From IMG/VR virus record IMGVR_UViG_3300029305_003884, positions 32,001-96,000 of that record: a stretch of 64,000 nucleotides of DNA. One strand, given 5' to 3'. This DNA comes from a virus (Duplodnaviria; Caudoviricetes). A model generated the notes under the pieces. It saw only the letters and a list, made by a program, of their open reading frames with translations, made no database searches and was not told where the DNA came from. How positions within the stretch are numbered: the first letter of the stretch is position 1; each line of letters starts with the position of its first letter. This document shows positions 1 through 64,000 of this stretch, piece after piece. Made by a program: the position numbers and the translations under genes.

Positions 1-852
1 CTGGTTAGTATAGCCAGCACCCTTCAGGAGCTTTTCGAAACACGGGTTGTCGCACAAGCCAACATCAGGCTTGTTGTCGGTAAGGGTCATGTAAGTGATA
101 TGCGGGAACAGGTCTTGCTTATGCTTGCCTGCATCGCTCCACCTATTATCCGTTGTATAGAACCAGGTGACATACCCAGAATCGGAATCCGTAAACATCG
201 ACGCATTGCCTCCTCGCTTTGCGTCTACGTGGTACATTAACAACTGGGGTTTATAATACTCCTTAGAACGGGTGATGCTGGATACGATGTAGTTGCATTT
301 CTCCGTCGAGAACGTGTAATAGACATAGTCTCCTTCAAGGAACGAATGCTCAACGATATCGTTCAGTGTTGCCTCCATATCAGACTTTACGACAATCCAG
401 TTCATCATGTCGCCCGTAGTCTTCGGCGGGATGACAATGACAGGTTCATCAATCTGACGGTGCTTGAACACCTGCTGCATGGTCTCGGTCGATGTTCCGT
501 ATTTCTGGAACGTCCTCGTGTCCATGGTCTCGAAAGCGCCTAGACGGAAGGAAATATGCTGGAAACTGTTGTTCGTACCAGGAACTATCTCGATGGATGT
601 GTCGGTGACGACGAAGGTCAAAGCGGTACCGTCCATCGCCTCACTGCCAGTATTGTCAAATTTCATGACACCGTATTCACCCGTATGGATGATGGCGTCC
701 GAGTCTTCGACGTTTTGTACAGTAGCTATTCCATAAGGGACGGCGTTCAACGGTATGTTAAGGACAAACTTAGTCACTAGGGAATTTGGATATACCCTTC
801 CCATGAGGTAGATTTCAACCGAAGCGTTGTCAATGTTTTCTATGCCAAGCAT
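1..852 (-). CDS. Partial CDS (runs off window); probable virion/baseplate protein
   Basis: ATG at 852 with AGGTAGG upstream; frame (MLGIENIDNASVEIYLMG...) appears open to base 1; last gene of the late operon starting at 4464. Absent from the ORF track because no stop lies in the window. Confidence 0.7.
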   Translation of the reverse strand, partial: MLGIENIDNASVEIYLMGRVYPNSLVTKFVLNIPLNAVPYGIATVQNVEDSDAIIHTGEYGVMKFDNTGSEAMDGTALTFVVTDTSIEIVPGTNNSFQHISFRLGAFETMDTRTFQKYGTSTETMQQVFKHRQIDEPVIVIPPKTTGDMMNWIVVKSDMEATLNDIVEHSFLEGDYVYYTFSTEKCNYIVSSITRSKEYYKPQLLMYHVDAKRGGNASMFTDSDSGYVTWFYTTDNRWSDAGKHKQDLFPHITYMTLTDNKPDVGLCDNPCFEKLLKGAGYTNQ

Positions 853-862
853 AAATGCCTAC

Positions 863-1294
863 CTATCTGATATTTGTATCGTATTTCTTCAGCCATTCCA
901 ATGAAGCGTTTAGCTGCGGGATAACGAGCGTTCCGCCTACGGTAACCTCGCTGACCACCCCGTTAAACAGGTTGTTGTAATGTAGCCAGTACTCTGGGGT
1001 TATTTCAAGTTCATCGAGCATCTTCTTGTACTCGGTTTCCAGTTGCTCACCACGATACCCCTTCATGTACAACTCGTTGTACACACTTTCCTCGAATATG
1101 CGGACTGAGTCACGGCAAGGAAGCGGGTTTCGGATATGGTTCGCTGCACACAGCACCTTGCACATTCTGCTGCTTCCCATAGAACGACGGGCGATGATAT
1201 CAGGGCGTCCCTGTTCATAACCTTGAACCGTGTCCAAGGTCAGCATGGAAAGCTCGTCATCTCTGAATCTAGGGTAATTTGATTCATCAGCCAT
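863..1294 (-). CDS. Baseplate wedge protein, T4 gp53-like / LysM-like
   Basis: GRPDIIARRSMG...LCAANHIRNP...VGGTLVIP matches the gp53/LysM-like pattern; GGAGG before ATG 1294. Confidence 0.6.
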   Translation of the reverse strand: MADESNYPRFRDDELSMLTLDTVQGYEQGRPDIIARRSMGSSRMCKVLCAANHIRNPLPCRDSVRIFEESVYNELYMKGYRGEQLETEYKKMLDELEITPEYWLHYNNLFNGVVSEVTVGGTLVIPQLNASLEWLKKYDTNIR

Positions 1295-1305
1295 ATCGAC
1301 CTCCA

Positions 1306-2760
1306 TTATTTCTTCTCAGAATTCTTCTCGGGAATAGGATAGAACAAATTGTCGCCAATCAAGTGTATGAAGTCATGGTTCGGGCCAGGCGTCATCCACG
1401 GTTTCAGCGTGACATTCACCTGCATTGTCACGGGAATGCTTGCACCAATGCTGTTGATAAACAGTTCTTCCGACGGAGTGATGGTGACGTTTTCGATAAC
1501 CATGGGTTCGACATCAAGGATATTTCCTATCGTAAGGCGGACAGGGTTTGGAACAAGCACGAAGTTTCCTCCGATGAACTTGCTTCCCTCGATATACGCC
1601 TGCAACACCTTGGTGATAATTGTATTCATGTCATCGACAAGTTTTTGCTTGTTGCCATCGGAAAACTTTCCGTCGTCGCTAATGTCTTTGGCATTTTCGT
1701 CAATCGTGTTACCGATTGCATCCATGCCCTGAGTGATAATGTTTCCAATAGAGTTTCCTACGGCCACACCACTTCCTGCGGCATCAACGACGGCATCGTT
1801 TGCTCGTCCATTTTTGTTCTCGGTAAGCGCTCTGATTCCAGGAACATCTCCAAGAAGTTCCTCGCCTGAACTAACAACGGCACTTCCAGCATCTATCCAC
1901 GCCTGACCAACACCTTTAAGCGAATCCTTTATGTTCTTCGCATTGATGAACGACTGCTGCATACCTGCATTCGTCGCCGCTTTCAGGTTATCATAAAAAT
2001 CCGTCTTGTCCGTGTAAGCGTTCCTTACATACGCAAGTTGCAAAAGCCTGTGGATAGAAAGACGGAACAAGTCCTCCTGCTCTGGCATATACCAAGTGAA
2101 GGTAAGCGTGGCAGGAATTTCCATCGAAGAACCAGAAAACGTCTTCAATGTAGATGCACCCGTAGTGGAAGAAACCATTCCATACAGTTCAGTGCTGGAG
2201 TCAAGCCTATTGCTCATGCCGCCAAGGAAGGATGTGATTTTGTCCGTAAGACCGTTGCCTGCGTTCTTGTTATCCTCAGGGCCACTCATAATCAACGATG
2301 CAAGAGCACCACCAGCAGCACCCAAGCCGAAGCCCGTAGCGTCATATCCACCGAGGGCATTACCGAGAGCTTCTCCTGCGCTGGCTCCAAGAGGCATGGC
2401 TACCGCAGGGGATTTCAATATCTGAACGGCACGGTCAAATGAACTTTTTCCAGTTTCTTGATTCCAATGGCTTGAAAATTGGAGACGCAATCCCCTCAAA
2501 TCACCTGGAGTCAATATGCCATAAAACGGCTTAAAGGCATCGGGGTTCATCGCATACGCAATCCTAAGCTTCAATGCATCGGCTGCGGCATGAACAGGGC
2601 CAAGGAACGCCTGACGGGCGGACGGACCGAGAGGCTCAATTCTCACCACGTTAGGATTCAGTTCATTGACTGAATTTCGGATTGCACCTTTCGCATCCTT
2701 AGAGTAAGATTCCTTTACGGTGTAACGGGTTCTCTTTCCAAATATTCCCTTCTCTGACAT
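1306..2760 (-). CDS. Putative baseplate / tail-tube initiator (gp48/gp54-like) protein
   Basis: LTFTWYMP and PNPVRLTIG...PMVIENVTIT...PVTMQVNVTL resemble tube-initiator folds; located in a late operon next to the gp53-like gene. Confidence 0.45.
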   Translation of the reverse strand: MSEKGIFGKRTRYTVKESYSKDAKGAIRNSVNELNPNVVRIEPLGPSARQAFLGPVHAAADALKLRIAYAMNPDAFKPFYGILTPGDLRGLRLQFSSHWNQETGKSSFDRAVQILKSPAVAMPLGASAGEALGNALGGYDATGFGLGAAGGALASLIMSGPEDNKNAGNGLTDKITSFLGGMSNRLDSSTELYGMVSSTTGASTLKTFSGSSMEIPATLTFTWYMPEQEDLFRLSIHRLLQLAYVRNAYTDKTDFYDNLKAATNAGMQQSFINAKNIKDSLKGVGQAWIDAGSAVVSSGEELLGDVPGIRALTENKNGRANDAVVDAAGSGVAVGNSIGNIITQGMDAIGNTIDENAKDISDDGKFSDGNKQKLVDDMNTIITKVLQAYIEGSKFIGGNFVLVPNPVRLTIGNILDVEPMVIENVTITPSEELFINSIGASIPVTMQVNVTLKPWMTPGPNHDFIHLIGDNLFYPIPEKNSEKK

Positions 2761-2763
2761 AAA

Positions 2764-4464
2764 CTAACCCCTAACAATTCTTTCAACTTCGTCCAGGTAA
2801 GCCGCATCACGTTTCTTATCGGCATCAGTGTCACGCATGTTCTCTGCAACGGACTTGCCTATTTCCGCAGCAAGTACCTGAATTTCTTCTTTTGTCAACG
2901 ACATCCTATTGAACATCTGTATTTCATTCAATGCAGGAGTGATATCCCGTTCAGCCCTGGCCTCCATATCCATTCGAGCGTCCAATACCTGAGGCTCTTC
3001 TTCAAGGGAAGTCGCTCGATTCGTTTCCTCGTCGAACTGAACATTCTTATCGGCAGCTGCCTGGTCGAGACGTTTACTGTCCTCAGGAGCGACCTGTTCT
3101 TCGTGAGATTCCAACGGGGTTTCATCCTGGTTGTTCATGGCATCGGTCGCACCCGAAATATCGTTTGCCAGCTCTGTTATGGAATCTGACAGTGAAGGCT
3201 CGGTGTCTTCATTATTGACGGCATCCTGCTTCTTCATTGATTCAATCAATTCCATTTCGTTTTGCTTGGCCGTATCGACAAGCTCACGGATACTGTTCAA
3301 GCTATCCTCGGCAAGTTCGACAGATTGGTTTTCAGGCATCGCCACGTCAACGTGTACATTGGTTGGCTGCGGTTCGTTGACATCCGTATTTGCTAACGAC
3401 TCACCCAGCTCGTCCAGCATGTTGTCGATGCTGTCGTTGATTTTACCCAAGTTCTCGTTTACTTCGGCGACCGCAGTTTCGGTTACGGACGGAACATCGT
3501 TGGGTTCAACATCGGGTTGAGGTACATCGACCTCATCTGGCTCGGTCAATTTCTGGCCAATATCGTTAAGCAATGAGTTCTGTTCTGCCTGGGCCGCCGC
3601 AATATCCCCAAGCAAGGTTTCCTCCTTGCTAGGTTCATCGGGAGCGGTATCCACATTGGCCTCATTTTCCTCGGTATCGGTCAGCTTCTGACCAATGTCG
3701 TTCAACAGCACATTCTGTTCCGTCTGGGCAGAAACAATGTCTTTAAGCAGGGTTTCCTCTGGACTCGGCTCATCGGGCTTGTCTTCAGAGGACGGCTCGT
3801 CAAGGTTGACATCGCCAAGTTTCTGACCAATGTCGGAAAGCAAAGAGTTCTGTTCCGTCTGTGCGGACACGATGTCGTTAAGCAAGGTTTCCTCCTTGCT
3901 CGGGGCATCGGCTTCACGCTCGACCTTGTCAGGTTCCGTATCCGTCTCAGGAAGTTGGACATCTACCTTGACTTCGACGGGCTTTACATCTTCCTTGACG
4001 ACGTCGGTGTTTTCGTCCACTTTTTCGTCGTCCTTCTCTTCGACCTCTTTCAGGGCCATATCGTTGAACATGGCCTCATCCCGTTTCACGTCAGCTTTAA
4101 GGGCTTCACCCTGGATTTCCAGAATACGGTCCAAGTCATTCTGAATTTTTGCGAAATGCTCCGCCTGTTTCTCAGATTCGGCCTTTTGCTCTTGATTCTC
4201 TTCTTTCTTTCGGAAGGCATCCCTGACCTCGTTAAGGGACTCTGCAATATCGCTATTGTCGATAGCGCTACCGAACTGTTCAACCAGCTTGTCATTCATG
4301 TTCTTTGCATTTGCCGACTGCTGTTCAAGAAAGTCCTTCATCGTCTGTTCTTTAGGCAATGCGGCGAGGGCGTCAGCGATAGACTTGACGCTTTCGTTGG
4401 TCTGAGCCGTATTTCCAGCCTGATTAGACGTTGCAGTCGTTGTATTTTGCGTTGTAGAGGCCAT
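2764..4464 (-). CDS. Acidic helical protein with three 45-aa repeats (probable tail/baseplate structural protein)
   Basis: 566-aa ORF, late motif 22 nt upstream, internal repeats PSxEETLLxDIxxAQxEQNxLLxDIGQKL. Confidence 0.75.
   Translation of the reverse strand: MASTTQNTTTATSNQAGNTAQTNESVKSIADALAALPKEQTMKDFLEQQSANAKNMNDKLVEQFGSAIDNSDIAESLNEVRDAFRKKEENQEQKAESEKQAEHFAKIQNDLDRILEIQGEALKADVKRDEAMFNDMALKEVEEKDDEKVDENTDVVKEDVKPVEVKVDVQLPETDTEPDKVEREADAPSKEETLLNDIVSAQTEQNSLLSDIGQKLGDVNLDEPSSEDKPDEPSPEETLLKDIVSAQTEQNVLLNDIGQKLTDTEENEANVDTAPDEPSKEETLLGDIAAAQAEQNSLLNDIGQKLTEPDEVDVPQPDVEPNDVPSVTETAVAEVNENLGKINDSIDNMLDELGESLANTDVNEPQPTNVHVDVAMPENQSVELAEDSLNSIRELVDTAKQNEMELIESMKKQDAVNNEDTEPSLSDSITELANDISGATDAMNNQDETPLESHEEQVAPEDSKRLDQAAADKNVQFDEETNRATSLEEEPQVLDARMDMEARAERDITPALNEIQMFNRMSLTKEEIQVLAAEIGKSVAENMRDTDADKKRDAAYLDEVERIVRG
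3551..3903 (-). repeat. Three imperfect coding repeats, period 135 nt
   Basis: TTCTG(A/G)CCAAT... units begin at 3551, 3686 and 3821. Confidence 0.9.
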
Positions 4465-4486
4465 AATGCACCTGTCGATTCAATGA

Positions 4487-4495
4487 TAGTTTATA
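4487..4495 (-). promoter_or_regulatory. Late promoter motif TATAAACTA
   Basis: Exact motif 22 nt upstream of ATG 4464. Confidence 0.8.
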
Positions 4496-4519
4496 ATGCC
4501 GCCACGATTTTCGACCAAT

Positions 4520-4528
4520 TATAAACTA
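4520..4528 (+). promoter_or_regulatory. Late promoter motif TATAAACTA
   Basis: Exact motif 27 nt upstream of ATG 4556; divergent partner of 4487. Confidence 0.8.
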
Positions 4529-4555
4529 TTATCGAAACATGCGGCATACCAACAA

Positions 4556-6262
4556 ATGGCAAAGTGTATTACAGAAGTAATTTCGCCCAGACAGGAAACC
4601 TCGGCGACACAATCGGATTCGACAATCCTGAGCAGCTTTACCGAAGCTGTCGAAAAGACCGCCAATTCGATTAACGATGTCACGAGCAAGCTGGAAGCCA
4701 CCAACTGTACGAAGGTGGTCTTTGACTGGTGCAGGGATACCATGGGCATAAATGCCTATGCCGCAGTGGGCATGTTGTCCAACCTGAACAAGAGTTTCAC
4801 CGCATACAACAGTTTCAACTTCCCTGTCAGTATTGACGGGGCGCTCACGTTGAGCAAGAGCCTCTGTCAGACGATAGGTACGTGGATTGCATGGATTCAG
4901 GCGACAATCGACATCGCAACGAAGGCGGCGTTCGTCCTGTTCGCAAAGATTGATGCCGCCCGTCTCCGTCTGGAAGAAGCATTGCTTAGATTCAATGCCG
5001 CCGTATTCAAGTGCATTACGGACGTGCTGTCAGCAAGTCTGGAAGTCGGTGATGGTGTAAGCGTCACCCTCGACTTCAAGTGGGAAGAGTTGTACCAAAT
5101 CATGGTTGACTGCCCGTGCTTCTGCCGTGCAATCGCATGCGTGACGGGCTGCAACAGGGATGCGGACGGAAACGACATGTCCAGAGACCCCGACTTCGTT
5201 ATCGAGTGTCTCAAAGAAAAGTTCCCGCTGAGTCTCGGCATCGGTGCTGGCCGCGGTGGAGCCCTCTCGGGTTCTCTTAACGACCTGCTTTACGATTTCC
5301 TGCTGAAACTCTACAACAGCATCAAGGCAGCCATCGAGATGACGTTCGAGATGCTCATGAAGCCTCTCAGGGCCCTCATCAAGGCTTATGCCGACCTGTT
5401 GACCCAGAAGTTCGATGTAAGCGGGTTCATCAAGATGGTGGGCAACTTCGAGTGCTTCTTCATCTACACCCTTGAATGGAAGAACAACAGAGAGTTCTAC
5501 GGAATGTCGATTATCGACATGATTAACACGTTCAAGAGCTGGACTGTCTGTTTCAGCCATCTTTGCCCAGGCCTCATGAAGGACATCGAGGCGAAGATTA
5601 AGGAGATTAACGAGAACCTCCGCCTAAACGACGTGTTCTGGCAGGGAGCTTTCGAGGCAGACCTGTACGACCAGTGCATCGCCGCAAAGCTCGGCTACAA
5701 GTCCTTTTCCGAATATGAGTTCCGTAAGATTTACCGTGACAACCCCAAGACCCAGTTCGATTCCCTACTTTCGCAACTTGAAGCGACTGGAATAAAGAAG
5801 ATATGCCGAGACCATAAGAGGTCTAGTTCAGCGAACACGCCGACAAGCAAGGTAGAGGAAGCCATCCAGTTCAGGACGGCCCCAGACAGGGAGAACGAGG
5901 TAAACGTAGGCGAAAAGCCGATATCCAAATCCGAACAGAAGAAGTGCGTATCCATCGCCCACAACTTGGTCGATAAGACAGTGAGCCCGTACTTCACGGA
6001 GAAGTTCTATCAGCTACTCAGGCTGCTCGGAGACTACGAGTTGAGTTCAGATACCGTCGACGACCTGACGGAGATACTTGACAACTGCAGCAAGAAGGTA
6101 TATCCTGTAAACATGAACAGACCGTTTACGCCGTTCCCGTCAAACCAGTCGGCAAGGCCAGAAATTGAGGTCTATCCTGCCGATATCGAGGTGACTTACG
6201 AACTCGTGGACGACTACAACGAAGATACAATTAAATCAATTCTAGGCAAGTATGCCGAATAG
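4556..6262 (+). CDS. Hypothetical Cys-rich helical late protein
   Basis: Long ORF; start moved to ATG 4556, downstream of the late motif. Confidence 0.75.
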   Translation: MAKCITEVISPRQETSATQSDSTILSSFTEAVEKTANSINDVTSKLEATNCTKVVFDWCRDTMGINAYAAVGMLSNLNKSFTAYNSFNFPVSIDGALTLSKSLCQTIGTWIAWIQATIDIATKAAFVLFAKIDAARLRLEEALLRFNAAVFKCITDVLSASLEVGDGVSVTLDFKWEELYQIMVDCPCFCRAIACVTGCNRDADGNDMSRDPDFVIECLKEKFPLSLGIGAGRGGALSGSLNDLLYDFLLKLYNSIKAAIEMTFEMLMKPLRALIKAYADLLTQKFDVSGFIKMVGNFECFFIYTLEWKNNREFYGMSIIDMINTFKSWTVCFSHLCPGLMKDIEAKIKEINENLRLNDVFWQGAFEADLYDQCIAAKLGYKSFSEYEFRKIYRDNPKTQFDSLLSQLEATGIKKICRDHKRSSSANTPTSKVEEAIQFRTAPDRENEVNVGEKPISKSEQKKCVSIAHNLVDKTVSPYFTEKFYQLLRLLGDYELSSDTVDDLTEILDNCSKKVYPVNMNRPFTPFPSNQSARPEIEVYPADIEVTYELVDDYNEDTIKSILGKYAE

Positions 6263-6270
6263 GGGGAGAA

Positions 6271-6795
6271 ATGATTTACGGAACAAAGACGAAGCATGCT
6301 CGTTACAAGTTGCTGCATCCAGAAAAGTACATGGAAAACCTTGCCGCACCCATCTGCAAGTCATCTTGGGAGGAACGTATTTTCCAGGCGATGGACCAGA
6401 ACAACTACGTTCTGAAATGGGGTTATGAACCCGATTTCGAAATCTACTATATGTCGCCGAAGCTGCACAAGATGAGCAAGTACTTCCCCGACATCTACTG
6501 CGAATGCAAGTCAGATAAGGATAGCAAGGTAAACAAGTTCCTCATCGAAATCAAGCCAGAGAAGTTCTCCATCATGCCGAAACCGCCGAAGGCATTGACC
6601 GAGGGTGCTAACCCGAAGAAGGTACGTGCCCATCAGAAGAAGATGGCCCGCTATTACATGCAGTGCGAGGAAGTGATGGTAAACCAGGCAAAATGGGCGG
6701 CAGCACGAAACTGGTGCGCCAACCGAGGCGTAAACTGGATTGTCCTGACAGAGGAAAACGTGTGCGGCCTGTTTGATAGAGGCGCACATACATAG
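6271..6795 (+). CDS. gp4: Head completion nuclease, T4 gp4-like
   Basis: KSSWE...WGYE...YFPD...IEIKP...NQAKWAAA...WIVLTEE, the gp4/TnsA-like PD-(D/E)xK signature. Confidence 0.9.
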   Translation: MIYGTKTKHARYKLLHPEKYMENLAAPICKSSWEERIFQAMDQNNYVLKWGYEPDFEIYYMSPKLHKMSKYFPDIYCECKSDKDSKVNKFLIEIKPEKFSIMPKPPKALTEGANPKKVRAHQKKMARYYMQCEEVMVNQAKWAAARNWCANRGVNWIVLTEENVCGLFDRGAHT

Positions 6796-6800
6796 ATAGC

Positions 6801-6829
6801 AAAAGGGCTGCCCCGAAGGACAGCCCTTT
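6801..6829. terminator. Bidirectional intrinsic terminator
   Basis: AAAAGGGCTG-CCCCGAAGGA-CAGCCCTTT hairpin between convergent genes. Confidence 0.75.
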
Positions 6830-6846
6830 CACTCACTCCAACAACC

Positions 6847-6936
6847 TTAGAAAAAATACACCAAAAGCACGGCAAGAGATACCAGGATTACGACCCAGGC
6901 TAAAATCTTGTCGGTTTCTGGCGTATACTTCATCAT
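6847..6936 (-). CDS. Small single-TM protein (29 aa)
   Basis: MMKYTPETDKILAWVVILVSLAVLLVYFF; ATGA overlap with the upstream stop; below the ORF-track cutoff. Confidence 0.6.
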   Translation of the reverse strand: MMKYTPETDKILAWVVILVSLAVLLVYFF

Positions 6937-7532
6937 GCTTCTTCCTTAGACAAATCGTCAGTTTCGTCATTATCGGAAAGCGTTTCAATGGAAACGGAAT
7001 ACATGACAAAGCCAGATGCTTTCTTTTTCTTCTTCTTTTCAGAACCGTCGATACCGAGGAGGGCATCGGTCTGTTCCATGATGGCGGTGTCAACTGGGGA
7101 GGGTTCGTCATCTTCGCCTTCTTCCTCTTCAGCAGGTTCAGTTTCCTTGACTTTGAGGTAGGAAGACCAGAACTTCGTATCATCCTCGCACGGGTCCTTT
7201 TCGAAGTTGAAAGTGTATTCGGCGATATCACCCAATTCCTTGTCGACTTTCTTCTTTACAGCGAGAGAGACAAGGTAAGCATCGTAAGTGAATGCGCCGA
7301 AGACGAGTTTCACACGGAGAGGGTCATCGAGGTCATACTTAGTGTTTCCGTAACCCTTGCTTGATGTGAACCGCTTTGCATTCGCAAATGCGGAATCAAG
7401 TTCATCAGTGCCATAGAAAAGATGCTTGTCAGCACCAGATTCGATAGCCTTGACAGAAAGCTTGACATAAGGCACATTGTCCTTTGTCGCAGGACTGTAT
7501 GCACTAAGATAACCGCTAAATTCCTTCTTCAT
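6933..7532 (-). CDS. Hypothetical protein, acidic C-terminus
   Basis: 199-aa ORF with AGGAG RBS. Confidence 0.75.
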   Translation of the reverse strand: MKKEFSGYLSAYSPATKDNVPYVKLSVKAIESGADKHLFYGTDELDSAFANAKRFTSSKGYGNTKYDLDDPLRVKLVFGAFTYDAYLVSLAVKKKVDKELGDIAEYTFNFEKDPCEDDTKFWSSYLKVKETEPAEEEEGEDDEPSPVDTAIMEQTDALLGIDGSEKKKKKKASGFVMYSVSIETLSDNDETDDLSKEEA

Positions 7533-7544
7533 GCGATATCCTCC

Positions 7545-8102
7545 TTAAACAGGCTGCTTGCGGGGACGACCACGCTTACGGGCAGGGGCAGCAACAGACT
7601 TCACTTCAGCCTTTTCAGCAGCAGCCTTGCGACCACGCTTCTTGGCAGGGATGGCCTTGACAACCTTAGCTTCAACAACAGGCTTCTGTGCGGACTTGAT
7701 GCCGAAATTGTCAATCGTGACATATTCCTTGCCCTTGTTCGCCACGATGACGTTCATGGCCTGTTCAGCAAGCTTGGTAGCAACGTCAAGGGTCTTGCCG
7801 TTGGTGACGAAGAACTTGGTGAGCGCACGGGCACCAGCAAGACGGAAGCCGAAGTCTTCGTCGAACTTGTCCATGTACTGCTGGAAGGAACGACCGACAT
7901 AAATCAAGCCGTCAACATCCTTGCTGTTCTTGTTGGAATGGTAGCGTTCGAGAGTCACCGTTGTAGTACCCGTAATCCAGGAAGTAGTGACACGGCGGTC
8001 ATACTTATCCTTCTTTCGGGAAACGTGGAGTTGCTGTGTGAGTTCACTGGAAAGTTCCAGACGAATCGGCGTCATGCCTGTAATGTTGAGTTTGATAATC
8101 AT
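7545..8102 (-). CDS. Basic protein with AT-hook-like C-terminus
   Basis: C-terminal KKRGRKAA and RKRGRPRK; own sigma70-type promoter. Confidence 0.75.
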   Translation of the reverse strand: MIIKLNITGMTPIRLELSSELTQQLHVSRKKDKYDRRVTTSWITGTTTVTLERYHSNKNSKDVDGLIYVGRSFQQYMDKFDEDFGFRLAGARALTKFFVTNGKTLDVATKLAEQAMNVIVANKGKEYVTIDNFGIKSAQKPVVEAKVVKAIPAKKRGRKAAAEKAEVKSVAAPARKRGRPRKQPV

Positions 8103-8147
8103 ATTTTTACCTTTTTGTTGAGTGAATTTTTTGGTCCACTGAAAATG

Positions 8148-8176
8148 AATATAGTATATTAAAACCCCTTTGGCAA
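8148..8176 (-). promoter_or_regulatory. Sigma70-type promoter TTGCCA-N17-TATATT (overlaps terminator hairpin 8161-8183)
   Basis: Read on minus strand upstream of 8102. Confidence 0.65.
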
Positions 8177-8194
8177 GGGGTTTCGATAAAAAAG

Positions 8195-9349
8195 TTATTT
8201 TTTCTTGATTTGTTTCGGTTTCTTTACATTGACTACGGGTTTTCCCGTTCCCTGGATGATTGTCTTTATCTTGCTCCAGGTCTCCTCATTTGTATGGGCT
8301 AGCTTGGTGAACCAGTCAGGCTTGTCATTCTGCAAGACGGCAGGCTTGATGAAGTTCTCGTATGCGTCAGCCACATGTTCAACCGACAGACGGTCATACA
8401 GGTAGTACAGGTTGTTTATTACCGTACTCTTGTGCGCTTCCATCGTCGGGTCGGACAGGAGATTTATCATCGTCTTGGTCACGTTCCTGCAAAGCTCGGT
8501 CTGATACACGTCAAGCATCTTGGCGACACGACTAGCTGCGGCGATTGCCTTGGTCTGGTTCGTCTCCAAGAGGAAGTTCTGCGGGTTGAACATACGCTTT
8601 GTGCAGAGCCATGAGAAGAACGCCAATCCTTCGACAGGTCCCAGATGGTCAGACGCATCACTCTGTATCAAGGTTGGGTTGACCTTGTAGTCGCCCAATT
8701 TAATTCCGTTAGTGTACATCTTCGAGAAGTTTTCCCATGCTCTCGGGTTGACCGTGTTCTCGTCCTCGTAGACTTCCACGTCGTCCATCTTGTACAGGTG
8801 TTCGTCGCTAGCCTGGTCGATGTAGTTGATAATATCGGGGTGGATTCCGTGCGTAGTAGCCCAAGCCAACCATTCGGTCTTATTGACCTCGATATGGATT
8901 CTGGCCATACGGGAGAACAAAGCACGGTTCAACTCGTCCACGTCGTTACTAGCGATAGAGGACGGGTTCATAGCACATATCACTCTCGAACCAGGTGCGA
9001 GCTTATGACCGTTGAACTCCTGTTCCTTGGTACACAGCTGCATGATGGCATTGATGCAATCCTTCTTGGCACGGTTGATTTCGTCTAGGAACAGCAACAC
9101 GGGCTCATTGTAGGAAAGCCATTCAGGAATGGTATGTGAATGAATTCCGTTAATTACCTGCAAAAGGCCAGTAAGGTCACCCGTCTCGCCTGCTTCCGAA
9201 CAGCGGAGCTTAACCAGTTTAAGTTTAAGCGTTCCCGCAAGGTCACAGATGAACTCGGTCTTTCCTATACCTGGCTGACCAATGAGAACGCACGCCGTTT
9301 CGGGCGCCAGTCTCATTATCTTCGCCTTTGCCATTGAAAAGGTAGCCAT
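8195..9349 (-). CDS. MoxR-like AAA+ ATPase
   Basis: Walker A GQPGIGKT, Walker B LFLDEINRA, sensor-1 AMNP, arginine finger ALFSR. Confidence 0.88.
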   Translation of the reverse strand: MATFSMAKAKIMRLAPETACVLIGQPGIGKTEFICDLAGTLKLKLVKLRCSEAGETGDLTGLLQVINGIHSHTIPEWLSYNEPVLLFLDEINRAKKDCINAIMQLCTKEQEFNGHKLAPGSRVICAMNPSSIASNDVDELNRALFSRMARIHIEVNKTEWLAWATTHGIHPDIINYIDQASDEHLYKMDDVEVYEDENTVNPRAWENFSKMYTNGIKLGDYKVNPTLIQSDASDHLGPVEGLAFFSWLCTKRMFNPQNFLLETNQTKAIAAASRVAKMLDVYQTELCRNVTKTMINLLSDPTMEAHKSTVINNLYYLYDRLSVEHVADAYENFIKPAVLQNDKPDWFTKLAHTNEETWSKIKTIIQGTGKPVVNVKKPKQIKKK

Positions 9350-9352
9350 AAT

Positions 9353-10639
9353 CTATTGCAACATAAAGAGGGTTTGGGACGTGATTTCCTTACCGTTGGT
9401 CACAAAGATGTAACTGGAAGCAGGGAACGTCTCATGTAGTTTTTCAATACTGTATTCGTTAGGACCGACGATTGACGGGTTGAGGAACACAGGGATGCAC
9501 TTTCCGCTGAGGAACCATTCGCCACCACGATGCCAGTGACCCATGATGGCTACGTCGAAATCAATGCCCATCTTCATGAACATGCCGTAGTCCTTGAAGT
9601 TGTCTCTGGTGACCGTGCTAATCGGGGAGCAGAACGCACCGCCGCCACGATATGCGTCACCGTGTTCAATCTTCCACTTCTGTTCACCAATTACGGCAAT
9701 GTCAGACGGGGCTTCGGAAACATGGACGGAAACGGTCATATCGTCGGCAAACGCTTCCTCGATGAACTTGTACAGGATGTACTCGTAGTTATCGTAAGCC
9801 TTGTTCTTGGCCTGCCATTTCTGGTTTGTACGGGAATGGTTACCAACGACGCAGTAAACATTCATCTTCTTGAACTGGTTTCTCAGGCTCTTGAAGGCGC
9901 CTACAATGAACTTGAAGTAGTCTACAAGGAGCTTGGTAAGCGGACCAGCGTTAGTCTCTTTGAGTTCGTCATGGATGTTACCAGAGAAGAGGTCGCCAAG
10001 CATGAGAATGTCAAGGGTTCCGCACTTGTTGTCACGGGCCATTTCAAGAGCCTTTTCAAAGAGCTTGAGATGACGGGCCTTGGAAATGTCTGGGTTGTAC
10101 TCGTTAATTCCATGGGTGCTGGCACTTGGAACGACTTCGCCATAGTGGGCATCCGAAATGGGAAGGACAAGATGGTTGTCGCCATCGTTAGCCTTCTTGA
10201 CATTGATGTAGAACTTGTCGTATTCAACTTCGGTAAGTTCAGTCTTCAATGCATCTGCCAACTCTGCTGCAACGTATGAACGGACCCTGAGCTTGTTGTT
10301 TTCGGCACGGAGGCTGTTCAGCTGCTTCTTTAAGTAGGTGTTTTCGCTTTCCTTGCGGTCTTCTACTGGGTCTTCCTTGTCCTGCGGGTACTGCGGGACT
10401 GCGGTTTCATCAGCGTTTGCGAGAGCAGCGGTGTATGAGTTGTATCTTTCGGAAAGTCTGTCAAAGCGCTTGCGTAGGGTATCCTTGGAGATTCCAAGAC
10501 CAGCTTTGTCAATTTCTTTCTGTGCGTTATCAAGTAGTTTCTGACGGTTCCAGCCATACTTCTCTGCTATATTGAAGAGTTGCTTCTGTTCAGCAGTGAG
10601 GCCGACTATGAACCCGCTTTCGGGGGTACTTGTCTTCAT
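9353..10639 (-). CDS. Calcineurin-like metallophosphoesterase with N-terminal helical region
   Basis: SDAHYG, GDLFSG, GNHSR, HGD, GHWH motifs. Confidence 0.88.
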   Translation of the reverse strand: MKTSTPESGFIVGLTAEQKQLFNIAEKYGWNRQKLLDNAQKEIDKAGLGISKDTLRKRFDRLSERYNSYTAALANADETAVPQYPQDKEDPVEDRKESENTYLKKQLNSLRAENNKLRVRSYVAAELADALKTELTEVEYDKFYINVKKANDGDNHLVLPISDAHYGEVVPSASTHGINEYNPDISKARHLKLFEKALEMARDNKCGTLDILMLGDLFSGNIHDELKETNAGPLTKLLVDYFKFIVGAFKSLRNQFKKMNVYCVVGNHSRTNQKWQAKNKAYDNYEYILYKFIEEAFADDMTVSVHVSEAPSDIAVIGEQKWKIEHGDAYRGGGAFCSPISTVTRDNFKDYGMFMKMGIDFDVAIMGHWHRGGEWFLSGKCIPVFLNPSIVGPNEYSIEKLHETFPASSYIFVTNGKEITSQTLFMLQ

Positions 10640-10719
10640 ATTTAAAATCCCAACATAGAGGGTTTAACTTCTATGTGGAAATATATGTTTTTCGAAAGCT
10701 ATTCTGACAAAAGATTTCA

Positions 10720-13700
10720 TTAAATTGTAATCGGGTCATTAAACATGCCCAAAGTAGGCTCGCCAAGGGTTCCGCCAGTCCTTGCACTGTTGCTAGGAAT
10801 ATCGGCACCTGGGTATGCGCTACGGGCTGGCCTGATATGAAGCTTGATGTTCCAGAAGTTCACCTCTGGGACTGAACCTTCCTTCGGGTCTCCGTTAGCA
10901 TCCATCGGGGTTGAAACGCTTTCGTACAAGTTCCTGAACTTGACTGAATTATTCACCTTTCCGTCGTCATCATACGGGAAGCTCTCTAACAAGAACGGCA
11001 CGCAACCTGGGTTCATCTCCATAGGAGGAACATCCACATAGCGTTTATTCATGGCATCCGTATAGTCGCTGCCGACACCACAAGGCATCTGCCATAGAGG
11101 TTGTTCAGGGCATGCGGCAATGTATTTGCTGACACTGAACTTCTTGTTTTCTACGCCTTCACTCATAGGAACACGGTTGGCGTACTTCTTCGGGTTTCCG
11201 TATGCGTAAGACTTTTCCGTGTAGTCAAGCGTCTTCGCACCGTATAGAGGTGTCAGGTAGCAGCTAGGATATTGTCTGTAATCCTTCACTACCCATCTTC
11301 CCAACGATGACGAGAACATAGCCTTGACATGCACCCTAGTGTACATTCCCTTGAATACATTGCTGATGTATTGTGGTGACACATTTTCCAATGGTGTTGT
11401 CAACGACAGTGGTGCGTCCGGTGGGTCAGTACCCTCTGAAGAAATCAAGTTGTACGTCATGTTGATATCTTCGCTATACTCGCCATCCGCATCATTATAT
11501 GCAAGGTCACAATATCTGTGCTGCATCTCCATGTTATCGGCAATCCTATTGTACAACGTGATTTCATGAGCATTAAGCAATGCTCCATACGGGTCGCTGG
11601 CATTAGGTGAATCGACATTGATTGCCCTGTGAGCATCATACATATGCAGCGGCATTCCATTGGAATACATTGTAAGTAAAGACTTCATGTAGTCAATTAC
11701 CTTTCTCATGGTCTCATTTTCATCGTCTTCCTCTGGATTCGGTATATTGGCTGATATTAGTTCAGCTGATGATAATGTACGTGTAGTTTCGTCATTATAT
11801 ACAGCAACCTTGTCGGGAATGGCAAGAAGGGCTCGCTTAACATCTTCGTCTGTACTTTGTGCAACAACACGCAATGTATTCCTACTAACAACAGGAAACG
11901 CTACTCCGTCAGTTGACATTACATGTGACATTGGGTAGAATGGCTCCATGTCACGGTTTGTAAATTCGCAGTCACGCTTCAAGAAATCGACTGTACCCTC
12001 TTCTGGGTCAAGCCAAGATATTGACCTAAGGCCTCTCTTGATAATAGGAAGGTCAAGGAACCCATTGACAAATGCACCATATTGATTTAGTGTTTTTTCG
12101 TCAGCATTCTTAATGAACAGTTTAAATACACTGTTTTCCGCTGTGTAGTTGAACGGGATATCCTCATCAGATGAGTAGTTGAAGTTGTCAACCGTCCGTT
12201 GGGTTGTGCCTGATGCATCTTTTATATAACGGTAGTTCACATTGCCATACGTTAGTGAAGCACCAGCACCACTGGGGTCGTAACCATTTGAATCTACGAA
12301 CTTGTCAATTGCCTTGTCGTAGAATATTCTGAAGTTGTCTTTATGGGTATACTCATTCCAACCAGCATAGGCTAGATTTCTATTCAATTCAGCATCAACA
12401 CCAAGGCAGTAGTTAGGCAAGTGAATTATCTTCGTTTCCCAGTCATTGAGACGCTGCAGGTTATCGGGTTCAGTAGGTGAAACTTCTGTTTCAGGTAATG
12501 GGCATATATAAGTTTCTGGGTTGTGAGGGTCTATGGTTCTATCCTCTTCAAATCCCCAGCTAGTATTCTTCTTGTTTTCATAATCCCTAGTAGAGACATA
12601 TCCAACACGTGCTACCTTAAAGTCGCCGATAAGGTCATGGAACGCCTTTGTTGCACGGCTGACCACATACATCTCGTCCTTGTGCTCATCATCTACGTCA
12701 GCATCAAGTGTTTGCGGGAGATACACCCTAAGGAGTGAACCGAGAACGGAGTTTCCTTCTGCCGTGTCGTTGTTAGATTCCCCATAACGCAATTCTGATA
12801 TCGGATGCGCTCCACGGAACATACTGTCGAAACCAGAATAAACCCGTTCATTCATCTCGAAAACAAGTCTTGTCAGCGGTTTATCTCCACCGTCAACATA
12901 ATCTACGTTTGCATTGGTTGTCAAACCCAAGTGACGAACACGGGTTCTTCCGTTAAGTCTCCAAGGGAACGTATTTGTTGATGTAGGATAAATGGTGGCA
13001 ATTATAGAATCATTGTCAATCAGTTCTGGTTCCAAAGACGGTTGGTTAGGGTCAGATGCAGTAAAAGCACCACTATCTTCGGTATGCTCAGTCAACCCAT
13101 CTTGGTCATTAACCGTCTTTATATCTACTATGCAGGTAGGACGCTTGGGCTCCTTGGTATATATTTTCCATCGTCTACTTGACGTGTCATAGGGAAATTT
13201 GCTATTTACAGATATGTCGCTTATAAACCCATGAACATCATTGCTAGGCGTAAACACAACAGGTGTTGAGAAAGTGACCAGCAATCCATCATCTGATTCT
13301 TTTGATGATACAACGAGTTTTTCTTCCTCATGCGTAACTTTACCGAAAAGAGGAGTATCAACATCATATTTCAATAGGATGTAGTCACCTTTATTTAGTG
13401 TAGGTCTTTCCCTTCCGTTGAACAACACACTTAAATGGTCATCATTTAAACGCCCATCAGTTAATGTAGCGACATCTACGGTTCCAGTAAATCGGAAAGT
13501 TTTAGGACATTCATAACGATTGAGTAACCCAAACGCAATAGTGCTTCCATCATCAACATCCATAGGATGCCGTGTTCTAAGGGTGAACGAATTGCCTGAA
13601 GTGGATATGCCACTGTCCATCACACCGTTGTTTGGTAGCACATTCTGTTTTCCAGACAAAATGTATACACGTGGCTGGGACACGTAGTCTGTAAAGCTTT

Positions 13701-14997
13701 TTAGTGCATTCGTGACAGACTGAGGCTCTTGGCTAACAGTGTTAGGCTGGCTTACAACAGGCAAAGCAACATTTAGTTCAACCTCTGTTCCGTCAGCTAG
13801 GTCTAATGCAGCAGGTAGATGAATAAACGTCTTTCTTGGAGGATTATTCACCATGTCTTCCAAGTCTTGCTGAATAACAAACGTATGACGCTCACCAGAA
13901 TTTTCAACATTGAGTCTTATATTATTGTTGATTCCCTGAAGCGTACCGCTCGGATAATCCATGTAGTCATTAGTACCAGAGGTTGACATGAGCCAGTCGT
14001 TCAGTTTGCCTATATTAGACCATACGTATTCTTCGTTTTCTTCTTCTGGTCTCGGTGTACCAGAACAATTACCTATACCACTGGTGTCAATCACGTGTCC
14101 AAAGCCATCTATGACAACAGTCTTTCCAGCAACAGAGTGAACGATTGCTCCACGGCTAAGGAACCATTTCACGAGCAATCCATGAGCATCAGCTGGATAT
14201 TCGGCCCCACGGAACTTTCCGCACTCTACGGCGGCCCCAAGCACATGCGTGATGTAATCGGCGACTTCCTGGTCGCTAAACCTGTTTCTGTAATGGTCAT
14301 GTACGTTGTCGTTCATGGTTTCGTCGAATTCGACTGGAAGCTCTTGGCTTTCGCAAGAGTCCTGCACGGATGTCTTGTACATCCATGTATAATGAAGAAT
14401 TCCATTATCGTCTTCATCCACAATGAGTTTGTACACGCCGTTGTTATCTTCGCTCCCAGTAAACTTGATGAAGAGAGGGTCTACGCCAGCGTCCCGAGTC
14501 AATTCAGGACGGAAGGTCACTGAACATGATATACCTTCTTCTGGAATGCCCGACTGGGGTTCCGTTTCGATATAGTTCTCTCCCGTAACCGTGTAATCTC
14601 CGTTAACCGCTTCGTACGTAAGGTCGTCGACAGAGATTGTCACGATGGAGTTTTCGAAAAACGTGGCGGAATCCGTCTGTATGGTGTATCCTTCACTACC
14701 AGCGACAAGCGTTGCCTTCACTATGAAAGTGTCATGGTCACTGTCCGTACGGGGAAACTTGAACGCATCCTTGTATTCAAGTATGGCTGAAATTGCAGAT
14801 TCATTCTCCGTCAAATCAGGTTTGACCAACATGTTCAAATTGAACGTGGTCGGGGGAACCCCACCAGGGACATATCCGCTTCGGTTCACGAACGGAAAGC
14901 CTAAAGGACTCAGCGTGAAATTTCCATGGGAATCGCCCCTCACAGGAACACGTTCATGAGTTACATAATCCTTTATTTTGATACTTCTGCTTTCCAT
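10720..14997 (-). CDS. Large virion structural protein (~1425 aa)
   Basis: Start moved to ATG 14997 (GGAG RBS, late motif 22 nt upstream); beta-rich composition. Confidence 0.75.
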   Translation of the reverse strand: MESRSIKIKDYVTHERVPVRGDSHGNFTLSPLGFPFVNRSGYVPGGVPPTTFNLNMLVKPDLTENESAISAILEYKDAFKFPRTDSDHDTFIVKATLVAGSEGYTIQTDSATFFENSIVTISVDDLTYEAVNGDYTVTGENYIETEPQSGIPEEGISCSVTFRPELTRDAGVDPLFIKFTGSEDNNGVYKLIVDEDDNGILHYTWMYKTSVQDSCESQELPVEFDETMNDNVHDHYRNRFSDQEVADYITHVLGAAVECGKFRGAEYPADAHGLLVKWFLSRGAIVHSVAGKTVVIDGFGHVIDTSGIGNCSGTPRPEEENEEYVWSNIGKLNDWLMSTSGTNDYMDYPSGTLQGINNNIRLNVENSGERHTFVIQQDLEDMVNNPPRKTFIHLPAALDLADGTEVELNVALPVVSQPNTVSQEPQSVTNALKSFTDYVSQPRVYILSGKQNVLPNNGVMDSGISTSGNSFTLRTRHPMDVDDGSTIAFGLLNRYECPKTFRFTGTVDVATLTDGRLNDDHLSVLFNGRERPTLNKGDYILLKYDVDTPLFGKVTHEEEKLVVSSKESDDGLLVTFSTPVVFTPSNDVHGFISDISVNSKFPYDTSSRRWKIYTKEPKRPTCIVDIKTVNDQDGLTEHTEDSGAFTASDPNQPSLEPELIDNDSIIATIYPTSTNTFPWRLNGRTRVRHLGLTTNANVDYVDGGDKPLTRLVFEMNERVYSGFDSMFRGAHPISELRYGESNNDTAEGNSVLGSLLRVYLPQTLDADVDDEHKDEMYVVSRATKAFHDLIGDFKVARVGYVSTRDYENKKNTSWGFEEDRTIDPHNPETYICPLPETEVSPTEPDNLQRLNDWETKIIHLPNYCLGVDAELNRNLAYAGWNEYTHKDNFRIFYDKAIDKFVDSNGYDPSGAGASLTYGNVNYRYIKDASGTTQRTVDNFNYSSDEDIPFNYTAENSVFKLFIKNADEKTLNQYGAFVNGFLDLPIIKRGLRSISWLDPEEGTVDFLKRDCEFTNRDMEPFYPMSHVMSTDGVAFPVVSRNTLRVVAQSTDEDVKRALLAIPDKVAVYNDETTRTLSSAELISANIPNPEEDDENETMRKVIDYMKSLLTMYSNGMPLHMYDAHRAINVDSPNASDPYGALLNAHEITLYNRIADNMEMQHRYCDLAYNDADGEYSEDINMTYNLISSEGTDPPDAPLSLTTPLENVSPQYISNVFKGMYTRVHVKAMFSSSLGRWVVKDYRQYPSCYLTPLYGAKTLDYTEKSYAYGNPKKYANRVPMSEGVENKKFSVSKYIAACPEQPLWQMPCGVGSDYTDAMNKRYVDVPPMEMNPGCVPFLLESFPYDDDGKVNNSVKFRNLYESVSTPMDANGDPKEGSVPEVNFWNIKLHIRPARSAYPGADIPSNSARTGGTLGEPTLGMFNDPITI

Positions 14998-15019
14998 CGG
15001 GTCTCCATTTTTGCAATTA

Positions 15020-15028
15020 TAGTTTATA
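15020..15028 (-). promoter_or_regulatory. Late promoter motif TATAAACTA
   Basis: Exact motif 22 nt before ATG 14997. Confidence 0.8.
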
Positions 15029-15053
15029 ATCTGGTACGAAAACCGCATCAAGG

Positions 15054-15062
15054 TATAAACTA
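15054..15062 (+). promoter_or_regulatory. Late promoter motif TATAAACTA
   Basis: Exact motif 31 nt before ATG 15094. Confidence 0.8.
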
Positions 15063-15093
15063 TACACAGAGGCAATTCCATGAGGAAAGAACA

Positions 15094-15501
15094 ATGCAAT
15101 TTATCGATTTCATCAACACCTACGTCGAAGACGAAGATTTCAAGAAAACCGTAAACCGTCTGTACGAGGTGTGGAAGCAGAACGAACCTTCTCGTCTTGA
15201 ATCAGCTGTCACAATCCAACCGCAGCAGACGGTCTCGACGGCAAATACGCCCGAGCAGAACGCCGCAGCCCAGCAGCAACAGAAGAAAGTAGAGCCGAGA
15301 ACCATTCAGGGAGACCTGAACAACATGGATTCACAGAAGGCCATGTCTCTTGCCGCACGCTTCCAGGAAATCGAGAAGCAGAAGGAAGAGAACCAGAAGG
15401 CCGCAGAACAGGCCCAGGAAAAGATTGACAACGAACTTGACGAGCTCCAGAACAACTTCAACGCAGTTGTCAACGGAAAGACTGACAACATCGTAGGATA
15501 A
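15094..15501 (+). CDS. Putative prohead core / internal head protein
   Basis: GAGGA RBS; MQFIDFI...LYE...RLES; coiled-coil C-terminus; late motif. Confidence 0.6.
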   Translation: MQFIDFINTYVEDEDFKKTVNRLYEVWKQNEPSRLESAVTIQPQQTVSTANTPEQNAAAQQQQKKVEPRTIQGDLNNMDSQKAMSLAARFQEIEKQKEENQKAAEQAQEKIDNELDELQNNFNAVVNGKTDNIVG

Positions 15502-15505
15502 TACA

Positions 15506-16093
15506 ATGCTAGCAACGTTCAGCCAACAACTCAGATATCTCAGGAGAAACGAACCGTCCCTGTACGAATCCATCTCGAAGGCATACCGCAAATGCCTAAT
15601 GGAATCCAATTTGGCTCCCCAGATGAGTCAGACAGACGACGAGGCTGCAGAAACTCCCGTCGAAAAGACTGAAATCAAGCAGAACAGCACTAAGGGCGTT
15701 GATGACCTCATGTCCAAGGTTCATGCCATGGTTGGCGTAAACGAGACTAAGAAGGAAGGCGATGAGATATTCGACCTGAAAAAGGACGATGTCGAAACTG
15801 TCAAACCTGACCCACAGCAGCAGGCAGACCTGTTCGGTGAAGTTCCTGATGAAACACCCAACGATGAATTTGTTCCAGAGGTTCCTATGGAACCTGCAAA
15901 CACCGAGATGCCATCGGAGAATCCTCCTGCCGAAACCGCCAGCGACAATCTGGTTTCAGAGGAACCTCCTGCCGAAGGCGTAACCAATGAGCCAGTAGAA
16001 GATAATACTACCGAGGACTCATCTGTTGACGACATTGATGAATTCGACCTTGACCACCTATTCGGTCCAGATGACGAATCGTCTTCTACCTAA
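15506..16093 (+). CDS. Acidic putative prohead core / internal head protein
   Basis: N-terminus ...LYESISKAYRKCLMES followed by a very acidic low-complexity body. Confidence 0.6.
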   Translation: MLATFSQQLRYLRRNEPSLYESISKAYRKCLMESNLAPQMSQTDDEAAETPVEKTEIKQNSTKGVDDLMSKVHAMVGVNETKKEGDEIFDLKKDDVETVKPDPQQQADLFGEVPDETPNDEFVPEVPMEPANTEMPSENPPAETASDNLVSEEPPAEGVTNEPVEDNTTEDSSVDDIDEFDLDHLFGPDDESSST

Positions 16094-16095
16094 TT

Positions 16096-16121
16096 AAAAA
16101 GGCGGCTTCACAGCCGCCTTT
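16096..16121. terminator. Bidirectional intrinsic terminator
   Basis: AAAAAGGCGGCT-TCAC-AGCCGCCTTT between convergent genes. Confidence 0.8.
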
Positions 16122-16149
16122 AAGTTACCCCCAAATCTTTCACCGAACA

Positions 16150-16665
16150 TCATTCCTGTTCTGGTTCATTGTCCCATTCGTGCAGTCGATTGGTGAGACG
16201 TTCGATTTCACGGTTGTACTTGCAAGTCTTCCAGTATTCCCTGTCAGTCGGGTATTCCTTCCTAGTGATAGTCATGTTGTCGGTCAAGTCGCCAATCTTG
16301 ACGATTGTAGCAATCTTGTTCTCCATGATTTTGCTAAGATATTCCTCTCGACAAGAAGTCTTGTTGTGGGAAAGATGACTTACAGCATCCCATACGGTCT
16401 CAGGGAAGAACATGCTCAAATCGGTCTGGCAGAATCCCCCGTTATCAAGGATATCATGGAGATACCCAACGGTAATAACTTCGTCGCTATAACCGTTATC
16501 TTCAAGGAATTCTACAACTCTCTCGATGTGAGACATAAGTGTCCCACCAGCCTTGTCCTTCTGGTCCACATGTGCAAATTCGGCAAAATCGTGAGCGGTC
16601 TGCTTCTGGCTGCCCGTGCATTTATAACTGCGTAAAAACTTGTTTATTTCTGAACGTGTATACAT
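16150..16665 (-). CDS. HD-domain hydrolase, SpoT/Mesh1-like
   Basis: AHxxQxDKAG...H...V, YLHDIL, VKIGDLTDN. Confidence 0.8.
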   Translation of the reverse strand: MYTRSEINKFLRSYKCTGSQKQTAHDFAEFAHVDQKDKAGGTLMSHIERVVEFLEDNGYSDEVITVGYLHDILDNGGFCQTDLSMFFPETVWDAVSHLSHNKTSCREEYLSKIMENKIATIVKIGDLTDNMTITRKEYPTDREYWKTCKYNREIERLTNRLHEWDNEPEQE

Positions 16666-16750
16666 TCGTCTCCATCCACCTTAATAGGAAAAATAATGTA
16701 ACATGAAGCTCTCTATACCTGCTTCTCCACTAAATTATATTTTTTGAAAG

Positions 16751-18784
16751 CTATTCCGTCATAGGTTCCAAGGAAGTTTTCTCGAACGGGTCGGCAAACA
16801 TCGGGAACCCAGCGGTTTCATAGCCCTTGTACTCGTTTCCAGGACGGGAATCATCCAAAATACCCTTGTTTGTCGGGTCGACAAAGCCTACTGGGCCAAT
16901 GAACACATGGTCAGGGAGCTGGTAGTAGTCATACAGCTTCCACTGAGTGTCTTTAGCTGAATAGACGAAGGTTGCACGGTACATCACCGGCCTGTTAGGT
17001 ACGCCGATATTCTCGTCATACACATAGAAGTTCGTGAGTCTGGCCATGCTGAACTTTGCTAGCGGGTTGAGCGTGCATGTGCCGCTCTTCGCTTCGTCGG
17101 CATCGTCCACCGAGTAGACGTAAATCTGAGCCTTGTTTATGATAAGGTCACTCGTCGACTGTCCGTTGTAGGCTGGGTTCGGCCATATCCTAAAGAAGAA
17201 GTCGAACGTGTATCCATCCTCGGGAGTATTCTCGCCAGTGCCGTCATCTGACTTTCCATGTACAGGAAGGTAGATGCACAGACCCTGGTCGAGGTCAGGT
17301 CCGTCGTAATTGATGTAGTTCACAGTAGTGACATCCTCTGCGGAATGGTCAAACACCATGCTTGCACTGTAAGCCTGTCTCTTCGTAATCGGAACATTCG
17401 GGTCATAAGTACAGACCCTTCCTTCCATCCACACGTCGGCGGTAGAATAAGGGAACATCGTGTAGTTGGCCGTGTCGAATACACCAACCCTACGCATGTA
17501 AGTGCTGTCCTTCATCTTGTACTTGGTGTTTCCCTCGATTCCGATATTGACACTCGGTTCCGCATAGGAATCATCGGCATTCTGCAGTACGATACCCATG
17601 AAGTCATTGTCGGGTTTCATCCTGATGATAGACGATGAGCTAAATACGTTGCTTATTGGGAGAAGGACGATTTCCTTCCACAACTGCTCCTCGCCAGCAT
17701 AATCGGAATATTCATATTCAGTTGAATGAACAGTGTAATCCACATTACTAAATGTAATATCTCCTGAAGGTTCATCCGACGGGTCCTCAGAATAGGTCAA
17801 GGTCCACTTACCTTCTTCTGTGGAAGGAGCCAACTCCAGACCTGTACCAACTGGATAGGAATCTTTGGTGAAATCATCAGGAGCAACGATAGTTCCTGTT
17901 GCCGTGAATGTTTCAGAGTTATAACTCTCAACAGTGAATGTTACGGTCTCGGCAGTTTTCTCTGTCGGAACATCCTTAGCGATAAGGGTTCCCAAGTAAT
18001 CGGCAGGGTCGCTCAGGTTTGTGTTGTCTTCGGCAAGGTTCACAAACATGTGGTATATTCCAGTGTCCTCGTCACCCCTCACGACAAGTTCACCCTTGTT
18101 GTAAGACTGTCCTGCCTCCCATACCTTTCCGACATACAACGCCTTCGACGTACCCAGGTCGCTGAGATAGATTGCCTCGTCGGTCGTGACTGCATATACA
18201 GAACCTTCATTCACGATGAAATGATGCTTCTTCTTGGATGCAGAAGAATTCGAAGAACTGAATTCAATAATCAACGGAGAAACACCTGCGGCCTCAGGGT
18301 CTTCATTCGGAGAATCAACCATGTAAAGGCTGTATCCATCTTCCGATTCTGCATTGCGGTATATGGCATATTTCAGCGGAGCCGCCTCGTCCTTGCTATT
18401 GAGAACAAATGCGTCGATGAACGCTCTCCAACTGGTACCGCCGTTGTTGGCTACGTTAATCCGAATCACGACATCGTCCTTTCCTTCCTCGGTCGCATCC
18501 GTGGATGCAACCATCCCGTACTCGCCATCGAGGTCGAATGCCTTAGGTGCGACTGGGGTAACCAAAGATATGCTAGCCGTCTTGGCCTGAGCCTTCTTCG
18601 TCGGGAACGTCCATGTATGGAAGTACGGAGCGCTGTTCTTCATCAAGCGGACCGTAACATAATCCTTTTCAGAATTATTCCATTCCATCAATGCGTTGAA
18701 AATTGATTCGTAATTGTAGTTATTTCTAGCGATGTCACGACCGATAGATTCAAGTGGAAATGCATTAGAAAAAGTCTGTCCCAT
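16751..18784 (-). CDS. Virion structural protein (tail/baseplate), possible small carbohydrate-binding module
   Basis: Co-transcribed with 18803-22132; WEAGQSYNKGELV resembles CBM5/12-type motifs. Confidence 0.6.
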   Translation of the reverse strand: MGQTFSNAFPLESIGRDIARNNYNYESIFNALMEWNNSEKDYVTVRLMKNSAPYFHTWTFPTKKAQAKTASISLVTPVAPKAFDLDGEYGMVASTDATEEGKDDVVIRINVANNGGTSWRAFIDAFVLNSKDEAAPLKYAIYRNAESEDGYSLYMVDSPNEDPEAAGVSPLIIEFSSSNSSASKKKHHFIVNEGSVYAVTTDEAIYLSDLGTSKALYVGKVWEAGQSYNKGELVVRGDEDTGIYHMFVNLAEDNTNLSDPADYLGTLIAKDVPTEKTAETVTFTVESYNSETFTATGTIVAPDDFTKDSYPVGTGLELAPSTEEGKWTLTYSEDPSDEPSGDITFSNVDYTVHSTEYEYSDYAGEEQLWKEIVLLPISNVFSSSSIIRMKPDNDFMGIVLQNADDSYAEPSVNIGIEGNTKYKMKDSTYMRRVGVFDTANYTMFPYSTADVWMEGRVCTYDPNVPITKRQAYSASMVFDHSAEDVTTVNYINYDGPDLDQGLCIYLPVHGKSDDGTGENTPEDGYTFDFFFRIWPNPAYNGQSTSDLIINKAQIYVYSVDDADEAKSGTCTLNPLAKFSMARLTNFYVYDENIGVPNRPVMYRATFVYSAKDTQWKLYDYYQLPDHVFIGPVGFVDPTNKGILDDSRPGNEYKGYETAGFPMFADPFEKTSLEPMTE

Positions 18785-18802
18785 AAAAACTCCACAATAT
18801 CA

Positions 18803-21800
18803 TCAATTCGCCCAGAACTGAAGGGTACTATTAGTGAAACTTATACCAGAAACTGGTGTGGCATGAAGAACCACAGATGTTGCATCGGTCATAGTAGCCA
18901 GGTTGAAGTATCCAGGCGTCCACTTAATATCGCCTTGCCCTTCGGTAGCACTAGACGGATACACCGTAAAGAAATCAAGATTATAAATTTGAATCCAGAT
19001 ATCATAATAGGCATCAGTTGTATCGCTAGGCAAGTTGGAAGCTGAGTTACAGAGCACCGCCTTAACTTCTCCGCATGCGGCAAGTGTACGTGTACTAGAA
19101 CCTGTACCAATACCTGTACCAGCAGTATCCGTTTTGTCAGCTGTGCATCTTACATAACGTACAGACTGGTCTAGTCCAACGAAATTGAAGTGAATTTCAC
19201 GCTTTGCACATCCATTCGCACCAGAGGACATAACAATAAATGAACCAGCGGTAAAGCATGATATATTGTTTTCAGGATGTGGCACTCGCACTTGCGCTAC
19301 CTTTACCCATCTAGCTCCACCAGCGTTGTTATTTCCTCGCAACGTACGTTTAACGACGATATCATCCATGAGGGCGAGCTTATCGACCTTCATGATTTCG
19401 TCCCTGGTCTTCTGGCCGTTCGCATACTCGGCTTCCTTGTAACGCATCAATACTGGGTGAATGTGGTCAGTATAGCTAGGACCAGGCAAGAGAAGTTTCA
19501 CCGATTCCGTACTGCACGAAGTATCATATCCAGGAATCTTCGAGTTGTTGCCACCGACAGAAGAGAAAATGTGGGCGGAAGCGGAACCAGCAGAAAATTC
19601 GTCGAGGCCCCAGCAGTGACCCTCACGGGCAGGCAAGATGTACTCGGTACATCCGTAATGAACGTCTGCCAGAGTAGCAATGAGGAAACCACCGTACATC
19701 ACACGGGCGAAGTCGGGCTTCTGTTCGCCGTCTACTCTCGCACATCCACAAATCCAGTCATGGCAATGGCTCTTAGCATTACCAGTCAAAGCAAGCGTTC
19801 CAATGGTCGAGGTCACGGAACTGATATTCAGTCTAGGACCGTCAATGTAAACCTGGCTCTTGGAATCAAGCTTGACCATGTTTACTGAATACAGCGACAA
19901 GGTGTTTGCACTGCTTATAGCAATGTATTCGTTCTCATAATACAGGGCGCCCGCAACATCATTATCCTGCCATACGCCGTAGCTTCCTGCTGGTGCATAC
20001 CTGCTCTGGCAGATATATCCGTCCTCGGTAACTAAACCGTTGGTGATGTTGATGTTCGTCTTCAATTCTCGGATTGCATTTTCACCAATGAGTTCGAGTG
20101 CCGTGTTTCTCGGCATCTTATTGGTATTCACATCTCCGTGTTCGGCAAACCAGCGCTTGTCGTAGAAGTTGATTGCGGCAAGGCAGCTCTTGTCGGCGTC
20201 CTTGGAACGGTTGGTAAACCTACCGAGAACCATCCTTGTATTGGACAGACCGATATGGCTGGTATGATACTGCTGATAATCGCTGGTATCGAGCGTCTTG
20301 TCATGCGGGTCATTGCACGCAACTTCCAGAGAGCCGTCAGTGACTTCGAGATACAGTTCTCTGTGCTTCTTGTCATCAGTAGTGGCAACCCAGTGGGATA
20401 TATCCGTCTGGTTCTGGTCATCCACCATACCCATCATGATATACGCACTCGTTGCTGCATGAATGTAATCACGGGCGACCATGAACGCATTTTGACGATA
20501 TACCTTACTGTGAATATATCCATCGGAATCACTGCCAAAAACACCGACACCGACATACTGGGTCTGAATCTCGTCGCCTTCTGGAATATAACCCGTTCCA
20601 ACGATAAAGTTTGGTTTGACCCTCGGATAGTTAGCGGCACCGACAACCGTCTGGTTAAATCCAGCCGCAATCGTGAGGTAGTTCAATGCAGTAGAGTTTG
20701 CACCGAAGAACCTACGAGTCCTCGTCAGGTTATTGCCAGAATACTCGTAAGTATAGCTGGTATACTGGTTGGAACTGTACTTTGCTACACGTCCACCGTT
20801 TACACCGACTTCACTGAACCTGATATTGTCTTTAAGGATAAGCCTTGTGAATGCACCATGACTCTTGTCAATTCCAGTGATGGAAGTAATCTGGTGACGG
20901 AACTCGATACCGAACCAATTCAGGTAGTTCTTTCCGTTGATGGTCTGGTCATAGATAATGACCTGGTCGCCGACCTTGAAGTCAGACCATGTGACAGGAG
21001 TCAATTCATTCTGGTTATCATAGATATCAAGAATGTTTGTCGGGTTGTACTTGGTAAGAGACTTGGCCGTTTCACCTTCACAGACATTCACGACGACTTC
21101 ACAGTTTTCGTCAATCTTCGTGAGGTCAGGAACCTTGAAAATTAGGCCAGGGAAGCCAACACAGTTGAAACGGTTAGCTGCAAATCCGTGGCTGCCGAGG
21201 ACGACAAGGTCTTCACCACCTGCCGTCATGCCGTTGTTTTCGTGTACCTGGTTATTTAGACCAGCGTAGATACCAGCATACCTCGCCTGTATCATGCCAG
21301 CGTCGGATATTCCATGGGAGAAGTTTCCAAAGACGTATGTAGAAGCACCACCTGCCGTACCGTAAGTACCACGTAGTTTCGTGTTGTATCCGTACACGAG
21401 GCTGTAACTGCGGGATAGTCCAAGGTCTGCAGAATCATCCGTTGCACACCTGTAAGTGTACCTGTCCGTGCCGTTATCTCCGCCGAATACGACGGACGGG
21501 GCGTCCACCTTGAATTCCTGGTCAACATCGAACCACCAGTTGCGTCCACCCGCTACGTGGTCAGTCTCGTCACCAGCAGAACCGAGGATGATGGACATGT
21601 AGTAGCCCATCGGGAGCAAGTATGTCTCGTACTGGGCATACTTGTCAACTTCCATGTTCTCGTCGAATACTGGCGTCCTCAGGTTGATTGGAATCGGGCA
21701 CGAGTTCAGTATGACCGTCTTGTCCACTGCATTGATAATCTGGTCTATCCAATACTGGTTATCCTCTTTCTTGTTATTGGAGTTCAGATACATGATTTTC

Positions 21801-22132
21801 GAGTGGGTCACGACGGCATGAAGCAATTCGTCAGCATCGGCGTCGGCGACAAGGAGCGGATTAGAGTTGGCCGCAGGCATGAACTTCTCACGAACATTGT
21901 CGCAAGCGGTTTCGAAGGTGTCCTTGCCGAATCCGAGGGCGGACCATTCGTTGTAAAGCCTGTACAGGAGATAGATGTCATTCCTGGTCAATTTGAGCTC
22001 GACGGAACTCTTCGTGACGGTATATCCGTTTGATGTGCCATATCTGAGTACGGACCTAATCATAGCGTTCAAAACGCTCCTTGCATTATAGGTCAATACA
22101 TCGATTTCTTTCGTTATTCGTTCAAATGACAT
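18803..22132 (-). CDS. Putative tail fibre / receptor-binding protein
   Basis: 1109 aa with Gly/Asn/Ala-rich beta-repeat segments, late motif 28 nt upstream, AT-richer C-terminal module. Confidence 0.6.
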   Translation of the reverse strand: MSFERITKEIDVLTYNARSVLNAMIRSVLRYGTSNGYTVTKSSVELKLTRNDIYLLYRLYNEWSALGFGKDTFETACDNVREKFMPAANSNPLLVADADADELLHAVVTHSKIMYLNSNNKKEDNQYWIDQIINAVDKTVILNSCPIPINLRTPVFDENMEVDKYAQYETYLLPMGYYMSIILGSAGDETDHVAGGRNWWFDVDQEFKVDAPSVVFGGDNGTDRYTYRCATDDSADLGLSRSYSLVYGYNTKLRGTYGTAGGASTYVFGNFSHGISDAGMIQARYAGIYAGLNNQVHENNGMTAGGEDLVVLGSHGFAANRFNCVGFPGLIFKVPDLTKIDENCEVVVNVCEGETAKSLTKYNPTNILDIYDNQNELTPVTWSDFKVGDQVIIYDQTINGKNYLNWFGIEFRHQITSITGIDKSHGAFTRLILKDNIRFSEVGVNGGRVAKYSSNQYTSYTYEYSGNNLTRTRRFFGANSTALNYLTIAAGFNQTVVGAANYPRVKPNFIVGTGYIPEGDEIQTQYVGVGVFGSDSDGYIHSKVYRQNAFMVARDYIHAATSAYIMMGMVDDQNQTDISHWVATTDDKKHRELYLEVTDGSLEVACNDPHDKTLDTSDYQQYHTSHIGLSNTRMVLGRFTNRSKDADKSCLAAINFYDKRWFAEHGDVNTNKMPRNTALELIGENAIRELKTNINITNGLVTEDGYICQSRYAPAGSYGVWQDNDVAGALYYENEYIAISSANTLSLYSVNMVKLDSKSQVYIDGPRLNISSVTSTIGTLALTGNAKSHCHDWICGCARVDGEQKPDFARVMYGGFLIATLADVHYGCTEYILPAREGHCWGLDEFSAGSASAHIFSSVGGNNSKIPGYDTSCSTESVKLLLPGPSYTDHIHPVLMRYKEAEYANGQKTRDEIMKVDKLALMDDIVVKRTLRGNNNAGGARWVKVAQVRVPHPENNISCFTAGSFIVMSSGANGCAKREIHFNFVGLDQSVRYVRCTADKTDTAGTGIGTGSSTRTLAACGEVKAVLCNSASNLPSDTTDAYYDIWIQIYNLDFFTVYPSSATEGQGDIKWTPGYFNLATMTDATSVVLHATPVSGISFTNSTLQFWAN

Positions 22133-22160
22133 AGTCTAGCCGATGAAATTCAATCAAAAA

Positions 22161-22169
22161 TAGTTTATA
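22161..22169 (-). promoter_or_regulatory. Late promoter motif TATAAACTA spanning the IS left junction
   Basis: Exact motif 28 nt before ATG 22132. Confidence 0.8.
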
Positions 22170-22223
22170 ATGTTGCGGCGAGAAAACTCGCACATCTTTA
22201 GTGGGTGAGACGAAAAAAACGAC

Positions 22224-22252
22224 TTGACAAAAATTAAAACATTTTGTAACTT
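22224..22252 (+). promoter_or_regulatory. Sigma70-type promoter TTGACA-N17-TAACTT for tnpB
   Basis: Inside the IS left end, upstream of a structured leader. Confidence 0.55.
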
Positions 22253-22262
22253 ATATAAACAT

Positions 22263-22364
22263 ATAGGTAGAACAATGGATTACTGGCATTCTCTATTGTC
22301 CTATCGGTTCAAGATTTTGTGGCCTGTTGGGAAATTGAATGCCAGTTTAGTTCCCAACGGGCCA
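22263..22364 (+). ncRNA. Structured 5' leader: two hairpins with complementary loops
   Basis: Hairpins 22263-22304 and 22320-22364; loops ACTGGCATTC and GAATGCCAGT are exact reverse complements. Confidence 0.7.
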
Positions 22365-22373
22365 TTCTTGTAT

Positions 22374-23621
22374 ATGATAAGCAGGGCATACAAAATACGG
22401 TTGTATCCAACGGTAAAGCAGCAGAAGTTCTTTGCAAGAACTTTTGGTACATGCCGTTTCATCTACAACCGTGTGATTGCACTTAAATCCGCCTTGTACG
22501 AAGAAACCCGCATGTCGTTCACGCCAAAGCTTGCGTCATTCAAGGAAGAATGGCCTTGGATGCGGGAAGCCGACAGCCAAGGCATGGCTAACGTCTACAT
22601 GGATGCATTAAATGCATATCAGAAGTTCTTCGATGGTAAGTCTAAGTACCCGAAGTACAAGAAGAAATGCGATAAGCAATCATACCGAAATGCGATGATG
22701 CCTAAGACAATATCTAAGCTCATCCGTGGCACTAGAAATGACCGAATATTCATTCCGAAGGCGGGATTGGTGAAATTCCGTCAGGACTACGACTTCAAGT
22801 CGTTGCCAATCAAGAAGATATGCAGTTTAACCATATCCAAGTCGGCAACGGGGAAGTATTTCTGTTCGATAACCTGCGAAGTGGACGATACTTCGATGAA
22901 ACTGCCGCCGAATAAAAATGAAATCGGGTTTGACTTGGGAATCAAGGATTTCCTCATCGACTCCGATGGTTGCGTAATCGACAACCCGAAATATATGAAA
23001 CGGAGCGAAGTCAAGCTTGACAAGGCACAGCGCAGGCTGTCCCTGTGCAAGAAAGGTTCGAACAACTATCTGAAACAGAAGCATCGTGTCGCTCTGGTAC
23101 ACGAAAAAATAAGAAACCAGAGAATGGATTTCCTGCACAAGGTCAGCAAGATGCTAGTTGTAGAAAACCAATACATCTACTCCGAAGACCTGAAGCCGTC
23201 CAACATGTTGAAGAACCACCGCCTTGCAAAGGCTATCGCAGATGCGTCCTTCGGACGGTTCTGCAATATGGTTGCATACAAGGCCATGTGGTACGGTAGA
23301 TACTACTTCAAGGTAGGGTCATTCTACCCGTCAAGTAAGCTGTGCAATGTCTGTGGTTACAAGAACACCACACTGACGCTCGAAGACAGGGAATGGACCT
23401 GTCCTCACTGTGGTACATACCTTGACCGTGACCATAATGCCGCTATCAACATACTGAATGAAGGAAATCGTATACGTTTAAGTGGAGATACCGTACGGAC
23501 TGCGGAAGCCGATAAATCGACTATGCTCGTTGATACTGGTAAGATTACTTACCTTGAGCGAGAATCCTGTAACGCCACGGATGGACTCGGGGAAACCCAC
23601 CCATCTTTAGTGGGTGGGTAG
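22374..23621 (+). CDS. tnpB: RNA-guided endonuclease TnpB
   Basis: AYKIRLYPT N-terminus, RuvC-I GFDLG, RuvC-II SEDL, zinc finger CNVC/CPHC, RuvC-III DRDHNAAINI; start at ATG 22374. Confidence 0.95.
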   Translation: MISRAYKIRLYPTVKQQKFFARTFGTCRFIYNRVIALKSALYEETRMSFTPKLASFKEEWPWMREADSQGMANVYMDALNAYQKFFDGKSKYPKYKKKCDKQSYRNAMMPKTISKLIRGTRNDRIFIPKAGLVKFRQDYDFKSLPIKKICSLTISKSATGKYFCSITCEVDDTSMKLPPNKNEIGFDLGIKDFLIDSDGCVIDNPKYMKRSEVKLDKAQRRLSLCKKGSNNYLKQKHRVALVHEKIRNQRMDFLHKVSKMLVVENQYIYSEDLKPSNMLKNHRLAKAIADASFGRFCNMVAYKAMWYGRYYFKVGSFYPSSKLCNVCGYKNTTLTLEDREWTCPHCGTYLDRDHNAAINILNEGNRIRLSGDTVRTAEADKSTMLVDTGKITYLERESCNATDGLGETHPSLVGG

Positions 23622-23654
23622 TTCATAATCATGCCAAAAAAGCATATTCGATAG

Positions 23655-24914
23655 TTAATGTTCCAACTCATTCAAGTCAACGACTTTCTTGGCATACTTT
23701 TCGGGAGGGTCCTTGTCGGGATTAGTCTTCACCCACAGTATCTTCCTAACCCTGTATCTTTTAGCCAGTTTGAGCTCGGGATAGAAATCCATGTCGCTAA
23801 CGATGATTATGCCGTTGTACCTAGTTTTGCAGGTGTCCAGCATACGGAAAACACAGTTGCAGTCCGTGCCGCCGCCCGTCGCAATGGAGAATTGCTTCTT
23901 CTTTCTCATCATCGGAGTCAGATGGACTGGTTTCGTACACTGGGTATTCCACCAGCAATAGTCGATATCCACGTCCTTTCCGACGGCCAAAATCAGGGAA
24001 ATTATTCTGGAAACGGCACTTGTCGGCATAGAACGGCTAACATCGCCAGCAACCAGTAGCCTAGACCTGTACTCTGCGACATGGCCTGGGTACGCAAGGT
24101 CGAACCTGCGGTTCCTCTTGAAACGGCATTCCCTCCACCCGCACTCGATTGATTGGGTGACGAACTTCCTGATTATGGTACGTCCATCGACAGCCTTTTC
24201 AGCCTTCGACAGCATGCTCATGACACCGTTTGCCGTCGCCGTGCCCCAGCTTCCACCGCCATTAACAGCGGCCTGTTCAACCGCCTCGGTAACGCTACCG
24301 TCAGCATTCCACTCATCGGCCCTAGTCTCGTCGTTCAAGTATGTTGACATGCCGCCAGACGGGTTCTTTTCGCTGGAATCATCCTGCTGTTCCCCATCGT
24401 TGTTCTTACCACCGTTCTTGCCCTCGGTGAGCAGCTTATAGAGGATTTCGATACTTGCGTTACGGTAGTCGTACTCCTTGTAGAACTTGCTGTAATACAG
24501 AGAGTTGATGTTGGTTTCCAGGCGGGAAACCTTCGCCAGAACCTTACCGTAGGCGGCATTATTTACACCGATGTCGGAAGAAAGGCCCATCCTGAGGGCA
24601 ATAAGGTCGGATGCCATGAGGGACATCTTCTTGTCGCTGTAAAGACGGGTAGATACATGGCCTAATCCGATTCGGACAGCCTCGATGTAGAAAATCAGTG
24701 CAAGTTCTTGCGGTTCAAGAGTGGCCACGAAGTCACTGTTCATCTTGACATAGAGCTTTCCATTCTCGATGCCGCTGGCCACGCTGGTTACATCGTCAAA
24801 TACAAACTCAGCAAACCCGAGAACGGTATGCGTAATCGGGGCGTACTTAAACAAGAGATACTTGGCGAGCCTTGTAACGTCTTCGGGTTTTCTGTTTGTG
24901 TTTGTGTCGCTCAT
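23655..24914 (-). CDS. DUF2201-type metallopeptidase-like / VWA protein (MoxR partner)
   Basis: MIDAS DVSRS, GGGTD, SD; N-terminal domain has IEAVR where HExxH is expected. Confidence 0.8.
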   Translation of the reverse strand: MSDTNTNRKPEDVTRLAKYLLFKYAPITHTVLGFAEFVFDDVTSVASGIENGKLYVKMNSDFVATLEPQELALIFYIEAVRIGLGHVSTRLYSDKKMSLMASDLIALRMGLSSDIGVNNAAYGKVLAKVSRLETNINSLYYSKFYKEYDYRNASIEILYKLLTEGKNGGKNNDGEQQDDSSEKNPSGGMSTYLNDETRADEWNADGSVTEAVEQAAVNGGGSWGTATANGVMSMLSKAEKAVDGRTIIRKFVTQSIECGWRECRFKRNRRFDLAYPGHVAEYRSRLLVAGDVSRSMPTSAVSRIISLILAVGKDVDIDYCWWNTQCTKPVHLTPMMRKKKQFSIATGGGTDCNCVFRMLDTCKTRYNGIIIVSDMDFYPELKLAKRYRVRKILWVKTNPDKDPPEKYAKKVVDLNELEH

Positions 24915-25179
24915 ACTTTTCTTTTTCCTGGGTCTTCATAAAAATATATTGTTTTGAGCTTAGTCTGGAAAAATAATAAGTAGTGCAGATTCCCATGCGT
25001 AGCATGAGAAGGTGACAAATGTGATGTTCTTTGAGTTTGAGCTCCACTTGGTTGCTCTTTTTGTTGCTACCGCCACAGGATAGGGGCATTATGTGGTGAT
25101 TTTCGCATAGTTCCCCTATTACATATTCTCTTTTTTGTGCCTTCCTTATTATACTGAAATAGATGGCAGAATAATTCAA
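24847..25179 (-). CDS. Short HNH homing-endonuclease-like protein
   Basis: MNYxxIY...ENHHIMPLSCGGSN...N.V.L..KEH..CH.L. Confidence 0.8.
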   Translation of the reverse strand: MNYSAIYFSIIRKAQKREYVIGELCENHHIMPLSCGGSNKKSNQVELKLKEHHICHLLMLRMGICTTYYFSRLSSKQYIFMKTQEKEKYERHKHKQKTRRRYKARQVSLV

Positions 25180-25182
25180 GCA

Positions 25183-26331
25183 TTACCTCTTGAGATAAGT
25201 AATATCGTTCGAATCGAAATGAGTCGGCATACCGATGCTTTTCAGATAATCAAGTACCTTGAATATCTTGGTAGGATAACTCAGAGCTTCCTTCATCGAA
25301 GCCCTTATATTAACCGCATCGTTGGCGGTAATTTCACCACGGTCCACCATTCGATATAACATCGGCACACTAAGCTCCTTATCATTCTGGAACGGGCTCG
25401 GAGTAGTGCCTATGCCTCCATTATAGCAAGCAAACACGAACGTCATATCTCCAAGATGGTCGTCATCCTTTTCATTGGCGTTAACCTTGTTGCTGCGTTC
25501 GGTATCATACATGAGATACAGAAGATAGCCAGCGGCAAGGTTTATCGCATCTTCGACAACCTCTGGATTCCTCATCTTGCTGGCACTCAGGCCAAACTCG
25601 CCTGCATGCAACCTCGCATCCCGTATCGCATCTGAACCAAGCTGGGCAAGACCACGATATCTAGTCGTCTGCGGTTTATCGTTGAACATACTCTCAATAC
25701 AGATGAGGGCAAGCAGTTCAGCCTCTCCGATTCCACGAGAAGATGTAATCTGGGCCGTATTATGAACAGCACGCAATATGCGTTCTATGTGGGCCGCCTG
25801 CTGTTCTGGTGTATGTTTCACCTTGTATGCCTCGGCTAGGTTAGTTGAAATAAACTTCCTTACTGCATTGTCACTTGGTTCAGAAGCAGATGACTCAGGG
25901 AAAGACACGGACATCGCATCCCTGACTAGACTTCTGTCGTTCGTATCCTTTTTCACTGTAGGAACGGTGTCAAACTTTGCTGGACTGTCCTTATACTCGA
26001 AAGTGGTGTCCTTTTCGTCGAAAGTCCTCTCGGGGAGCTCGGCATACTGTTCGAGCTGTTTGTCATCAAGACCCAACTTTTGAGCCATATCGTGCCAGTC
26101 AGTATTGTAAATACTGGCGCCTGGGCTGCCTCCAATCAGGGCGGCACCACCTACCTTGATGGCCTTGCTAATCTTAGGGTAATACGTTTCCAGGTTGGAC
26201 AACCTGTTATAGAGCCCTTTCCAGTCCACCCCTTCATAGATGGCTGAATGCAGGTCGAAAATCGCTTCCATCTGCACTTTCGGTAAGTCAAGTTGCCTTA
26301 TTGCCTGTCGGAACTGCTCTTCGTTGGTCAT
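25183..26331 (-). CDS. Lytic transglycosylase (SLT) with N-terminal leader
   Basis: CIESMF (catalytic Glu), GLAQL, ACYNGG; start ATG 26331, 24 nt after the late motif. Confidence 0.85.
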   Translation of the reverse strand: MTNEEQFRQAIRQLDLPKVQMEAIFDLHSAIYEGVDWKGLYNRLSNLETYYPKISKAIKVGGAALIGGSPGASIYNTDWHDMAQKLGLDDKQLEQYAELPERTFDEKDTTFEYKDSPAKFDTVPTVKKDTNDRSLVRDAMSVSFPESSASEPSDNAVRKFISTNLAEAYKVKHTPEQQAAHIERILRAVHNTAQITSSRGIGEAELLALICIESMFNDKPQTTRYRGLAQLGSDAIRDARLHAGEFGLSASKMRNPEVVEDAINLAAGYLLYLMYDTERSNKVNANEKDDDHLGDMTFVFACYNGGIGTTPSPFQNDKELSVPMLYRMVDRGEITANDAVNIRASMKEALSYPTKIFKVLDYLKSIGMPTHFDSNDITYLKR

Positions 26332-26355
26332 GAAAAATCCATTAGTATCCACCAA

Positions 26356-26364
26356 TAGTTTATA
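26356..26364 (-). promoter_or_regulatory. Late promoter motif TATAAACTA
   Basis: Exact motif. Confidence 0.8.
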
Positions 26365-26395
26365 AAGTCCAGCTTCACCGTCCACCCCCCAACAT

Positions 26396-26404
26396 TATAA
26401 ACTA
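26396..26404 (+). promoter_or_regulatory. Late promoter motif TATAAACTA
   Basis: Exact motif 22 nt before the gp15 ATG. Confidence 0.8.
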
Positions 26405-26426
26405 TTCGATGATTAGGTGATGCTGT

Positions 26427-28028
26427 ATGAGACCATTTTATTACGTTCGCACAATTGAGAAAATCCTTATTGGACTTATCGACATGTTCAATAACATGTA
26501 TGTCAACAAGTACGATGACATGAATCGTGTTGACTACTCAAGGAGCGCTAAAATACCCATCATCACCCACAACAATGCCAACTTTACGAACTTCTGGTCA
26601 TCGACCCAGTACAAGCAGCTGACGGTTCCGTACCCGATAGGTGCTATCAGGTTCGTAAGCAACGCCCCAGACGCAAGCAATAGGCCGCAACCGACCTATG
26701 CGAGAGAGATTTTCAGCAGGTCGGCAGACCGATGGATTCGTGACATACAACCGACTCCATATACATTCAACTTTGAATTGCAGTTCCAGGCGGACAACAT
26801 ATCCGACATCTTCCAGATAAAGGAGAACATCGAGCCGTACTTCAACGAGTACAGGACTATCGTAATCAAGGAATGGGACTTCGCCCCAGAAATTCCTAGG
26901 CCAGTCGTTGTGGTTATCAACAGCAATACAACCGAGTTGAATGAAGAGGTTAGCGACTCCGATGCACAACAGCAGGTATACAAGGTGACTTACCCGATTA
27001 CCTGCTACGGTGTATATCACAGGCCGTACGAAACACCAGAGATGATTAAGTACGCCGAGATGAACTTCCATATCGACGAAGACCTCATCCACAGGGAACA
27101 GCTCCTCGTCTACCCGAGCGAAATCATACAGCAGAAGAAAAAGCTCTGGGAAACGGTGTGCCCGACAATCAGGGAAGGCTACTCAATTCTGCACACCCTA
27201 TCGACTACTCTTATGCAGAAGCAGGATGCGGACGGCAGCAAGTATTACGAGGATGTCTCGCTAAAACAGTTGCTACTGTTCGACCGTTTCACGACAACGA
27301 CTTACCACGAAGGTTTGAAACTCTGCGGTGTGGACGCATACAACGACCCTGATACAGACTACAAGATTCTTCCAGAAGATTTTGATGCCAATGGTATTCC
27401 CATTTACACATACTGCGAATCGGTAACGGACGACATAACGAGACCTGCAGAAGTCCCGTCGTTCGACCTGCTCCGCTTCAACTTCGACTACGACACTCCT
27501 CACGAAAGCGACCTTAGCGGTTTCGGTCGTGACTTCGTCGCAGTCAACGACGATACGAGAAAGTTCATTCCGAACATCGCCCCTGGAAACGGCCAGGAGG
27601 TGGAAGGCGGCTACGCCGTGGAGGACTACGTCGATTGGAGCAAGATTCTCAACTGGTTCGGCGACAATGCCAATGGCGACATCGAGTCGTCATACACATT
27701 CAAGGCAACCATCCAGTTTGTCGAAGACGCCCCAGGCGATACAATCTTCCAGTACCTCAGCAATGACGAAACCACTCTGTCTGACGGAACGGTCATACCA
27801 GAGGGCGAAGTCTGGTTCGACTGGGGCATGATGAACGGTCGTCTATACTTCACTTACCATACGTCCAGCAAGTACAAGACATTCGTATCTGACGTTATCC
27901 ACCCGAACAAGGAAACCATCTATTCCTTCTATTTCGCCCTGTATGACAAGGGAGACAAGGGTATGTTCGGAGTCAAGACCAATTTTAGTGAAACAATGAT
28001 AGCCCTCAATACGGTTGAGGCTAATTAG
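26427..28028 (+). CDS. gp15: Tail sheath stabiliser/terminator, T4 gp15-like, with C-terminal extension
   Basis: YYxxTIEK...FNNMYV...KIPI...PTPYTFNFEL...DIFQIKENIEPYFN. Confidence 0.8.
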   Translation: MRPFYYVRTIEKILIGLIDMFNNMYVNKYDDMNRVDYSRSAKIPIITHNNANFTNFWSSTQYKQLTVPYPIGAIRFVSNAPDASNRPQPTYAREIFSRSADRWIRDIQPTPYTFNFELQFQADNISDIFQIKENIEPYFNEYRTIVIKEWDFAPEIPRPVVVVINSNTTELNEEVSDSDAQQQVYKVTYPITCYGVYHRPYETPEMIKYAEMNFHIDEDLIHREQLLVYPSEIIQQKKKLWETVCPTIREGYSILHTLSTTLMQKQDADGSKYYEDVSLKQLLLFDRFTTTTYHEGLKLCGVDAYNDPDTDYKILPEDFDANGIPIYTYCESVTDDITRPAEVPSFDLLRFNFDYDTPHESDLSGFGRDFVAVNDDTRKFIPNIAPGNGQEVEGGYAVEDYVDWSKILNWFGDNANGDIESSYTFKATIQFVEDAPGDTIFQYLSNDETTLSDGTVIPEGEVWFDWGMMNGRLYFTYHTSSKYKTFVSDVIHPNKETIYSFYFALYDKGDKGMFGVKTNFSETMIALNTVEAN

Positions 28029-28039
28029 GAGAACTTATC

Positions 28040-28414
28040 ATGAATCTCTTTGAATCGCAAATCAACAACCTGAACCTCGACCCGTCGATGAAGAAAAGCA
28101 TCATCGAATTGCGAAAGGTGTGCCTGGAAAGCGATGTCGGTGGAATGCCGAATCTCGACTTCGAAAAGCAACAAGCAGAAGCTGCAAAAAATCGGGCCGC
28201 TTTCAATGCCATCAAGGACACGATAAATTTGGCAATGAAAGAAGTTGGGGAAAATCTTCCGAGTAACGTAGAAGGAGAAGCCCTCGGTCAGGCCGTATTG
28301 AAGAGGATACAGGATAAGTACTGTCCGCAGTTTGACAAAACGTATGGTGAGGGGTGGGGTAAAAAGCTTGACATGGAAGCCAAGAAACGGCTCCATAAAT
28401 TAGCCCTACTGTAA
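28040..28414 (+). CDS. Leader-family putative internal head protein
   Basis: MNLFESQINNLNL...IIELRKVCLES; AGGAG RBS. Confidence 0.75.
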   Translation: MNLFESQINNLNLDPSMKKSIIELRKVCLESDVGGMPNLDFEKQQAEAAKNRAAFNAIKDTINLAMKEVGENLPSNVEGEALGQAVLKRIQDKYCPQFDKTYGEGWGKKLDMEAKKRLHKLALL

Positions 28415-28421
28415 AGAACGG

Positions 28422-28430
28422 TATAAACTA
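28422..28430 (+). promoter_or_regulatory. Late promoter motif TATAAACTA
   Basis: Exact motif 27 nt before ATG 28458. Confidence 0.8.
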
Positions 28431-28457
28431 GGTTTAGAATACAATTAGGGTATCTAT

Positions 28458-30086
28458 ATGCTGAAATCTCTTTTTGAAGCGTCAATCGACAGGCTTAATA
28501 TCCCCGTGGATATGAAGACTGCAATCAAGAAAATTAACAACGTCTGTCTTGAAGCGGAAGGCGACAATAAGCCAGACCCGAACGAGCAATGGAAATTCAA
28601 CGCATTCCCCGAAAATAAGGGTAACGCAGCTCCGAATGCCGCTCCGGCCAATAACGCACCGAAGAAAACTCAGGCAGATTTGAACAAGCAATGGAATTTT
28701 ATCGGATTGCCCGAACAACCGTCTAACCAGAAAGACTTTGTTCCAGAAGGAAAACAGGGATGTGTAGACCCAGCAAAACCGTTCAAGAACCTGACTGCGG
28801 AAGAAGCAAAGAACTTGTACACGGTCAACCAAGACAATTCGGCTCAGGCAGCTCCTGCACAGACGGCACAGGCTCAGCCAGCACAGGCTCAGCAACAGGC
28901 CCAGGCCAATGCAAAACCTGCCGCTCCTAAGTACAGGAGGGGTGCCGATGTAGCAACCGTGCAGTTCTTCATCAGGTCAAAACACCCTGAGACGGAACTT
29001 GTCGGAGACGGTATCCTCGGTCCCAAGACAATCCAGGCAATCCAGAAAGTCGAAGACCTGGAGGAAACTGGAAAGATGGACCAGGCGACTCAACAGGCGT
29101 TCAACGATATGCTTAAAGAAGCAAAGGTTAAGGTCAAGGAATTGCAGGAAAAACTTGGTGTGACGGCAGATGGTCTCATCGGTAAGCAGACTCTTGCCGC
29201 AATGAACAAGGCCAACATGAACGTAGCAAACCTGTTTAGCACGCAACCTTCCAATGAGGCTTATGCATCCAAGCAAACCACCCCAGCAACCACTGCGGAA
29301 AACCCAACCGACAAGAAGCTGACATCACACCCTTTTAACAAAGAAAGAGCTGATTCCTTGCTTCAACAAAAATCAATCACACAGCAAGCATACAATATCT
29401 GGAAAAACTTCGGCATAGCCCCTATCATGCAGAAAAAGATGCCGAACGAAACCAAGGCATTTATTGCAAGAGCCCAACAGGAAAAGAAAAACGAAGCCAA
29501 CGCCGCTACCACGACAAAGGGTGAAAAAACTCCTGGTAACCAGGCGTCGAACGGAAATGTTACTCCCCAAAACGACGAAGAAAAGAAGTTCTATGAGGGG
29601 ATGAAAAAGAACTATCTGAAGGTATACCAGGCCTCAGCAAAGCAGAAGGGCAAGAGCGAACTATGGGCCAGCAACATGGCCGATAATGCGGCTAAAGAAG
29701 CCCTTGCCAAGAAGAGGAATGGCACCTGGGGAAAGGCAGCCGAGCAGGGAAATCAGCAGGCCGCTACACCACAAAAAAAAAATAACCAGAACGACGAAGT
29801 CTATCACACGATGAAAGATTCAAAAGGAACAACTGAATACTACTCTGGGAACATTTCCTGGAACAATCTGAGTCCTGAAGAAAAGAAAATCAAAGAGGAC
29901 GCCGAAGCCAAGGAGCAAGCCAAATACTATGATGGAAAACAAGTTAAAAAGAACCCAAAGACAGGCAAACCATACGATGAACAAATAGTGTATAACAGGA
30001 TTCAATCAGCAGGCCAAAACGCTGTTATAAAGAACAGAATGGCGAAAGCTCGTGAAAGACAAGCAGCTGGTGGAAAACAAGGATAA
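28458..30086 (+). CDS. Leader-family protein with peptidoglycan-binding (PG_binding_1-like) domains
   Basis: SLFEASIDRLNI...VCLEAE leader; DVATVQ...DGILGPKT..AI and VKELQEKLGVTADGLIGKQT. Confidence 0.8.
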   Translation: MLKSLFEASIDRLNIPVDMKTAIKKINNVCLEAEGDNKPDPNEQWKFNAFPENKGNAAPNAAPANNAPKKTQADLNKQWNFIGLPEQPSNQKDFVPEGKQGCVDPAKPFKNLTAEEAKNLYTVNQDNSAQAAPAQTAQAQPAQAQQQAQANAKPAAPKYRRGADVATVQFFIRSKHPETELVGDGILGPKTIQAIQKVEDLEETGKMDQATQQAFNDMLKEAKVKVKELQEKLGVTADGLIGKQTLAAMNKANMNVANLFSTQPSNEAYASKQTTPATTAENPTDKKLTSHPFNKERADSLLQQKSITQQAYNIWKNFGIAPIMQKKMPNETKAFIARAQQEKKNEANAATTTKGEKTPGNQASNGNVTPQNDEEKKFYEGMKKNYLKVYQASAKQKGKSELWASNMADNAAKEALAKKRNGTWGKAAEQGNQQAATPQKKNNQNDEVYHTMKDSKGTTEYYSGNISWNNLSPEEKKIKEDAEAKEQAKYYDGKQVKKNPKTGKPYDEQIVYNRIQSAGQNAVIKNRMAKARERQAAGGKQG

Positions 30087-30109
30087 ATAACCGAACATAT
30101 CTTAGTATT

Positions 30110-30141
30110 CACCCACGGTTCCGACCGTGGGTGTTTCGTTT
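30110..30141 (+). terminator. Intrinsic terminator
   Basis: CACCCACGGT-TCCG-ACCGTGGGTG-TTTCGTTT. Confidence 0.8.
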
Positions 30142-30157
30142 AAGGTGTCATCTAGGC

Positions 30158-30166
30158 TATAAACTA
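30158..30166 (+). promoter_or_regulatory. Late promoter motif TATAAACTA
   Basis: Exact motif 31 nt before ATG 30198. Confidence 0.8.
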
Positions 30167-30197
30167 TAGTCAGATTCAGGATTAAGCTGACCTACAT

Positions 30198-30935
30198 ATG
30201 ACATTGTTCGAGTCTGAAATACGCAAGTTGAATATCCCTAGATGTATCATGGACAGCATCGTGTCCCTGCGGAATATCTGCATGGAAGCTGAACAGCCGC
30301 AGCCACAACAGGCAACCCAACCTGCTCAAAAGCAACCACAGCCACAGCAACAGCAGCCGAAACCGCAACAGAATGCGGCACCCCAGCAACAGCCAGCTCC
30401 TCAGGCACAGCCTCAACAGAATGCACCGCAGACCGCTCAGCAGCCAGCCGCTGGAAATCAGCAAGGCCAGACTCAGCCGCCAGCTCAGGAGAATGGTCAG
30501 CCACAGCAGACAGCCCAGCCTCAACAGGCAAACAACGCACAGGGCAAGCAGCAGATTCCAGAAAACATAGACGAGAACCAAGTTGACAGCAACAAGTTGC
30601 TGAAGCAGTTCAATAATTTTTTGGAGGGTTGCCGAAAGAGAGTTGAAGAGCGCTTGATAGCTGACTTCGGTGATAAAGGAAAGACTATCATAGAAACAGT
30701 AAAGGAGTACACGAAGACGGGTTCCCCGATAGACTTCGATATGGAGATACTTCCGTTGCTCACTAAAAACGGGGAAGCTCCGACGAAGAAAGTTATTAAC
30801 GAGGTGCGTGATAGGCTCCAAAAGTATTTCGGCTTGAAAATCAGCGAGCCCAAGCAAAAGCAGCAGCAAAAAAACGAAAATAAGCAAGAACAGCCCGCAA
30901 AGACGGACGAAAAGCAAGAAGCTCCTCAGAAATAA
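30198..30935 (+). CDS. Leader-family protein with Gln/Pro-rich linker
   Basis: MTLFESEIRKLNI...LRNICMEAE, then ~85 aa of Q/P/A low complexity. Confidence 0.75.
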   Translation: MTLFESEIRKLNIPRCIMDSIVSLRNICMEAEQPQPQQATQPAQKQPQPQQQQPKPQQNAAPQQQPAPQAQPQQNAPQTAQQPAAGNQQGQTQPPAQENGQPQQTAQPQQANNAQGKQQIPENIDENQVDSNKLLKQFNNFLEGCRKRVEERLIADFGDKGKTIIETVKEYTKTGSPIDFDMEILPLLTKNGEAPTKKVINEVRDRLQKYFGLKISEPKQKQQQKNENKQEQPAKTDEKQEAPQK

Positions 30936-30936
30936 A

Positions 30937-31443
30937 TCAGTGTGTCAATTGACTAACTAACGCATCTACGTCAACGCAAGATGCGTTATATTTATTTATG
31001 TACACGCTGTTGAACAATTTCATCGTAACAGCATTCAACAGAATCGCCAATGCTTTCTTTTCATCGTCGCTCAGTTTGTACGACGACATCAACATGCAAT
31101 GCTGGTCCCGTCCACCTTTGTTGTTGAAGAGGGTGATATCAATGGGTTCGTCATCGCTTAACCCTACCTTTTCATACATGTGTTTGGCAATGGCGTTGCC
31201 TTTCTCGACAGTAAGGCAGTTCACATCAAACTGGTCCATCAACATTTCGAGCAGACGGCTTCCGACCCCCTGCCCACGTTCCGTTTCCTTGACGGAGAAG
31301 TCGCATAGGAAGTTGACATCGCCCGACTTGACAATCATGGCCTTGGCTACGCCAGATGCTCCCTCTTGCGAATAAGCTGGGTAGGCGACGACTCGATAGA
31401 CGTTTTCCATAGGCTGTTTGATAGATAATTTTAGGTCAAGCAT
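30937..31443 (-). CDS. GNAT-family acetyltransferase
   Basis: VKETERGQGVGSRLL and N..A..MYEKVG. Confidence 0.85.
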   Translation of the reverse strand: MLDLKLSIKQPMENVYRVVAYPAYSQEGASGVAKAMIVKSGDVNFLCDFSVKETERGQGVGSRLLEMLMDQFDVNCLTVEKGNAIAKHMYEKVGLSDDEPIDITLFNNKGGRDQHCMLMSSYKLSDDEKKALAILLNAVTMKLFNSVYINKYNASCVDVDALVSQLTH

Positions 31444-31466
31444 GTCAGTTTCATTGTTTCAAAATA

Positions 31467-31475
31467 TAGTTTATA
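31467..31475 (-). promoter_or_regulatory. Late promoter motif TATAAACTA (overlaps a TATATT)
   Basis: Exact motif 23 nt before ATG 31443. Confidence 0.6.
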
Positions 31476-31497
31476 TCCAGACTTAAACGAATTCCCT

Positions 31498-31962
31498 ATG
31501 GTATCTAAATACATCTACTTTGCAGCGAACAACATGGTTGAGCACCCGTTGTACATGAAGAGTTTCATCCTCGGTGAAACAGAAGACATAAACGCACGCC
31601 AGCACCAGTACAATGTCATGCAGAAGGGAATCCAGCAGATACCAACAGGGACACTGACCTCAATCGACGGTCAGGACGGTCTCATCTTCCCGTTTGTAGA
31701 CTACTTCAAGCTTACGCTGAACACCGTGTCAAATGCAAAGAACCGTCATGACACGTTTATCCACGACATCATGCTCCATGAGCGCCCGTTCAAGGACTTG
31801 GTATACCACGTAAAGGATAAACTACTCATGAATACCAAAGAAGCATTTGCGTTCTATAACACGATAGATTTCATCAGGGACATCGAACGGATTAAGGACT
31901 ACCTGATAGAGAACCTGACCAGCTACGGTCACTACACGGTTATGGAATACAAGTTCACGTAG
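31498..31962 (+). CDS. Hypothetical protein
   Basis: 154-aa ORF with codon usage like its neighbours. Confidence 0.65.
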   Translation: MVSKYIYFAANNMVEHPLYMKSFILGETEDINARQHQYNVMQKGIQQIPTGTLTSIDGQDGLIFPFVDYFKLTLNTVSNAKNRHDTFIHDIMLHERPFKDLVYHVKDKLLMNTKEAFAFYNTIDFIRDIERIKDYLIENLTSYGHYTVMEYKFT

Positions 31963-31969
31963 GATTGTC

Positions 31970-32431
31970 ATGGAAGTAGAACTGTATACCCCAGCAGAAG
32001 TGAAGGAACTTCTGTCCAACATGGAAACCATCAAGCGGTTCCCTATGATTTGTTACGACAAAGTCGAAAGCAACATAGAAGGAAAGACCGCTGCCGAAAT
32101 CATGAACGAGGCAAAGACCATGAACTACGACGGGGAATGGATGGTATTTCGTAGCATGGGTGTGGTGATTGGACTTGCCTGTGCGACCGTGGAAGACAAG
32201 ACTACACGCAACCTGTACCTGTATGACTTCGAGGTTGCGACTGATGCACAAGGAAACGGATTCTCAAACACGATGCTGGACTACGTGTACAAGTACGCAC
32301 GACAGCACGATTGCCAGTACATAACCCTGATGGCATTCGATGACAACGCTTTTGAATACTGGAAGCATCAGGGATTCAGGGTATCCCCAAAATCAAATAA
32401 CAACATCAGACTATTGTTCAAGAAACTCTAA
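31970..32431 (+). CDS. GNAT-family acetyltransferase
   Basis: FEVATDAQGNGFSNTML...A..YWKHQGF. Confidence 0.85.
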   Translation: MEVELYTPAEVKELLSNMETIKRFPMICYDKVESNIEGKTAAEIMNEAKTMNYDGEWMVFRSMGVVIGLACATVEDKTTRNLYLYDFEVATDAQGNGFSNTMLDYVYKYARQHDCQYITLMAFDDNAFEYWKHQGFRVSPKSNNNIRLLFKKL

Positions 32432-32468
32432 AACGAAAGGGACTCCCAGCGTCGACACTGAGAGTCCC
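32431..32468 (-). terminator. Intrinsic terminator
   Basis: GGGACUCUCAGUG-UCGA-CGCUGGGAGUCCC-UUUCGUUUU. Confidence 0.85.
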
Positions 32469-32685
32469 CATGCCATACATCCCATGGTGTTGGGTAACGG
32501 GATGGCGGCCAAGTCCTGTGGCGAAATGGCTTGCCTCCGTGCTACGGGTCACGGTCCCCGTCCGGCCATGTTTAACGAGCTGTTCCGAACTCAGCCTTTT
32601 CTGAGAATTCCTTACCGTTATAAGGAAAAGCATCAGATTCCTTTGCTCGGCGGCCTTCCAGGTACCAGCCTGAAAAACCTTCCAT
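32431..32685 (-). ncRNA. Putative structured non-coding RNA (~250 nt), family not recognised
   Basis: Own TTGACG-N17-TATAAT promoter, 3' terminator, six or more stems; G-U pairs work only on the minus strand. Confidence 0.7.
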
Positions 32686-32690
32686 CACAT

Positions 32691-32719
32691 ATTATAGAAA
32701 ATTTAAGTGGCTTCGTCAA
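32691..32719 (-). promoter_or_regulatory. Sigma70-type promoter TTGACG-N17-TATAAT
   Basis: Near-perfect consensus pointing into the intergenic region. Confidence 0.8.
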
Positions 32720-32951
32720 GACTTATGCCGAATTTTTCTGGATGACTGGTCGTTATCGTGAAGTATGCGGTGTGCCCACCATCTCCCGCACGAGGCATCT
32801 TCACATCTGTAGTGGCCTCTGGGTCGATTTTCTGGACGAGAGCCGAGGTTATCACCTGTAAATTCCGTTCGGTATTCGCCATCTCCTCATCTCGGCCAAT
32901 GGGGGTTCCGACATATTCATCCATCTTGTCATGAATATGCCTGAGCATCAT
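32703..32951 (-). CDS. Hypothetical protein
   Basis: 82-aa ORF at the end of the minus-strand operon. Confidence 0.55.
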   Translation of the reverse strand: MMLRHIHDKMDEYVGTPIGRDEEMANTERNLQVITSALVQKIDPEATTDVKMPRAGDGGHTAYFTITTSHPEKFGISLDEAT

Positions 32952-32993
32952 TCGTACATGAATTAGGTTTAGGGCAGACTGTTCTTTTTTTCA

Positions 32994-33416
32994 TTATGTA
33001 CCTTCCTGTTGTCTCTTTTCCTGCCATATAGCCATGGCTTCTAAAATCGTGATTGGCTCCAGCTCCCAACCTCTACTCCTGTTTAATTCCTTGCACGCAT
33101 CCTTTGCATTACTCTCGCACAGCCACTTGTACGCATACCTCGGGTCATCGACAAAATCCCCATATCGCTCGTCATTGTATTCACCGAAGAACTTTCCTTG
33201 TTTGAAATCAACAAGCACAAGGCTACGGTCGCTTATCGAATCGTCAAGTTCGATGGTTGTAGTGGTCGTGCGCTTGGCATAGTATTTCAACGCTACGAAC
33301 GCCGCTATCAGGAATACGATTAGAAGCAGTCCTGGAAGAAACATCATCCAGGTCTGCACTGTGTACATCTCGTATGCGTTATACAGGGGTTCCATCTCGG
33401 CAGCTACGATGTTCAT
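32994..33416 (-). CDS. Hypothetical membrane protein
   Basis: One N-terminal hydrophobic helix; ATGA overlap. Confidence 0.7.
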   Translation of the reverse strand: MNIVAAEMEPLYNAYEMYTVQTWMMFLPGLLLIVFLIAAFVALKYYAKRTTTTTIELDDSISDRSLVLVDFKQGKFFGEYNDERYGDFVDDPRYAYKWLCESNAKDACKELNRSRGWELEPITILEAMAIWQEKRQQEGT

Positions 33417-33721
33417 ACCGTCCCCGGTTTAAGCACAGGAAACATTCGTCTTAGGAGAGGCAATTCCACTGGCTGCGGAGTATAATCTTTTTCTTCGTCA
33501 GGCAAATAGTAGTCTCCACGATATAGTTTTTGGTAGAACTCGTAGAGGTATTCTTCGGTCTTTGTAAGAAGCACGGTGACATTCCAGACGAAATGAGTCG
33601 GACCGTCCATGTTGAACTCCCACTCACCCGCTTCATTCAATTCCTTCGTGTATCTTCCATAAGATACAGGGACGGACTTAATCATGTCGATGATTTCACG
33701 CTTGCTAAGATTGACGTTCAT
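33413..33721 (-). CDS. Hypothetical protein
   Basis: AGGAG RBS, 102 aa. Confidence 0.7.
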   Translation of the reverse strand: MNVNLSKREIIDMIKSVPVSYGRYTKELNEAGEWEFNMDGPTHFVWNVTVLLTKTEEYLYEFYQKLYRGDYYLPDEEKDYTPQPVELPLLRRMFPVLKPGTV

Positions 33722-33751
33722 TTTTTTCTCCTTTGAAATTTGTATACTCGA

Positions 33752-33994
33752 TTAGAAAAAGATGTATTTGAGGCAGGCTGTCATTGCGATTCCGAGCATC
33801 AGCATCACCGGAACCATGAAGAGGATTAGCCAAACGATGACACGCACATTGAACGTGTTCGCCTCGATGTTGTATAGCTTGAAGTCAGCCATGAGGCGAA
33901 GAATCTGGTTAGCTATGAAGATTCCTGTTTTCTCGAAAATGTTCTGGTATTCGGAAATGTTGTTCCTTTTGTATTTTGCGATAATCATGGTCAT
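33752..33994 (-). CDS. Hypothetical membrane protein
   Basis: C-terminal hydrophobic helix; ATGA overlap. Confidence 0.55.
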   Translation of the reverse strand: MTMIIAKYKRNNISEYQNIFEKTGIFIANQILRLMADFKLYNIEANTFNVRVIVWLILFMVPVMLMLGIAMTACLKYIFF

Positions 33995-34440
33995 CCCTCG
34001 AATGCGACATATATAAGGTTGAAATCTTCTACGACTTTCCTTCCATCCCGTTCGACAACGTTTCCCGTGGCGATAGGGAAGATTTTGAGGTTCTTTACGC
34101 CGTAGCTTTCACAAATGTTCATCAACTTCTTGCCATGCTTATTGGACTCACACTTGAAGGTCATAACGAGCTTGCCGTCGACGTTTTTCGCATCGATGCA
34201 GTGACCCATGACCTGTTCTTCCCACACTGCTGCAAGGGAAACCTTCTTCATTTCCCTTTCAATCGGGTTGAACTCCTGGATGATGAACCGTTCACCTTCC
34301 TTGACCTTCTTGATTATTGCCTCGACCGTATCCAAGGTGTACCAATGGACATCCTTCTTCGGGCTGTTGCCGTCAATGGTAGGTTTGGTCGTGTCGATAA
34401 CTTCCGCATCGAACTGGTAGTCAACTTTAATCCTTGGCAT
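33991..34440 (-). CDS. Prohead-protease (gp21)-like protein lacking catalytic residues
   Basis: Order of motifs Y..., QEFNP, HGKKL, ATGNV, VEDFNL parallels gp21 LYP, GELNHP, GDKL, SSRGLGS, VNEGFKL. Confidence 0.45.
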   Translation of the reverse strand: MPRIKVDYQFDAEVIDTTKPTIDGNSPKKDVHWYTLDTVEAIIKKVKEGERFIIQEFNPIEREMKKVSLAAVWEEQVMGHCIDAKNVDGKLVMTFKCESNKHGKKLMNICESYGVKNLKIFPIATGNVVERDGRKVVEDFNLIYVAFEG

Positions 34441-34729
34441 TCTTCACTTCCTTGACAAAATCGGGTCCACACAAAGCTTCAAGACTTCTTTCCATTATAG
34501 TCATGCGGCGTTGCCAGTAGTCACTCACGTTACGCAGGAACAACCGTACCTGCGGGCCGCATTCCTTCTTGCTGATAACGTCGATAACGTCACCATAAAA
34601 CTGGCGGCAAAGCTTGAACTCGTTATGCAAACGGGCCTTGTCGCCTACAAGGTTTTCGTACACTTTTCTCTGCTCGTCCGTAAAGGACTTGATAATCTTT
34701 TCTCTAAGTTCGGGTTTAATTTCAGACAT
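34427..34729 (-). CDS. Hypothetical protein
   Basis: Start at ATG 34729 (MSEIKPEL), GAGGTG upstream. Confidence 0.7.
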   Translation of the reverse strand: MSEIKPELREKIIKSFTDEQRKVYENLVGDKARLHNEFKLCRQFYGDVIDVISKKECGPQVRLFLRNVSDYWQRRMTIMERSLEALCGPDFVKEVKNAKD

Positions 34730-34730
34730 T

Positions 34731-35573
34731 TTACACCTCGTAGTTATCCAGGAGATACCTGTGTGCGGCAACCGCATTCCTTAACGGTTCGATGAATGTG
34801 GCGTGGCCGTATTGAGCCTTCGGCCTGCCATGATGGATATGGGTGATTCCCGTTCTAGGTACACCAAGACCAGCAAGGACAATTTCCTTGTCGTAGAAGC
34901 ACTCAATACCAAGGAATCCGTCCTCACCACCCCAGCGTCCGCTGAATATGGGAGAGAACACACAGTTGTAGCCGTAAAGCGTGCTGTTGATTTTGATTAG
35001 ACGTTCGATTGCCGCCTTGTTCATTCCGATATTGCACGACCAGAGAACAGCGGAGTCGAGAACTGGAGCTTCCTCGTCAATGACCGTGAACGGGTCACGG
35101 AAGATGTTCCTATACTTGTTGTGCTCCCTCTGGTCAGTGTAACCAAAGCTAAAATCGTCACGCTTGCCGCAAAGGACAATAGGTCTCTCGTCGGTCAGGT
35201 ACTCGTCATACCCCTTGATGATGTCGCCTTCTGGGAGACAGTCGCCATCAATGAATACAAGCTTGTCGCAGCCATCGGCCAACGCTTCCTTGATGCAGAT
35301 GTTGCGGCAATAGCCAGCAAGGAAATAATCTACATTCGGGGTCATCATAGGACGATATACGGTCTCTGGAACCTTGTCGTTGAACATCAGCTTGGAGAAG
35401 GACTTGCACTCATGTTTTGCTATTATGGCAGTAGCGTCTTCCTTGGTCTTCTGACTTTCACGGTCGAGCATGTAGTACAGACGGTCGGGTTTGACACTCA
35501 TGCCGTCAACCTTGCTCAACATCTGGTCCATGTACGGAACCTGGTTCTTGCTTATGATTATTAGACCTATCAT
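34731..35573 (-). CDS. GT-A fold glycosyltransferase (GT2-like)
   Basis: RN, FIDGD (DxD), WSCNIG, WGGED, H motifs. Confidence 0.85.
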   Translation of the reverse strand: MIGLIIISKNQVPYMDQMLSKVDGMSVKPDRLYYMLDRESQKTKEDATAIIAKHECKSFSKLMFNDKVPETVYRPMMTPNVDYFLAGYCRNICIKEALADGCDKLVFIDGDCLPEGDIIKGYDEYLTDERPIVLCGKRDDFSFGYTDQREHNKYRNIFRDPFTVIDEEAPVLDSAVLWSCNIGMNKAAIERLIKINSTLYGYNCVFSPIFSGRWGGEDGFLGIECFYDKEIVLAGLGVPRTGITHIHHGRPKAQYGHATFIEPLRNAVAAHRYLLDNYEV

Positions 35574-36478
35574 ACGACTATTCCGATTATTCCGAGTACC
35601 ATTGCTACGACCGCCAATGCGATGAAGACATATTCTATTGGGAACTTCTTCTCTTCGCTCAAAGTTTCAATCGACCTAACCCTTTCCTGCAAGGATATCT
35701 GGGCACTGATTATCTGCTGGTCCTGCTTTATTAGCATGTTCAGCTTGTCTGTTATGGATTTCTGATTGTTTGCATAAATACCGACAATATCGTACAGACC
35801 ATCGACGTTGTTCGCCAAGTCGTAGACAGCCTTGTTGACCTCCTGCTCCTCAAGGTCATCCATTCCGTAATCGCCGTTGGAAAACACCGATGCGAGCATG
35901 TTGTCCACCTCGGCTTCCTCCTTCGCTGTCAGCGTGGTGACAGGTTTCTTTACGGCGGGAGTCTTCATATCTTCTAGCGGGGTAATCGGCAACTGGCTGT
36001 TCGGGATGGCGGAAAAGTGCTTAACGATATAGCCATCCTTCTGTTCAAGCTTGGTAAGGGAGAAACTCTTCGGGCCGACCGATATAAACTTGATTCCCTC
36101 ATGCTGTCCTGGAACGACATAGAGTATCATGTTCGTCACGACACCCTCGCTCAGGAAGGACATGGCCGTCTGGTTGCCCCCAAGGATGTAGACAGGCTTG
36201 TCGATACGCTTCGCCAACGTAAGGGCGGTGAACACATTGGTCGTATACGACGTGTGTTTCAACCGTGTGGTCAGGCTCTTCGAAAACAGAATCCGTGAGG
36301 CCACCCTGGTCTTCCTGAAACACTTCAATTCATTGTACGCATTGCGACCCATGATAATCGTGTTTCCCTTGATTAGTTTTTCCATGTCCTTGTGGATGCC
36401 TTCACAATCCCAAGGAATCGAGGTACCGTTCCCTATCGTGTTGTTCGCATCAATCGTCAAAAGAAGTGTAATATCCAT
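35570..36478 (-). CDS. Dihydrofolate-reductase-like domain fused to coiled coil and C-terminal TM helix
   Basis: NNTIG...IPW...IIMGR..Y and YILGG; C-terminal YVFIALAVVAMVLGIIGIVV. Confidence 0.8.
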   Translation of the reverse strand: MDITLLLTIDANNTIGNGTSIPWDCEGIHKDMEKLIKGNTIIMGRNAYNELKCFRKTRVASRILFSKSLTTRLKHTSYTTNVFTALTLAKRIDKPVYILGGNQTAMSFLSEGVVTNMILYVVPGQHEGIKFISVGPKSFSLTKLEQKDGYIVKHFSAIPNSQLPITPLEDMKTPAVKKPVTTLTAKEEAEVDNMLASVFSNGDYGMDDLEEQEVNKAVYDLANNVDGLYDIVGIYANNQKSITDKLNMLIKQDQQIISAQISLQERVRSIETLSEEKKFPIEYVFIALAVVAMVLGIIGIVV

Positions 36479-36521
36479 AACACATAGTCGTATAATCCAG
36501 TTATTAAACTACATTTTTCGA

Positions 36522-37910
36522 CTAATTGTAGATATGGAGGTTCTTTGCCGCACGGGTAAATGCGGTATATTTCAACTTATTCCTCTGGATGACATCCCAG
36601 TCACAGATGTTGATGTCCTTTTCGACAACGTAAACATTGTCGATTGTGGAGCCCTGGGCCTTGTGGATAGTCATTGCATAGCTGTAATTGACGTAGCAGA
36701 ACGAGTCGATGAAGTCATAGAACTCCTGCCAGACCTCATGTCTGTTATGGACAGGTATGCCAGTCATGGGGTTCACTTCGGCACACAGGGTCTTGGCCTT
36801 TCCGATAAGCTGTCTTTTAACAGCCATGTACGTGCTATATCCTTCGGAAGAAAGAACCTTGATGTGGCGGAGTTCCCTCTTGTTGGATGCTGCCATGTAG
36901 TTATCGACAAGCAGACTCCAGACAACAATACCAGTACCATCTTCGACATACTTGGTCGCTTCCTTCACCAGCAGTCGTTCACCATTGGCGTAAACCTGCA
37001 GTTTCTTCTCGCCAGCAAGAGCAACGCTGTAACCTTCTGTCACAATAAGGTCGTCACCTGCGGTGTATTCCTGAACATCATTACCGAAGATGTGGCGTCT
37101 GATAAAGCTGTTTGACTTGTCCACGGCATTGTTCGTGTAGGCAAGGAGACGGCAGAAGTTCTTGTTCTCCTTGTACTCGTCGGACATGAAGTCGGCAAAC
37201 AGGTTATCAAAGAACGGTTTCTTCATTGTGTAGAAACGGACGCCTTCTCCCCTATCGTTCACACGGTCTACATGGTCGAAGCAGTCCTCCACACGGAGCA
37301 TATTCCTGGGGTCACGGATTGGCGTGACAAGCCCGATGATTGGGTTGTCGGCAGAAACACGCATGACCTGGGTCAAACGGAAAAGGTTCGGGACTCGGGT
37401 AAATACAACCGATGCCTGGAAATTGACAGGCGGCAGCTGTGCCTCGTCTCCGACATAAAGGATTTTCATTTTAGGAAATTCACGCAGGACGCTCTGAATC
37501 ATTTCATAACATTCATCGTTAACCATCGACGCTTCGTCAATGACGATGAGACGGTACTTGCCAGCGTGGCACTTACCGTCACGAACAAGAACCTTGCCAT
37601 GGTCCTCATTCTGTTCCAGTTTGAGCCCAAGCAATCCGCTGATAGTCTTGTCATAGTTCTTACCGCTTCTCTGCGAAAGAACACGCACCGCTTCATTGGT
37701 GTAGGCGGTGCAGTATACCTTGATTTTCTTAAATTCTCGACTCAGTTCCTTCAAGAACACATTGAGGAGGGAGGTCTTTCCAGTGCCAGCGGCCCCGGCC
37801 AAGACCATCTCCCGCTGGGAGTCGTCATGCATAAAAGCAAGCATTTCAGCCAACCCCTTGCGCTGGTCGGGGCTGAGCTGTTTCTTTGTAATTAGATTTG
37901 AGTGACTCAT
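36522..37910 (-). CDS. dda: Dda-like SF1B DNA helicase
   Basis: GAAGTGKT, IDEASM, GDEAQLPPV, YAMTIHKAQGST, YTAFTRA. Confidence 0.9.
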   Translation of the reverse strand: MSHSNLITKKQLSPDQRKGLAEMLAFMHDDSQREMVLAGAAGTGKTSLLNVFLKELSREFKKIKVYCTAYTNEAVRVLSQRSGKNYDKTISGLLGLKLEQNEDHGKVLVRDGKCHAGKYRLIVIDEASMVNDECYEMIQSVLREFPKMKILYVGDEAQLPPVNFQASVVFTRVPNLFRLTQVMRVSADNPIIGLVTPIRDPRNMLRVEDCFDHVDRVNDRGEGVRFYTMKKPFFDNLFADFMSDEYKENKNFCRLLAYTNNAVDKSNSFIRRHIFGNDVQEYTAGDDLIVTEGYSVALAGEKKLQVYANGERLLVKEATKYVEDGTGIVVWSLLVDNYMAASNKRELRHIKVLSSEGYSTYMAVKRQLIGKAKTLCAEVNPMTGIPVHNRHEVWQEFYDFIDSFCYVNYSYAMTIHKAQGSTIDNVYVVEKDINICDWDVIQRNKLKYTAFTRAAKNLHIYN

Positions 37911-37917
37911 ACCGATA

Positions 37918-37946
37918 AATATAGCTATTCAATCGAGAATTGTCAA
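37918..37946 (-). promoter_or_regulatory. Sigma70-type promoter TTGACA-N17-TATATT
   Basis: The -10 ends 7 nt before the dda ATG, suggesting a leaderless mRNA. Confidence 0.75.
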
Positions 37947-37957
37947 CTCAAATCTTT

Positions 37958-39046
37958 CTAATAGACGGTCGTCATGAACTGGGTCGCATCTATGGCTTGC
38001 TGAACGCTGTCGTACACCCTTGCATCCGTATTCATCGTCTGGTGGTTGTACTTGACCTGACGCCAGATAGCCTCGATTCGTTCCTCACGTTCCTTGGCGT
38101 TGTACGCCTTCATGTTGATGCCAATCCTCGTTCTAGGGGGAGGCGGCAACTCACGGAGCTTGACAAGGCACTTCAATGCGTGTTCGAGCTTGTTCACCTT
38201 GACGTTGTACACATAGCGGTAATAGAAACTCTCCGCACGGTGCGGGATGTTTTCAATCATCTCCATAGTCAGAGCGTCGGCGAACTCGAACTGGCCGTTC
38301 TTCAGAGCGTCGGCCACCACATAGTCTGCTGCAGCAATAGTCTCGTCAAACTCCCAGTACGGGAACTCGTTAAGACAGATTTCGTACCAGAGTCGGGCCA
38401 TTTCTGGGTTCTTGGTGTCCTTATAGCTCGTCGCAATGTAGTATGCGGTACGGAGGGAATGACCCTTCTTCCAGAGTTTAATCAGAGCCTTCAAGTTTCG
38501 GGCAACGTCACGCTGCTTCTTGAAATTGAGGAACTCGTTCTTGAAGGTAATCACCTTTCTCGGCTCGGCGGTGTCAATCACATACTCGTGAATCGGGTTG
38601 ATAAACCTCGATGTCGCCTTTCGGACAATCCTGACTCTCGGGAACTTCAATGTCTTCGTAATCCTTGTGTACATGACGATGTCCGAGGTCGAGTACATGT
38701 TGCTCGCCTTGTCGAACTTCTCCCTGACCTCACGGGCATTGTCGAGCATGTCGTTCACGTCGACCCACATCACATATTCCTTGGTAGCGAGCGAGAAACC
38801 GTAGTTCTTCGCCTTTCCGAAGTCAAAGTTGTCTTCATCGTCAAGGAACAGCGTACCAACCGCATCAATGATTACGGGCTGGCGAACCATGCTCTGGAAC
38901 TTCCTGACCTCAGCAAGCGTATTGTCGGTAGAACCAGTATCGACGACGACAAACTCGTCGGCCAGTCCTACAAGCCGTCTAAGGCATTCCTGAATCCTCT
39001 TTTCCCCGTTTCTAACTACCAGAACCGCTGACAGTTCATGTCTCAT
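37958..39046 (-). CDS. GT2 glycosyltransferase with TPR-like C-terminus
   Basis: VRNGE..I..CL, VVDTGSTDNT, DFGKAKN, IHEY; helical repeat tail. Confidence 0.85.
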   Translation of the reverse strand: MRHELSAVLVVRNGEKRIQECLRRLVGLADEFVVVDTGSTDNTLAEVRKFQSMVRQPVIIDAVGTLFLDDEDNFDFGKAKNYGFSLATKEYVMWVDVNDMLDNAREVREKFDKASNMYSTSDIVMYTRITKTLKFPRVRIVRKATSRFINPIHEYVIDTAEPRKVITFKNEFLNFKKQRDVARNLKALIKLWKKGHSLRTAYYIATSYKDTKNPEMARLWYEICLNEFPYWEFDETIAAADYVVADALKNGQFEFADALTMEMIENIPHRAESFYYRYVYNVKVNKLEHALKCLVKLRELPPPPRTRIGINMKAYNAKEREERIEAIWRQVKYNHQTMNTDARVYDSVQQAIDATQFMTTVY

Positions 39047-39049
39047 ATT

Positions 39050-39715
39050 TTACCCTTCCGTGTAATCGTCGTCATTAAGCTGCTTGGCCAATTCATCGAC
39101 CTGCATGGAGGAGAAATTCGAATCATCGGGAGTGATACCCATTTCGGCATTTTCCTTTTCCAGCTTTTCCTCCTCGTCAATCTTCTTGTTTGCGTCGATA
39201 GCAAATTCGTCGATGGAAGAGTAGTTGTTCATCGTTCCCTCGTTCAACTGCACGAACTTGATTTTCTTGCTTCGGGCGGCAAGCTTGTTGTGGGCCTGAA
39301 TGAAGGCACAGAACGTGATTTTGGCCAAGTAGTAATACGGGTCGACGTTCTTGGTCACCTGCATCTTGACAGGGTCGAAGTTGTGGCTGTGCTTGATAAG
39401 GAGTTCAATGGCCCTGTCACGCATTTCCTGCTTCCAGTCAGGGGTATATCCTCGCCATTTCTGGTTACCAAGGTTCTTGTCGATAACCACGTTGAACACA
39501 TACCCGAGCGGTTCGGATACTGGGTATTCCTTGCCATACTTCTTGCGGCAGTCTTTAAGCTCGACAAGCAACTTCGTCAGGATATCCTTGTCAATCTTTC
39601 CGCTTCTCATCTGGGCATCAAACGCTTTCAACTGCTCTGGAGTCCAGGAATAGCCGCTCTCTGGGATTTCAAAGTCAAGAGTTACTTCCTCATTTGTCGG
39701 TTCTACTTTTTCCAT
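39050..39715 (-). CDS. gp55: Late-transcription sigma factor, T4 gp55-like
   Basis: WRGYT..WKQEM...AIE......HNFDP....PYYYL..ITFCAFIQ, acidic tail. Confidence 0.88.
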   Translation of the reverse strand: MEKVEPTNEEVTLDFEIPESGYSWTPEQLKAFDAQMRSGKIDKDILTKLLVELKDCRKKYGKEYPVSEPLGYVFNVVIDKNLGNQKWRGYTPDWKQEMRDRAIELLIKHSHNFDPVKMQVTKNVDPYYYLAKITFCAFIQAHNKLAARSKKIKFVQLNEGTMNNYSSIDEFAIDANKKIDEEEKLEKENAEMGITPDDSNFSSMQVDELAKQLNDDDYTEG

Positions 39716-39808
39716 ATTCTACTCATGGATTGAATCTCATAAGTAAAATACATTTTAATTAAACTGCCATAGATACAGAAACCCATCCCACCCAAAATGA
39801 ATCTACTT

Positions 39809-39817
39809 TATAAACCA
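39809..39817 (+). promoter_or_regulatory. Late promoter variant TATAAACCA
   Basis: One mismatch; 24 nt before ATG 39842. Confidence 0.65.
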
Positions 39818-39841
39818 TGGATATACCACTTGGGTACGACC

Positions 39842-40537
39842 ATGAATCTATTTGAATCGGAAATCAGCAAGCTAAAACTCAGCCCGACGGCAAAAGAGAC
39901 CATCATTCAACTGCGAAAGATATGTCTTGAATCGGAGAACGACGAACAATTCGGAGAAGAAGAAGGTGCAAAGAACGATGTCAGCAACCGTCGTCATTTT
40001 GCCAATGAAAACAATCCTGACACCCGCCCGACTGATGAAGTAAATACTCTTCCAGATATATGGGGATTCGGTCCCCTGTCCGACATAGAAGGTGAAGAAA
40101 ACAAGGTAGACTACAAGAAGATTGACGAGGCCAAACAGCTATTTCTGCACCAAGGTGGACATTCTAAAATAGTGAGCCGCCTTCTGGAGTTTTTAGATGA
40201 AGAATGGCGTTCCAGCGGCGTCGAAGTCACCGGCGTGGACGAATATGACCCGAACGAAGATAATTTCCCGAGAGCCCACATCCACTGCGATGTAGGAGAC
40301 CACCATATCGAAATAGATGTTAGGATTAATTCCAACGAAGGCCTCCTTTCATACGTCATGTGGGATGAGGACAGACGTCGAAATCTGAATGTCCTCCTGT
40401 GTGAATATAGGGATGTCGACCCGAGTACATTGGAAGACCGTTACGAACTATCCAAGAAATACTCTCTTGATAACATCGACGAAATGCTCGAAGACATCTC
40501 GACGGACATTTCATCAATCTTTATCTGGGGTATATAA
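39842..40537 (+). CDS. Leader-family acidic protein
   Basis: MNLFESEISKLKL...IIQLRKICLESE. Confidence 0.75.
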   Translation: MNLFESEISKLKLSPTAKETIIQLRKICLESENDEQFGEEEGAKNDVSNRRHFANENNPDTRPTDEVNTLPDIWGFGPLSDIEGEENKVDYKKIDEAKQLFLHQGGHSKIVSRLLEFLDEEWRSSGVEVTGVDEYDPNEDNFPRAHIHCDVGDHHIEIDVRINSNEGLLSYVMWDEDRRRNLNVLLCEYRDVDPSTLEDRYELSKKYSLDNIDEMLEDISTDISSIFIWGI

Positions 40538-40584
40538 AAAAGCCCCGCCGTATTTCTACGACGGGACAACTCAGGGAGAAAATA

Positions 40585-41097
40585 CTAGGCTTCGATGTAT
40601 GTCCCCTGGTCTTCCTTCGGGATTAGCTTCAATGCCTCCCTACTAGGAAGATTGGACATTGTACGTCGAATCTTTTCGAACTTTCTGGTCTCGATATCCT
40701 TGAATTGCGGATACCAACGCTTCTTGCTTCCCAGTTTCTTACGATAGAACTGGTGAAGGACGTTGATATAGCAGAATAGCGGGAACAGGGCCTTCTCGGC
40801 CTCCTTCGTGACATCGAACTCCACCTGCGGGAATGTCTTGGCCAGCTTGTCGACTGCGGTGTCGGTCAGCATAAGGAACTTGTACTTCCATGGGTAGGAG
40901 AATACATCGTCATTGAACTCGACTCCACGCATGCTGAACTTGCCATACTGGTTCACTCGAAGAACGGCGGTGCTGAACTCGGTAAAGTTCATGTAAAAGC
41001 CGCCAGGGAAATTGTGGTCGTCAACAATCTCTACCGTGACCCCCGCCTTCGACTGTAATTCCTGAGCCAGCTTGTCTAGGAAATCCTTGATATTCAT
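40585..41097 (-). CDS. Hypothetical protein
   Basis: Start ATG 41097 after AGGTAG. Confidence 0.7.
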   Translation of the reverse strand: MNIKDFLDKLAQELQSKAGVTVEIVDDHNFPGGFYMNFTEFSTAVLRVNQYGKFSMRGVEFNDDVFSYPWKYKFLMLTDTAVDKLAKTFPQVEFDVTKEAEKALFPLFCYINVLHQFYRKKLGSKKRWYPQFKDIETRKFEKIRRTMSNLPSREALKLIPKEDQGTYIEA

Positions 41098-41105
41098 TGG
41101 ACTAC

Positions 41106-41660
41106 CTACTTGCATTCGTAAGGAACGATATCGGAAAGATTGTCGCTTTCCTTGGCCGGGATGAGCATCGGATAGATGGCATCAAATATGTAGATTGCTG
41201 AATCGCCAATGATGTCAGGGCACTGTTCTGCAGGAACCATCGCAATATCGATTTCAATCTTTTCCTTCATGAACGTGTTGAGCTCAGCATCGTTATCCCT
41301 CTGACGTTCAAGGGCTTCCTTGTAACGGTCAGCAAGGTCAGTCTGCAGCTTTGTAAACTCTGCGTTCTTTTCAGGCGGAAGAGCCATAACAGCGGCTTCG
41401 AATTCCCTGATGTTCACAAGAGGAGGCAGACCAAAGGTCTTGGCGATTTCACCAAGTTCACTGGTATACTTCATGTAATCATCGTCAGGTTTGAAGGCAT
41501 CAATCATGCTCGAAACTTCCTTGTCGGTCGTCTCGATATTCTTGTGCATTGCATATCTGAACGTGCTGCTAATACGTCCAGTAAACAACTTTTCGCCGAT
41601 AGCCCTCTTGAAGGCCTGGTTCATGTCAAAAATGGCTTGGTGGGTCAGTAATCTTTTCAT
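41106..41660 (-). CDS. Hypothetical protein
   Basis: 184-aa helical ORF. Confidence 0.75.
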   Translation of the reverse strand: MKRLLTHQAIFDMNQAFKRAIGEKLFTGRISSTFRYAMHKNIETTDKEVSSMIDAFKPDDDYMKYTSELGEIAKTFGLPPLVNIREFEAAVMALPPEKNAEFTKLQTDLADRYKEALERQRDNDAELNTFMKEKIEIDIAMVPAEQCPDIIGDSAIYIFDAIYPMLIPAKESDNLSDIVPYECK

Positions 41661-41714
41661 ATGAGTCCCGTTTTAATGTTACTTGCTTATATAATATACA
41701 TTTATTTTGTCTTA

Positions 41715-43949
41715 CTAGGAATTTAACGTACTGCAACTTCCAATAGTCGAGAACAAGCCGTTGTTTTCAATGTTCAGCTTGTAGTCGAACAGGTCCTGAA
41801 TGATGGCTTCACGGTGAGTTACGGCAAAAATGCTCGGAGTTTGCTTGGTTCTCGTACGGACAAGCGACACCATGTCCCTGAGGGCGACATCATCCGTGGA
41901 AACATCCAGGATTTCATCGAGGAACAGGCAGTTAATCTTGAAGTTGGCCACACGGAAGACAAAGTCACAGAACGCCATGGCGACCGCAAAGTTAACCTTA
42001 CGCTTCTGACCCTGGGACAGCATTTCGTAGCAGGGGGCGGCACCGTACACGGATTCGAACTTGTAGTCCATGCTCTTGTCGAACGTGATGTTGTACGGTA
42101 GGTTGAAGCGGCGAAGGTTGCTTTCTATCGCCTGGTTGAAGAACGGTACGAACATCTTGATAACATAAGATTTCAAACCGTCGTCCGAACACATATAGGA
42201 AATGTACTTGCAGATGGCAATCTTGTCCGAATAATCCTTGATAGAGGCGGTAACCCCTTCAAGCTCCTTCTGCAACTCGAGCAGATGCGCTTCGGAGTCC
42301 TTCAATGCCTTATCGTCATTACTGCTTTCTTCCTTCTGGATTGTAGCCTTCAACGAATTGATGTTGAGGTTGACCTGATTCAATGCGCTAGCCGCCTGGA
42401 AATACTTTTCCCTCGCCTGCGAAGCTTCCTCAACGACAGAACCATTAGAGTTAATCCAGTTGGTCAAATCAGTCTGCTTCTGAACCAGTTCGTTAATCTC
42501 AGACTGGACTTTCTGGAAATCGTTACCGAAACGGTAGGCATTCGTCGTCAGAGAGGCAAGCCTCGACTTAGCCGCAATCAACTGACCATTGATAGGTCCG
42601 TAAACAGTAGCCTGAAACTGGTTGTATGCCTGGATGTTGCCATTAAGCTCGTTAATCTGCGTATCAAGCGACGTATCGGAAACCTGAACTGACAACTCAG
42701 CCAACTCCTTCTTCTTGGCTTCATTGTCGTTCAGGATAGCAAGCTGTTCGGAGCGAAGACTACGCCACTGTTCTCGATAGGCTTCCTTGACGTGTTCAAC
42801 GTCAGCTTCGGTCGACGGCTTGCCACAGGTCGGGCAAGGTACTCCAGCCTTGACCGATGTAGCCTTATCGGTAACCTCTTTCATCTTCGTCTGATACGAC
42901 ATGATTTGTCGTTCGTTGGAAGCGATGGTTGAATTGAGGACGTTAATCTGGCTAATCATCCCGTTCTTTTTCGCAATAATTTCATTCAGTTTTGCCTGAG
43001 TTTCACTGATTTTGTAAGCTTCCGACTGCGTAGCAGCCTGTGCAAGCTCCGAAGTAAGGTCTTCGACATTCTTCGTTTCCTTATCGATGTCAGCAAAGAG
43101 GGTGAGGCAAGAAGACATGTCGTTGACCTTTGTCATGACATTCCGCAACTCGGCCTGAGCCTTGTTATACTCACCAGCCTTGCGTTCAGCTTCATCCTTG
43201 GTAATCGCTGCCGATTCAGCACTCTGACTCAACGAAGGGAACGTCGCTTCAAGCTCGGATAACTGACGCTTCAATTCATCAATCTGTTCGTGCTTTTTAG
43301 CCTTCAAGGTGGAAATCATGTTGTTGGTGTAGTTGATATCCGCCGTGATTCTATCCACGGAATTCTTTGCGATATCGAACTGCATGTTAGATTCGCTGAG
43401 AACCTTGTTGTTGGCCTGCTTCCACTTGTCAGTAGAAAGCGAAATCGTATTCTCGATAAGTTTCCTTTCCTTGTCCGCAGGAAGTTCAAGGAACGGGATT
43501 GTTTCCTGGCTGTTCATCGCAACCACAGTCTGGTACAATGCGATGGACGGGCCGAGAACTCGGTTTTCGAAGTCCTGCTGCGTCATCCCAGCACGTTTCA
43601 ACTGCTCCTGCCCGTCAATCCATATCGTAAAACTCGTCTTGAGGCTCTTGGCCTTCATACGGCGTTCGATATGGTATTCATGCTTACCAGTTCCAGTATC
43701 GACATCAAAGTCGAGCGTCACAAGCATGTCTGCGTTCGTGTTCTCCGTATTCTTCAAGTCACTCTGGTTTCCGCCACGGTAGGACTTCCCGTAAAGAACA
43801 AAGGTCAACGCCTCGACAATACTGGATTTTCCGTATCCGTTAGGGGCGCTCAGGTAAATGAGACCAGGTTTAAACTCGACAACATTGTCAATGTCGCCGT
43901 AGGACATGAAATTTCTGAAAATAAGCTTCTTGAACGTAATATCATGCAT
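41715..43949 (-). CDS. gp46: Recombination ATPase, T4 gp46 / SbcC-Rad50 family
   Basis: FRNFMSYG, Walker A NGYGKS, zinc hook CPTCG, signature LSQGQ, Walker B FLDE, H-loop VTH. Confidence 0.93.
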   Translation of the reverse strand: MHDITFKKLIFRNFMSYGDIDNVVEFKPGLIYLSAPNGYGKSSIVEALTFVLYGKSYRGGNQSDLKNTENTNADMLVTLDFDVDTGTGKHEYHIERRMKAKSLKTSFTIWIDGQEQLKRAGMTQQDFENRVLGPSIALYQTVVAMNSQETIPFLELPADKERKLIENTISLSTDKWKQANNKVLSESNMQFDIAKNSVDRITADINYTNNMISTLKAKKHEQIDELKRQLSELEATFPSLSQSAESAAITKDEAERKAGEYNKAQAELRNVMTKVNDMSSCLTLFADIDKETKNVEDLTSELAQAATQSEAYKISETQAKLNEIIAKKNGMISQINVLNSTIASNERQIMSYQTKMKEVTDKATSVKAGVPCPTCGKPSTEADVEHVKEAYREQWRSLRSEQLAILNDNEAKKKELAELSVQVSDTSLDTQINELNGNIQAYNQFQATVYGPINGQLIAAKSRLASLTTNAYRFGNDFQKVQSEINELVQKQTDLTNWINSNGSVVEEASQAREKYFQAASALNQVNLNINSLKATIQKEESSNDDKALKDSEAHLLELQKELEGVTASIKDYSDKIAICKYISYMCSDDGLKSYVIKMFVPFFNQAIESNLRRFNLPYNITFDKSMDYKFESVYGAAPCYEMLSQGQKRKVNFAVAMAFCDFVFRVANFKINCLFLDEILDVSTDDVALRDMVSLVRTRTKQTPSIFAVTHREAIIQDLFDYKLNIENNGLFSTIGSCSTLNS

Positions 43950-43965
43950 AGGACGCTAACCAATA

Positions 43966-44547
43966 CTAGAAGTTAAAGGTGATGTCGAAGGTATATCCAG
44001 AGGTGAGATAGTCAGCCTTCGGAAGCACAGCGTAGTAACCAAGGCAAAGGTCAACCTTGCCGAGCATATAGACCACGCCAGCATAAGGTTCCCACGAATT
44101 GTCAGTATCGACAGTGGAGCCACCATAAAGGATAATGTCGGAGAGCAGGAGGTAATCGAGTTCGGCACCAAAACGGCTAACCTTGGTATCGGTATCAAAC
44201 AGGTATTCACCACCGATGCTAAACTTACCGATATCCTTGTAGCCATGGATAAACGGACGAACGCTAGTTTCAGTCAGCTCAACACCGACAGCGGCAACGT
44301 CATAGATGTCAGTCCTTACCGACATGCTGGAAACTTCCCCAGCATAGAGGGATGCGGCGATTTCGACATTGCCCTTGATAATTGCACGGAAATTTTCATA
44401 ATGGGCGGCGCTTTCTGCTTCATGGTCGAAGGAAACGCCTGTACGGAACTGGGCCGTACCACCCGAGGACGGATTGAACCAGTCCCAGCCTCCTGCGAAC
44501 GCCACGGAGGAAAGCATAAATGCGAGAATGAGTATGAGTTTTTTCAT
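43966..44547 (-). CDS. Putative outer-membrane beta-barrel protein
   Basis: Signal peptide MKKLILILAFMLSSVAFA, amphipathic strands, terminal FDITFNF. Confidence 0.65.
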   Translation of the reverse strand: MKKLILILAFMLSSVAFAGGWDWFNPSSGGTAQFRTGVSFDHEAESAAHYENFRAIIKGNVEIAASLYAGEVSSMSVRTDIYDVAAVGVELTETSVRPFIHGYKDIGKFSIGGEYLFDTDTKVSRFGAELDYLLLSDIILYGGSTVDTDNSWEPYAGVVYMLGKVDLCLGYYAVLPKADYLTSGYTFDITFNF

Positions 44548-44589
44548 GTTGATATCCTTTTTTGATGGTTTTTGTTTATAGATATCAAC

Positions 44590-44618
44590 AATATAGTAAC
44601 AAGATTGACAGTTGTCAA
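44590..44618 (-). promoter_or_regulatory. Sigma70-type promoter TTGACA-N17-TATATT
   Basis: Upstream of the beta-barrel and gp46 genes. Confidence 0.75.
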
Positions 44619-44620
44619 GC

Positions 44621-45556
44621 TTATTCTAGCAGATTGATTGATTTGGTCAATGTCATCAACTTATTTTCGTTACAGATAATCGGGCTCATGAAGATTGCCG
44701 TGTTCCCGAACGTGACCCTTTTCCACGGGAATGATGACTGAGCGATGGGAAACGGCCTCAACGAGATGATAACAAATGGATTGTAGGCGTTCTCCTTGGC
44801 CAGGTCGAGAACCTGAATGTTCTTGGAAAGTTCGATATTCACGTACGGGCCGTTTGCCGATACAACCTTGGCATATCCAGGGGTACCGTCACTGCGTAGG
44901 AGAATGGTCGGCCTCGTCTTCGGTCTGGAGAATGATGCAAACAGGGTCGTTGCCTGGGACTGGATTATCCTCAGGTAGTTCTCCATGTTGAAGTATCCTA
45001 TCGGGAGGGTACTCTTATCCAGCAACCCAGCCAGAATGTTCACGTATCTCCTGATGAGAGGCTGGTACATCTTGCCATTATCGTAATCTAATCTACTTAG
45101 CAAAGCATTGATAGCCTCGACATCCCTGACCTGGGAACTCGAAAGCATGATGTGGTTGCCAGCGGAATCGGTGATGGTATTCATTGTCGCATAGTTAAGC
45201 GCACGGAACGGACCGAGATACACCTTGTCCCCGAGTTTGATACGGGAGTTCTCGAAGAAGTTAAGCCCGTCAAGGATGGTCTTGAACATTTCCTTGTCCA
45301 GGTTACCCTTGTGCTTGATGTCCAGCTTTACCGAATCGTTCATGACGTAGTAGGAAAGGTTGCTGTACCCGTTTATGCGTACCGCCTTGACCTTAGCACC
45401 GTTGGCGTTCGTAAACTCGATGGGCGACGTAGTGACATAACTGGCCAGACCAGCGCCGCTACCAAGGCCAAGCGCCTTGGCTACGTCAAGGTAATCCCTT
45501 GACGCATCAGGGGTGTAGATGTATTGAGTGTTGTCATTTTTTATCTGGACTATCAT
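44621..45556 (-). CDS. Hypothetical late protein
   Basis: ATGA-coupled to the gp25-domain gene. Confidence 0.75.
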   Translation of the reverse strand: MIVQIKNDNTQYIYTPDASRDYLDVAKALGLGSGAGLASYVTTSPIEFTNANGAKVKAVRINGYSNLSYYVMNDSVKLDIKHKGNLDKEMFKTILDGLNFFENSRIKLGDKVYLGPFRALNYATMNTITDSAGNHIMLSSSQVRDVEAINALLSRLDYDNGKMYQPLIRRYVNILAGLLDKSTLPIGYFNMENYLRIIQSQATTLFASFSRPKTRPTILLRSDGTPGYAKVVSANGPYVNIELSKNIQVLDLAKENAYNPFVIISLRPFPIAQSSFPWKRVTFGNTAIFMSPIICNENKLMTLTKSINLLE

Positions 45557-48500
45557 GAATCATTCCTGAATGTAAGCTCAATCTTTCTTGCAATACCACG
45601 AGGTACCTTGATGTAAAGGACGATGACAACCGTGTTGTCCTCGTTGATGGCAACATAGCTCTTGTCCTCGACCACTACCACCCTCGGTTCATACTTGTTG
45701 ATGAGGGTAACGCACTGGTTCAGTAGCTTGGACTCACCATTGAGGTCTCCGATAATATCGAACACGCTCTCCTCCAAGGTAGAACCGAACTCGTCGTCAT
45801 ACAGACGTTCACCAAGGTTGGTTAACAGGATGCTGTACACGTTCTGCATCAGGCTGTTCTCGTCAGCGGTGATGCTGAATGATGCGTAAGCCAAGTCCTT
45901 ATTGTATATCGGTTCGAAGTTCAGGTCATCGAATCGAGAGACGCTGTTCTTTTTCTTGACTATCGACGCCTTTCCGTCCACATCGAGCGGTTTGTCCTGC
46001 TCTTCCTTGGAAACTAGGTTAAGACAAACAGGGTCAGACATGCTACAAGTAATAACATCGCTATTATCGCCTCCGACATCAACCCTCAATTTAATATCAT
46101 TAGCAATGACGCCTGGATTCTTTATAGTAAGCCTTTCACGGTCAGGAGTTCCTGACAAGATGATAGCTGTAATCCATTCCTCTGAATCGGGAAGACAATA
46201 CTCCACAACATTGTTCATGAAATTCTGATTGAACCTCACCGTACTTTCAGGAGCAATCATTATCTCGATGTCTTCATAGGTGTCAAAGGTTGGACACTCC
46301 TCATCATCGGATTTTTTAACAAGTATTATTGGAATATCGCACTCAGTCACGATGACCGTCCTATCAAGGTCAGCAGTGACATGACAGCTATCTTCCGCAG
46401 TGTATCTGATTGTATAACGTCCTGGCTCCTTCCACCACTCTTGATTATCAGTCAATACCTGTGATGTATATGATATTGGCTTGCCCAAACCATCCTCGGC
46501 ATAGATATCCTTCGGTTCAGGTTCAACCCAAGGGGTACCTTTCGCCCACTTTACGGTCTGTAATGACGTGTCAATATAGTATATGATTGGACCAGGGATG
46601 AGAGAAACACTCTTTTCATGTCCCTCAACGTATGGGCGGGTCTTGCTGCCATCCTCTACCCACCTTATACCGAAGCTATGAGTTCCATACTTAGTGGTAA
46701 CCACCTTGATGGATATGTTCGCCGCAGTTACAGAATCTATACTATCTATCGAGAAGTAATTCCAGTTAGTTCCGCACAGTCTCAATTTCAGGTTATCGGT
46801 TTCGTACAGGTTGACTCCACGGTATGCAAGGACATCCCCACTTTTAGTACAACTAAATGCTTTTTGGAATATCACAGGTTCAGTCCAGTTTGCAGTCTGG
46901 TGGAGAGCACCCTCGTTCGTATCGCCTGCCCACACTTCAAGGCGTCCTCCCCTTTGACTAAGTTCATCGTCACTGATAACCAAGTCAAATGTAAAGTTTC
47001 CCCTACCATCATCGCTATGCGAAATTGGACTGATATTTGTGAAATGCGTATAGTCAAGATAGGCGTTGCCAAGCATAGCCCATATTCCAGATACCCCTGG
47101 ATTCTGCGTGCTAGTCGACAAAATACGGTAATCACTATCGGACACTTTAAAGCTCAATGTATGAGTATCACCAGTACTAGAAAATCCCATCAACGTCAAG
47201 TCAATTTTAGTATCGATTACGGTCAAAGGAAGAGCTGTATGGTTTCCAGCAACATCGTATATATCGATTACTGTGCTACGGTTCAGGGTCAGTGTAAGCT
47301 TGATAAACCTAGAGTCATTGCCCCCAAGCAAGTATTCGATATTATAGTTAGACAACGGGTTTCCATCGATGTTATCAATTTCGTTCAAGTCAGAGATGTA
47401 AACATCGAATGGCACATCGACATGGTGTTCCTGTTCGGGAATATAGCATATAGGGGGTTCTTCGTCAATCTGCATGTACAGACGGTTAGCATAATCCGTT
47501 GTACTACAATTAGTATCCTCTATGGTGACCGACGTTACCGTGTTGTACAAAACAACAGGATTACCACCTTCCTCTATGATATCCTCAATGTACTCTACAT
47601 CCTCAGGTGAAAGCGAAACATATGTAGGGGTAAGCCATTCGTATCTGAATATATATGTAGACGAGAGTCTTAACCAGTAGTAGGGACCTTCGCCATCTTC
47701 GACCACGTTGACGACATAATAATTCCTGCCATATACAAGTCCTTCTGGTAGTTCAGCATCTTCTGCTGCATCCGTATTTTCTGTATGCGAGTATTCACCC
47801 GTGTAAACAGCAGCAACAATATCACCAGGCCCACAGAACGGATAATCCGAGGCTTTCACCTTAAATTCAGTAACTCCGTTTTCATCATTACGAATACCGT
47901 AAAGAGGCATTGACCTTTGTAGGTCCAAATGGTCATAGTCGAAATAAGGCTCATCGTTATTCCAACGGAGGGACACTGGAACTCCCCCAGCAGCAATTCC
48001 GTCTTCCCATCTGGGATGACCTAGAACCGCTTTCGCTGTTTCCTTATTCAACTTATCAAAATTAAAGCCCTTCAATATCACCCTGTTATTTGGGCCGACA
48101 TGTGAAAAACGGTCAGTCTCTCTGTCGGTACTTTCTTCCGATGCGACAACAACATCAATATCGGTAAGAATTACAGGATTGACTTCATTCGATTGATTGA
48201 CACCGTTATTATATACGACAGAGAGAGATGGCTTATCGTCAGTAGCTTCATCATGTATAACATCAAACTGGAGGAAACCATCCACATACCCATATTTTCC
48301 ATACCACTCTGGGCCATCTACACCTAGATTAGATGGTTCGTTCTCGGCATCCGTAGCCTTGTACGTAGAAATCATCCTTGAAAGATTCCTGATAATTCCA
48401 CCTTCTTCACCATGGTCGCCTGGGTCCCATTCGTTGTTGTATTTGAAATACACCTTACGTTCACTGTACTCTACATGAAGAACAGTAGCAGTAACCTTCT

Positions 48501-50535
48501 TCTTTCCCTCGACAGGGTCGTCTACAATTCGGCCCGTGTCATAATGGTCACTGTTCATTATTTCAATTTTGTCGCCGACCGCAAAAAACGGCTTGTCCGC
48601 ATCCCAACTACGAACGTTCAATAGACTAGAATCATCAAAAAACTTAGGAGAAATTGTCGCAACAAACGCACCGACAGAGCCCAAGGTCGTCTTTTCAATC
48701 GAATCACATACAAGGTACATGTAAGTATTGTAAATCTCAATAGTAGGTGTCACTCCGATATATTTAGGTGAATTCACCGCTATGTATGGCCATAAACCAT
48801 CATCGTTTTCACGAGAGGCAAACTTGATAGGGTCGCTAACATTCACGGCTCCATTTAGCGACTTAATGAAAATTGTATTACTACCTCTGGCAGTGAACAT
48901 CTTTACCATGTGTTCATTGTCAATGTAGAATTGAACGTACTTGTTTGTAAACGTCCTTGAAGGGTTACCATACGAATACTCAGAGATGCTTCCGACAGGA
49001 TATCCATTCCATGAGCCGTTACGTATATCCAAAAGGACTCGGCTAACATCAGATTCGGTCCATCTATCGTTGCCAAAGTCATACAGTTCGAGTGTATTAT
49101 TTCCTGTTCCACCAGAGGACAAAGCGTATATATACATTCTTGCTACCATGTCTGGGTCAGGTTCAGCATCGCCACCATAGTATGGAACAGGGAACTTAAT
49201 AATCGGTAGATACACTTCACCAGTAAGACACAATTGAGCTTTTTCACCATTAGATACATTCAGGTCATTAGAAGCGTAGTAAGTATCTTGGCATGCATAA
49301 AAAATTGCACTATCGTTGGAATGGCTTTTTACCTTTTGAGGTGCAATCTCATCATGAACCACATTGAATGCAACATCTGAGGAGGGTACACGAGGGGTGT
49401 ACACGAGTGTTCCAGAAGTCACTCCCGTAGGGAATGTCTCACCATCGACAGGAACTGCGGTTATTCCATTCGAACTCACCGAAGTTACAACCATGTGAAC
49501 GTCGTGGTCAGATGAGTTGTACCGGAACGTAACATTGTCATTCTCGGCAAAGTTCCGACGGCAACTGATTCCGCTAGGGTCAGTTCCAGTAAAAGTGAAG
49601 GTTACTGCTGAACCGTTAACTGCTGCCGATACGCTCTCTGTATACTCATACAACACCCAACGTTCCCACACAAGGTCACTCCATGTGGCATGTGTGTATT
49701 CAGGATGATTCAGTGCATTTATCTTTAATGGATTATGATACGTTTTGTACTTAAACGAAGTTTCGGTCGTTTCGATAACGATGAAGTCACCAAGATATCT
49801 TTCGCCAGGAGCTTTACCGAAAAGTCTACCCTGTCTTTCGGTATATACTGGAACATCAGAGACAGACCTACTGTACAGCGTTACAGCATCACCGACCTGT
49901 AATCCATGTGGCCCATCAGTCTCTACAACGACAGTTTCAACCTTATACAAGTCGCTATCGTCTGAACAAGTAGACGCCCTGCCACTAGGAAGCGTGGCCG
50001 GGTCAGTATAAATCCTACTGACATCTCCATCATCTATCTTGTGTTCAAGAACGACGTTCATCGGGTTCTTGACATACTCATTGGAATTAGAATATCCTAA
50101 AAACGAGAATGCGTCTTCAACGTCAGACGGTGAGAAGATACCGTTGTCTCCCGCATACGGTGCGGTAATCCAAGCCTCGGCATTGTTTGGCATAGAGCTA
50201 AAAGGTCGGTCATCGTCAAACCTCATTATCAGCTCTGTATTGAACTTTGATTTGGAACCATCAAACTTTGGTGGACGGTTAGGGTTCGTCCAGTCATTAT
50301 ATGAACCCGTTAGACGGGTCATACCGTTTCCATCATACACCATAAGTCCACTATTCGGAGTAACAGTGGAGTTAGGCGTATTCGCCGTTAAAAAATGACG
50401 AATACGGTAGTTTTTTATAGGTACACTCTCGTCCCCATCAGTCGCCAGGAAACGGTACGCTTCTTTGTAATGTTGAGACATCTGTTGGAAATCTGCCTCG
50501 GATGTCATCAGCCGCATGTATAGATTTATCGCCAT
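45553..50535 (-). CDS. 1660-aa virion protein with C-terminal gp25-like baseplate wedge domain
   Basis: C-terminal LMQNVYSILLTNLGERLYDDEFGS...INKYEPRV; Ig-like segment (AED...PGRYTIRYTAED); late motif. Confidence 0.8.
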   Translation of the reverse strand: MAINLYMRLMTSEADFQQMSQHYKEAYRFLATDGDESVPIKNYRIRHFLTANTPNSTVTPNSGLMVYDGNGMTRLTGSYNDWTNPNRPPKFDGSKSKFNTELIMRFDDDRPFSSMPNNAEAWITAPYAGDNGIFSPSDVEDAFSFLGYSNSNEYVKNPMNVVLEHKIDDGDVSRIYTDPATLPSGRASTCSDDSDLYKVETVVVETDGPHGLQVGDAVTLYSRSVSDVPVYTERQGRLFGKAPGERYLGDFIVIETTETSFKYKTYHNPLKINALNHPEYTHATWSDLVWERWVLYEYTESVSAAVNGSAVTFTFTGTDPSGISCRRNFAENDNVTFRYNSSDHDVHMVVTSVSSNGITAVPVDGETFPTGVTSGTLVYTPRVPSSDVAFNVVHDEIAPQKVKSHSNDSAIFYACQDTYYASNDLNVSNGEKAQLCLTGEVYLPIIKFPVPYYGGDAEPDPDMVARMYIYALSSGGTGNNTLELYDFGNDRWTESDVSRVLLDIRNGSWNGYPVGSISEYSYGNPSRTFTNKYVQFYIDNEHMVKMFTARGSNTIFIKSLNGAVNVSDPIKFASRENDDGLWPYIAVNSPKYIGVTPTIEIYNTYMYLVCDSIEKTTLGSVGAFVATISPKFFDDSSLLNVRSWDADKPFFAVGDKIEIMNSDHYDTGRIVDDPVEGKKKVTATVLHVEYSERKVYFKYNNEWDPGDHGEEGGIIRNLSRMISTYKATDAENEPSNLGVDGPEWYGKYGYVDGFLQFDVIHDEATDDKPSLSVVYNNGVNQSNEVNPVILTDIDVVVASEESTDRETDRFSHVGPNNRVILKGFNFDKLNKETAKAVLGHPRWEDGIAAGGVPVSLRWNNDEPYFDYDHLDLQRSMPLYGIRNDENGVTEFKVKASDYPFCGPGDIVAAVYTGEYSHTENTDAAEDAELPEGLVYGRNYYVVNVVEDGEGPYYWLRLSSTYIFRYEWLTPTYVSLSPEDVEYIEDIIEEGGNPVVLYNTVTSVTIEDTNCSTTDYANRLYMQIDEEPPICYIPEQEHHVDVPFDVYISDLNEIDNIDGNPLSNYNIEYLLGGNDSRFIKLTLTLNRSTVIDIYDVAGNHTALPLTVIDTKIDLTLMGFSSTGDTHTLSFKVSDSDYRILSTSTQNPGVSGIWAMLGNAYLDYTHFTNISPISHSDDGRGNFTFDLVISDDELSQRGGRLEVWAGDTNEGALHQTANWTEPVIFQKAFSCTKSGDVLAYRGVNLYETDNLKLRLCGTNWNYFSIDSIDSVTAANISIKVVTTKYGTHSFGIRWVEDGSKTRPYVEGHEKSVSLIPGPIIYYIDTSLQTVKWAKGTPWVEPEPKDIYAEDGLGKPISYTSQVLTDNQEWWKEPGRYTIRYTAEDSCHVTADLDRTVIVTECDIPIILVKKSDDEECPTFDTYEDIEIMIAPESTVRFNQNFMNNVVEYCLPDSEEWITAIILSGTPDRERLTIKNPGVIANDIKLRVDVGGDNSDVITCSMSDPVCLNLVSKEEQDKPLDVDGKASIVKKKNSVSRFDDLNFEPIYNKDLAYASFSITADENSLMQNVYSILLTNLGERLYDDEFGSTLEESVFDIIGDLNGESKLLNQCVTLINKYEPRVVVVEDKSYVAINEDNTVVIVLYIKVPRGIARKIELTFRNDS

Positions 50536-50558
50536 AATTCACCATTTTAATCAAAAAA

Positions 50559-50567
50559 TAGTTTATA
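50559..50567 (-). promoter_or_regulatory. Late promoter motif TATAAACTA
   Basis: Exact motif 23 nt before ATG 50535. Confidence 0.8.
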
Positions 50568-50576
50568 ATCGGGGCA

Positions 50577-51470
50577 CTAAATCGTAGCGGCAACAGCTTG
50601 GTCTTCCTGGTTCTGCAAAAGCTTACTTTTCCTCATGTGCATGATGATATGCTCGCCAAGGGCGTTAGACATGTCAGTGAGGTCATTCTCGATTGCTTCT
50701 ACGGGGAAATCCTCGGCAATCACGGTAGCCCGATTGATATACTTTGGGGAATTGCTTGTCCATATCGTGTACATGAACCCGTCGGAACCGCACTTTACCG
50801 AAACCTCACGAATCGAGGCATTTCCCCCTATTCCGACAAGGTAGTAGACCCCGTCGCTATTGTCGTAGTCGACAATCGTTTGATTTGACGGATTGTTATA
50901 GTTCTTATCCCGCTGCAATGCATCCATCTCGGCACCCGTCAGGGCATAAACCTCGACATATCCCGCATTCGGGAGTTCGAGTTTACGCACGGGTTCAATC
51001 TCGTTCTGGATGAGCAGCGTACTCAGCATTTCAGGGTCAATCTGGTCGTTTTCCAGCAAGTTTCCCGCCACCGCCTGCTGCAAGGTGGGGTCGATGGCGT
51101 CAGCCGAGTCGATTGCACCGAACTGGTACACATGGGTGTTGTTGTATGTGAGCATCTCGGTTATAAACGAACCGCCACCCCCATTGGTATCAATGCTTTC
51201 CAATGACTCCCCAGACAGGCGGAAGCAGGTGGAGAATATGAGGGGAACGCCGTCAATGACTATAAAGTACAACGGTTCCAGACTGTAAGTCGGATTTTCC
51301 TCATCGCCCCCACGCACAATGAAGATGGGAACTATCTTGTTGTTGGCCTCACCAGAATCGACAAGCTCGTCGAGGTGTTCGGCAAAGTTCTCAACCATCG
51401 TGGATGCCGTATTCTCGTCATCGTGGACGTAGAAATCGGACATCAGGTAATAATAACGAGACATCAACAT
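50577..51470 (-). CDS. Hypothetical acidic protein
   Basis: 297-aa ORF. Confidence 0.75.
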   Translation of the reverse strand: MLMSRYYYLMSDFYVHDDENTASTMVENFAEHLDELVDSGEANNKIVPIFIVRGGDEENPTYSLEPLYFIVIDGVPLIFSTCFRLSGESLESIDTNGGGGSFITEMLTYNNTHVYQFGAIDSADAIDPTLQQAVAGNLLENDQIDPEMLSTLLIQNEIEPVRKLELPNAGYVEVYALTGAEMDALQRDKNYNNPSNQTIVDYDNSDGVYYLVGIGGNASIREVSVKCGSDGFMYTIWTSNSPKYINRATVIAEDFPVEAIENDLTDMSNALGEHIIMHMRKSKLLQNQEDQAVAATI

Positions 51471-51471
51471 A

Positions 51472-51807
51472 TTAAATCAACTTCTTCAATGCGGATGTGA
51501 CCCTTTCGACGTAGGCGGCGTCTGCATTCTTGTTGGATTCCAGCTTTTCGATAAAGTCGGCGACACCTTCCTTGATGACCCTCGGAACATCTTCATCGCT
51601 GAACGACTTGACGAAATCGTCCTTAATCTTGGCCAGCTTGCCCATTTCGATTACGGCACCAGCCTTCTTGAGTTCTTCGGCGGTCGGGACGAACTTGTCA
51701 TTGAAATCGTCGATGACGAGACGGATTGGGATTGTGCAACGGATGAGGTTGATGTAACGTCCGATTGCAATTCTGTCGCTAATGGTCAAATCAATAGTCT
51801 TGCTCAT
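51472..51807 (-). CDS. Hypothetical protein
   Basis: 111-aa ORF with AGGGA RBS. Confidence 0.75.
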   Translation of the reverse strand: MSKTIDLTISDRIAIGRYINLIRCTIPIRLVIDDFNDKFVPTAEELKKAGAVIEMGKLAKIKDDFVKSFSDEDVPRVIKEGVADFIEKLESNKNADAAYVERVTSALKKLI

Positions 51808-51880
51808 GATAATCCCTGTAAAATATAGGTACTTACGTCTATAAAATACATTTTTCGAGCGACATTATGCACCCAGGGGG

Positions 51881-51889
51881 TATAAACTA
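51881..51889 (+). promoter_or_regulatory. Late promoter motif TATAAACTA
   Basis: Exact motif heading the portal operon. Confidence 0.8.
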
Positions 51890-51926
51890 TTGGTAAAACG
51901 CCAAAAATATAATTTACTGTGTGAAT

Positions 51927-52133
51927 ATGGGTGAACTTTATAGATACAACGGCCTCCCAGTCTTTCAAGTGGACTTGTGCGATTTCCGTACGATAGTCGA
52001 TGCGGAAGTAAACAAGCGGCGTCTTTTGTCTAAGAACATCCTGAACGAAGCATTGAAGGAATTCTACAAATCAGAACGAAAACCAACCTTTTACGTGATG
52101 TTCGAAGGCATCAGATTCAAGTATCCCAGGTAG
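51927..52133 (+). CDS. Small late protein upstream of portal
   Basis: 68-aa ORF between the late motif and gp20. Confidence 0.65.
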   Translation: MGELYRYNGLPVFQVDLCDFRTIVDAEVNKRRLLSKNILNEALKEFYKSERKPTFYVMFEGIRFKYPR

Positions 52134-52139
52134 GAAATT

Positions 52140-53855
52140 ATGCTCTTTTCATCGAAAAAGAAAAACCCCGAAAATGTAGCGTCGATGGTCATGACGCACG
52201 TAAGGAACTACGGGGAGAACAACCCGAAAGGCGAACTGTTCGACCGAGTGTTCAACGGCGAAGACCTCTCCCGCAACATATCCAGGTCTAGGAACGCCGT
52301 AGGACAGGGCGTCCAGCAGATGATGTACCCGAACGGGTTGTCACCTGACGGATTCTCCACCTACATGCCGGCCATAATGATTAACGATGGCCAGATTGAC
52401 CCGAGCAAGGTACAGGACACCATCGCTGAAAACCAGGTTCAGCTATACTGGCGAAACAATGTGGAACGCATGTTGAAGTACAACATCATCGCCACCCGCT
52501 CGGAAGTGAACGAGTCCCTGACCCAGATTTGCAACGAGGCAATCTACAAGGACGACAAGGGCGACATCTGCAGCTTGCAGGTGAACGAGTACTCTGGAAT
52601 TGCGGAAGTGACCAAGATGAGCTTGCAGACAATCTTCAAGAGGGACGTCCTCAGGAAGATTTGCAACTTCAAGAACACGGCATGGCAATACATGAAGAAG
52701 ATGCTGACCGAAGGCCGTATCTTCCTCGAAGTCGTATATGACGAGTCGACCAACGAAATAGTAGGCCTGAACCTCCTCCCTGGTGAGAACATGATTGTGG
52801 TTGTCCAGGACAACATGATTATCGGCTACCGCCAGATGTTGACTGGAACCTACGCCCATAGCAGCAAGAACTACATCGACTATTCCCCGAACCAGATTTT
52901 GTTCCTCTCACTCGACCTTTACGGCCCAGGTGGCGTGAACGACCCGAGGTCCATTCTCGAACCAGCAGTTAAGGCCCATAACCAATTGAACACGATTGAA
53001 GACAGCGTTGTTATGTACCGTGTGCTTTGGGGCTCCGAAAAGATGGTTCTGAAAGTGGACGTGGCTGGCCAGCCTAAACCACAGGCCGAAGCGACCATGA
53101 AGGAACAGGCCAAGCTGTTCAGCCGACAAATCGACTATAACGCCACCACGGGTGAAATTACCAACTGGGGTAAGGCGATAGGTCTGTCAGAACACTTCGT
53201 TATCCCTGTCAACGGCAGCTCCTCTGGTTCCAGCATCGAAAGGCTCCCAGGTGGCGACCAATTGGGAAACATCGACGACCTTAAATTCTTCAAGAGGAAC
53301 CTCGTTAACGCATTGATGGTTCCCCCTGGACGTATCACGGCATTGGCTGGAGATAACGTAAACTACTCTAACGGTAAGATTGGTGAAGTCACACAGGCGG
53401 AAGTTGCCTTCGCTCGACTCGTCGAACGCTACCAGACCCCGTTCGAGCAAGGCCTCGTCAGGCTGTTCATCATGGTTCTGAACACAAGGAAGGAGTTCAA
53501 CGAAGAGATTAAACTCGAAGAGAACTTCGATATCAAGTTCAAGCGAAGCAACGGCTTCCAGAGCTATATCGACGCCGACGTTTGGACTACCCGACTGTCC
53601 GTGTTCTCCCAGATGATGGAATACGCAGTGAAGGACGAAGCCCCGAACAACCCGCTTTCACAGGAATACTGCCTCCGTTACGGTCTAGGCATTTCCGATG
53701 CAGACCTAACCCAGAACCGCAAGTGGCGTGAACACGAACAGAAGGTTCTTCTCGGTGAAGAAACCGATGTCGACAGCGGTGGCGAGGGTGGCGGCCTGAA
53801 CGAGTTCGGTGGTGGCGGCGAAATGGCCCCCGCACCCGAGACAGGAGCCTTCTAG
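52140..53855 (+). CDS. gp20: Portal vertex protein, T4 gp20-like
   Basis: SILEPAVKAHNQL..IEDSVVMYR, VDV...PK.QAE, LPGGDQLGNIDDLKFF...L..ALMVP.GR, E..F..LV.R.Q..F. Confidence 0.93.
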   Translation: MLFSSKKKNPENVASMVMTHVRNYGENNPKGELFDRVFNGEDLSRNISRSRNAVGQGVQQMMYPNGLSPDGFSTYMPAIMINDGQIDPSKVQDTIAENQVQLYWRNNVERMLKYNIIATRSEVNESLTQICNEAIYKDDKGDICSLQVNEYSGIAEVTKMSLQTIFKRDVLRKICNFKNTAWQYMKKMLTEGRIFLEVVYDESTNEIVGLNLLPGENMIVVVQDNMIIGYRQMLTGTYAHSSKNYIDYSPNQILFLSLDLYGPGGVNDPRSILEPAVKAHNQLNTIEDSVVMYRVLWGSEKMVLKVDVAGQPKPQAEATMKEQAKLFSRQIDYNATTGEITNWGKAIGLSEHFVIPVNGSSSGSSIERLPGGDQLGNIDDLKFFKRNLVNALMVPPGRITALAGDNVNYSNGKIGEVTQAEVAFARLVERYQTPFEQGLVRLFIMVLNTRKEFNEEIKLEENFDIKFKRSNGFQSYIDADVWTTRLSVFSQMMEYAVKDEAPNNPLSQEYCLRYGLGISDADLTQNRKWREHEQKVLLGEETDVDSGGEGGGLNEFGGGGEMAPAPETGAF

Positions 53856-53886
53856 GAAAGCCAGCAGGATATGGCAGCTGCTCAAT

Positions 53887-53916
53887 AGCCCTCGTACCAA
53901 GTACGGGGGCTTTATT
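53887..53916 (+). terminator. Intrinsic terminator after portal
   Basis: AGCCCTCGTAC-CAA-GTACGGGGGCT-TTATT. Confidence 0.75.
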
Positions 53917-53932
53917 CATACCCCCATTCCTT

Positions 53933-53941
53933 TATAAACTA
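53933..53941 (+). promoter_or_regulatory. Late promoter motif TATAAACTA
   Basis: Exact motif 28 nt before ATG 53970. Confidence 0.8.
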
Positions 53942-53969
53942 TACATGTACGATTTTATTGGACTATAAA

Positions 53970-54572
53970 ATGGACAAGACCAAACTCTTTATGGAATCCA
54001 TCGGACAACTGTGATTGACAAGGGCTCAATTCGATGCCGTCAGGTCTCTGTATGAAGCAATCAATGATGACACAGGTGTAGACCCCTCTGTGTATGAACC
54101 ATTATTGGCTAAATACGGTATTGACAAGATGATTGACCTACTCAAGGAACATCAGTTCGAAGTACATGACATCAGCGTCTACAAAGAAAAAGACCACGGG
54201 TATGGACATTACACGCTATATCACGTATTCATCCAAGTAAAGGAACGTGGCGAAAAGAATTATACAGGAAGAGACATCGAACTTAGAATCACACTTTTCC
54301 CCACCTGCTATAATAACCCATTTGATGGAAGAATCTTCCTCGTAGATTGGGAGACATACTATGTATGCCAAGATGGAACTACATCAGAAAAGAGCTGCAA
54401 CTACAAGACTGGTGACGACATGTATATGGCCCTAGAAAACTTCTTTACGCAAGATGCGAAACGGGAACCAGCAGAAACAGAGCCCTGGACCGAGGAACAG
54501 AAACAAGCCGCACTGAGATACTGGGGTGACTTACAGCTAAGCAATGACATACGCAATATGTTCAATGATTAA
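53970..54572 (+). pseudogene. Leader-family gene with in-frame TGA at codon 15
   Basis: MDKTKLFMESIGQL*LTRAQFDAVRSLYEA...; TGA at 54012-54014 is in frame with the 54015-54572 ORF. Confidence 0.7.
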
Positions 54573-54582
54573 CCATTTTAAC

Positions 54583-54610
54583 AAAAAAGCCTCCATTTTA
54601 AGGCTTTTTT
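54583..54610. terminator. Intrinsic terminator
   Basis: AAAAAAGCCT-CCATTTTA-AGGCTTTTTT. Confidence 0.65.
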
Positions 54611-54658
54611 CATTTCAATGCAGATTTTGAGGTAAAAAAATTTTTGTGAAAATACCTC

Positions 54659-54667
54659 AATAAACTT
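54659..54667 (+). promoter_or_regulatory. Late promoter variant AATAAACTT for major capsid gene
   Basis: Closest match in the intergenic region, 42 nt before ATG 54710. Confidence 0.45.
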
Positions 54668-54709
54668 AAAGTAGAACTCAAACAGTGCCAGGTGGCACAG
54701 GATAACAAT

Positions 54710-56200
54710 ATGCAACAGTTCAGACCTAAGTCAGCTACGAGCAAGTGGGCTCCGATTTTGGAATCCAACCTTGGCCGTAAGCTCAAGTCCCGTGCTGAAG
54801 CTTCTGTGGTTTCCACTCTTCTCGAAACCCAGTGCAAGCTCAACAAGGGTTTCCTCCCCGAATCTGCTAACGTCTCTGCAGACGTGGCTCAGTACCAGCA
54901 GTACGCTTTGCCGCTGGTGCGTCGTCAGTTCCCTGACCTCCTCGCTATGCAGACCGTGGCAACCATTCCAACAACAACTCCTAACGGAATTTACTTCGCA
55001 CTTCGTTTCCTCTATGACGACGAAGCTCCGAAGACTGTTGGTTTCCGTAAGGGCCTGAAGAAAGAAATCGGTTACGACCTCGTTGCCGACCATACTGGTG
55101 TGAAGGGCACGTTCAACCCGTGGACAACGACCGCTGGTGAAATGCTTTCCAACTATGCCGAAGGTACGTTCGGTGGCCCGTCTTTCGATGGCGCTGCTAT
55201 GAACTCTCAGAACGGTGCTGGTCACGCTTACGTTACCAACCACTGGGCTGACAAGCCGGGCTATGGCGACTACTACGATGAAGCCGAAGGTCACTACAAC
55301 ATCAAGAAGGCCAGCATCAAGGTGGTGTCTGGTGCTATCCGTGTTGGTACCAAGGCTATCAAGAGCCATTACACCCTCGAACTCCAGCAGGATATGGCTG
55401 CTGCTCACGGCCAGGACGTTGAAGCCCTGTTGCTCGAAGGCTTGCAGTTTGAAATCCAGCAGGAAATCGACCGTGAAATCCTCGCTGCTATGGTGTCTGT
55501 CGCTCAGAACCCTGCATTCGGTGGTGAAGCTGCTATCACCGTTGACCTCTCTGGTCACGCAAACTTCCAGGATGGCCGTTGGGTCGCCGAAAAGATTGCT
55601 GGTGGTATCGTGAACACGATTATCGCCGTTGCCCGTAAGATTTCTCTTACGACCCGTATGGGCTCTGGTAACTTCGCAATCTGCTCTCCGAGCATCGTTG
55701 CTGCAATCTCTACCCTTAACTCTGGTATCTATATCCCGACTTACCTCGGTACGGATGCCGCTGTTCAGCCGGGTGGTGGCGTTTCCGACGCTGGTTCTCT
55801 CCTGAGCGGTCAGATTAAGCTCTACCAGGATATCTACTCTTGGCAGGACTACGCTCTCGTTGGTTACAAGGGACCTCGTCAGGGCGAATCTGGTATCATC
55901 TTCATGCCTTACATCCCGTACATCTTCTGCAAGACCGCTGGTCAGGAAGACGGTAGCCCACGTCTCATCGTGAAGAGCCGTTACGCCATTGTCAGCAACT
56001 TGCTCGGTTGCGGCCTGTTCTACCGTGTTGTTCGCTTCGTGAACAACGACCTCTTGGGTGTTTCCTTCACTGGCGACATTCCTTGGGAATCTAACGAAGG
56101 TCCTACTGTGGGCGTAACCCTCGACACCGTTGGTGTTGCAGTTGGTGGCCACACGCTCGACCGTCCGTTCGGTACGGCTGCTCAGGAAGAAGAGTGGTAA
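54710..56200 (+). CDS. gp23: Major capsid protein, T4 gp23-like
   Basis: KWAPILE, LVRR.FP.LLA, YTLELQQDM.A.HG.DVE, EI..EIDREI, GYKG....ESGI.FMPYIP, KSRYA; AGGA RBS before ATG 54710; strong codon bias. Confidence 0.96.
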   Translation: MQQFRPKSATSKWAPILESNLGRKLKSRAEASVVSTLLETQCKLNKGFLPESANVSADVAQYQQYALPLVRRQFPDLLAMQTVATIPTTTPNGIYFALRFLYDDEAPKTVGFRKGLKKEIGYDLVADHTGVKGTFNPWTTTAGEMLSNYAEGTFGGPSFDGAAMNSQNGAGHAYVTNHWADKPGYGDYYDEAEGHYNIKKASIKVVSGAIRVGTKAIKSHYTLELQQDMAAAHGQDVEALLLEGLQFEIQQEIDREILAAMVSVAQNPAFGGEAAITVDLSGHANFQDGRWVAEKIAGGIVNTIIAVARKISLTTRMGSGNFAICSPSIVAAISTLNSGIYIPTYLGTDAAVQPGGGVSDAGSLLSGQIKLYQDIYSWQDYALVGYKGPRQGESGIIFMPYIPYIFCKTAGQEDGSPRLIVKSRYAIVSNLLGCGLFYRVVRFVNNDLLGVSFTGDIPWESNEGPTVGVTLDTVGVAVGGHTLDRPFGTAAQEEEW

Positions 56201-56226
56201 TCACTCTGAACCCTGAAAAGGAACTG

Positions 56227-56259
56227 AAAGGGAGCTTGCCGCAAGGCAGGCTCCTTTTC
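56227..56259. terminator. Intrinsic terminator after gp23
   Basis: AAAGGGAGCTTGCC-GCAA-GGCAGGCTCCTTTT with a GNRA loop. Confidence 0.88.
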
Positions 56260-56271
56260 CTATAATGCAGA

Positions 56272-57534
56272 CTAAGTGTCTTTAGCGGCTTTGATTCTAC
56301 ATGTATCAACCAATCGTCTAGCTTGTTCAAGCATCCATTCACCATCCGAACGCCGATAACGTATATCGCTTGTACAAGCTCCAGATTCTGACGGTTTCAT
56401 TATGAATTCCACACGGCAATACTGAAATTTCATATCATCTACCGTTGGAATAAAAACGCAAACAATAGAGCCATCATTATTTTCATTGAAAAAGGTAAGA
56501 CTAATAATACTGTTATTATATACCATGGCGGCTGAACATCGTATACCACAATTACCTTTTTCAGCATTATTCATTAATGTCTGTATAATTTGTTTAGTTA
56601 TATTATCCATTTGTGGATAATTAACAGTTGATGTATCATTTTCGACTAAACCTTGAATATACTTTGATACATTTCCGCATAACGCTCCTTTATACTTAGC
56701 ATGTTCATACAATTTAGGTGACATGGACACTGTCAAAACCTTTCTACCATTATCAAATTCGGATATTATTTTAGAGTTTACATACGAAAAACTAGCCAGT
56801 TGAGAAAGCTTTCCAAATCGCATACCAGTACAGCATCGTGTAACGCTTGATGTACTATAACGCTTAACAAGGAAATGTCCATCTTCATTCTTGATATATA
56901 TGAATCCAAATTTACTTAAGTCGTCCGGCAAGCCAACCACCTCATTAGACATGCATTGCAAACTAAAAGAAAGTTCATCGAAAACAATCTCCGTACGACG
57001 GTCATTCATTAAGTACATGAACGTACAATCGAATGCATCACACAGACCAACATTATAACAATATTTCACACCATTCTCTATACGAGTGACCCGAGATTTC
57101 GCTAATGCATATACATCATTGCTATCTACAACTGTTGACGGATGGCATAACCTAAACTTTAAAGAAAATTCTTCTGTCCTATACCCAATGAATGCACTCC
57201 ATGATTTACCAACTGCATAAAAAAACGAAATAGCAAGTTCTTGTTTAGCTTCTGTATATGTATCACACGTGGCGGCATTTGTATATACATGCTCTGTATT
57301 TAGTTCATATATGCACCATGGGTCACACGACGGATATTCACAACCACCTATTCGTCCTACCAGAAATGAAGTTCTGAGAACAACGTCGGTTGTTTTCGCC
57401 CACAGAGTATCAACGGTTATTATTTCGTGTGGTTTAATATCTGGTGGCAAATTGATTCCTTCATATTGTAAACCATATGCGGACTTCCGCGACACAATTC
57501 TATATAAAAAACTATGCTCTGTATTGTTATTCAT
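56272..57534 (-). CDS. Hypothetical protein, AT-rich gene
   Basis: 420-aa ORF, AGGAG RBS, ATGACA-N17-TATATT upstream (57563-57591); visibly lower GC than its flanks. Confidence 0.7.
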   Translation of the reverse strand: MNNNTEHSFLYRIVSRKSAYGLQYEGINLPPDIKPHEIITVDTLWAKTTDVVLRTSFLVGRIGGCEYPSCDPWCIYELNTEHVYTNAATCDTYTEAKQELAISFFYAVGKSWSAFIGYRTEEFSLKFRLCHPSTVVDSNDVYALAKSRVTRIENGVKYCYNVGLCDAFDCTFMYLMNDRRTEIVFDELSFSLQCMSNEVVGLPDDLSKFGFIYIKNEDGHFLVKRYSTSSVTRCCTGMRFGKLSQLASFSYVNSKIISEFDNGRKVLTVSMSPKLYEHAKYKGALCGNVSKYIQGLVENDTSTVNYPQMDNITKQIIQTLMNNAEKGNCGIRCSAAMVYNNSIISLTFFNENNDGSIVCVFIPTVDDMKFQYCRVEFIMKPSESGACTSDIRYRRSDGEWMLEQARRLVDTCRIKAAKDT

Positions 57535-57631
57535 ATTTTTATCTCCTATAGATGTCTAATACAATATATATTATTTTATGCCAAGTGTCATACATTTTTT
57601 TAATTTTATAACGCTATGCTCATAGCCATAT

Positions 57632-57640
57632 TATAAACTA
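57632..57640 (+). promoter_or_regulatory. Late promoter motif TATAAACTA
   Basis: Exact motif 25 nt before ATG 57666. Confidence 0.8.
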
Positions 57641-57665
57641 TTAATATAAAATTTCGTAATATACA

Positions 57666-58250
57666 ATGACCTCAGAATACGCACTAGATGTATTTACCAA
57701 GTCCGCCGAACAGATACTTACCTCCAAGGTACAATTGGAAGCGGTAACAGATTTGGCAAAGACGTTACTTGAATTTGCCGACCCAAGAAACGATGTAAAC
57801 CATCCGTCCTGTTCGTCAGGTCTTCTCATCACGGATGGAAAGGTATTCCTAGCAGAACTCCCGACAGGCAACAAGAAAGGCAAGCCGCATCAGTATGACC
57901 TTCCAAAGGGTCACGTTGAAAACGATGGCGAATCCGTAAAGGATGCCGCTTTCAGGGAAGCCTTGGAGGAAACTGGGTATAACTGGCATAAGTATTACAA
58001 CGATGCCAAGGGAATCTTCCGCAAGCAAGTGCCATTCCGTAAAGGAAACAACCTGATGTTATACAGGATAAATCTGAAAGAACTTCCTCCCCTGACATCC
58101 TATTCCTGCAAGTCCTACTTCCATGACCCTAAGAAGAACGCCGCCATACCCGAAGCATGCTCCTACGAGTACCTCCCGTTGAAGGAAATCGGAAAGTGGC
58201 TGTGGCCCGAGTTCGACAAGACCTTCAAGAGGGAAGGAATCAAGTTCTAA
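57666..58250 (+). CDS. Nudix hydrolase (T4 NudE-like) with N-terminal leader
   Basis: SGLLITDG...DLPKGHVE......AAFREALEETG Nudix box; ~45-aa extension. Confidence 0.88.
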   Translation: MTSEYALDVFTKSAEQILTSKVQLEAVTDLAKTLLEFADPRNDVNHPSCSSGLLITDGKVFLAELPTGNKKGKPHQYDLPKGHVENDGESVKDAAFREALEETGYNWHKYYNDAKGIFRKQVPFRKGNNLMLYRINLKELPPLTSYSCKSYFHDPKKNAAIPEACSYEYLPLKEIGKWLWPEFDKTFKREGIKF

Positions 58251-58251
58251 A

Positions 58252-58267
58252 TGTTTCACGTGAAACA
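58252..58267. other. parS: parS consensus palindrome TGTTTCACGTGAAACA
   Basis: Perfect 16-bp match to the chromosomal parS consensus, intergenic; further half-site CGTGAAACA at 58281-58289. Confidence 0.8.
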
Positions 58268-58271
58268 TTAG

Positions 58272-58303
58272 AAAAGCCCCCGTGAAACACGGAGGCTTTG
58301 TTT
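58272..58303. terminator. Bidirectional intrinsic terminator
   Basis: AAAAGCCCCCGTG-AAA-CACGGAGGCTTTGTTT between convergent genes. Confidence 0.75.
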
Positions 58304-58317
58304 GTGTGGAGAAATTC

Positions 58318-59652
58318 TTATTTAGAAGGCGCTATCTTCGCCTTGATTTTCTTCTTTACAAGATTAGCATTCGGCAATTCTTTGGGTGTGATAGGAATTT
58401 CAGGAACTTCCTCTTCTTTAGGAATTACTGGACGGTCATCCGTCTTTATCTCCGAGGCATCCTTCTTCAAGTTTTCCTCGGTTAACGAAGCTTCCGCTTC
58501 CTTCATTGCATCGTTTCCAGGTATTGCGGGAGATTTAGCCAAGTCGTTGCATTTATCCAGCATGTCCGTCATTTTACCTACGGATTCCTTTGCATCAATA
58601 CTTTCCAGGTATTGCTTTGTCATGGCAGCTTGGACTAAGTCTTGCGGAGTTTTCGGCAAGTCCATCTGCTTAACCATAAATTCATCTGGCTTCGGGCTAA
58701 AGAAATTGTCCATCGAGGCTTTTAAATCCTTTCCGACACTAACCCCACGTTGCGACATGACACGTTGACTTTCATACTGACACTCAGCAATAGCCTTAGC
58801 TCTCATGCCTTCATTCTCGTCGACGGCATCGTTGAAAGCCTTGAGTGCAACTGGATTACCTTTAAGTTCTTCGATAATGAATTTCTTTCCAACGTCATTC
58901 GGCTGGAAGTTGAGATAGGTGCGAGCAAAAGTTAGACCAATGAGCTTATTGGACACCTCGCTCATAGAACCAGGTTTACCCATAAGAGTCATCTCGTTCA
59001 ATGCTTTTGTAAGAGACTCGATTTCCCGTTCTATTTTACCGTTGCTCAGATTCTGACAAATACCAAGGGATGGATTCATCTTCTGCACATTGGTTTTAGC
59101 TGCATCAAGAGCCGTCGGGTGTTCCTTAACCAGATTGGAAATCGGCTCTGGGTGTCCATCAGCGGTGTCAACCATGGTTTTCATCCGTAGTGGGACATTC
59201 TTGTTATAATCCATGCCAAAATAATCGGGATTCGATTCAAGATTCACTTTCTGGTTCGGCTTCATAAACGGGTCAGCCAAGATGGTAGCTTCCGACGGGA
59301 CATTGCCATTCAACTGCTGGAAAGTGTAGTCCTGCATGTTGCAGAACTGGTTCGGGCCAGAAGGTATCGGGCGTTGCTTATCATGCCATGGTTCCTTCGG
59401 GTTCATAATCGGCTTGAAACCGAGACCACCGTACCTTTCTGGCTGTCTGACCAGCACAGGCGGCGGGCTAAATTGCTGTGGCGGGAAGGTCTGGCTCGGC
59501 GTAGGCGGAATAGGCGGCACCTGCGACGGCACTTGCTGCGGAGATTGTGGAGCAGCATGTTCTTCCTTGTAGATATGCTTTACCGTGGCACCGACATCAT
59601 AAAGAGCCTTCGCCAGGAATTCCATTATGTTTAGGTATTTATCGTTGTTCAT
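58318..59652 (-). CDS. Hypothetical protein with Pro/Gln-rich N-terminus
   Basis: GGAGG before ATG 59652. Confidence 0.75.
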   Translation of the reverse strand: MNNDKYLNIMEFLAKALYDVGATVKHIYKEEHAAPQSPQQVPSQVPPIPPTPSQTFPPQQFSPPPVLVRQPERYGGLGFKPIMNPKEPWHDKQRPIPSGPNQFCNMQDYTFQQLNGNVPSEATILADPFMKPNQKVNLESNPDYFGMDYNKNVPLRMKTMVDTADGHPEPISNLVKEHPTALDAAKTNVQKMNPSLGICQNLSNGKIEREIESLTKALNEMTLMGKPGSMSEVSNKLIGLTFARTYLNFQPNDVGKKFIIEELKGNPVALKAFNDAVDENEGMRAKAIAECQYESQRVMSQRGVSVGKDLKASMDNFFSPKPDEFMVKQMDLPKTPQDLVQAAMTKQYLESIDAKESVGKMTDMLDKCNDLAKSPAIPGNDAMKEAEASLTEENLKKDASEIKTDDRPVIPKEEEVPEIPITPKELPNANLVKKKIKAKIAPSK

Positions 59653-59663
59653 TTTTGCCTCCA

Positions 59664-60155
59664 TTACAAACGATTTGCTTTGTTAGATTCAGCCTCAACG
59701 AATTTAGCCAATTCGATAAGGCCGACATTTCCGTAAATCAATTTCATTTCCTCGCTGCAATCAGCCTCGGGTTCGTCACTTATCTTGTTGCACATGTCTA
59801 CATAGGATTCGAGTTCCTTCTTTCGTTCTTTCGCATAGTTCAAAAGAAGCTGGTATTCAGATGCGGTAAGCTTGTTCGCATCGAACTCATACTCGCCTTC
59901 TCCGTAACGTACAGTAGACTTTGCAAGGATGCGGCGTATCTCTGCGGCGAGTTCAACATCACGCTTTACCTTCTCAATTTCCTCACTGTACTCAGGAGGT
60001 TTAACCTTCTGTGGTTCAGTCTTGGGCGGTTCAGCAATCTTGCGGGCCCTAACCTTCGCCTTGCGGAACAGCCACCACTCACGCACCAGCATGGCGATAG
60101 CGCCAAAGACATGACAACCGACCAGAGCGGCAACTATAAATTCAATCAGTTTCAT
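59664..60155 (-). CDS. Hypothetical protein with N-terminal TM anchor
   Basis: Hydrophobic first ~25 aa; ATGA overlap. Confidence 0.7.
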   Translation of the reverse strand: MKLIEFIVAALVGCHVFGAIAMLVREWWLFRKAKVRARKIAEPPKTEPQKVKPPEYSEEIEKVKRDVELAAEIRRILAKSTVRYGEGEYEFDANKLTASEYQLLLNYAKERKKELESYVDMCNKISDEPEADCSEEMKLIYGNVGLIELAKFVEAESNKANRL

Positions 60156-60607
60156 TTGGATTCCTGGAACAGGCCTAGCCTGTCAAATGTGCGGCTGTAA
60201 CCCTTGAAGAGCCACTTCCTGATTTCGGAAAGAGGTTTGTAGGCATAGCCAATAACCTCGGGGACAGTCTTGCCAGTCCTCTTGTCTGGGAAGAAGCTCT
60301 GGCACTTGTACTCGCCGATATCAGGCATCTCTTCCTTCGTCAAGTCGAGACGGTACAGGACAATCTGCTTGCCCTTGATGTAGCTGACAGGTTCATTACA
60401 CAATGCGTATGCACGGTCCTTATAAGCATCAAAATCGTAACCAGTTTCTTCCTTCGCTTCTCTAAACGCAGTGCCCCTAAAGTCACTGTCGAAATCCTCG
60501 ACGTGACCCTTAGGCAAATCAAAATGGTGTTCACCAGGAGTCTGGTGTAGCGGCAGTTCGACAAGGAACTTTTCGCCGTCTGTTATCAAAAGGCCAGCCG
60601 ATACCAT
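60152..60607 (-). CDS. Nudix hydrolase (T4 NudE-like)
   Basis: SAGLLITDG...DLPKGHVE......TAFREAKEETG; AGGAGG RBS. Confidence 0.9.
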   Translation of the reverse strand: MVSAGLLITDGEKFLVELPLHQTPGEHHFDLPKGHVEDFDSDFRGTAFREAKEETGYDFDAYKDRAYALCNEPVSYIKGKQIVLYRLDLTKEEMPDIGEYKCQSFFPDKRTGKTVPEVIGYAYKPLSEIRKWLFKGYSRTFDRLGLFQESK

Positions 60608-60709
60608 ATCGGTTTCCTCCTATTTCTATTCCACATTAAAATATATTATTCCAATACAAAAACGCCGACCACTATTGCAGGTCGGCTGAAATCATGCGTC
60701 GTTTCAGGC

Positions 60710-61837
60710 TTATTTCTTGCTGAGATACAGTAACAGCAGGTTGAATCCGTAGCAGATGCAACATGCAACAAACAGCATGTCCACTGGTAGACCTTTGAGG
60801 AAGAGCGATGCAATGCCAGCGATACCCCAAGCGCTCAACGTCAACGAGTGTATCGTAGATGTATTCGTTATCCCGTACTTGCTTGCAAGCAGTGCAGGCA
60901 ATGCAGAAAATCCACCGCCATAACATGCGTTGATGAGCATGACGCTGACGACGAACACACCAAGTCCGCCGACGCCGAAGTTCACCAGGCACAGCAGAGA
61001 ACTCAATGCAAAGAGGATTACATACGGAACATACCGTCCGAACTTGTCGCTAACCCAAGCAAAACCAAATCGGCCACCAGCGTTGAACACGGCACTCAAT
61101 GTACAAAGCGCAGTCGCCATCCCGAGCGCCACACCGTAGTGGGAATACAACTGGGCTTCCTGACTGATGAAGGCAAGGCCGCAAGCGATGTTGATGAAGA
61201 AGAACAGCCAAATCGAGATGTATGGCAACGTCCGTACCGTCTTCCCGATATTGATTGTCTCGACCGTAGGCGGCTTGTAGTTGACAGGGAACTTCCTGAA
61301 CAGGAACGATGTCACGATAAGCGGAACCGTATAGATTAAGGCAAGAAGGAAGAACACCTGGTCGATAGCGAAGTTCGAAGTCATGTAGGTATACAACGGG
61401 CTCGCAACAGACTTTGACAACCCGAAGGACAGGATGGCTATTGCTGATGCGACCGCCTTGTTATGACGGAAGTACAGCATCAGGGTTTTAATCGGCGCCA
61501 CATATCCGAGGCCACATGAGCACCCGAAAAGGCATCCGTAGGCCAGATAGAATAGCCAGACACTTCCTATGCTGCAGGCCACCCCGCTTAGGACAAATCC
61601 ACCCACGAAGAAAATCACCGATAGGATATATGTTGCCTTCGGGTTCTTCTCGACGAACTTTCCCATGAATGCTGCAGACAGTCCGAGGAACAGGATTGCA
61701 AGAGAGAATGCAAACGACATGTCATGGTTGAGAACAGCGTTGACAGCATTAGAGAGAAGAGACCAGGCATATACCTGGCCAATGCATAAAGAAAGAAGGA
61801 CGGTTGCAAGCACCGTCCTGATTTGTAGAATTTTCAT
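60710..61837 (-). CDS. MFS transporter, oxalate:formate antiporter (OFA) family-like
   Basis: G.VYAWS, G.FVEK.P, GLGYVAPI.TL..YF, FNAGGRF.FAWVSDKFGR, CYGGGFS.LPA; about 12 hydrophobic segments. Confidence 0.88.
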   Translation of the reverse strand: MKILQIRTVLATVLLSLCIGQVYAWSLLSNAVNAVLNHDMSFAFSLAILFLGLSAAFMGKFVEKNPKATYILSVIFFVGGFVLSGVACSIGSVWLFYLAYGCLFGCSCGLGYVAPIKTLMLYFRHNKAVASAIAILSFGLSKSVASPLYTYMTSNFAIDQVFFLLALIYTVPLIVTSFLFRKFPVNYKPPTVETINIGKTVRTLPYISIWLFFFINIACGLAFISQEAQLYSHYGVALGMATALCTLSAVFNAGGRFGFAWVSDKFGRYVPYVILFALSSLLCLVNFGVGGLGVFVVSVMLINACYGGGFSALPALLASKYGITNTSTIHSLTLSAWGIAGIASLFLKGLPVDMLFVACCICYGFNLLLLYLSKK

Positions 61838-61865
61838 ATTGACGTCTTGGCTTTGCACCAAGAGT

Positions 61866-62849
61866 TTATAGGGTCTCGTCGATATCAGTAGGCACCTGGA
61901 AGGTGCCGTCGAGCTGTTGCTGGATATACTTGATAGCCTTGGTAATCATTTCCATTGCAGCAGTTTCGTCGACAGCCTGACCGCCACATGAAAGCGGATG
62001 GCCACCCATAGACACGGCGCCAGGAGTAGTTTTCTCGATTACCTTTGCAAACTTGTCAAAGGAAATCTTCTTGTTGTAACCACGGAACATCAGGCCAATG
62101 TTGTTGCAGCGGGTGTTATGATAAATGTTGACCCAGTAGTTGTATTTACCCGTATCTTCGATACGGACACCGACTTCGGTGGAGCGCTTGTCACAATGAG
62201 TAAGCACACCGCCACCAGGGAGGTCTGTAAATTGAAGTTGACCATAGATATCATTGACTTCGCCTTCGATGCTCTCGATAATACGGAGGTCGTCTTCGGA
62301 GAAATCAGTATGGCCATCCTTGTAAGCTTCCATCCACGGTTCAAATTTCAGGTTATACTTGGCCTTGAAGAGCATGTTCAGACGGAATGCATGTTCAAAG
62401 CGTTCCTTGTCAGTTTTAACCCAGCGGTCAAACGTATCGATGTAACCGATGAGTTCTTCAAGGTAGGAAATATCCTTGACATCACGGTAGAAATCATAGG
62501 TCAGACGTGAGCCGCAAGCAGACTTGTCAATAAAGATGCAATTAGACGGGTCGTTGAGTCCTTCCACGCTACCATGATGGTCCAAAACCATGAACGGAAT
62601 GCGAGTTGCACGGACACGGTCCATGAAATCGGCAGGTGTGTAATCAGTAAACACGATTGCGTTGTACAGTTCCATGTTGGGGATGCTACTGAAAGTCAGT
62701 ATATCCTTTTCCTTGCCGTAGAACATCTTCGCATACTTTGCGTTAGGATAGATGGTCTTAACTACTAGATGGGAACCTACTCCATCAAGGTCATTGTGGG
62801 TGCAGTTAAGCACGTTCAGGTTGGGGTTTTTGAAGTATTGGATATCCAT
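61866..62849 (-). CDS. DHH/DHHA1 phosphoesterase
   Basis: THNDLDG, FTD, LDHH, GGHPLSCGG. Confidence 0.88.
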   Translation of the reverse strand: MDIQYFKNPNLNVLNCTHNDLDGVGSHLVVKTIYPNAKYAKMFYGKEKDILTFSSIPNMELYNAIVFTDYTPADFMDRVRATRIPFMVLDHHGSVEGLNDPSNCIFIDKSACGSRLTYDFYRDVKDISYLEELIGYIDTFDRWVKTDKERFEHAFRLNMLFKAKYNLKFEPWMEAYKDGHTDFSEDDLRIIESIEGEVNDIYGQLQFTDLPGGGVLTHCDKRSTEVGVRIEDTGKYNYWVNIYHNTRCNNIGLMFRGYNKKISFDKFAKVIEKTTPGAVSMGGHPLSCGGQAVDETAAMEMITKAIKYIQQQLDGTFQVPTDIDETL

Positions 62850-62869
62850 GATTTTAGTCCTTTTCGTTA

Positions 62870-62898
62870 AATATAGTTTATTAAATCTGTGTTGTCAA
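62870..62898 (-). promoter_or_regulatory. Sigma70-type promoter TTGACA-N17-TATATT
   Basis: Upstream of the DHH gene. Confidence 0.75.
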
Positions 62899-64000
62899 GG
62901 TCTTGTCAGCAATAAAAATGTCTTCGATGAACGCTTCCATGCATTCCTGTTCGGTAAAGGTAGGAATCTGCAGTTCCGTCAAGGCATCGTCAAAGATTTT
63001 CTTGGCACGCTCGGCATACTCTTCTGCCACGATGATGCTGTCATGTACTGTGCATACAGGGCAATGCAGTTCGTCCTTGATTCTGCGGTAAACGATGCTG
63101 AAAATCAGGTGGCTTTCGGTGCGTTGCAGTTCATGTGCCAGCTCAGCGTAGTGCCCACGCTTGATAATCTGGATTGCCTTGTACAGGTTGGGGAACTTTT
63201 CCTTCCAGAGCTTCTGAATTGCGCCAACCAACTTGTGCTTCTTTCTCGAATAGAACTTGCCGCAGAATAGGCAAGTAAGGAATTCCTTCTTCACCTTATT
63301 GCGGTCTACGTTGATATGTAAAGTTTTGTTTACATAGCTAAGAAAAAATTCGTACAGACTGCCGCTAACAAGCAGATTGCGGTAAACTTCCAATTCTTTA
63401 TGGAAATTATCCACGCAATCCCAAGTATCCTCCACTTTCCAGTATGCCTCCGCAAACCCACCTATAGGGAAAATCACAATATGTTCTCGGCCATCAAATT
63501 TAGAAATATATCGGTCAAGCACACGGTACAGGAATGCGCCCTGGGAGCTCTTGATGTCTATTTCGACCGTCGGCTTGCCATCGCAGGAGATGCAGCTCTT
63601 TCGCACTTCCTTCTTCATCTGGGTTATATTCGTGTGTACACGCCCGTATGCATCACGTTTGCAATAAAGAGCGTATTTATCGGTCGAATAACTGTTGAAA
63701 AGCTTAACTTTGTTCATTTCAGACGTCATTCTTTCAGGAGGAATAGCGCCATTTGACACCATTTCGCCCAAAATGTCATGACTTTTCTGCTCGTCTATGC
63801 TGAAATGGGTCAAGTCTTCGTAAAGTTCCTTGATTTCAGGCAATTTCATTTGTTCGCAATGAACTTCTTCGGCTCTTTCTGCAAGTTTTCTGTACAAAAT
63901 GGGGTTTGTGACCATGACGACACGTACTCCACCCTGTCTTTTTGCGATATCGCCAGCCTCTTCTTGTGCCCTGGTGTGCAAATATCGTTGCACATAGCTC
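62881..64000 (-). CDS. Family-A polymerase-superfamily protein (5' end probably outside window)
   Basis: YGRVHT, EIDIKSSQ (motif A), RNKVK (motif B), LQRTES, TVHDSIIV (motif C); frame open to the window edge. Confidence 0.65.
   Translation of the reverse strand, partial: SYVQRYLHTRAQEEAGDIAKRQGGVRVVMVTNPILYRKLAERAEEVHCEQMKLPEIKELYEDLTHFSIDEQKSHDILGEMVSNGAIPPERMTSEMNKVKLFNSYSTDKYALYCKRDAYGRVHTNITQMKKEVRKSCISCDGKPTVEIDIKSSQGAFLYRVLDRYISKFDGREHIVIFPIGGFAEAYWKVEDTWDCVDNFHKELEVYRNLLVSGSLYEFFLSYVNKTLHINVDRNKVKKEFLTCLFCGKFYSRKKHKLVGAIQKLWKEKFPNLYKAIQIIKRGHYAELAHELQRTESHLIFSIVYRRIKDELHCPVCTVHDSIIVAEEYAERAKKIFDDALTELQIPTFTEQECMEAFIEDIFIADKTLTTQI

What the first reader, a model, noticed from the sequence alone, without database searches (positions are those of the whole stretch)
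22159..23646. tnpB element inserted into a late promoter and regenerating it
Seen: applying the IS608 guide/cleavage pairing rule to the tetramers before each hairpin (AAAA, GAAA) gives TTAT|22169 and TCAT 23626| as the ends. The reconstructed empty site TAGTTTAT|AATCATGCC is the reverse complement of the late promoter ATTATAAACTA of the 22132 gene, and matches the TAGTTTATAATC context at 15020 and 50559. The element starts with AAT, the same three bases as the right flank, so the promoter is intact after insertion. All three RuvC acidic residues are present. Known: TnpB uses the right flank as guide and cuts TAM plus empty site. Inference: a (T)TTAT target motif is present in every late promoter, making them repeated, silent landing sites, and the active TnpB could drive homing against IS-free co-infecting relatives at an essential promoter.
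Basis: partly seen in the sequence, partly recalled or inferred. Interest (0 to 1): 0.75.

Follow-up and report, generated by a model that had tools for sequence, protein, structure and literature searches.

The report
TnpB insertion sequence inside phage promoter

Summary
Confirmed. Window 22169-23626 (1458 nt) is a tnpB-only IS200/IS605 element in a fragment (178 kb) of a roughly 420-kb gut jumbo phage.

- **Junctions.** Ten related phage loci and one sheep-gut contig carry the predicted empty allele TAGTTTAT|AATCATGCC. Homologous right ends elsewhere stop at ...TAGTTCAT|, which fixes both junctions.
- **Promoter.** TATAAACTA occurs 37 times in the contig, almost always 20-35 nt upstream of a start codon, including tail and baseplate genes. 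The element splits it after its first T, and its own first base restores it.
- **TnpB.** The protein (415 aa) matches ISDra2 TnpB at E 1.7e-73. D187/E271/D353 are intact, dN/dS is 0.06-0.17, and the 3' tail shows an omega-RNA-like constraint.
- **Other copies.** Of 10 mapped insertion sites of this element clade, 6 lie in canonical TATAAACTA promoters, at the identical position and orientation. This matches expectation: 37% of gene-sparing TTTAT sites lie in such promoters, so no special promoter affinity is needed.
- **Mobility.** No TnpA is found in this contig or in two complete relatives.
- **Homing.** Homing between co-infecting phages is untested. A 165-nt right-flank tract shared only with the other occupied lineage suggests the occupied allele spread by recombination.

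This is a new member of a known kind, in an informative setting.

The parts
22161..22171 (-). Promoter box ATTATAAACTA of the 1109-aa gene (ATG at 22132). Bases 22161-22168 are native flank; 22169-22171 (AAT on the + strand) are the first three bases of the element.
   Evidence: There are 37 TATAAACTA copies in the 178-kb contig, nearly all 20-35 nt upstream of an ATG, against about 1.4 expected.
22165..22168 (+). Left cleavage/target site TTAT (TTTAT with 22164). It is also the presumed TnpB TAM.
   Evidence: It is the junction in the empty alleles. TTTAT precedes the element at all nine sites whose left junction is visible.
22169..23626 (+). The whole element: 1458 nt, tnpB-only IS200/IS605 type.
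   Evidence: The empty allele skips exactly 1458 nt.
22183..22186 (+). Left guide tetranucleotide AAAA (GL), immediately 5' of the left hairpin.
   Evidence: Read from the sequence. The IS608 rule from PMC5934647 and PMC3201880 predicts TTAT.
22187..22209 (+). Left subterminal hairpin CTCGCACA-TCTTTAG-TGGGTGAG, degraded to 6 of 8 pairs.
   Evidence: Fold z is -1.7. The homologous hairpin is perfect in L329 (CTCACCCA/TGGGTGAG) and in L098/L302 (CTCACGGG/CCCGTGAG), which is covariation.
22254..22260 (+). Element-internal TATAAAC box, about 115 nt upstream of the tnpB ATG. It is a candidate phage-type promoter for tnpB and the omega RNA.
   Evidence: It is kept in seven of the eight aligned copies, and is an exact TATAAACTA in L098/L302 (and in L211); L322 reads TATAACC. 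Region 56-205 of the element is 93-99% identical among copies whose synonymous divergence is about 0.2.
22374..23621 (+). tnpB, 415 aa. It has the HTH, RuvC (D187, E271, D353) and zinc-ribbon (CxxC at 324 and 343) parts.
   Evidence: Pfam PF12323, PF01385 and PF07282. E is 1.7e-73 to ISDra2 TnpB 8bf8. dN/dS is 0.06-0.17.
23470..23626 (+). Presumed omega RNA scaffold, overlapping the last 50 or so codons of tnpB and the right end.
   Evidence: Seven compensated pairs across three copies. Synonymous divergence falls from above 1.5 to 0.18-0.31 in codons 367-415. No Rfam family matches. Expression was not shown.
23592..23595 (+). Right guide tetranucleotide GAAA (GR).
   Evidence: Read from the sequence. 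The IS608 rule predicts TCAT.
23596..23618 (+). Right subterminal hairpin CCCACCCA-TCTTTAG-TGGGTGGG.
   Evidence: Minimum free energy is -10.5 kcal/mol, z -3.9, and 0 of 200 shuffles fold as well.
23623..23626 (+). Right cleavage site TCAT, the last four bases of the element.
   Evidence: Similarity between right ends in unrelated flanks stops here.
23627..23642 (+). Presumed 16-nt omega RNA guide AATCATGCCAAAAAAG. Together with TTTAT it spells the empty allele.
   Evidence: Inference from the ISDra2 TnpB paradigm (PMC8612924). The 16 nt are identical in the empty L002 and sheep-gut alleles.
23627..23790 (.). Right-flank tract that is 95-97% identical to the other occupied lineage (L004/L005), although the two phages differ by dS of about 1.56.
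   Evidence: Within it, 23702-23781 differs from the near-identical empty relative L002 at 20 of 80 positions.

Best explanation
Window 22169-23626 is a non-autonomous IS200/IS605-family insertion sequence of the tnpB-only (IS1341-like) type. It lives in a lineage of roughly 420-kb T4-like gut jumbo phages.

It inserted, presumably as single-stranded DNA through a Y1 TnpA supplied in trans, immediately 3' of TTTAT. In these phages that pentamer is the complement of the ATAAA core of the phage's own promoter TATAAACTA. The cut falls after the first T of the promoter, and every copy of the element begins with A. The promoter strand therefore again reads (AT)T|ATAAACTA, and the downstream 1109-aa gene keeps its promoter.

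The genome is about 94% coding, and 37% of its gene-sparing TTTAT sites lie in such promoters. Promoters are therefore the main sites where insertions survive, and related copies occupy five other promoters in exactly the same way.

The element keeps an intact TnpB nuclease under purifying selection, a structured 3' RNA region and its own TATAAAC box. Its most likely current activity is the standard TnpB one. An omega RNA ending in the 16-nt right flank would guide cleavage of TTTAT plus AATCATGCCAAAAAAG, which is the empty allele. The element would then be restored or copied by homologous recombination.

Shown here: identity, boundaries, target motif, promoter overlap and regeneration, recurrence at other promoters, purifying selection, and absence of TnpA. 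Inferred: that the promoter still works, that TnpB and the omega RNA are expressed and active, and that TnpA comes from the host.
For: - **Identity.** Pfam domains; E 1.7e-73 to solved ISDra2 TnpB with the D/E/D triad aligned.
- **Empty alleles.** Ten related loci, and a sheep-gut contig that joins 22166 to 23625 and skips 1458 nt.
- **Right-end boundary.** Fixed by homologous ends in other flanks.
- **IS608 rule.** The guide/cleavage rule is met for both ends. The cleavage site lies 18 nt from the left hairpin, against 19 in IS608.
- **Promoter.** TATAAACTA occurs 37 times, positioned upstream of starts, including tail sheath stabilizer and baseplate wedge genes.
- **Other promoter insertions with empty alleles.** L211; L301/L327, with the empty allele in this same genome; L304-L321, again with the empty allele in this genome and found in contigs from many gut-metagenome assemblies.
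- **Other promoter insertions without an empty allele.** L322-L326 and L332.
- **Site census.** 335 TTTAT sites, 82 intergenic, 30 of those in promoters.
- **Selection.** dN/dS 0.06-0.17 among copies at different sites; compensated pairs and a drop in synonymous divergence in the 3' tail.
- **No Y1 TnpA.** None in this contig or in two complete 420-kb relatives.
Against: - Nothing here shows transcription or cleavage. The one RNA contig laid covers only the neighbouring gene and comes from an IS-free allele.
- No Rfam family matches the 3' region.
- The left hairpin of this copy has two mismatches, so it may no longer be excisable.
- Only 42% of the phage genome is in the contig, so a phage-borne TnpA cannot be excluded for this strain.
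- That the promoter remains functional rests on motif identity and on occupied alleles persisting in natural populations, not on any measurement.
- The internal box is TATAAACAT rather than TATAAACTA in this copy.
Confidence: 0.85

Rival explanations
1. Active homing. During co-infection, TnpB with its omega RNA from an occupied phage cuts the empty allele of a near-identical relative. Repair from the occupied genome copies the element in, together with adjacent flank (co-conversion). The TAM cannot mutate to escape because it is the promoter core. On this reading homing, rather than TnpA transposition, maintains and spreads the element at this site.
For: - The empty L002 and sheep-gut alleles carry a perfect TAM plus 16-nt or longer target.
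- Occupied alleles (runs X1 and X5, feces metagenomes) and an empty allele (run X6, sheep gut) both occur in animal-gut metagenomes.
- The window and L004/L005 phages differ by dS of about 1.56, yet their elements at this site are far closer (right end 92%, left end about 68%). A 165-nt tract right of the element is 95-97% identical between them, against about 79% elsewhere. That is what co-conversion predicts.
- The left end decays at about the neutral rate, while tnpB, the right end and region 56-205 are conserved.
- No TnpA is found in the phages.
- The idea is already in the literature as 'non-restorative homing' into co-infecting phages or plasmids (PMC13565253).
Against: - No experiment was done.
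- Ordinary homologous recombination between co-infecting phages would give the same tract, and mosaic patches are common here: about four in 6 kb between the window and L002.
- The 75 nt nearest the element are identical in the empty L002, so the tract does not cleanly separate occupied from empty alleles.
- The L004/L005 element is a 146-nt remnant without tnpB, so it cannot home by itself.
- The spread to six different promoters needs transposition, not homing.
Confidence: 0.3
2. Passive passenger. The element is an old, now immobile insertion inherited vertically. Empty relatives either never had it or lost it by precise excision. TnpB is intact only because too little time has passed, or because it serves the phage in some other way.
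For: - The left hairpin is degraded.
- There is a single copy in the contig.
- No TnpA was found.
- One related copy (L098) has an in-frame TAG in tnpB, and another (L303) has lost its left end.
Against: - dN/dS of 0.06-0.17, at synonymous divergence of about 0.2 among copies at five different sites, shows sustained selection on the protein after the copies separated.
- The closest relative, L002 (flank dS 0.04-0.13), is empty, so gain or loss is recent.
- A 96%-identical copy with a different right flank occurs in the sheep-gut sample that holds the empty allele.
Confidence: 0.12
3. Domesticated TnpB. The protein has been recruited by the phage as an RNA-guided regulator or weapon, in the manner of the nuclease-dead TldR repressors or phage-borne miniature Cas12 enzymes, and no longer acts for the transposon.
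For: There is strong purifying selection, and a conserved phage-type TATAAAC box lies in front of tnpB. TnpB genes are common in large phages (PMC12607003).
Against: - The catalytic triad is intact, unlike TldR.
- The element keeps transposon ends and occurs at many different sites, each with a different flank and therefore a different guide.
- No CRISPR array or fixed guide was seen.
Confidence: 0.03

Closest known systems
ISDra2 (Deinococcus radiodurans), IS200/IS605 family, TnpB with omega RNA
   Same: The TnpB architecture is the same and the sequences are strongly similar (E 1.7e-73; D191/E278/D361 aligned). The tnpB 3' end overlaps a structured RNA region that runs to the right end. The element inserts 3' of a pentanucleotide, which is expected to double as the TAM (TTGAT there, TTTAT here).
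   Different: There is no tnpA in the element or in the phage. The host replicon is a jumbo phage. The target pentamer lies inside the phage's own promoter core. TAM and guide use were not tested here.
IS608 (Helicobacter pylori), the reference for single-strand 'peel and paste' transposition
   Same: Both have subterminal hairpins and a 4-nt guide 5' of each hairpin that specifies the cleavage site by the same crossed pairing (AAAG/TTAC and GAAT/TCAA there; AAAA/TTAT and GAAA/TCAT here). The left site lies 18 nt from the hairpin, against 19. Empty sites are seamless, with no target duplication.
   Different: The right cleavage site lies 4 nt from the hairpin foot (the element ends 8 nt from it), against 10 nt quoted for IS608. 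The element is tnpB-only. The left hairpin of this copy is degraded.
IS1341-type (tnpB-only) elements and their miniature derivatives (PATEs/MITEs)
   Same: The tnpB-only organisation is shared. Short derivatives made of the two ends exist: the 146-nt element in L004/L005 at this very site, and single-hairpin forms of about 50 nt in L119 and L322.
   Different: Here the derivatives sit in phage promoters, and one shares its site with a full-length copy in another phage lineage.
Free-standing homing endonuclease genes of T4-like phages (seg, mob)
   Same: These too are selfish nuclease genes lodged between phage genes, often behind their own late promoters. They spread during co-infection with co-conversion of flanking markers. 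The tract at 23627-23790 resembles such a footprint.
   Different: Recognition would be RNA-guided and would distinguish alleles by presence or absence of the element. Homing is not demonstrated here.
T4 late promoter TATAAATA
   Same: It is a short A/T-rich single box without a -35 element, placed just upstream of structural genes, often in divergent pairs.
   Different: The sequence is TATAAACTA, with a downstream T...TGAAA and weak upstream C(-6) A(-4) T(-1). Neither the timing nor the factor that reads it was examined.

Membership tests
IS200/IS605 family insertion sequence (tnpB-only, IS1341-like group) | TnpB/OrfB protein with an HTH, a split RuvC and a zinc ribbon | tested here: met
   PF12323 (E 2.9e-16), PF01385 (3.6e-23) and PF07282 (2.4e-22), all above the curated cut-offs.
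IS200/IS605 family insertion sequence (tnpB-only, IS1341-like group) | Subterminal hairpins at both ends | tested here: met
   The right hairpin is perfect (z -3.9). The left hairpin has 6 of 8 pairs in this copy (z -1.7) but is perfect, and covaries, in sister copies L329, L098 and L302.
IS200/IS605 family insertion sequence (tnpB-only, IS1341-like group) | Insertion 3' of a fixed tetra- or pentanucleotide, with no target duplication and seamless empty sites | tested here: met
   Empty alleles were found for four sites. TTTAT precedes all nine visible left junctions. At three sites the first 3 nt of the element equal the first 3 nt of the displaced flank (AAT, AAT, ACT), which remains unexplained.
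IS200/IS605 family insertion sequence (tnpB-only, IS1341-like group) | Guide tetranucleotides 5' of the hairpins that are complementary to the cleavage sites (IS608 rule) | tested here: met
   AAAA gives TTAT and GAAA gives TCAT, under the pairing described in PMC5934647.
IS200/IS605 family insertion sequence (tnpB-only, IS1341-like group) | Y1 (HUH) TnpA transposase available | tested here: not met
   PF01797 is absent from the 178-kb contig and from complete relatives of 422 kb and 419 kb. The element is therefore non-autonomous. A host source was not examined.
TnpB (OMEGA) RNA-guided nuclease | Catalytic RuvC D-E-D triad | tested here: met
   D187, E271 and D353 align with D191, E278 and D361 of ISDra2 TnpB.
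TnpB (OMEGA) RNA-guided nuclease | Omega RNA encoded at the 3' end of tnpB and the right end, continuing into a guide of about 16 nt from the flank | tested here: inconclusive
   Seven compensated pairs in three copies, and synonymous-site constraint in codons 367-415. There is no Rfam match and no RNA evidence.
TnpB (OMEGA) RNA-guided nuclease | TAM-dependent, guide-dependent DNA cleavage | not testable with these tools
   This needs a TAM library or interference assay.
TldR (nuclease-dead TnpB-like repressors) | Loss of the RuvC catalytic residues and of the transposon ends | tested here: not met
   The triad is intact and both ends are present, so this is not a TldR.
Phage promoter of the T4-late type | A short conserved box, over-represented and placed at a fixed distance upstream of gene starts | tested here: met
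   37 copies against about 1.4 expected. Fourteen are in the window, and 11 of those lie 22-31 nt from the first start codon that opens an ORF of at least 40 aa.
Phage promoter of the T4-late type | Late timing and a dedicated late factor | not tested
   The only evidence is indirect: tail sheath stabilizer and baseplate wedge genes lie downstream.

The most novel reading that the evidence does not exclude
A phage-adapted IS200/IS605 lineage has matched its target and TAM (TTTAT) to the invariant core of its host phages' TATAAACTA promoters. Its first base repairs the promoter it splits, and it carries its own TATAAAC box. It is kept in phage populations mainly by RNA-guided homing of TnpB against IS-free co-infecting relatives. 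The TAM is an essential promoter core, so targets cannot escape by TAM mutation. The result would be a gene-drive-like element in jumbo phages.
Probability: 0.25. Interest if true: 0.8.

Novelty: new member of a known kind. Interest (0 to 1): 0.55.

Why it matters
TnpB's proposed natural role is to cut the empty site so that the transposon is restored or copied. This has been shown in bacteria and on plasmids. For co-infecting phages it has only been proposed (PMC13565253).

This locus offers a natural test bed:
- near-identical phages that differ by presence or absence of the element;
- a predicted TAM and 16-nt target that are intact in the empty alleles;
- a target motif locked inside an essential promoter;
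- a flanking tract that looks like co-conversion.

It also shows how a very gene-dense virus can tolerate insertion sequences. The only abundant safe sites are its own promoters, and this element rebuilds them. For genome annotation, it warns that tnpB genes in jumbo phages are discrete mobile elements with definable ends, not phage core genes.

Tried and rejected
- **No match in the phage collection.** Megablast of 20500-25500 against the 50,697-record phage collection found nothing.
- **No Rfam match.** At gathering thresholds on the whole window, and at E up to 1 on 22100-23700, no family matched. In particular no IStron ribozyme or described TnpB-associated RNA was found.
- **Metagenome pattern scan mostly chance.** The 16-nt pattern returned mostly chance hits. 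Only L101, L119, L137, L155 and L211 kept a right-end-like context after filtering.
- **Species-representative genomes.** No bacterial TnpB closer than 44% was found. The larger protein collection later gave 55-65% relatives in Paludibacteraceae MAGs, and about 81% relatives on a phage-like contig binned as Fibrobacter. These are weak host leads only.
- **Other remnants in this contig.** A fuzzy search for further full, mini or micro copies in the 178-kb contig found none.
- **Second TnpB in L013's genome.** L293 belongs to a different family and was not pursued.
- **RNA runs.** Only one RNA contig could be laid. It covers 21900-22163 of an IS-free allele, so nothing can be said about expression of tnpB or the omega RNA.
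- **Left end copied from the displaced flank?** Considered, then dropped. The resemblance holds at three sites (S1, S3, S9) but not at S10, S11 or S12.
- **Sigma-70 and terminator scan.** The scan of the element gave no more sites than shuffles.
- **L098 empty site.** An attempt to define it in this genome failed because the homologous intergenic region is too diverged.
Full report
**What the window is.** The window is bases 32001-96000 of a 178-kb IMG/VR viral contig estimated to be 42% complete. Relatives fetched through the neighbouring 419-aa gene include complete genomes of 422 kb and 419 kb with terminal repeats. The host replicon is therefore a jumbo phage of about 420 kb. Public runs that hold the stretch are animal feces and gut metagenomes, from sheep, cattle and pig. 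Downstream genes with PHROG matches (tail sheath stabilizer, baseplate wedge) point to a T4-like myovirus, as do UvsX/UvsY genes in a more distant relative that carries a related copy of the element.

**The observation.**
- *Ends.* The left flank ends TAGTTTAT at 22168. The element begins AATGTTGCGG at 22169 and ends GGGTAGTTCAT at 23626. The right flank is AATCATGCCAAAAAAG.
- *Empty site.* The closest relative, L002 (flanks 98% identical over the 2160 aligned columns, 94-96.5% over longer stretches), reads GGCATGATTATAAACTA. That is exactly the predicted empty site TAGTTTAT|AATCATGCC. Nine further related loci are also empty at this position. A sheep-gut contig joins 22166 to 23625, skipping 1458 nt, with 5 nt that fit either side.
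- *Resolving the ambiguity.* The 5-nt ambiguity (ATAAT) is resolved by homologous right ends that lie in unrelated flanks (L098, L211, L119, L137, L155 and others). Similarity always stops right after TCAT. The element is therefore 22169-23626.
In IS608, GL AAAG specifies CL TTAC and GR GAAT specifies CR TCAA, with the first two positions paired crosswise (A+16:T-3, A+17:T-4). The left site lies 19 nt from the hairpin foot (PMC3201880, PMC5934647). Here AAAA (22183-22186) gives TTAT, GAAA (23592-23595) gives TCAT, and the left site lies 18 nt from the hairpin.

**The protein.** The ORF 22374-23621 (415 aa) has the three TnpB Pfam domains. It matches solved ISDra2 TnpB at E 1.7e-73 over residues 3-364. 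D187, E271 and D353 align with the catalytic D191, E278 and D361, and both CxxC pairs are present.
- Against copies about 80% identical (L098, L211), dN/dS is 0.07-0.10. Against copies about 95% identical at other sites it is 0.06-0.11 (0.06-0.17 among all pairs of those copies), at a synonymous divergence of about 0.2. The protein has therefore been under selection since the copies separated.
- In the last 50 codons synonymous divergence collapses from above 1.5 to 0.18-0.31 and dN/dS approaches 1. A three-sequence consensus fold shows seven compensated pairs there. This is what an omega RNA scaffold overlapping the ORF end would produce.
- No Rfam family matches, and I have no RNA evidence.

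**The promoter.** TATAAACTA occurs 37 times in the 178-kb contig, against about 1.4 expected. Nearly all copies lie 20-35 nt upstream of an ATG, and many form divergent pairs. The logo is C(-6) A(-4) T(-1) TATAAACTA T..(T)GAAA, with nothing further upstream. It is clearly a phage promoter of the single-box type. 'Late' is only an analogy with T4 TATAAATA, supported by the structural genes downstream.

On the promoter strand the insertion point is T|ATAAACTA. The element's first bases AAT (ATT on the promoter strand) restore ATTATAAACTA, and bases 5 and 7 of the element even give the preferred A(-4) and C(-6). The 11-mer at the left junction is thus identical to the empty allele's. The right junction forms a one-mismatch copy (ATTATGAACTA) pointing into the element. 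This follows from the family-wide right end TAGTTCAT.

A protein search found a cluster of 121 sequences at about 95% identity and clusters at about 81%. I mapped ten independent sites.
- *Six sites in canonical TATAAACTA promoters.* All are 3' of TAGTTTAT, with tnpB divergent from the promoter's gene:
  - this site (S1);
  - L211, with empty alleles in four genomes including this one;
  - L301/L327, whose empty allele is in this same contig at the promoter pair 133364/133401;
  - L304-L321, in contigs from many gut-metagenome assemblies (pig gut among them), with the empty allele in this contig at 169335/169365;
  - L322-L326, in the opposite promoter of the L301 pair;
  - L332, on a phage-like 164-kb contig binned as Fibrobacter, where the right end's AT plus the flank's G rebuilds the ATG of a DnaJ-like gene.
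- *Four sites elsewhere.* These are TTTTTTAT| after a terminator (L098), GGAGTTTAT| (L302), ATTGTTTAT| (L329) and ATATTTAT| (the 50-nt L119 element).
- *Target.* The target is therefore TTTAT, often GTTTAT.

**Is the promoter hit rate special?** The contig is about 94% coding. Of 335 TTTAT sites, 82 are intergenic, and 30 of those (37%) lie in TATAAACTA boxes. Six of 10 is not above that expectation (p about 0.12), but it is far above the 11% for all TTTAT sites. The simplest reading is that a TTTAT target, selection against gene disruption and self-repair of the promoter together make promoters the main surviving landing sites. No extra targeting is required.

**Mobility.**
- No Y1 TnpA is encoded in this contig or in two complete relatives, so the element is non-autonomous.
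- The left hairpin is perfect in some sister copies (L329, L098, L302). It has 6 of 8 pairs here, and 5 of 8 and 4 of 8 in L301 and L304.
- Among the 95% copies, the first 55 nt are only 71-81% identical, which is about the neutral rate. Positions 56-205 are 93-99% identical and include a TATAAAC box about 115 nt upstream of the ATG. That box is kept in seven of the eight aligned copies and is an exact TATAAACTA in L098/L302 and L211; L322 reads TATAACC.
- The element therefore seems to carry a phage-type promoter of its own. In several resident copies the TnpA-related end is decaying while the TnpB-related parts are kept.

**History of this site.**
- On a tree of the flanks, the window is sister to the empty L002 (100% support; flank dS 0.04-0.13). 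L004/L005 form a deep branch (dS about 1.56) and carry a 146-nt derivative at the same site, consisting of about 75 nt of left end and about 55 nt of right end with no tnpB.
- That derivative is much closer to the window's element (right end 92%, left end about 68%) than neutral sequence should be after dS 1.56. The two elements are therefore younger than the split between the two phages.
- The 165 nt to the right of the element (23627-23790) are 95-97% identical between the window and L004, against about 79% elsewhere. Within that stretch, 23702-23781 differs from L002 at 20 of 80 positions.
- The occupied allele, or at least its right part with flank, has thus moved between divergent phages by recombination. 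That is what co-conversion during homing predicts.
- Plain recombination would do the same, mosaic patches are frequent here, and the 75 nt nearest the element are shared with the empty L002. I therefore rate homing as plausible (about 0.3), not shown.

**Comparison with what is known.** TnpB genes in phages, including large ones, are known (PMC12607003, and the cyanophage A-1(L) preprint). Restorative homing by TnpB is established in bacteria, and 'non-restorative homing' into co-infecting phages has been proposed in a review (PMC13565253). The element is an ordinary member of the IS200/IS605 tnpB-only group, closest among characterised systems to ISDra2 and IS608.

What is new is the setting:
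- a target motif that coincides with the phage's own promoter core;
- self-repair of that promoter;
- recurrent use of six such promoters;
- a phage-type box in front of tnpB;
- natural occupied and empty allele pairs with an intact predicted target.

**Verdict.** The novelty class is a new member of a known kind, and the interest is moderate.

Noticed in passing
L004:7268-7420 (= L005; IMG/VR 422-kb relative), homologous to window 22161-23635: A 146-nt miniature derivative of the element (about 75 nt of left end joined to about 55 nt of right end, no tnpB) sits at exactly the same promoter site in a phage lineage that differs from the window phage by dS of about 1.56.
   Followed up: yes
window 23702-23781: A patch with 20 differences in 80 nt against the otherwise 98-99% identical relative L002. 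The patch is nearly identical to L004/L005, the only other lineage occupied at this site. It may be a co-conversion footprint.
   Followed up: partly
L322:about 1953-2010 (also L323-L326): In the divergent promoter pair homologous to genome 133364/133401, a full element in one promoter directly abuts an inverted 49-nt single-hairpin derivative in the other. None of the native 29-nt spacer is left.
   Followed up: no
window 22169-22171; L301 and L304 left junctions: At three promoter sites the first three bases of the element equal the first three bases of the displaced right flank (AAT, AAT and, at S9, ACT). The ACT case needs a change in the element and is unexplained. Three other sites do not show this.
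   Followed up: partly
left ends of all copies (window 22172-22181 with 22210-22223): Bases 4-12 and the bases just 3' of the left hairpin are complementary in each copy but differ between copies (GTCGGC/GCCGAC in L332, GTGGC/GCCAC in L004). An outer helix around the left hairpin therefore seems to covary.
   Followed up: no
L098:about 1893-1895 (= L015): The 81% related tnpB copy has a single in-frame TAG where the others have CAG (codon 137). This is either a recent pseudogene or a hint of TAG recoding in that phage.
   Followed up: no
L293 (G003:C1:92601-95807): A relative of the window phage carries a second, unrelated TnpB (451-aa frame) at a different locus. These jumbo phages therefore host more than one TnpB family.
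   Followed up: no
window 23655-24914 (-): The conserved 419-aa gene next to the element matches PHROG 1314, annotated 'HNH endonuclease' (E 1.2e-20), but has no Pfam hit. It is present in all relatives, whether occupied or empty.
   Followed up: no
L332 (JAKSIB010000005.1, 164 kb, GCA_024399065.1): A contig binned as a Fibrobacter sp. MAG carries TATAAACTA promoters, genes homologous to this phage, and two tnpB genes of the same 90%-identity protein cluster as the 81% relative P0002 (one of them mapped here). It is probably a jumbo-phage contig in the bin, and a weak host lead.
   Followed up: partly
L303:2430-3760: An 82% related tnpB lies between uvsY and the uvsX region of a distant relative. 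It has no recognisable left end, a degraded right hairpin, and a direct repeat ATGAGAATTC on both sides. This is an immobilised or differently acquired copy.
   Followed up: no
window 21900-22163: A sheep-gut metatranscriptome contig of the IS-free allele covers the 5' part of the 1109-aa gene and ends at 22163, inside the promoter box. Contigs cannot define a transcript start, so this is only a hint.
   Followed up: no

What the first reader, a model, noticed from the sequence alone, without database searches (positions are those of the whole stretch)
25183..58250. Shared N-terminal leader on unrelated late proteins: candidate modular capsid-loading system
Seen: seven dispersed genes begin with an alignable ~30-35 aa segment. 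28040 MNLFESQINNLNLDPSMKKSIIELRKVCLES; 28458 MLKSLFEASIDRLNIPVDMKTAIKKINNVCLEAE; 30198 MTLFESEIRKLNIPRCIMDSIVSLRNICMEAE; 39842 MNLFESEISKLKLSPTAKETIIQLRKICLESE; 53970 MDKTKLFMESIGQL*LTRAQFDAVRSLYEA; 26331(-) MTNEEQFRQAIRQLDLPKVQMEAIFDLHSAIYEG; 57666 MTSEYALDVFTKSAEQILTSKVQLEAVTDLAKTLLEF (weakest). Approximate pattern F-x3-I-x2-L-x-L-x6-(A/S)I-x2-L-x3-(C/I/L)(L/M/Y)E. After it the proteins are unrelated: SLT, peptidoglycan-binding domains, Nudix, Q/P-rich, acidic. Six have their own late motif 24-31 nt upstream; 28040 follows gp15. Known: T4 internal proteins carry a ~10-aa capsid-targeting sequence removed by gp21 after Glu at (L/I)-x-E, and gp23 here has ILE/LPE sites. Inference: 'late promoter + leader' is a portable cassette that loads diverse cargo into the head for ejection into the host, with a longer helical signal than T4's.
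Basis: partly seen in the sequence, partly recalled or inferred. Interest (0 to 1): 0.9.

Follow-up and report, generated by a model that had tools for sequence, protein, structure and literature searches.

The report
Long capsid-loading leader on phage proteins
A group of ~420-kb rumen T4-like phages puts the same 29-36-residue two-helix leader, ending in the likely cut site of the head-maturation protease, on about two dozen unrelated late proteins. It is most likely a longer form of the tag T4 uses to load proteins into its head, though neither packaging nor cutting has been shown.

Summary
All seven window genes carry the leader. The 178-kb contig has 14 such genes, and complete ~420-kb relatives have 23-24. 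In a library of 1.84 billion proteins, 64 genuine clusters carry it, nearly always at residue 1-5.

Profile scores separate members cleanly from noise, and a search that used no profile recovers the family. The cargos are mutually unrelated. Within orthologue groups the leader is far better conserved than the cargo.

The leader ends in hydrophobic-hydrophobic-Glu followed by a small residue in 63 of 64 clusters. The major capsid protein's own propeptide has three conserved sites of the same kind. The phage encodes a gp21-type protease with a leader gene directly upstream, and another leader gene lies between portal and capsid genes. One leader protein weakly resembles T4 core protein gp67.

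Leaders and cargos have been reshuffled between close relatives. The "promoter plus leader cassette" idea is not supported, because DNA similarity covers only the leader codons. The in-frame stop in gene 53970 is a single G-to-T change; relatives have Gly there.

Best reading (0.65): an extended T4-style capsid-targeting propeptide. This scan has noted shorter tags of this kind in other T4-like phages. No experimental data exist.

The parts
25183..26331 (-). Leader + SLT lytic transglycosylase (382 aa). Leader = w26233-26331 (33 aa, ends IYE|G). True start is ATG 26331, not the upstream GTG.
   Evidence: Pfam SLT E=3.7e-6; leave-one-out E=6.5e-6; the promoter box lies between GTG 26385 and ATG 26331
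26356..26364 (-). TATAAACTA late-type promoter box of the SLT gene, back to back with the gp15 box at w26396
26427..28028 (+). gp15-like tail sheath stabiliser. Context gene with no leader; w28040 follows it without a promoter of its own.
   Evidence: Pfam T4-gp15_tss E=3.5e-17
28040..28414 (+). Leader (w28040-28129, 30 aa, ends CLE|S) + 94-aa helical cargo
   Evidence: In 8 homologues the leader is nearly invariant and divergence starts right after CLE. AF2 pLDDT 81: helix-turn-helix, disordered 31-40, then three helices
28458..30086 (+). Leader (w28458-28553, 32 aa, ends CLE|A) + 510-aa cargo with peptidoglycan-binding modules. Promoter box at w28422-28430.
   Evidence: Pfam PG_binding_3/1; its cargo falls in the largest cargo similarity group, 22 members
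30198..30935 (+). Leader (w30198-30287, 30 aa, ends CME|A) + Gln/Pro-rich cargo. Promoter box at w30158-30166.
39842..40537 (+). Leader (w39842-39931, 30 aa, ends CLE|S) + acidic 201-aa cargo. Promoter box TATAAACCA at w39809-39817 lies downstream of the alternative ATG 39797, so 39842 is the start.
   Evidence: The cargo is homologous (E=8e-16) to that of the portal-capsid slot gene of relative G001, which carries another leader subtype
52140..53855 (+). Portal protein (gp20-like), context
   Evidence: phrog_213 E=2.8e-66
53970..54572 (+). Leader gene between portal and capsid genes. Leader = w53970-54056, interrupted by TGA at w54012-54014 (GGA in relatives). Promoter box at w53933-53941; hairpin plus T-run after the gene.
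54710..56200 (+). Major capsid protein (gp23-like). The propeptide has three clade-conserved hydrophobic-x-Glu sites (ILE|S, LLE|T, LPE|S) before the mature domain.
   Evidence: Pfam Gp23 E=2.1e-65; alignment of 15 relatives
57666..58250 (+). Leader (w57666-57773, 36 aa, ends LLE|F; weakest member) + Nudix hydrolase. Promoter box at w57632-57640.
   Evidence: Pfam NUDIX E=1.1e-9; leave-one-out E=1.8; canonical leader in orthologues L019/L020; in the de novo cluster

Best explanation
The 29-36-residue N-terminal segment is an extended capsid-targeting propeptide of a T4-like jumbo phage. Late in infection about two dozen unrelated proteins are made with this two-helix leader. The leader docks them onto the scaffolding core (gp22-like and gp67-like proteins, gp21 protease) while the prohead assembles. 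The gp21-type protease then cuts after the conserved hydrophobic-hydrophobic-Glu at the leader's end. It possibly also cuts at a second site of the same kind near residue 5-9. This frees the mature cargo inside the head, from which it would leave with the DNA at the next infection. Cargos include cell-wall enzymes, a Nudix hydrolase, acidic and Gln/Pro-rich proteins and a 1377-aa protein.

Shown here: the family, its strictly N-terminal position, its end motif, its conservation, its modular reshuffling and its gene context. Inferred: docking, cutting, packaging and ejection.
For: 1. Strictly N-terminal and specific. There are 14 of 14 hits at the N-terminus in the contig, 23 of 23 in complete relative G001, and a start at residue 1-5 in most of the 64 genuine clusters.

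2. End motif. [C/L/I/V][L/F/M/Y]E followed by A/S/G/N is present in 63 of 64 clusters. The capsid protein, a universal gp21 substrate in T4-like phages (PMC9958956), has three conserved sites of the same kind in its propeptide.

3. Protease and context. Peptidase_S77 (gp21) is present (E=8e-15). A leader gene lies directly upstream of it, in the slot T4 gives to core genes 67/68, and a scaffold-like gene lies downstream. Another leader gene lies between portal and capsid genes.

4. Structure. AF2 puts the cut site at the end of helix 2, just before a disordered linker.

5. Constraint. The leader is the most constrained part of these proteins: 58-88% identity against 29-58% for the cargo. In the w28040 family conservation stops exactly at CLE.

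6. Late-type promoters. 10 of 14 leader genes have one, against about 30 of 140 other genes (p=2e-4).

7. Similarity to a T4 core protein. One leader protein (contig 15976-16683) resembles T4 gp67. Pfam GP67 scores E=1.6e-4. There is a gapless 29-residue match ending at both Glu sites, and an acidic tail follows in both. Shuffle p=0.0005, or 0.004 after correction for 71 leaders. hhalign gives P=0.02.

8. Accessory, reshuffled cargo, as at the T-even internal-protein loci. At the same locus the leader is kept and the cargo replaced. A homologous cargo occurs under two different leader subtypes. 12 of 14 cargos have no homologue in relative G003.
Against:
- A hydrophobic-x-Glu motif is short and common.
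- The leader shows no detectable similarity to the T4 IPI/II/III targeting sequences and is about three times longer.
- The gp67 match is below Pfam's cut-off, and BLASTP gives only E=0.7.
- Many cargos are strongly acidic, unlike T4's basic internal proteins.
- Cell-wall enzymes are more often tail-borne in myoviruses, and three leader genes lie next to a tail gene.
- Relatives whose capsid protein is ~68% identical show no comparable leader set.
Confidence: 0.65

Rival explanations
1. The leader is a core-building module rather than a delivery tag. The proteins co-assemble through the helical hairpin into the scaffolding core or an inner body. They are then mostly degraded or stay as structural filler, as T4 gp67/gp68 do, and are not ejected as active effectors.
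For: Similarity of one member to T4 gp67, which is degraded to peptides (PMC9958956). Many cargos are acidic or low-complexity. Two members sit inside head-gene modules.
Against: Several cargos are folded enzymes (SLT, Amidase_2, Nudix), which makes little sense as filler. The cargo set is accessory and turns over quickly, unlike essential core parts.
Confidence: 0.15
2. The leader is an uncleaved anchoring domain that fixes accessory proteins to another virion part (tail, baseplate, neck or capsid surface).
For: Three leader genes and the SLT gene flank the tail gene gp15. Peptidoglycan-degrading and -binding cargos are typical of tail tips. Shared N-terminal adaptor domains are known for tailspikes (own knowledge).
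Against: The near-invariant Glu with a small next residue, followed by a disordered linker, has no role in an anchor. Nudix and the acidic proteins are unlikely tail parts. Leader genes are scattered over the genome, including both head modules.
Confidence: 0.07
3. The leader is a recognition sequence for a modifying enzyme or chaperone (a RiPP-like leader), not a sorting signal. An earlier follow-up in this scan argued this for a 17-residue tag of phage RB43 that is linked to a radical-SAM enzyme.
For: Cys is the commonest residue at the third position before the cut.
Against: The Cys is replaced by L/I/V in many members. No enzyme gene is linked to the dispersed leader genes.
Confidence: 0.05
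4. The shared N-terminus is only a remnant of gene duplication and 5' recombination, with no common function.
For: Recombination of leaders and cargos is evident.
Against: The leader is the best conserved part of every orthologue group. It keeps a position-specific end motif in 63 of 64 clusters. It has persisted on 27 unrelated cargo groups.
Confidence: 0.03

Closest known systems
Phage T4 capsid-targeting sequence (CTS) of internal proteins IPI, IPII, IPIII and Alt (Mullaney & Black 1996, as reviewed in PMC9026906, PMC3012670)
   Same: An N-terminal tag shared by otherwise unrelated, fast-evolving late proteins. It ends in a hydrophobic-x-Glu site of the gp21 protease. The phage has gp21, a scaffold, a portal and gp23. 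The cargo set varies between close relatives.
   Different: The leader here is 29-36 residues with a helix-turn-helix, against 10-19 in T4. It has no detectable sequence similarity to the T4 IP tags. It sits on about 23-24 proteins per genome, against about 4-6 in T4. Cargos include cell-wall enzymes and many acidic proteins rather than small basic ones. Packaging and cleavage are untested.
T4 prohead core protein gp67 (Pfam PF17634)
   Same: One leader protein (contig 15976-16683) has the same layout: a helical N-terminal stretch, hydrophobic-hydrophobic-Glu then Gly/Ala, then a long polyacidic tail. A gapless 29-residue alignment ends at the Glu in both proteins.
   Different: The score is below Pfam's cut-off (19.8 against 27 bits). 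BLASTP is not significant. The protein is 235 aa against 80 aa. T4 gp67's segment is not known to occur on other proteins.
Long N-terminal propeptides of head/ejection proteins in phiKZ, 201phi2-1 and SPN3US (PMC5694885, PMC10052503)
   Same: A jumbo phage in which many internal head proteins are processed after Glu by a gp21-related protease. Those propeptides are thought to act as targeting signals.
   Different: Those propeptides are 79-130 residues long. They are conserved only between paralogues (the SPN3US gp53/gp54 N-termini), and their motif is A/S/G-x-Glu. Here a single conserved leader is spread over unrelated proteins in a true T4-like lineage.

Membership tests
T4-type capsid-targeting sequence system | Tag lies at the extreme N-terminus of the protein | tested here: met
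   14/14 in the contig, 23/23 in G001, most of the 64 global clusters
T4-type capsid-targeting sequence system | Tag is shared by proteins that are otherwise unrelated | tested here: met
   The 14 cargos of the contig fall into 14 separate BLASTP groups; there are 27 groups overall
T4-type capsid-targeting sequence system | Tag ends in the recognition motif of the prohead protease (hydrophobic-x-Glu, cut after Glu) | tested here: met
   63/64 clusters; the same motif type is conserved three times in the capsid protein propeptide. Only the motif was tested, not the cut.
T4-type capsid-targeting sequence system | Genome encodes a gp21-type protease (Peptidase_S77) and a scaffolding core | tested here: met
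   PF03420 E=8.2e-15 at contig 148777-149310; a scaffold-like 316-aa coiled protein lies downstream
T4-type capsid-targeting sequence system | Tag length of 10-19 residues | tested here: not met
   29-36 residues
T4-type capsid-targeting sequence system | Sequence similarity to the T4 IPI/IPII/IPIII tags | tested here: not met
   Leader profile against T4 ipI, ipII and ipIII: no N-terminal match, E>=25. Whole T4 genome: no match.
T4-type capsid-targeting sequence system | Tag is sufficient for packaging into the head and is removed there | not testable with these tools
T4 gp67 prohead core protein (PF17634), for the leader protein at contig 15976-16683 | Match to the family profile above the curated cut-off | tested here: inconclusive
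   19.8 bits against a 27-bit cut-off, E=1.6e-4; the G001 orthologue gives 8.4e-4. The leader-only shuffle test gives p=0.004 after correction. hhalign P=0.02; BLASTP E=0.7.

The most novel reading that the evidence does not exclude
The leader descends from the core-binding N-terminal segment of a gp67-like prohead core protein. In this rumen jumbo-phage clade it has been copied onto some two dozen exchangeable cargos, including a lytic transglycosylase, an amidase and a peptidoglycan-binding protein. On this reading the head, not only the tail, delivers cell-wall-opening enzymes and other effectors. If true, it would give an evolutionary origin for capsid-targeting tags and a sequence rule that predicts the injected proteome of uncultured phages.
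Probability: 0.3. Interest if true: 0.75.

Novelty: new variant of a known kind. Interest (0 to 1): 0.6.

Why it matters
If the leader is a loading tag, a simple profile names the whole set of virion-packaged, probably injected proteins of an uncultured clade of ~420-kb rumen phages. These make up roughly 6-9% of the called genes. That set is where anti-defence and host-takeover functions are usually found.

A 30-residue helix-turn-helix version with a possible link to core protein gp67 would say how such tags bind the scaffold and where they came from.

The observed exchange of leaders and cargos between near-identical phages shows the system is used as a plug-in slot in nature. That is also what makes T4's tag useful for packaging foreign proteins.

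Tried and rejected
- A profile from only the four tight leaders finds only those four. It was too narrow and was replaced by an 11-sequence profile.
- blastp-short clustering of N-termini recovers only the tight subgroup. Smith-Waterman scoring with a shuffled null worked.
- PHROGs, Pfam and sequence searches of solved structures give nothing for most cargos. The ESM Atlas gives nothing for the w39842 cargo.
- Foldseek of the w28040 model against viral structures has no match at E<=0.001.
- AF2 of the SLT protein was unusable (pLDDT 36).
- The leader profile finds nothing in T4.
- phrog_1064 (gp67) finds nothing in the contig.
- A search for an alternative shared leader in relative G003 found none, by profile or de novo.
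- No phage in the GenBank collection is close at DNA level, and only one distant gp15 hit exists.
- Literature searches found no description of this leader.
Full report
**What the DNA is.** The window is bases 32001-96000 of a 178-kb linear virus contig that CheckV rates 42% complete. It encodes T4-type gp15, portal, gp23 and gp21. No phage in the GenBank collection is close. IMG/VR holds many relatives. Two are complete genomes of 419 and 422 kb with terminal repeats whose capsid protein is 96% identical (G001, G002). Others have capsid proteins 57-70% identical. Earlier notes of this scan call it a ~420-kb rumen T4-like phage, which fits.

**Checking the observation.**
- A profile from only the four most similar leaders finds only those four.
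I read these from the sequence and aligned them.
- Leave-one-out tests against all 2955 six-frame ORFs of the contig give E=6.5e-6 for the SLT leader, 1.8e-5 and 3e-4 for two others, and 5e-9 to 4e-6 for the tight four. The Nudix leader gets only 1.8.
- Iteration converges on 14 ORFs, every one matched at its N-terminus just after an ATG.
- With a broader profile, 13 members score E<=3e-8. The fourteenth (w53970) is split by a stop into halves scoring 0.003 and 0.5, and the best non-member scores 0.27.
- Without any profile, an all-against-all local alignment of the first 45 residues of the 154 called genes gives one large cluster of 11 leader genes, including SLT and Nudix. There are 22 real pairs above a threshold that 2 shuffled pairs pass.
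- The Nudix leader is also more canonical in orthologues with 88% capsid identity (L019/L020).

All seven are therefore members, and seven more lie outside the window.

**The stop in gene 53970.** It is TGA at w54012-54014. Four near-identical relatives read GGA (Gly) there, which is the consensus residue of the leader's turn. It is a single G-to-T change. It could be a real nonsense variant or an assembly error.

**Extent of the family.**
- Complete relative G001 has 23 leader ORFs and G002 has 24, all N-terminal.
- Relatives G003-G005 (capsid protein ~68% identical) have none by profile. G003, read in full, also has none by de novo clustering.
- Other relatives (L035, L037, 66-70% capsid identity) carry a variant with a loop three residues longer. 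They even have two copies in one ORF.
- A profile search of 1.84 billion representative proteins gives 68 hits at E<=0.001. Four are repeat proteins. The other 64 have lengths from 59 to 1377 aa, and most carry the match from residue 1-5.
- None of the ten clusters looked up carries a functional name (only 'hypothetical protein'); nearly all their members come from metagenome collections.

**Anatomy of the leader.** The approximate consensus is F-x-E-S-h-x2-L-G-L-x3-Q-x-E-A-h-x2-L-x3-C-[L/F/M]-E, followed by A/S/G.
- The end motif [C/L/I/V][L/F/M/Y]E plus a small residue is present in 63 of 64 clusters.
- A second site of the same kind lies within the first 14 residues in 59 of 70 leaders.
- AlphaFold2 on the w28040 family (pLDDT 81) gives helix 3-9, a turn, helix 15-30, a disordered stretch at 31-40, and then a three-helix cargo.
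- In that family's alignment the first 30 residues are nearly invariant, and divergence with gaps begins right after the Glu.
- Within six orthologue groups, leader identity is 58-88% against 29-58% for the cargo.

**Cargos.** The 14 cargos of the contig are mutually unrelated by BLASTP. Those that can be named are:
- an SLT lytic transglycosylase, a protein with peptidoglycan-binding modules, and a Nudix hydrolase;
- an Amidase_2 enzyme.

The rest are acidic, Gln/Pro-rich or unknown, and one is 1377 aa.

**Evidence for a head role.**
- The capsid protein propeptide has three clade-conserved sites, ILE|S, LLE|T and LPE|S, ahead of the mature domain. They are the same type as the leader's end.
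- T4 gp21 and its jumbo-phage relatives all cut after Glu. In T4's tag, residues 8 and 10 govern processing (PMC5694885, PMC9026906).
- The gp21 gene is at contig 148777-149310. A leader gene (243 aa, with a SWIM-like Cys/His motif) lies directly upstream of it, in the slot where T4 has core genes 67 and 68. A scaffold-like gene lies downstream.
- In the window, a leader gene sits between the portal and capsid genes.
- The TATAAAC[TC]A box occurs 37 times against about 2 expected. It usually starts 31-40 nt before an ATG and precedes the gp15, portal-operon, gp21-operon and large structural genes.
- Ten of 14 leader genes have their own box and the other four follow a same-strand gene. About 30 of 140 other genes have one (p=2e-4).

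**A link to T4 gp67.** The leader protein at contig 15976-16683 (leader plus a polyacidic tail) is hit by Pfam GP67. The score is E=1.6e-4, 19.8 bits, below the 27-bit cut-off. Its G001 orthologue is hit at 8.4e-4.
- Without the acidic tail, T4 gp67 residues 18-46 align without gaps to residues 5-33 of this protein. Both stretches end at hydrophobic-hydrophobic-Glu followed by Gly/Ala.
- The shuffle p-value is 0.0005, or 0.004 for the best of 71 leaders. hhalign of the leader alignment against gp67 gives P=0.02 over the same columns. BLASTP gives only E=0.7.
- I rate homology at about even odds.
- gp67 is an essential T4 core protein present in ~340 copies and is degraded by gp21 (PMC9958956).
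- The T4 IP tags themselves show no similarity to the leader.

**Modularity.**
- In phages with 96% identical capsid proteins, the gene between portal and capsid keeps its leader (52% identity over 31 residues, E=4e-8) but carries an unrelated cargo.
- The cargo of w39842 is homologous (E=8e-16) to the cargo of that slot gene in G001, yet the two carry different leader subtypes. The G002 orthologue of w39842 keeps both parts.
- Across the three close genomes there are 27 cargo groups, and several are unique to one genome.
- Twelve of 14 cargos have no homologue in G003. The Nudix homologue there lacks a leader, and the SWIM-like protein there has a degenerate one.
- At DNA level, similarity between leader genes covers only the 90 leader bases (up to 74% identity). 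The 45 bases upstream are 24-38% identical and the 30 bases downstream 17-43%, near chance. So the unit that moves is the leader, not promoter plus leader.

**Verdict.** The best reading, at 0.65, is a long, helical, T4-style capsid-targeting propeptide cut by the gp21-type protease. The concept is known from T4 (PMC3012670, PMC9026906). This scan has reported short tags of the same kind in other T4-like phages, and in one case (RB43) a shared tag was argued to serve a radical-SAM enzyme instead; I keep that as a minor rival. What is new here:
- the length and fold of the tag;
- its scale, about two dozen genes per genome;
- the cell-wall-enzyme cargos;
- the documented exchange of leaders and cargos;
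- the possible descent from gp67.

Nothing about packaging, cutting or ejection has been shown.

Noticed in passing
window 54012-54014: The in-frame TGA inside the leader of gene 53970 is a single G-to-T change from GGA (Gly), which four near-identical relatives have. A TTG codon follows immediately. It could be a nonsense variant, a pseudogene or an assembly error.
   Followed up: partly
L035:5944-7290, L037:8372-9820 (also P0055): In relatives with 66-70% capsid identity, the ORF just upstream of the capsid gene carries two leader copies. One is N-terminal and one lies at about residue 290-345, as if two leader-cargo units were fused or form a polyprotein.
   Followed up: no
window 4495/4520, 15028/15054, 26364/26396; contig 27354/27406, 117399/117428, 133372/133401, 169343/169365: TATAAAC[TC]A boxes occur as back-to-back pairs on opposite strands, 22-52 nt apart. 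These look like divergent late promoter pairs.
   Followed up: no
contig 147737-148468 (L003:737-1468): The leader protein directly upstream of the gp21 protease has a CxC...CxH SWIM-like zinc-finger motif. Its homologue in the leaderless relative G003 (43% identity) has a degenerate leader without the terminal Glu motif and is not next to gp21.
   Followed up: partly
window 52140-56200 versus contig 147737-150464: The T4 head module is split. Portal, a leader gene and the capsid gene lie in the window; the protease and scaffold lie about 60 kb away. In relative G003 the order is contiguous: portal, capsid, a 166-aa gene, gp21, scaffold.
   Followed up: no
window 54588-54612: A G+C-rich hairpin followed by a T-run lies right after gene 53970, so that gene looks like a solo transcription unit. 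A near-consensus box (AATAAACTTA) lies about 40 nt before the capsid gene's ATG.
   Followed up: no
P0033, P0042, P0061: In a few metagenomic proteins the leader is preceded by a 25-75-residue extension. This may come from a fused upstream small ORF or a wrong start call.
   Followed up: no
L121 (T4 65416-67490): In T4 the Nudix gene nudE lies beside e, ipIII and ipII. Here a Nudix enzyme itself carries the leader. This may be coincidence.
   Followed up: no

Follow-up and report, generated by a model that had tools for sequence, protein, structure and literature searches.

T4 species 1 and 2 RNAs (rnaC and rnaD) are non-coding, stable, structured and dispensable, with no assigned role; their genes lie within the tRNA cluster, and the RNAs are processed from a tRNA precursor. 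The pRNA of phage phi29, transcribed from an early promoter, is essential, occurs throughout its phage group, and multimerises on the portal via complementary loops. Also abundant, stable and structured are 6S RNA, the CsrB/RsmZ-type sponges and the Y RNAs, which sequester a protein. A further set of RNAs, ARRPOF, ROOL, GOLLD, raiA and OLE, are stand-alone, intricately folded, pseudoknotted and non-coding, with function unassigned in all of them; ROOL and GOLLD have been found in rumen or lake metagenomes as well as in phages or prophages. A structured RNA to which no function has been assigned is a rare way into new biochemistry.

We have analysed a 64,000-nt stretch of viral DNA, positions 32,001 to 96,000 of IMG/VR record IMGVR_UViG_3300029305_003884 (the window), together with 16 distinct variants of the ~255-nt RNA that it is predicted to encode, all of them from one clade of ~420-kb T4-like jumbo phages found in rumen and gut metagenomes. 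A first-pass annotation had read this region as a stand-alone structured RNA that has a promoter and a terminator to itself. That reading is supported by conservation, frameshifting indels, covariation, the negative Rfam search and gene calls that mostly leave the region empty, and we put at roughly 75% the probability that this is a real, stand-alone gene for a structured non-coding RNA that works as a folded RNA.

The RNA is compact and cleanly bounded from promoter to terminator, and its model contains at least one knot with covariation support in stem 1. Like T4 species 1 and 2, it would be a non-coding structured RNA of a T4-type phage, and it is dispensable; unlike them, it has a predicted promoter and terminator of its own, no tRNA genes nearby, about twice the length and a fold predicted to be knotted. 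With phi29 pRNA it shares, by prediction, the character of a phage-encoded structured RNA that has an early promoter and works by its fold and not by coding, but the portal gene is 19.5 kb away and we found no conserved complementary loop pair. It resembles ARRPOF, ROOL, GOLLD, raiA and OLE in standing alone, in having neither a coding role nor an assigned function, and in its intricate, by prediction pseudoknotted, fold. Yet neither its sequence nor covariance models relate it to any of these RNAs; ROOL, GOLLD and OLE are much larger, and it differs from all five in being limited to one T4-like jumbo clade, with a consensus sigma-70 promoter and a place in an early-gene-like block. Finally, 6S, CsrB/RsmZ and Y RNAs serve as the functional model for the titration proposed below, the likeness being in the proposed mode of action only: the window RNA lacks the long, centrally bubbled duplex of 6S RNA, repeats of the GGA motif and a stem like that of Y RNAs, and the corresponding Rfam models were unmatched.

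The predicted transcription unit

The gene lies on the minus strand between two convergent genes, with a promoter on one side and a terminator on the other, and the limits of high conservation coincide with the -35 and -10 boxes and with the terminator. We counted as sigma-70-type a pair of TTGACA and TATAAT hexamers set 17 ± 1 bp apart. The promoter that the earlier annotation had predicted was present at 32691..32719 (minus strand), with the -35 box TTGACG at 32719-32714, a 17-bp spacer and the -10 box TATAAT at 32696-32691; it agrees with the sigma-70 consensus (TTGACA/TATAAT) at 11 of 12 positions. Seven sites in the 178-kb record, this one included, match that well, and a perfect TATAAT was found in this one only. 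Across 12 copies the -10 box and adjoining spacer were invariant, and the -35 box, which overlaps the final codons of the upstream ORF, read TTGAC or TTGAT. If transcription starts about 6-7 nt past the -10 box and ends in the U-tract of the terminator, the predicted transcript is ~255 nt long (32431..32685, minus strand).

At the other end, the proposed terminator with a U-tract was also present, as a predicted intrinsic terminator at 32430..32469 (minus strand): a 13-14 bp hairpin (32469-32438) with a UCGA loop is followed by the tail UUUCGUUUU (32438-32430), which overlaps the stop codon of a convergent GNAT acetyltransferase gene (31970..32431, plus strand). The hairpin, in which 8 of the 14 pairs are G-C, has a loop of 4 nt and runs directly into a U-rich tail, as predicted for rho-independent termination. 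Two of its pairs showed compensatory changes among the 16 variants (G-C/A-U and C-G/U-G/U-A), and its strand is fixed by G-U pairs.

We observed no terminator between the upstream ORF and the RNA, and therefore read-through transcripts should include the RNA; on that ground the region might belong in cis to the operon upstream, acting as a stabilising 3' UTR or as a terminator or insulator between the convergent genes. We regard this as improbable, given that the 5' edge of the RNA is marked exactly by a -10 box that is invariant and of consensus sequence and by a -35 box that is conserved, that the 255 nt are better conserved than the ORF they would supposedly serve, and that a plain terminator would suffice for insulation.

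The minus-strand orientation had been argued previously from G-U pairs, and we reach the same assignment because the stems hold G-U pairs, because one-sided changes yield G-U only on this strand, and because the sense strand folds better than the antisense strand by 9-14 kcal/mol (4 variants). The region had been remarked to be GC-richer than other intergenic DNA here, and we find 55% GC in the RNA versus 47.5% for the genome. Its minimum free energy is -102 kcal/mol, with a z-score of -2.8 to -3.4; across the single-sequence folds of the variants the z-scores were modest, at -1.6 to -3.4. From the host-type sigma-70 promoter and from the place of the gene, which closes a leftward block with genes for a dda-like helicase and DHFR, we infer that the RNA is expressed early.

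Secondary structure and covariation

In a model of 78 pairs, 98.2% of cells were paired across the 16 variants, and in 5 pairs both partners had changed. The covariation score of this model, which was partly derived from the same sequences that were used to score it, was 0.104, compared with 0.081 in shuffles (0 of 500 reached the observed value) and at most 0.037 for slid partners. Because most two-sided changes outside the terminator stem from a single lineage, L044-46, and all variants belong to one narrow clade, the number of independent covariation events is small. Linked changes in L044-46 also gave many spurious column pairs in an all-against-all covariation screen, which was not used for new pairs. 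The pairings CCGAGC/GUUCGG and GACGGG/CCCGUU, from the energy minimum and the first RNAalifold run, were both broken by the L044 lineage and were discarded. Roughly one third of the secondary structure proposed in the first-pass annotation proved wrong, as detailed for each element below.

The 11-bp first stem of that proposal is retained as P1, a 5' hairpin at 32652..32679 (minus strand, as are all elements below) with three G-U pairs and a variable 6-nt loop. One-sided changes in P1 preserve pairing (G-C to G-U, A-U to G-U and U-G to U-A), and the L044 lineage preserves the helix by a one-base register shift, as judged from an alignment read by eye; a mismatch is present in two lineages. P1 is followed by a long irregular hairpin, D2 (32593..32642), made up of AG/CU, UCUGA/UCAGA (32637-32633 with 32604-32600) and UUCCUUAU/GUAAGGAA (32627-32608), with variable internal loops that carry 1-2 nt indels. 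The base of the UCUGA/UCAGA helix shows a U-A to A-U swap, and the apical stem accommodates six wobble-compatible changes and three pair types (U-A, U-G, C-G) without a single break. Here the UUCCUUA/UAAGGAA hairpin previously described was present, and the CUCAG/CUGAG pairing, broken in 4 lineages, is replaced by UCUGA/UCAGA.

A newly proposed helix, P3 (32560..32590), pairs GUUCGG (32590-32585) with CCGGAC (32565-32560) around a 19-nt loop that contains the invariant AACAGCUCGUUAAA. All of its cells are paired in the 16 variants, with three changes in the L044 lineage (G-C to A-U, U-G to C-G and U-A to U-G) and, independently, U-G to U-A in L043. The earlier AUGGC/GCCAU domain was given up: its third position is G, U or C without compensation, and its C covaries instead with a partner in P3. 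CGAGC (32645..32649) would likely form a pseudoknot, PK1, by pairing with the P3-loop sequence GCUCG (32580-32576); both strands are invariant among the 16 variants.

Directly 3' of P3 lies a predicted H-type pseudoknot, PK2 (32537..32559). Its stem 1 pairs GGG (32559-32557) with CCC (32548-32546) and is changed in two lineages, in which G-C to C-G, G-C to U-G and G-C to G-U were seen. These are the central positions of the ACGGG/CCCGU pseudoknot suggested earlier, of which GGG/CCC covaries; its two outer positions are part of P3. Stem 2 (CCGUG 32554-32550 with CACGG 32541-32537) is invariant in all 16 variants, so that the knot as a whole is a prediction.

The 3' domain (32469..32535) is nearly invariant, with 6 of ~67 columns varying among the 16 variants, and is modelled as two candidate hairpins, P5 (32535-32504; helices GGC/GCC, GCCA/UGGC and UC/GA) and P6 (32503-32469). 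The GCCA/UGGC helix had been proposed before and stands, with a different copy of GCCA, the upstream one at 32530-32527, as the modelled strand. Two of the changes in the domain, C-G to U-G and G-C to G-U, keep a wobble pair, and a U to A change in L043 and L048 loses a pair under either candidate fold. The proposed CAUCCCG/UGGGAUG varies at one position only, by a U-to-A change in two variants that costs a pair under either fold.

These patterns also bear on whether the conserved feature might be the DNA itself. The T4 origins oriF and oriG work through a promoter-driven R-loop, and a strong promoter in highly conserved, non-coding sequence at a cassette boundary could be a T4-type replication origin (a promoter, an unwinding element and R-loop priming) or a recombination hotspot. 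However, the substitutions keep strand-specific G-U pairs and compensate within helices, the GC content lies above the genome mean and is not that of an AT-rich unwinding element, and the region is missing from complete sister genomes; we consider a DNA-level role very improbable.

Conservation, coding potential and distribution

In six relatives, nucleotide identity to the window was 95-97% for the RNA, 75-78% for the upstream gene and 77% for the downstream GNAT gene. The first-pass annotation had named conservation or translation of an overlapping 71-aa ORF as an argument against an RNA gene, and we found that its frame is not conserved across the 16 variants. A small protein, encoded by this ORF (32633-32418) or by a 33-aa ORF with a TTG start (32512-32411), would account for the genes that some pipelines called here, in four clusters of 68-98 aa, and for the last ~110 nt being open in all three sense frames. 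Against it, 1- and 2-nt indels occur at six places, owing to which starts and frames differ among variants and no frame with a shared start exists in all 16; the 71-aa frame is cut in the L044 lineage, and between the window and G003 every amino-acid difference in it is non-synonymous. Moreover, terminator substitutions track RNA pairing and not codons, there is no Shine-Dalgarno sequence at a usable distance and no Pfam or PHROG match, ~70 nt are invariant at all three codon positions while neighbouring genes differ by 22-25%, and gene callers left a 272-nt gap empty in most contigs. A protein product is therefore hardly to be expected.

The RNA is single-copy, with one each in G000 and in the complete genome G003, and is missing from the complete 419-kb genome G002, from G001 and G004, and from five GNAT-anchored loci of related records. 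Matches of 15 nt in G001, G002 and G004 are due to chance and fall in an unrelated coding region. The RNA gene is thus accessory and optional among close relatives. BLAST searches of phage, plasmid and E. coli genome collections, with either the locus or the RNA as query, were negative. In IMG/VR, exact 20-21-mers together with a two-block PK1 pattern recovered G003 and one 27-kb contig only; the same kind of scan matched four metagenome contigs, and a pattern scan of 185,579 species genomes gave zero matches, that is, no bacterial copy. A 40-mer scan for the RNA gave no match.

Searches for known RNA families

Rfam 15 gave no match at gathering score anywhere in the window, models of ARRPOF, ROOL, GOLLD, raiA, OLE, 6S, ribozymes, riboswitches, tmRNA, RNase P and SRP included, and ARAGORN found 0 tRNA or tmRNA genes in the 64 kb; the lack of a tRNA, tmRNA, RNase P or SRP signature noted at first reading was thereby borne out. 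At E <= 10, the locus and the divergent L044 variant returned noise, mostly miRNA models on the terminator hairpin. Two weak plus-strand matches were also seen at that threshold.

Several specific classes were considered and rejected. A TnpB guide RNA (omega RNA) does not fit: the window's TnpB gene (22224-23621) lies 9 kb off, the complete, RNA-positive G003 has no TnpB while the RNA-negative G001 has one, and both ends of the RNA are locked in hairpins. A type III antitoxin (ToxI-like) was rejected for want of tandem repeats and of toxin family matches among the neighbours, and a retron or DRT-type RNA because no flanking ORF has an RT domain, the downstream neighbour being the convergent GNAT gene. 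A phi29-type pRNA was rejected because the complete sister genome G002 and five further related loci lack the RNA.

Possible modes of action

We propose, tentatively and with rather less than even confidence in the mechanism as a whole, that this is an abundant early RNA that binds and titrates a conserved host component. Host RNA polymerase would transcribe it right after infection, and its structured 5' and 3' ends would keep it stable and abundant; it would act folded, and neither as an mRNA nor by long antisense pairing. A sequence-specific binding surface would be formed by the invariant 3' domain together with the loops of the knots, a surface that captures or titrates a conserved macromolecule, likeliest a host protein or a factor of defence or RNA metabolism, with the variable, mosaic 5' two-thirds as a scaffold or specificity module. 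The presence of one frozen and one mosaic, fast-changing region suggests a conserved partner combined with a variable module. The decoy first put forward, with a host protein or a defence system as its possible target, is a reasonable guess. Should a partner or activity be found, it would show the use of accessory early RNAs by jumbo phages; should none be found, the RNA would be one more orphan family of a narrow uncultured clade.

A bolder and unlikely version is an RNA-only counter-defence weapon, in which bulk early RNA, through its 3' domain and knots or as a multimer, would trap an immune sensor, a nuclease or a signalling nucleotide. If so, the recombining, fast-changing 5' two-thirds would be the record of an arms race, and the RNA would be among the first anti-defence RNAs of a lytic phage that are folded and not derived from CRISPR.

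We judge it similarly unlikely that the RNA acts alone, as a ribozyme, by binding a ligand or a second messenger, or as a building block of an RNA-only multimer in the manner of ARRPOF, OLE, ROOL, GOLLD and manA. The predicted multi-pseudoknot architecture would suit such a role, as would the ~70 nt that are nearly invariant even at helical positions tolerant of compensatory change. Some orphan phage-linked RNAs do self-assemble, into RNA-only dimers or cages (10.1101/2024.12.08.627333; 10.64898/2026.07.01.735769), and palindromes occur here in or near predicted loops, namely GGUACC in P1, GUCGAC at the terminator loop and CCAUGG in P6. However, variant L031 disrupts the GGUACC palindrome, the terminator loop has just 4 nt, and no ribozyme or riboswitch family was matched in Rfam.

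Somewhat less likely still is a trans-acting sRNA that would silence or activate host or phage mRNAs through a conserved single-stranded seed, or an antisense effect on GNAT upon terminator read-through. A promoter and terminator of its own would be those of a classical sRNA, the invariant P3 loop and the P6 loop offer possible seeds, and the terminator abuts the GNAT stop codon. Yet complementarity to the 178-kb phage record extends over 13 nt at most, against 12-18 nt in shuffled controls; a heavily paired RNA of 255 nt is unlike typical seed-type sRNAs; and GNAT is not tied to the RNA, because RNA-less relatives have retained GNAT too.

The surrounding cassette

The RNA forms part of a variable cassette (32443..33747, minus strand) that comprises p102, p140, which encodes a predicted membrane protein, p96 and the RNA itself. 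No relatives of p140 were found in IMG/VR. The upstream gene, of family p96 (32703..32994, minus strand), always stands immediately 5' of the RNA in RNA-bearing loci, and distant p96 homologues in other phages have no RNA alongside. The p96 frame is shifted here by a run of seven A (32991-32985) right behind the ATG (32994-32992), which leaves an 82-aa ORF (32951-32703). The p96 protein matched no family in Pfam, PHROG or PADLOC and had no usable match in the ESM Atlas; with an AlphaFold model (pLDDT 79), Foldseek found nothing in the PDB at E <= 0.001, and no recognisable RNA-binding fold was seen. The presence or absence of the RNA among near-identical 420-kb phages provides a natural genetic control, and in the sister phages G001 and G002 the cassette is replaced by ~2.7 kb of unrelated ORFs.

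Locus, signals and known RNA families

The predicted RNA of ~255 nt (32685-32431, minus strand) lies, with its promoter and terminator, in the gap at 32431-32719 (-) between two convergent genes: a GNAT acetyltransferase gene (31970-32431, +; Pfam) and, upstream of the RNA, a small ORF of the p96 family without assigned function (32703-32951, -). Consensus scans bore out both signals proposed in the first-pass annotation, namely the promoter TTGACG-17-TATAAT at 32719-32691 (-), which matches at 11 of 12 positions, and a terminator hairpin of 14 pairs at 32469-32438 (-), followed by a U-rich tail. Seven sites in the whole 178-kb record score at least 11/12, and only the RNA promoter has a perfect -10 box. 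Four of the 7 best sigma-70-like sites of the record (window 37946, 44618, 62898 (-); position 101587 (+) of the full record) take the form TTGACA-N17-TATATT, a possible early-promoter consensus of the phage itself.

The RNA is, as had been noticed, GC-rich (55%, against 47.5% for the genome). A 266-nt stretch folds with an energy of -102 kcal/mol (z = -2.8), and in the four variants that we folded, the sense strand surpassed the antisense in stability by 9-14 kcal/mol. We regard an element acting at the DNA level as extremely unlikely.

According to ARAGORN the window has neither a tRNA nor a tmRNA, in agreement with the earlier reading, and the Rfam search that had been suggested gave no match at gathering score in the window and assigned no family. 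At E <= 10 the RNA locus returned nothing beyond noise, chiefly miRNA models that matched the terminator hairpin, with 2 weak plus-strand matches. The RNA is similar in kind to ARRPOF, ROOL, GOLLD, raiA and OLE, orphan RNAs with multiple pseudoknots that occur in phages, plasmids and rumen or gut bacteria; RNA-only dimers or cages are known for some of them (10.1101/2024.12.08.627333; 10.64898/2026.07.01.735769). It has no sequence or model similarity to these 5, and ROOL, GOLLD and OLE are much larger. Among the 10,006 unnamed structured RNA candidates that a large screen of IMG/VR predicted (PMC10690425), the present locus seems unlikely to figure, since it has only three IMG/VR copies. Judged by its sequence, the locus is a real, well-delimited and undescribed structured RNA gene, with a predicted transcript, of a narrow clade of uncultured phages.

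Source clade and conservation

The source record (178 kb; estimated completeness 42%, IMG/VR) carries T4-like modules, including a portal, a tail-sheath stabiliser, a Dda-like helicase and a gp46/47-like nuclease. Relatives of the portal are 91-99% identical; two of them lie in complete genomes (419 and 422 kb) that have terminal repeats. These modules and relatives place the source, by homology, in a clade of ~420-kb T4-like jumbo phages. Sample names indicate ruminant and gut metagenomes, and we found no DNA-level similarity to any GenBank phage.

Further copies were collected by three routes: the translated, spurious 71-aa ORF, the upstream protein, and scans for exact patterns in IMG/VR and JGI metagenomes. 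We recovered 16 distinct full-length variants (alignment A5), in the constant order p149, p80, p102, p140, p96, RNA and convergent GNAT. In six relatives, identity to the window was 95-97% for the RNA, 75-78% for the upstream ORF and 77% for the GNAT gene. That a segment between convergent genes should be a mere 3' UTR or insulator is, in our view, very improbable; the edges of high identity coincide with the promoter and the terminator.

Most gene callers leave a 272-nt gap here without a gene. A small protein encoded at this locus, for which the overlapping 71-aa ORF was the candidate, is scarcely credible: that frame, the conservation of which would have favored a protein, is cut in the L044 lineage, and every difference in it between the window and the 422-kb genome (G003) is non-synonymous. 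The 5' two-thirds of the RNA has six sites with 1- or 2-nt indels, and no frame that begins at a shared start codon remains intact in all variants. A long plus-strand ORF (32340-32861) is disrupted in G003, and substitutions in the terminator track base pairing rather than codons. What is conserved, on these comparisons, is the nucleic acid and not a protein.

Secondary structure

We scored a structure model of 78 pairs on alignment A5, the same sequences used to build it, and observed 98.2% paired cells and both-sided changes in 5 pairs. The covariation score was 0.104, compared with 0.081 in shuffles (0/500 reached 0.104) and at most 0.037 with partners slid; double-sided changes outside the terminator come mostly from one lineage, L044-46, in which many columns are altered together.

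Helix P1 (32679-32652, -) shows wobble-compatible changes and, by eye, is retained in the L044 lineage through a one-base register shift. The apical stem of D2 (32627-32608, -) is unbroken, with 6 wobble-compatible changes and one position that takes three pair types, and the UCUGA/UCAGA pairing is supported by a U-A to A-U swap. A new helix, P3, pairs GUUCGG (32590-32585, -) with CCGGAC (32565-32560) and covaries through G-C to A-U, U-G to C-G and U-A to U-G changes and an independent U-G to U-A change. Two terminator pairs also show compensatory changes. Of the pseudoknot suspected in the first-pass annotation, the GGG/CCC core (32559-32557 with 32548-32546, -) is supported by covariation (G-C to C-G, U-G and G-U), whereas the outer 2 pairs are refuted. 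Two other helices proposed there did not survive: CUCAG/CUGAG is broken in four lineages, and AUGGC/GCCAU is contradicted by the variant alignment. The alignment likewise refuted CCGAGC/GUUCGG and GACGGG/CCCGUU, which came from energy-minimum folds. CGAGC/GCUCG and CCGUG/CACGG are both invariant across variants; if real, the former with P3 and the latter with GGG/CCC would each form an H-type pseudoknot. One pseudoknot stem is supported, and we consider a second knot plausible. Only 6 of ~67 columns vary in the 3' domain (32535-32469), too few to discriminate between candidate folds.

Distribution and neighboring genes

The RNA gene is accessory. Its covariance model, R1, found exactly one copy each in the source record and in G003, the only large relative with the element, and none in the complete 419-kb genome (G002), in G001 or in G004. 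Homology to the window ends at the GNAT stop codon in both G001 and G002 and restarts at 33748, and ~2.7 kb of unrelated small ORFs fills the position of the RNA cassette. Five more IMG/VR loci located through the GNAT gene, the G002 locus itself among them, also lack the RNA. Two pattern scans of 185,579 bacterial and archaeal species genomes found no copy, nor did searches of plasmid and E. coli collections. The cassette gene p140 is absent from G001 and G002, and p102 has a 55-61% paralogue elsewhere in both. In other phages, distant homologues of the upstream protein occur with no RNA adjoining.

In the window's own p96-family gene, an A7 run directly after the ATG (32994-32992; region 32985-32994, -), which is A6 in the close relative L039, shifts the frame, and the remaining ORF starts at an internal ATG and encodes just 82 aa; misassembly, slippage or a recent frameshift could each account for the difference. 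On contig L031, ~680 nt upstream of the p96 gene (2059-2738) has no called gene, and p140 is seemingly partial (tblastn covers residues 78-140 only). A 1.5-kb stretch holds two GNAT genes on opposite strands (30937-31443, -; 31970-32431, +), with a 154-aa ORF between them, and both are retained in RNA-less relatives.

A TnpB-like gene (22224-23621, +; 465 aa), with OrfB_IS605, Cas12f1-like TNB and HTH domains, lies amid phage structural and replication genes. G002 and G003 lack it, and a gene 38% identical to it lies elsewhere in G001; a link to the RNA was rejected, as the window TnpB does not co-occur with the RNA across the genomes compared. On L055, a 78-kb contig of a more distant phage, a p96 homologue lies two genes downstream of another TnpB gene and a PTH2-like ORF (392-2800), with no RNA adjoining.

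Possible function

Early and abundant expression is suggested by the strong host-type promoter and by the location of the RNA gene at the end of a leftward block that includes dda-like helicase and DHFR genes, and hairpins at both ends point to a stable RNA. That the RNA is present in some relatives and absent from others, in a swappable region, suggests host interaction rather than a core function, and the ~70 near-invariant nt, helical positions included, suggest sequence-specific recognition or dense tertiary packing. From these features we suggest, at a probability of about 1 in 3, that an abundant early folded RNA would bind and titrate a conserved, probably host, macromolecule. A self-acting RNA (ribozyme, ligand binder or multimer) is an unlikely but serious alternative. 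The RNA has no tandem repeats. A base-pairing regulator appears somewhat more doubtful, as no antisense target in the phage record rose above chance. For titration, the neighboring proteins offered no clue to a partner: no known family was found for them, and the predicted fold of the adjacent upstream protein, two long helices and a small sheet, had no significant PDB match.

Mosaic variants

In L044-46, the 5' 150 nt of the RNA is ~25% diverged with structure preserved, and some of its states are common to L032; the 3' 115 nt, including the terminator, is identical to the window. This combination looks like recombination within the RNA gene, joining a variable module to a frozen one. Flanking genes of L044-46 are 83-91% identical to the window and the RNA overall 86.8%, from which we read the flanks as closer. 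The mosaic gene lies at about 1806-2069 in L044-L047, aligned to window 32427-32688.
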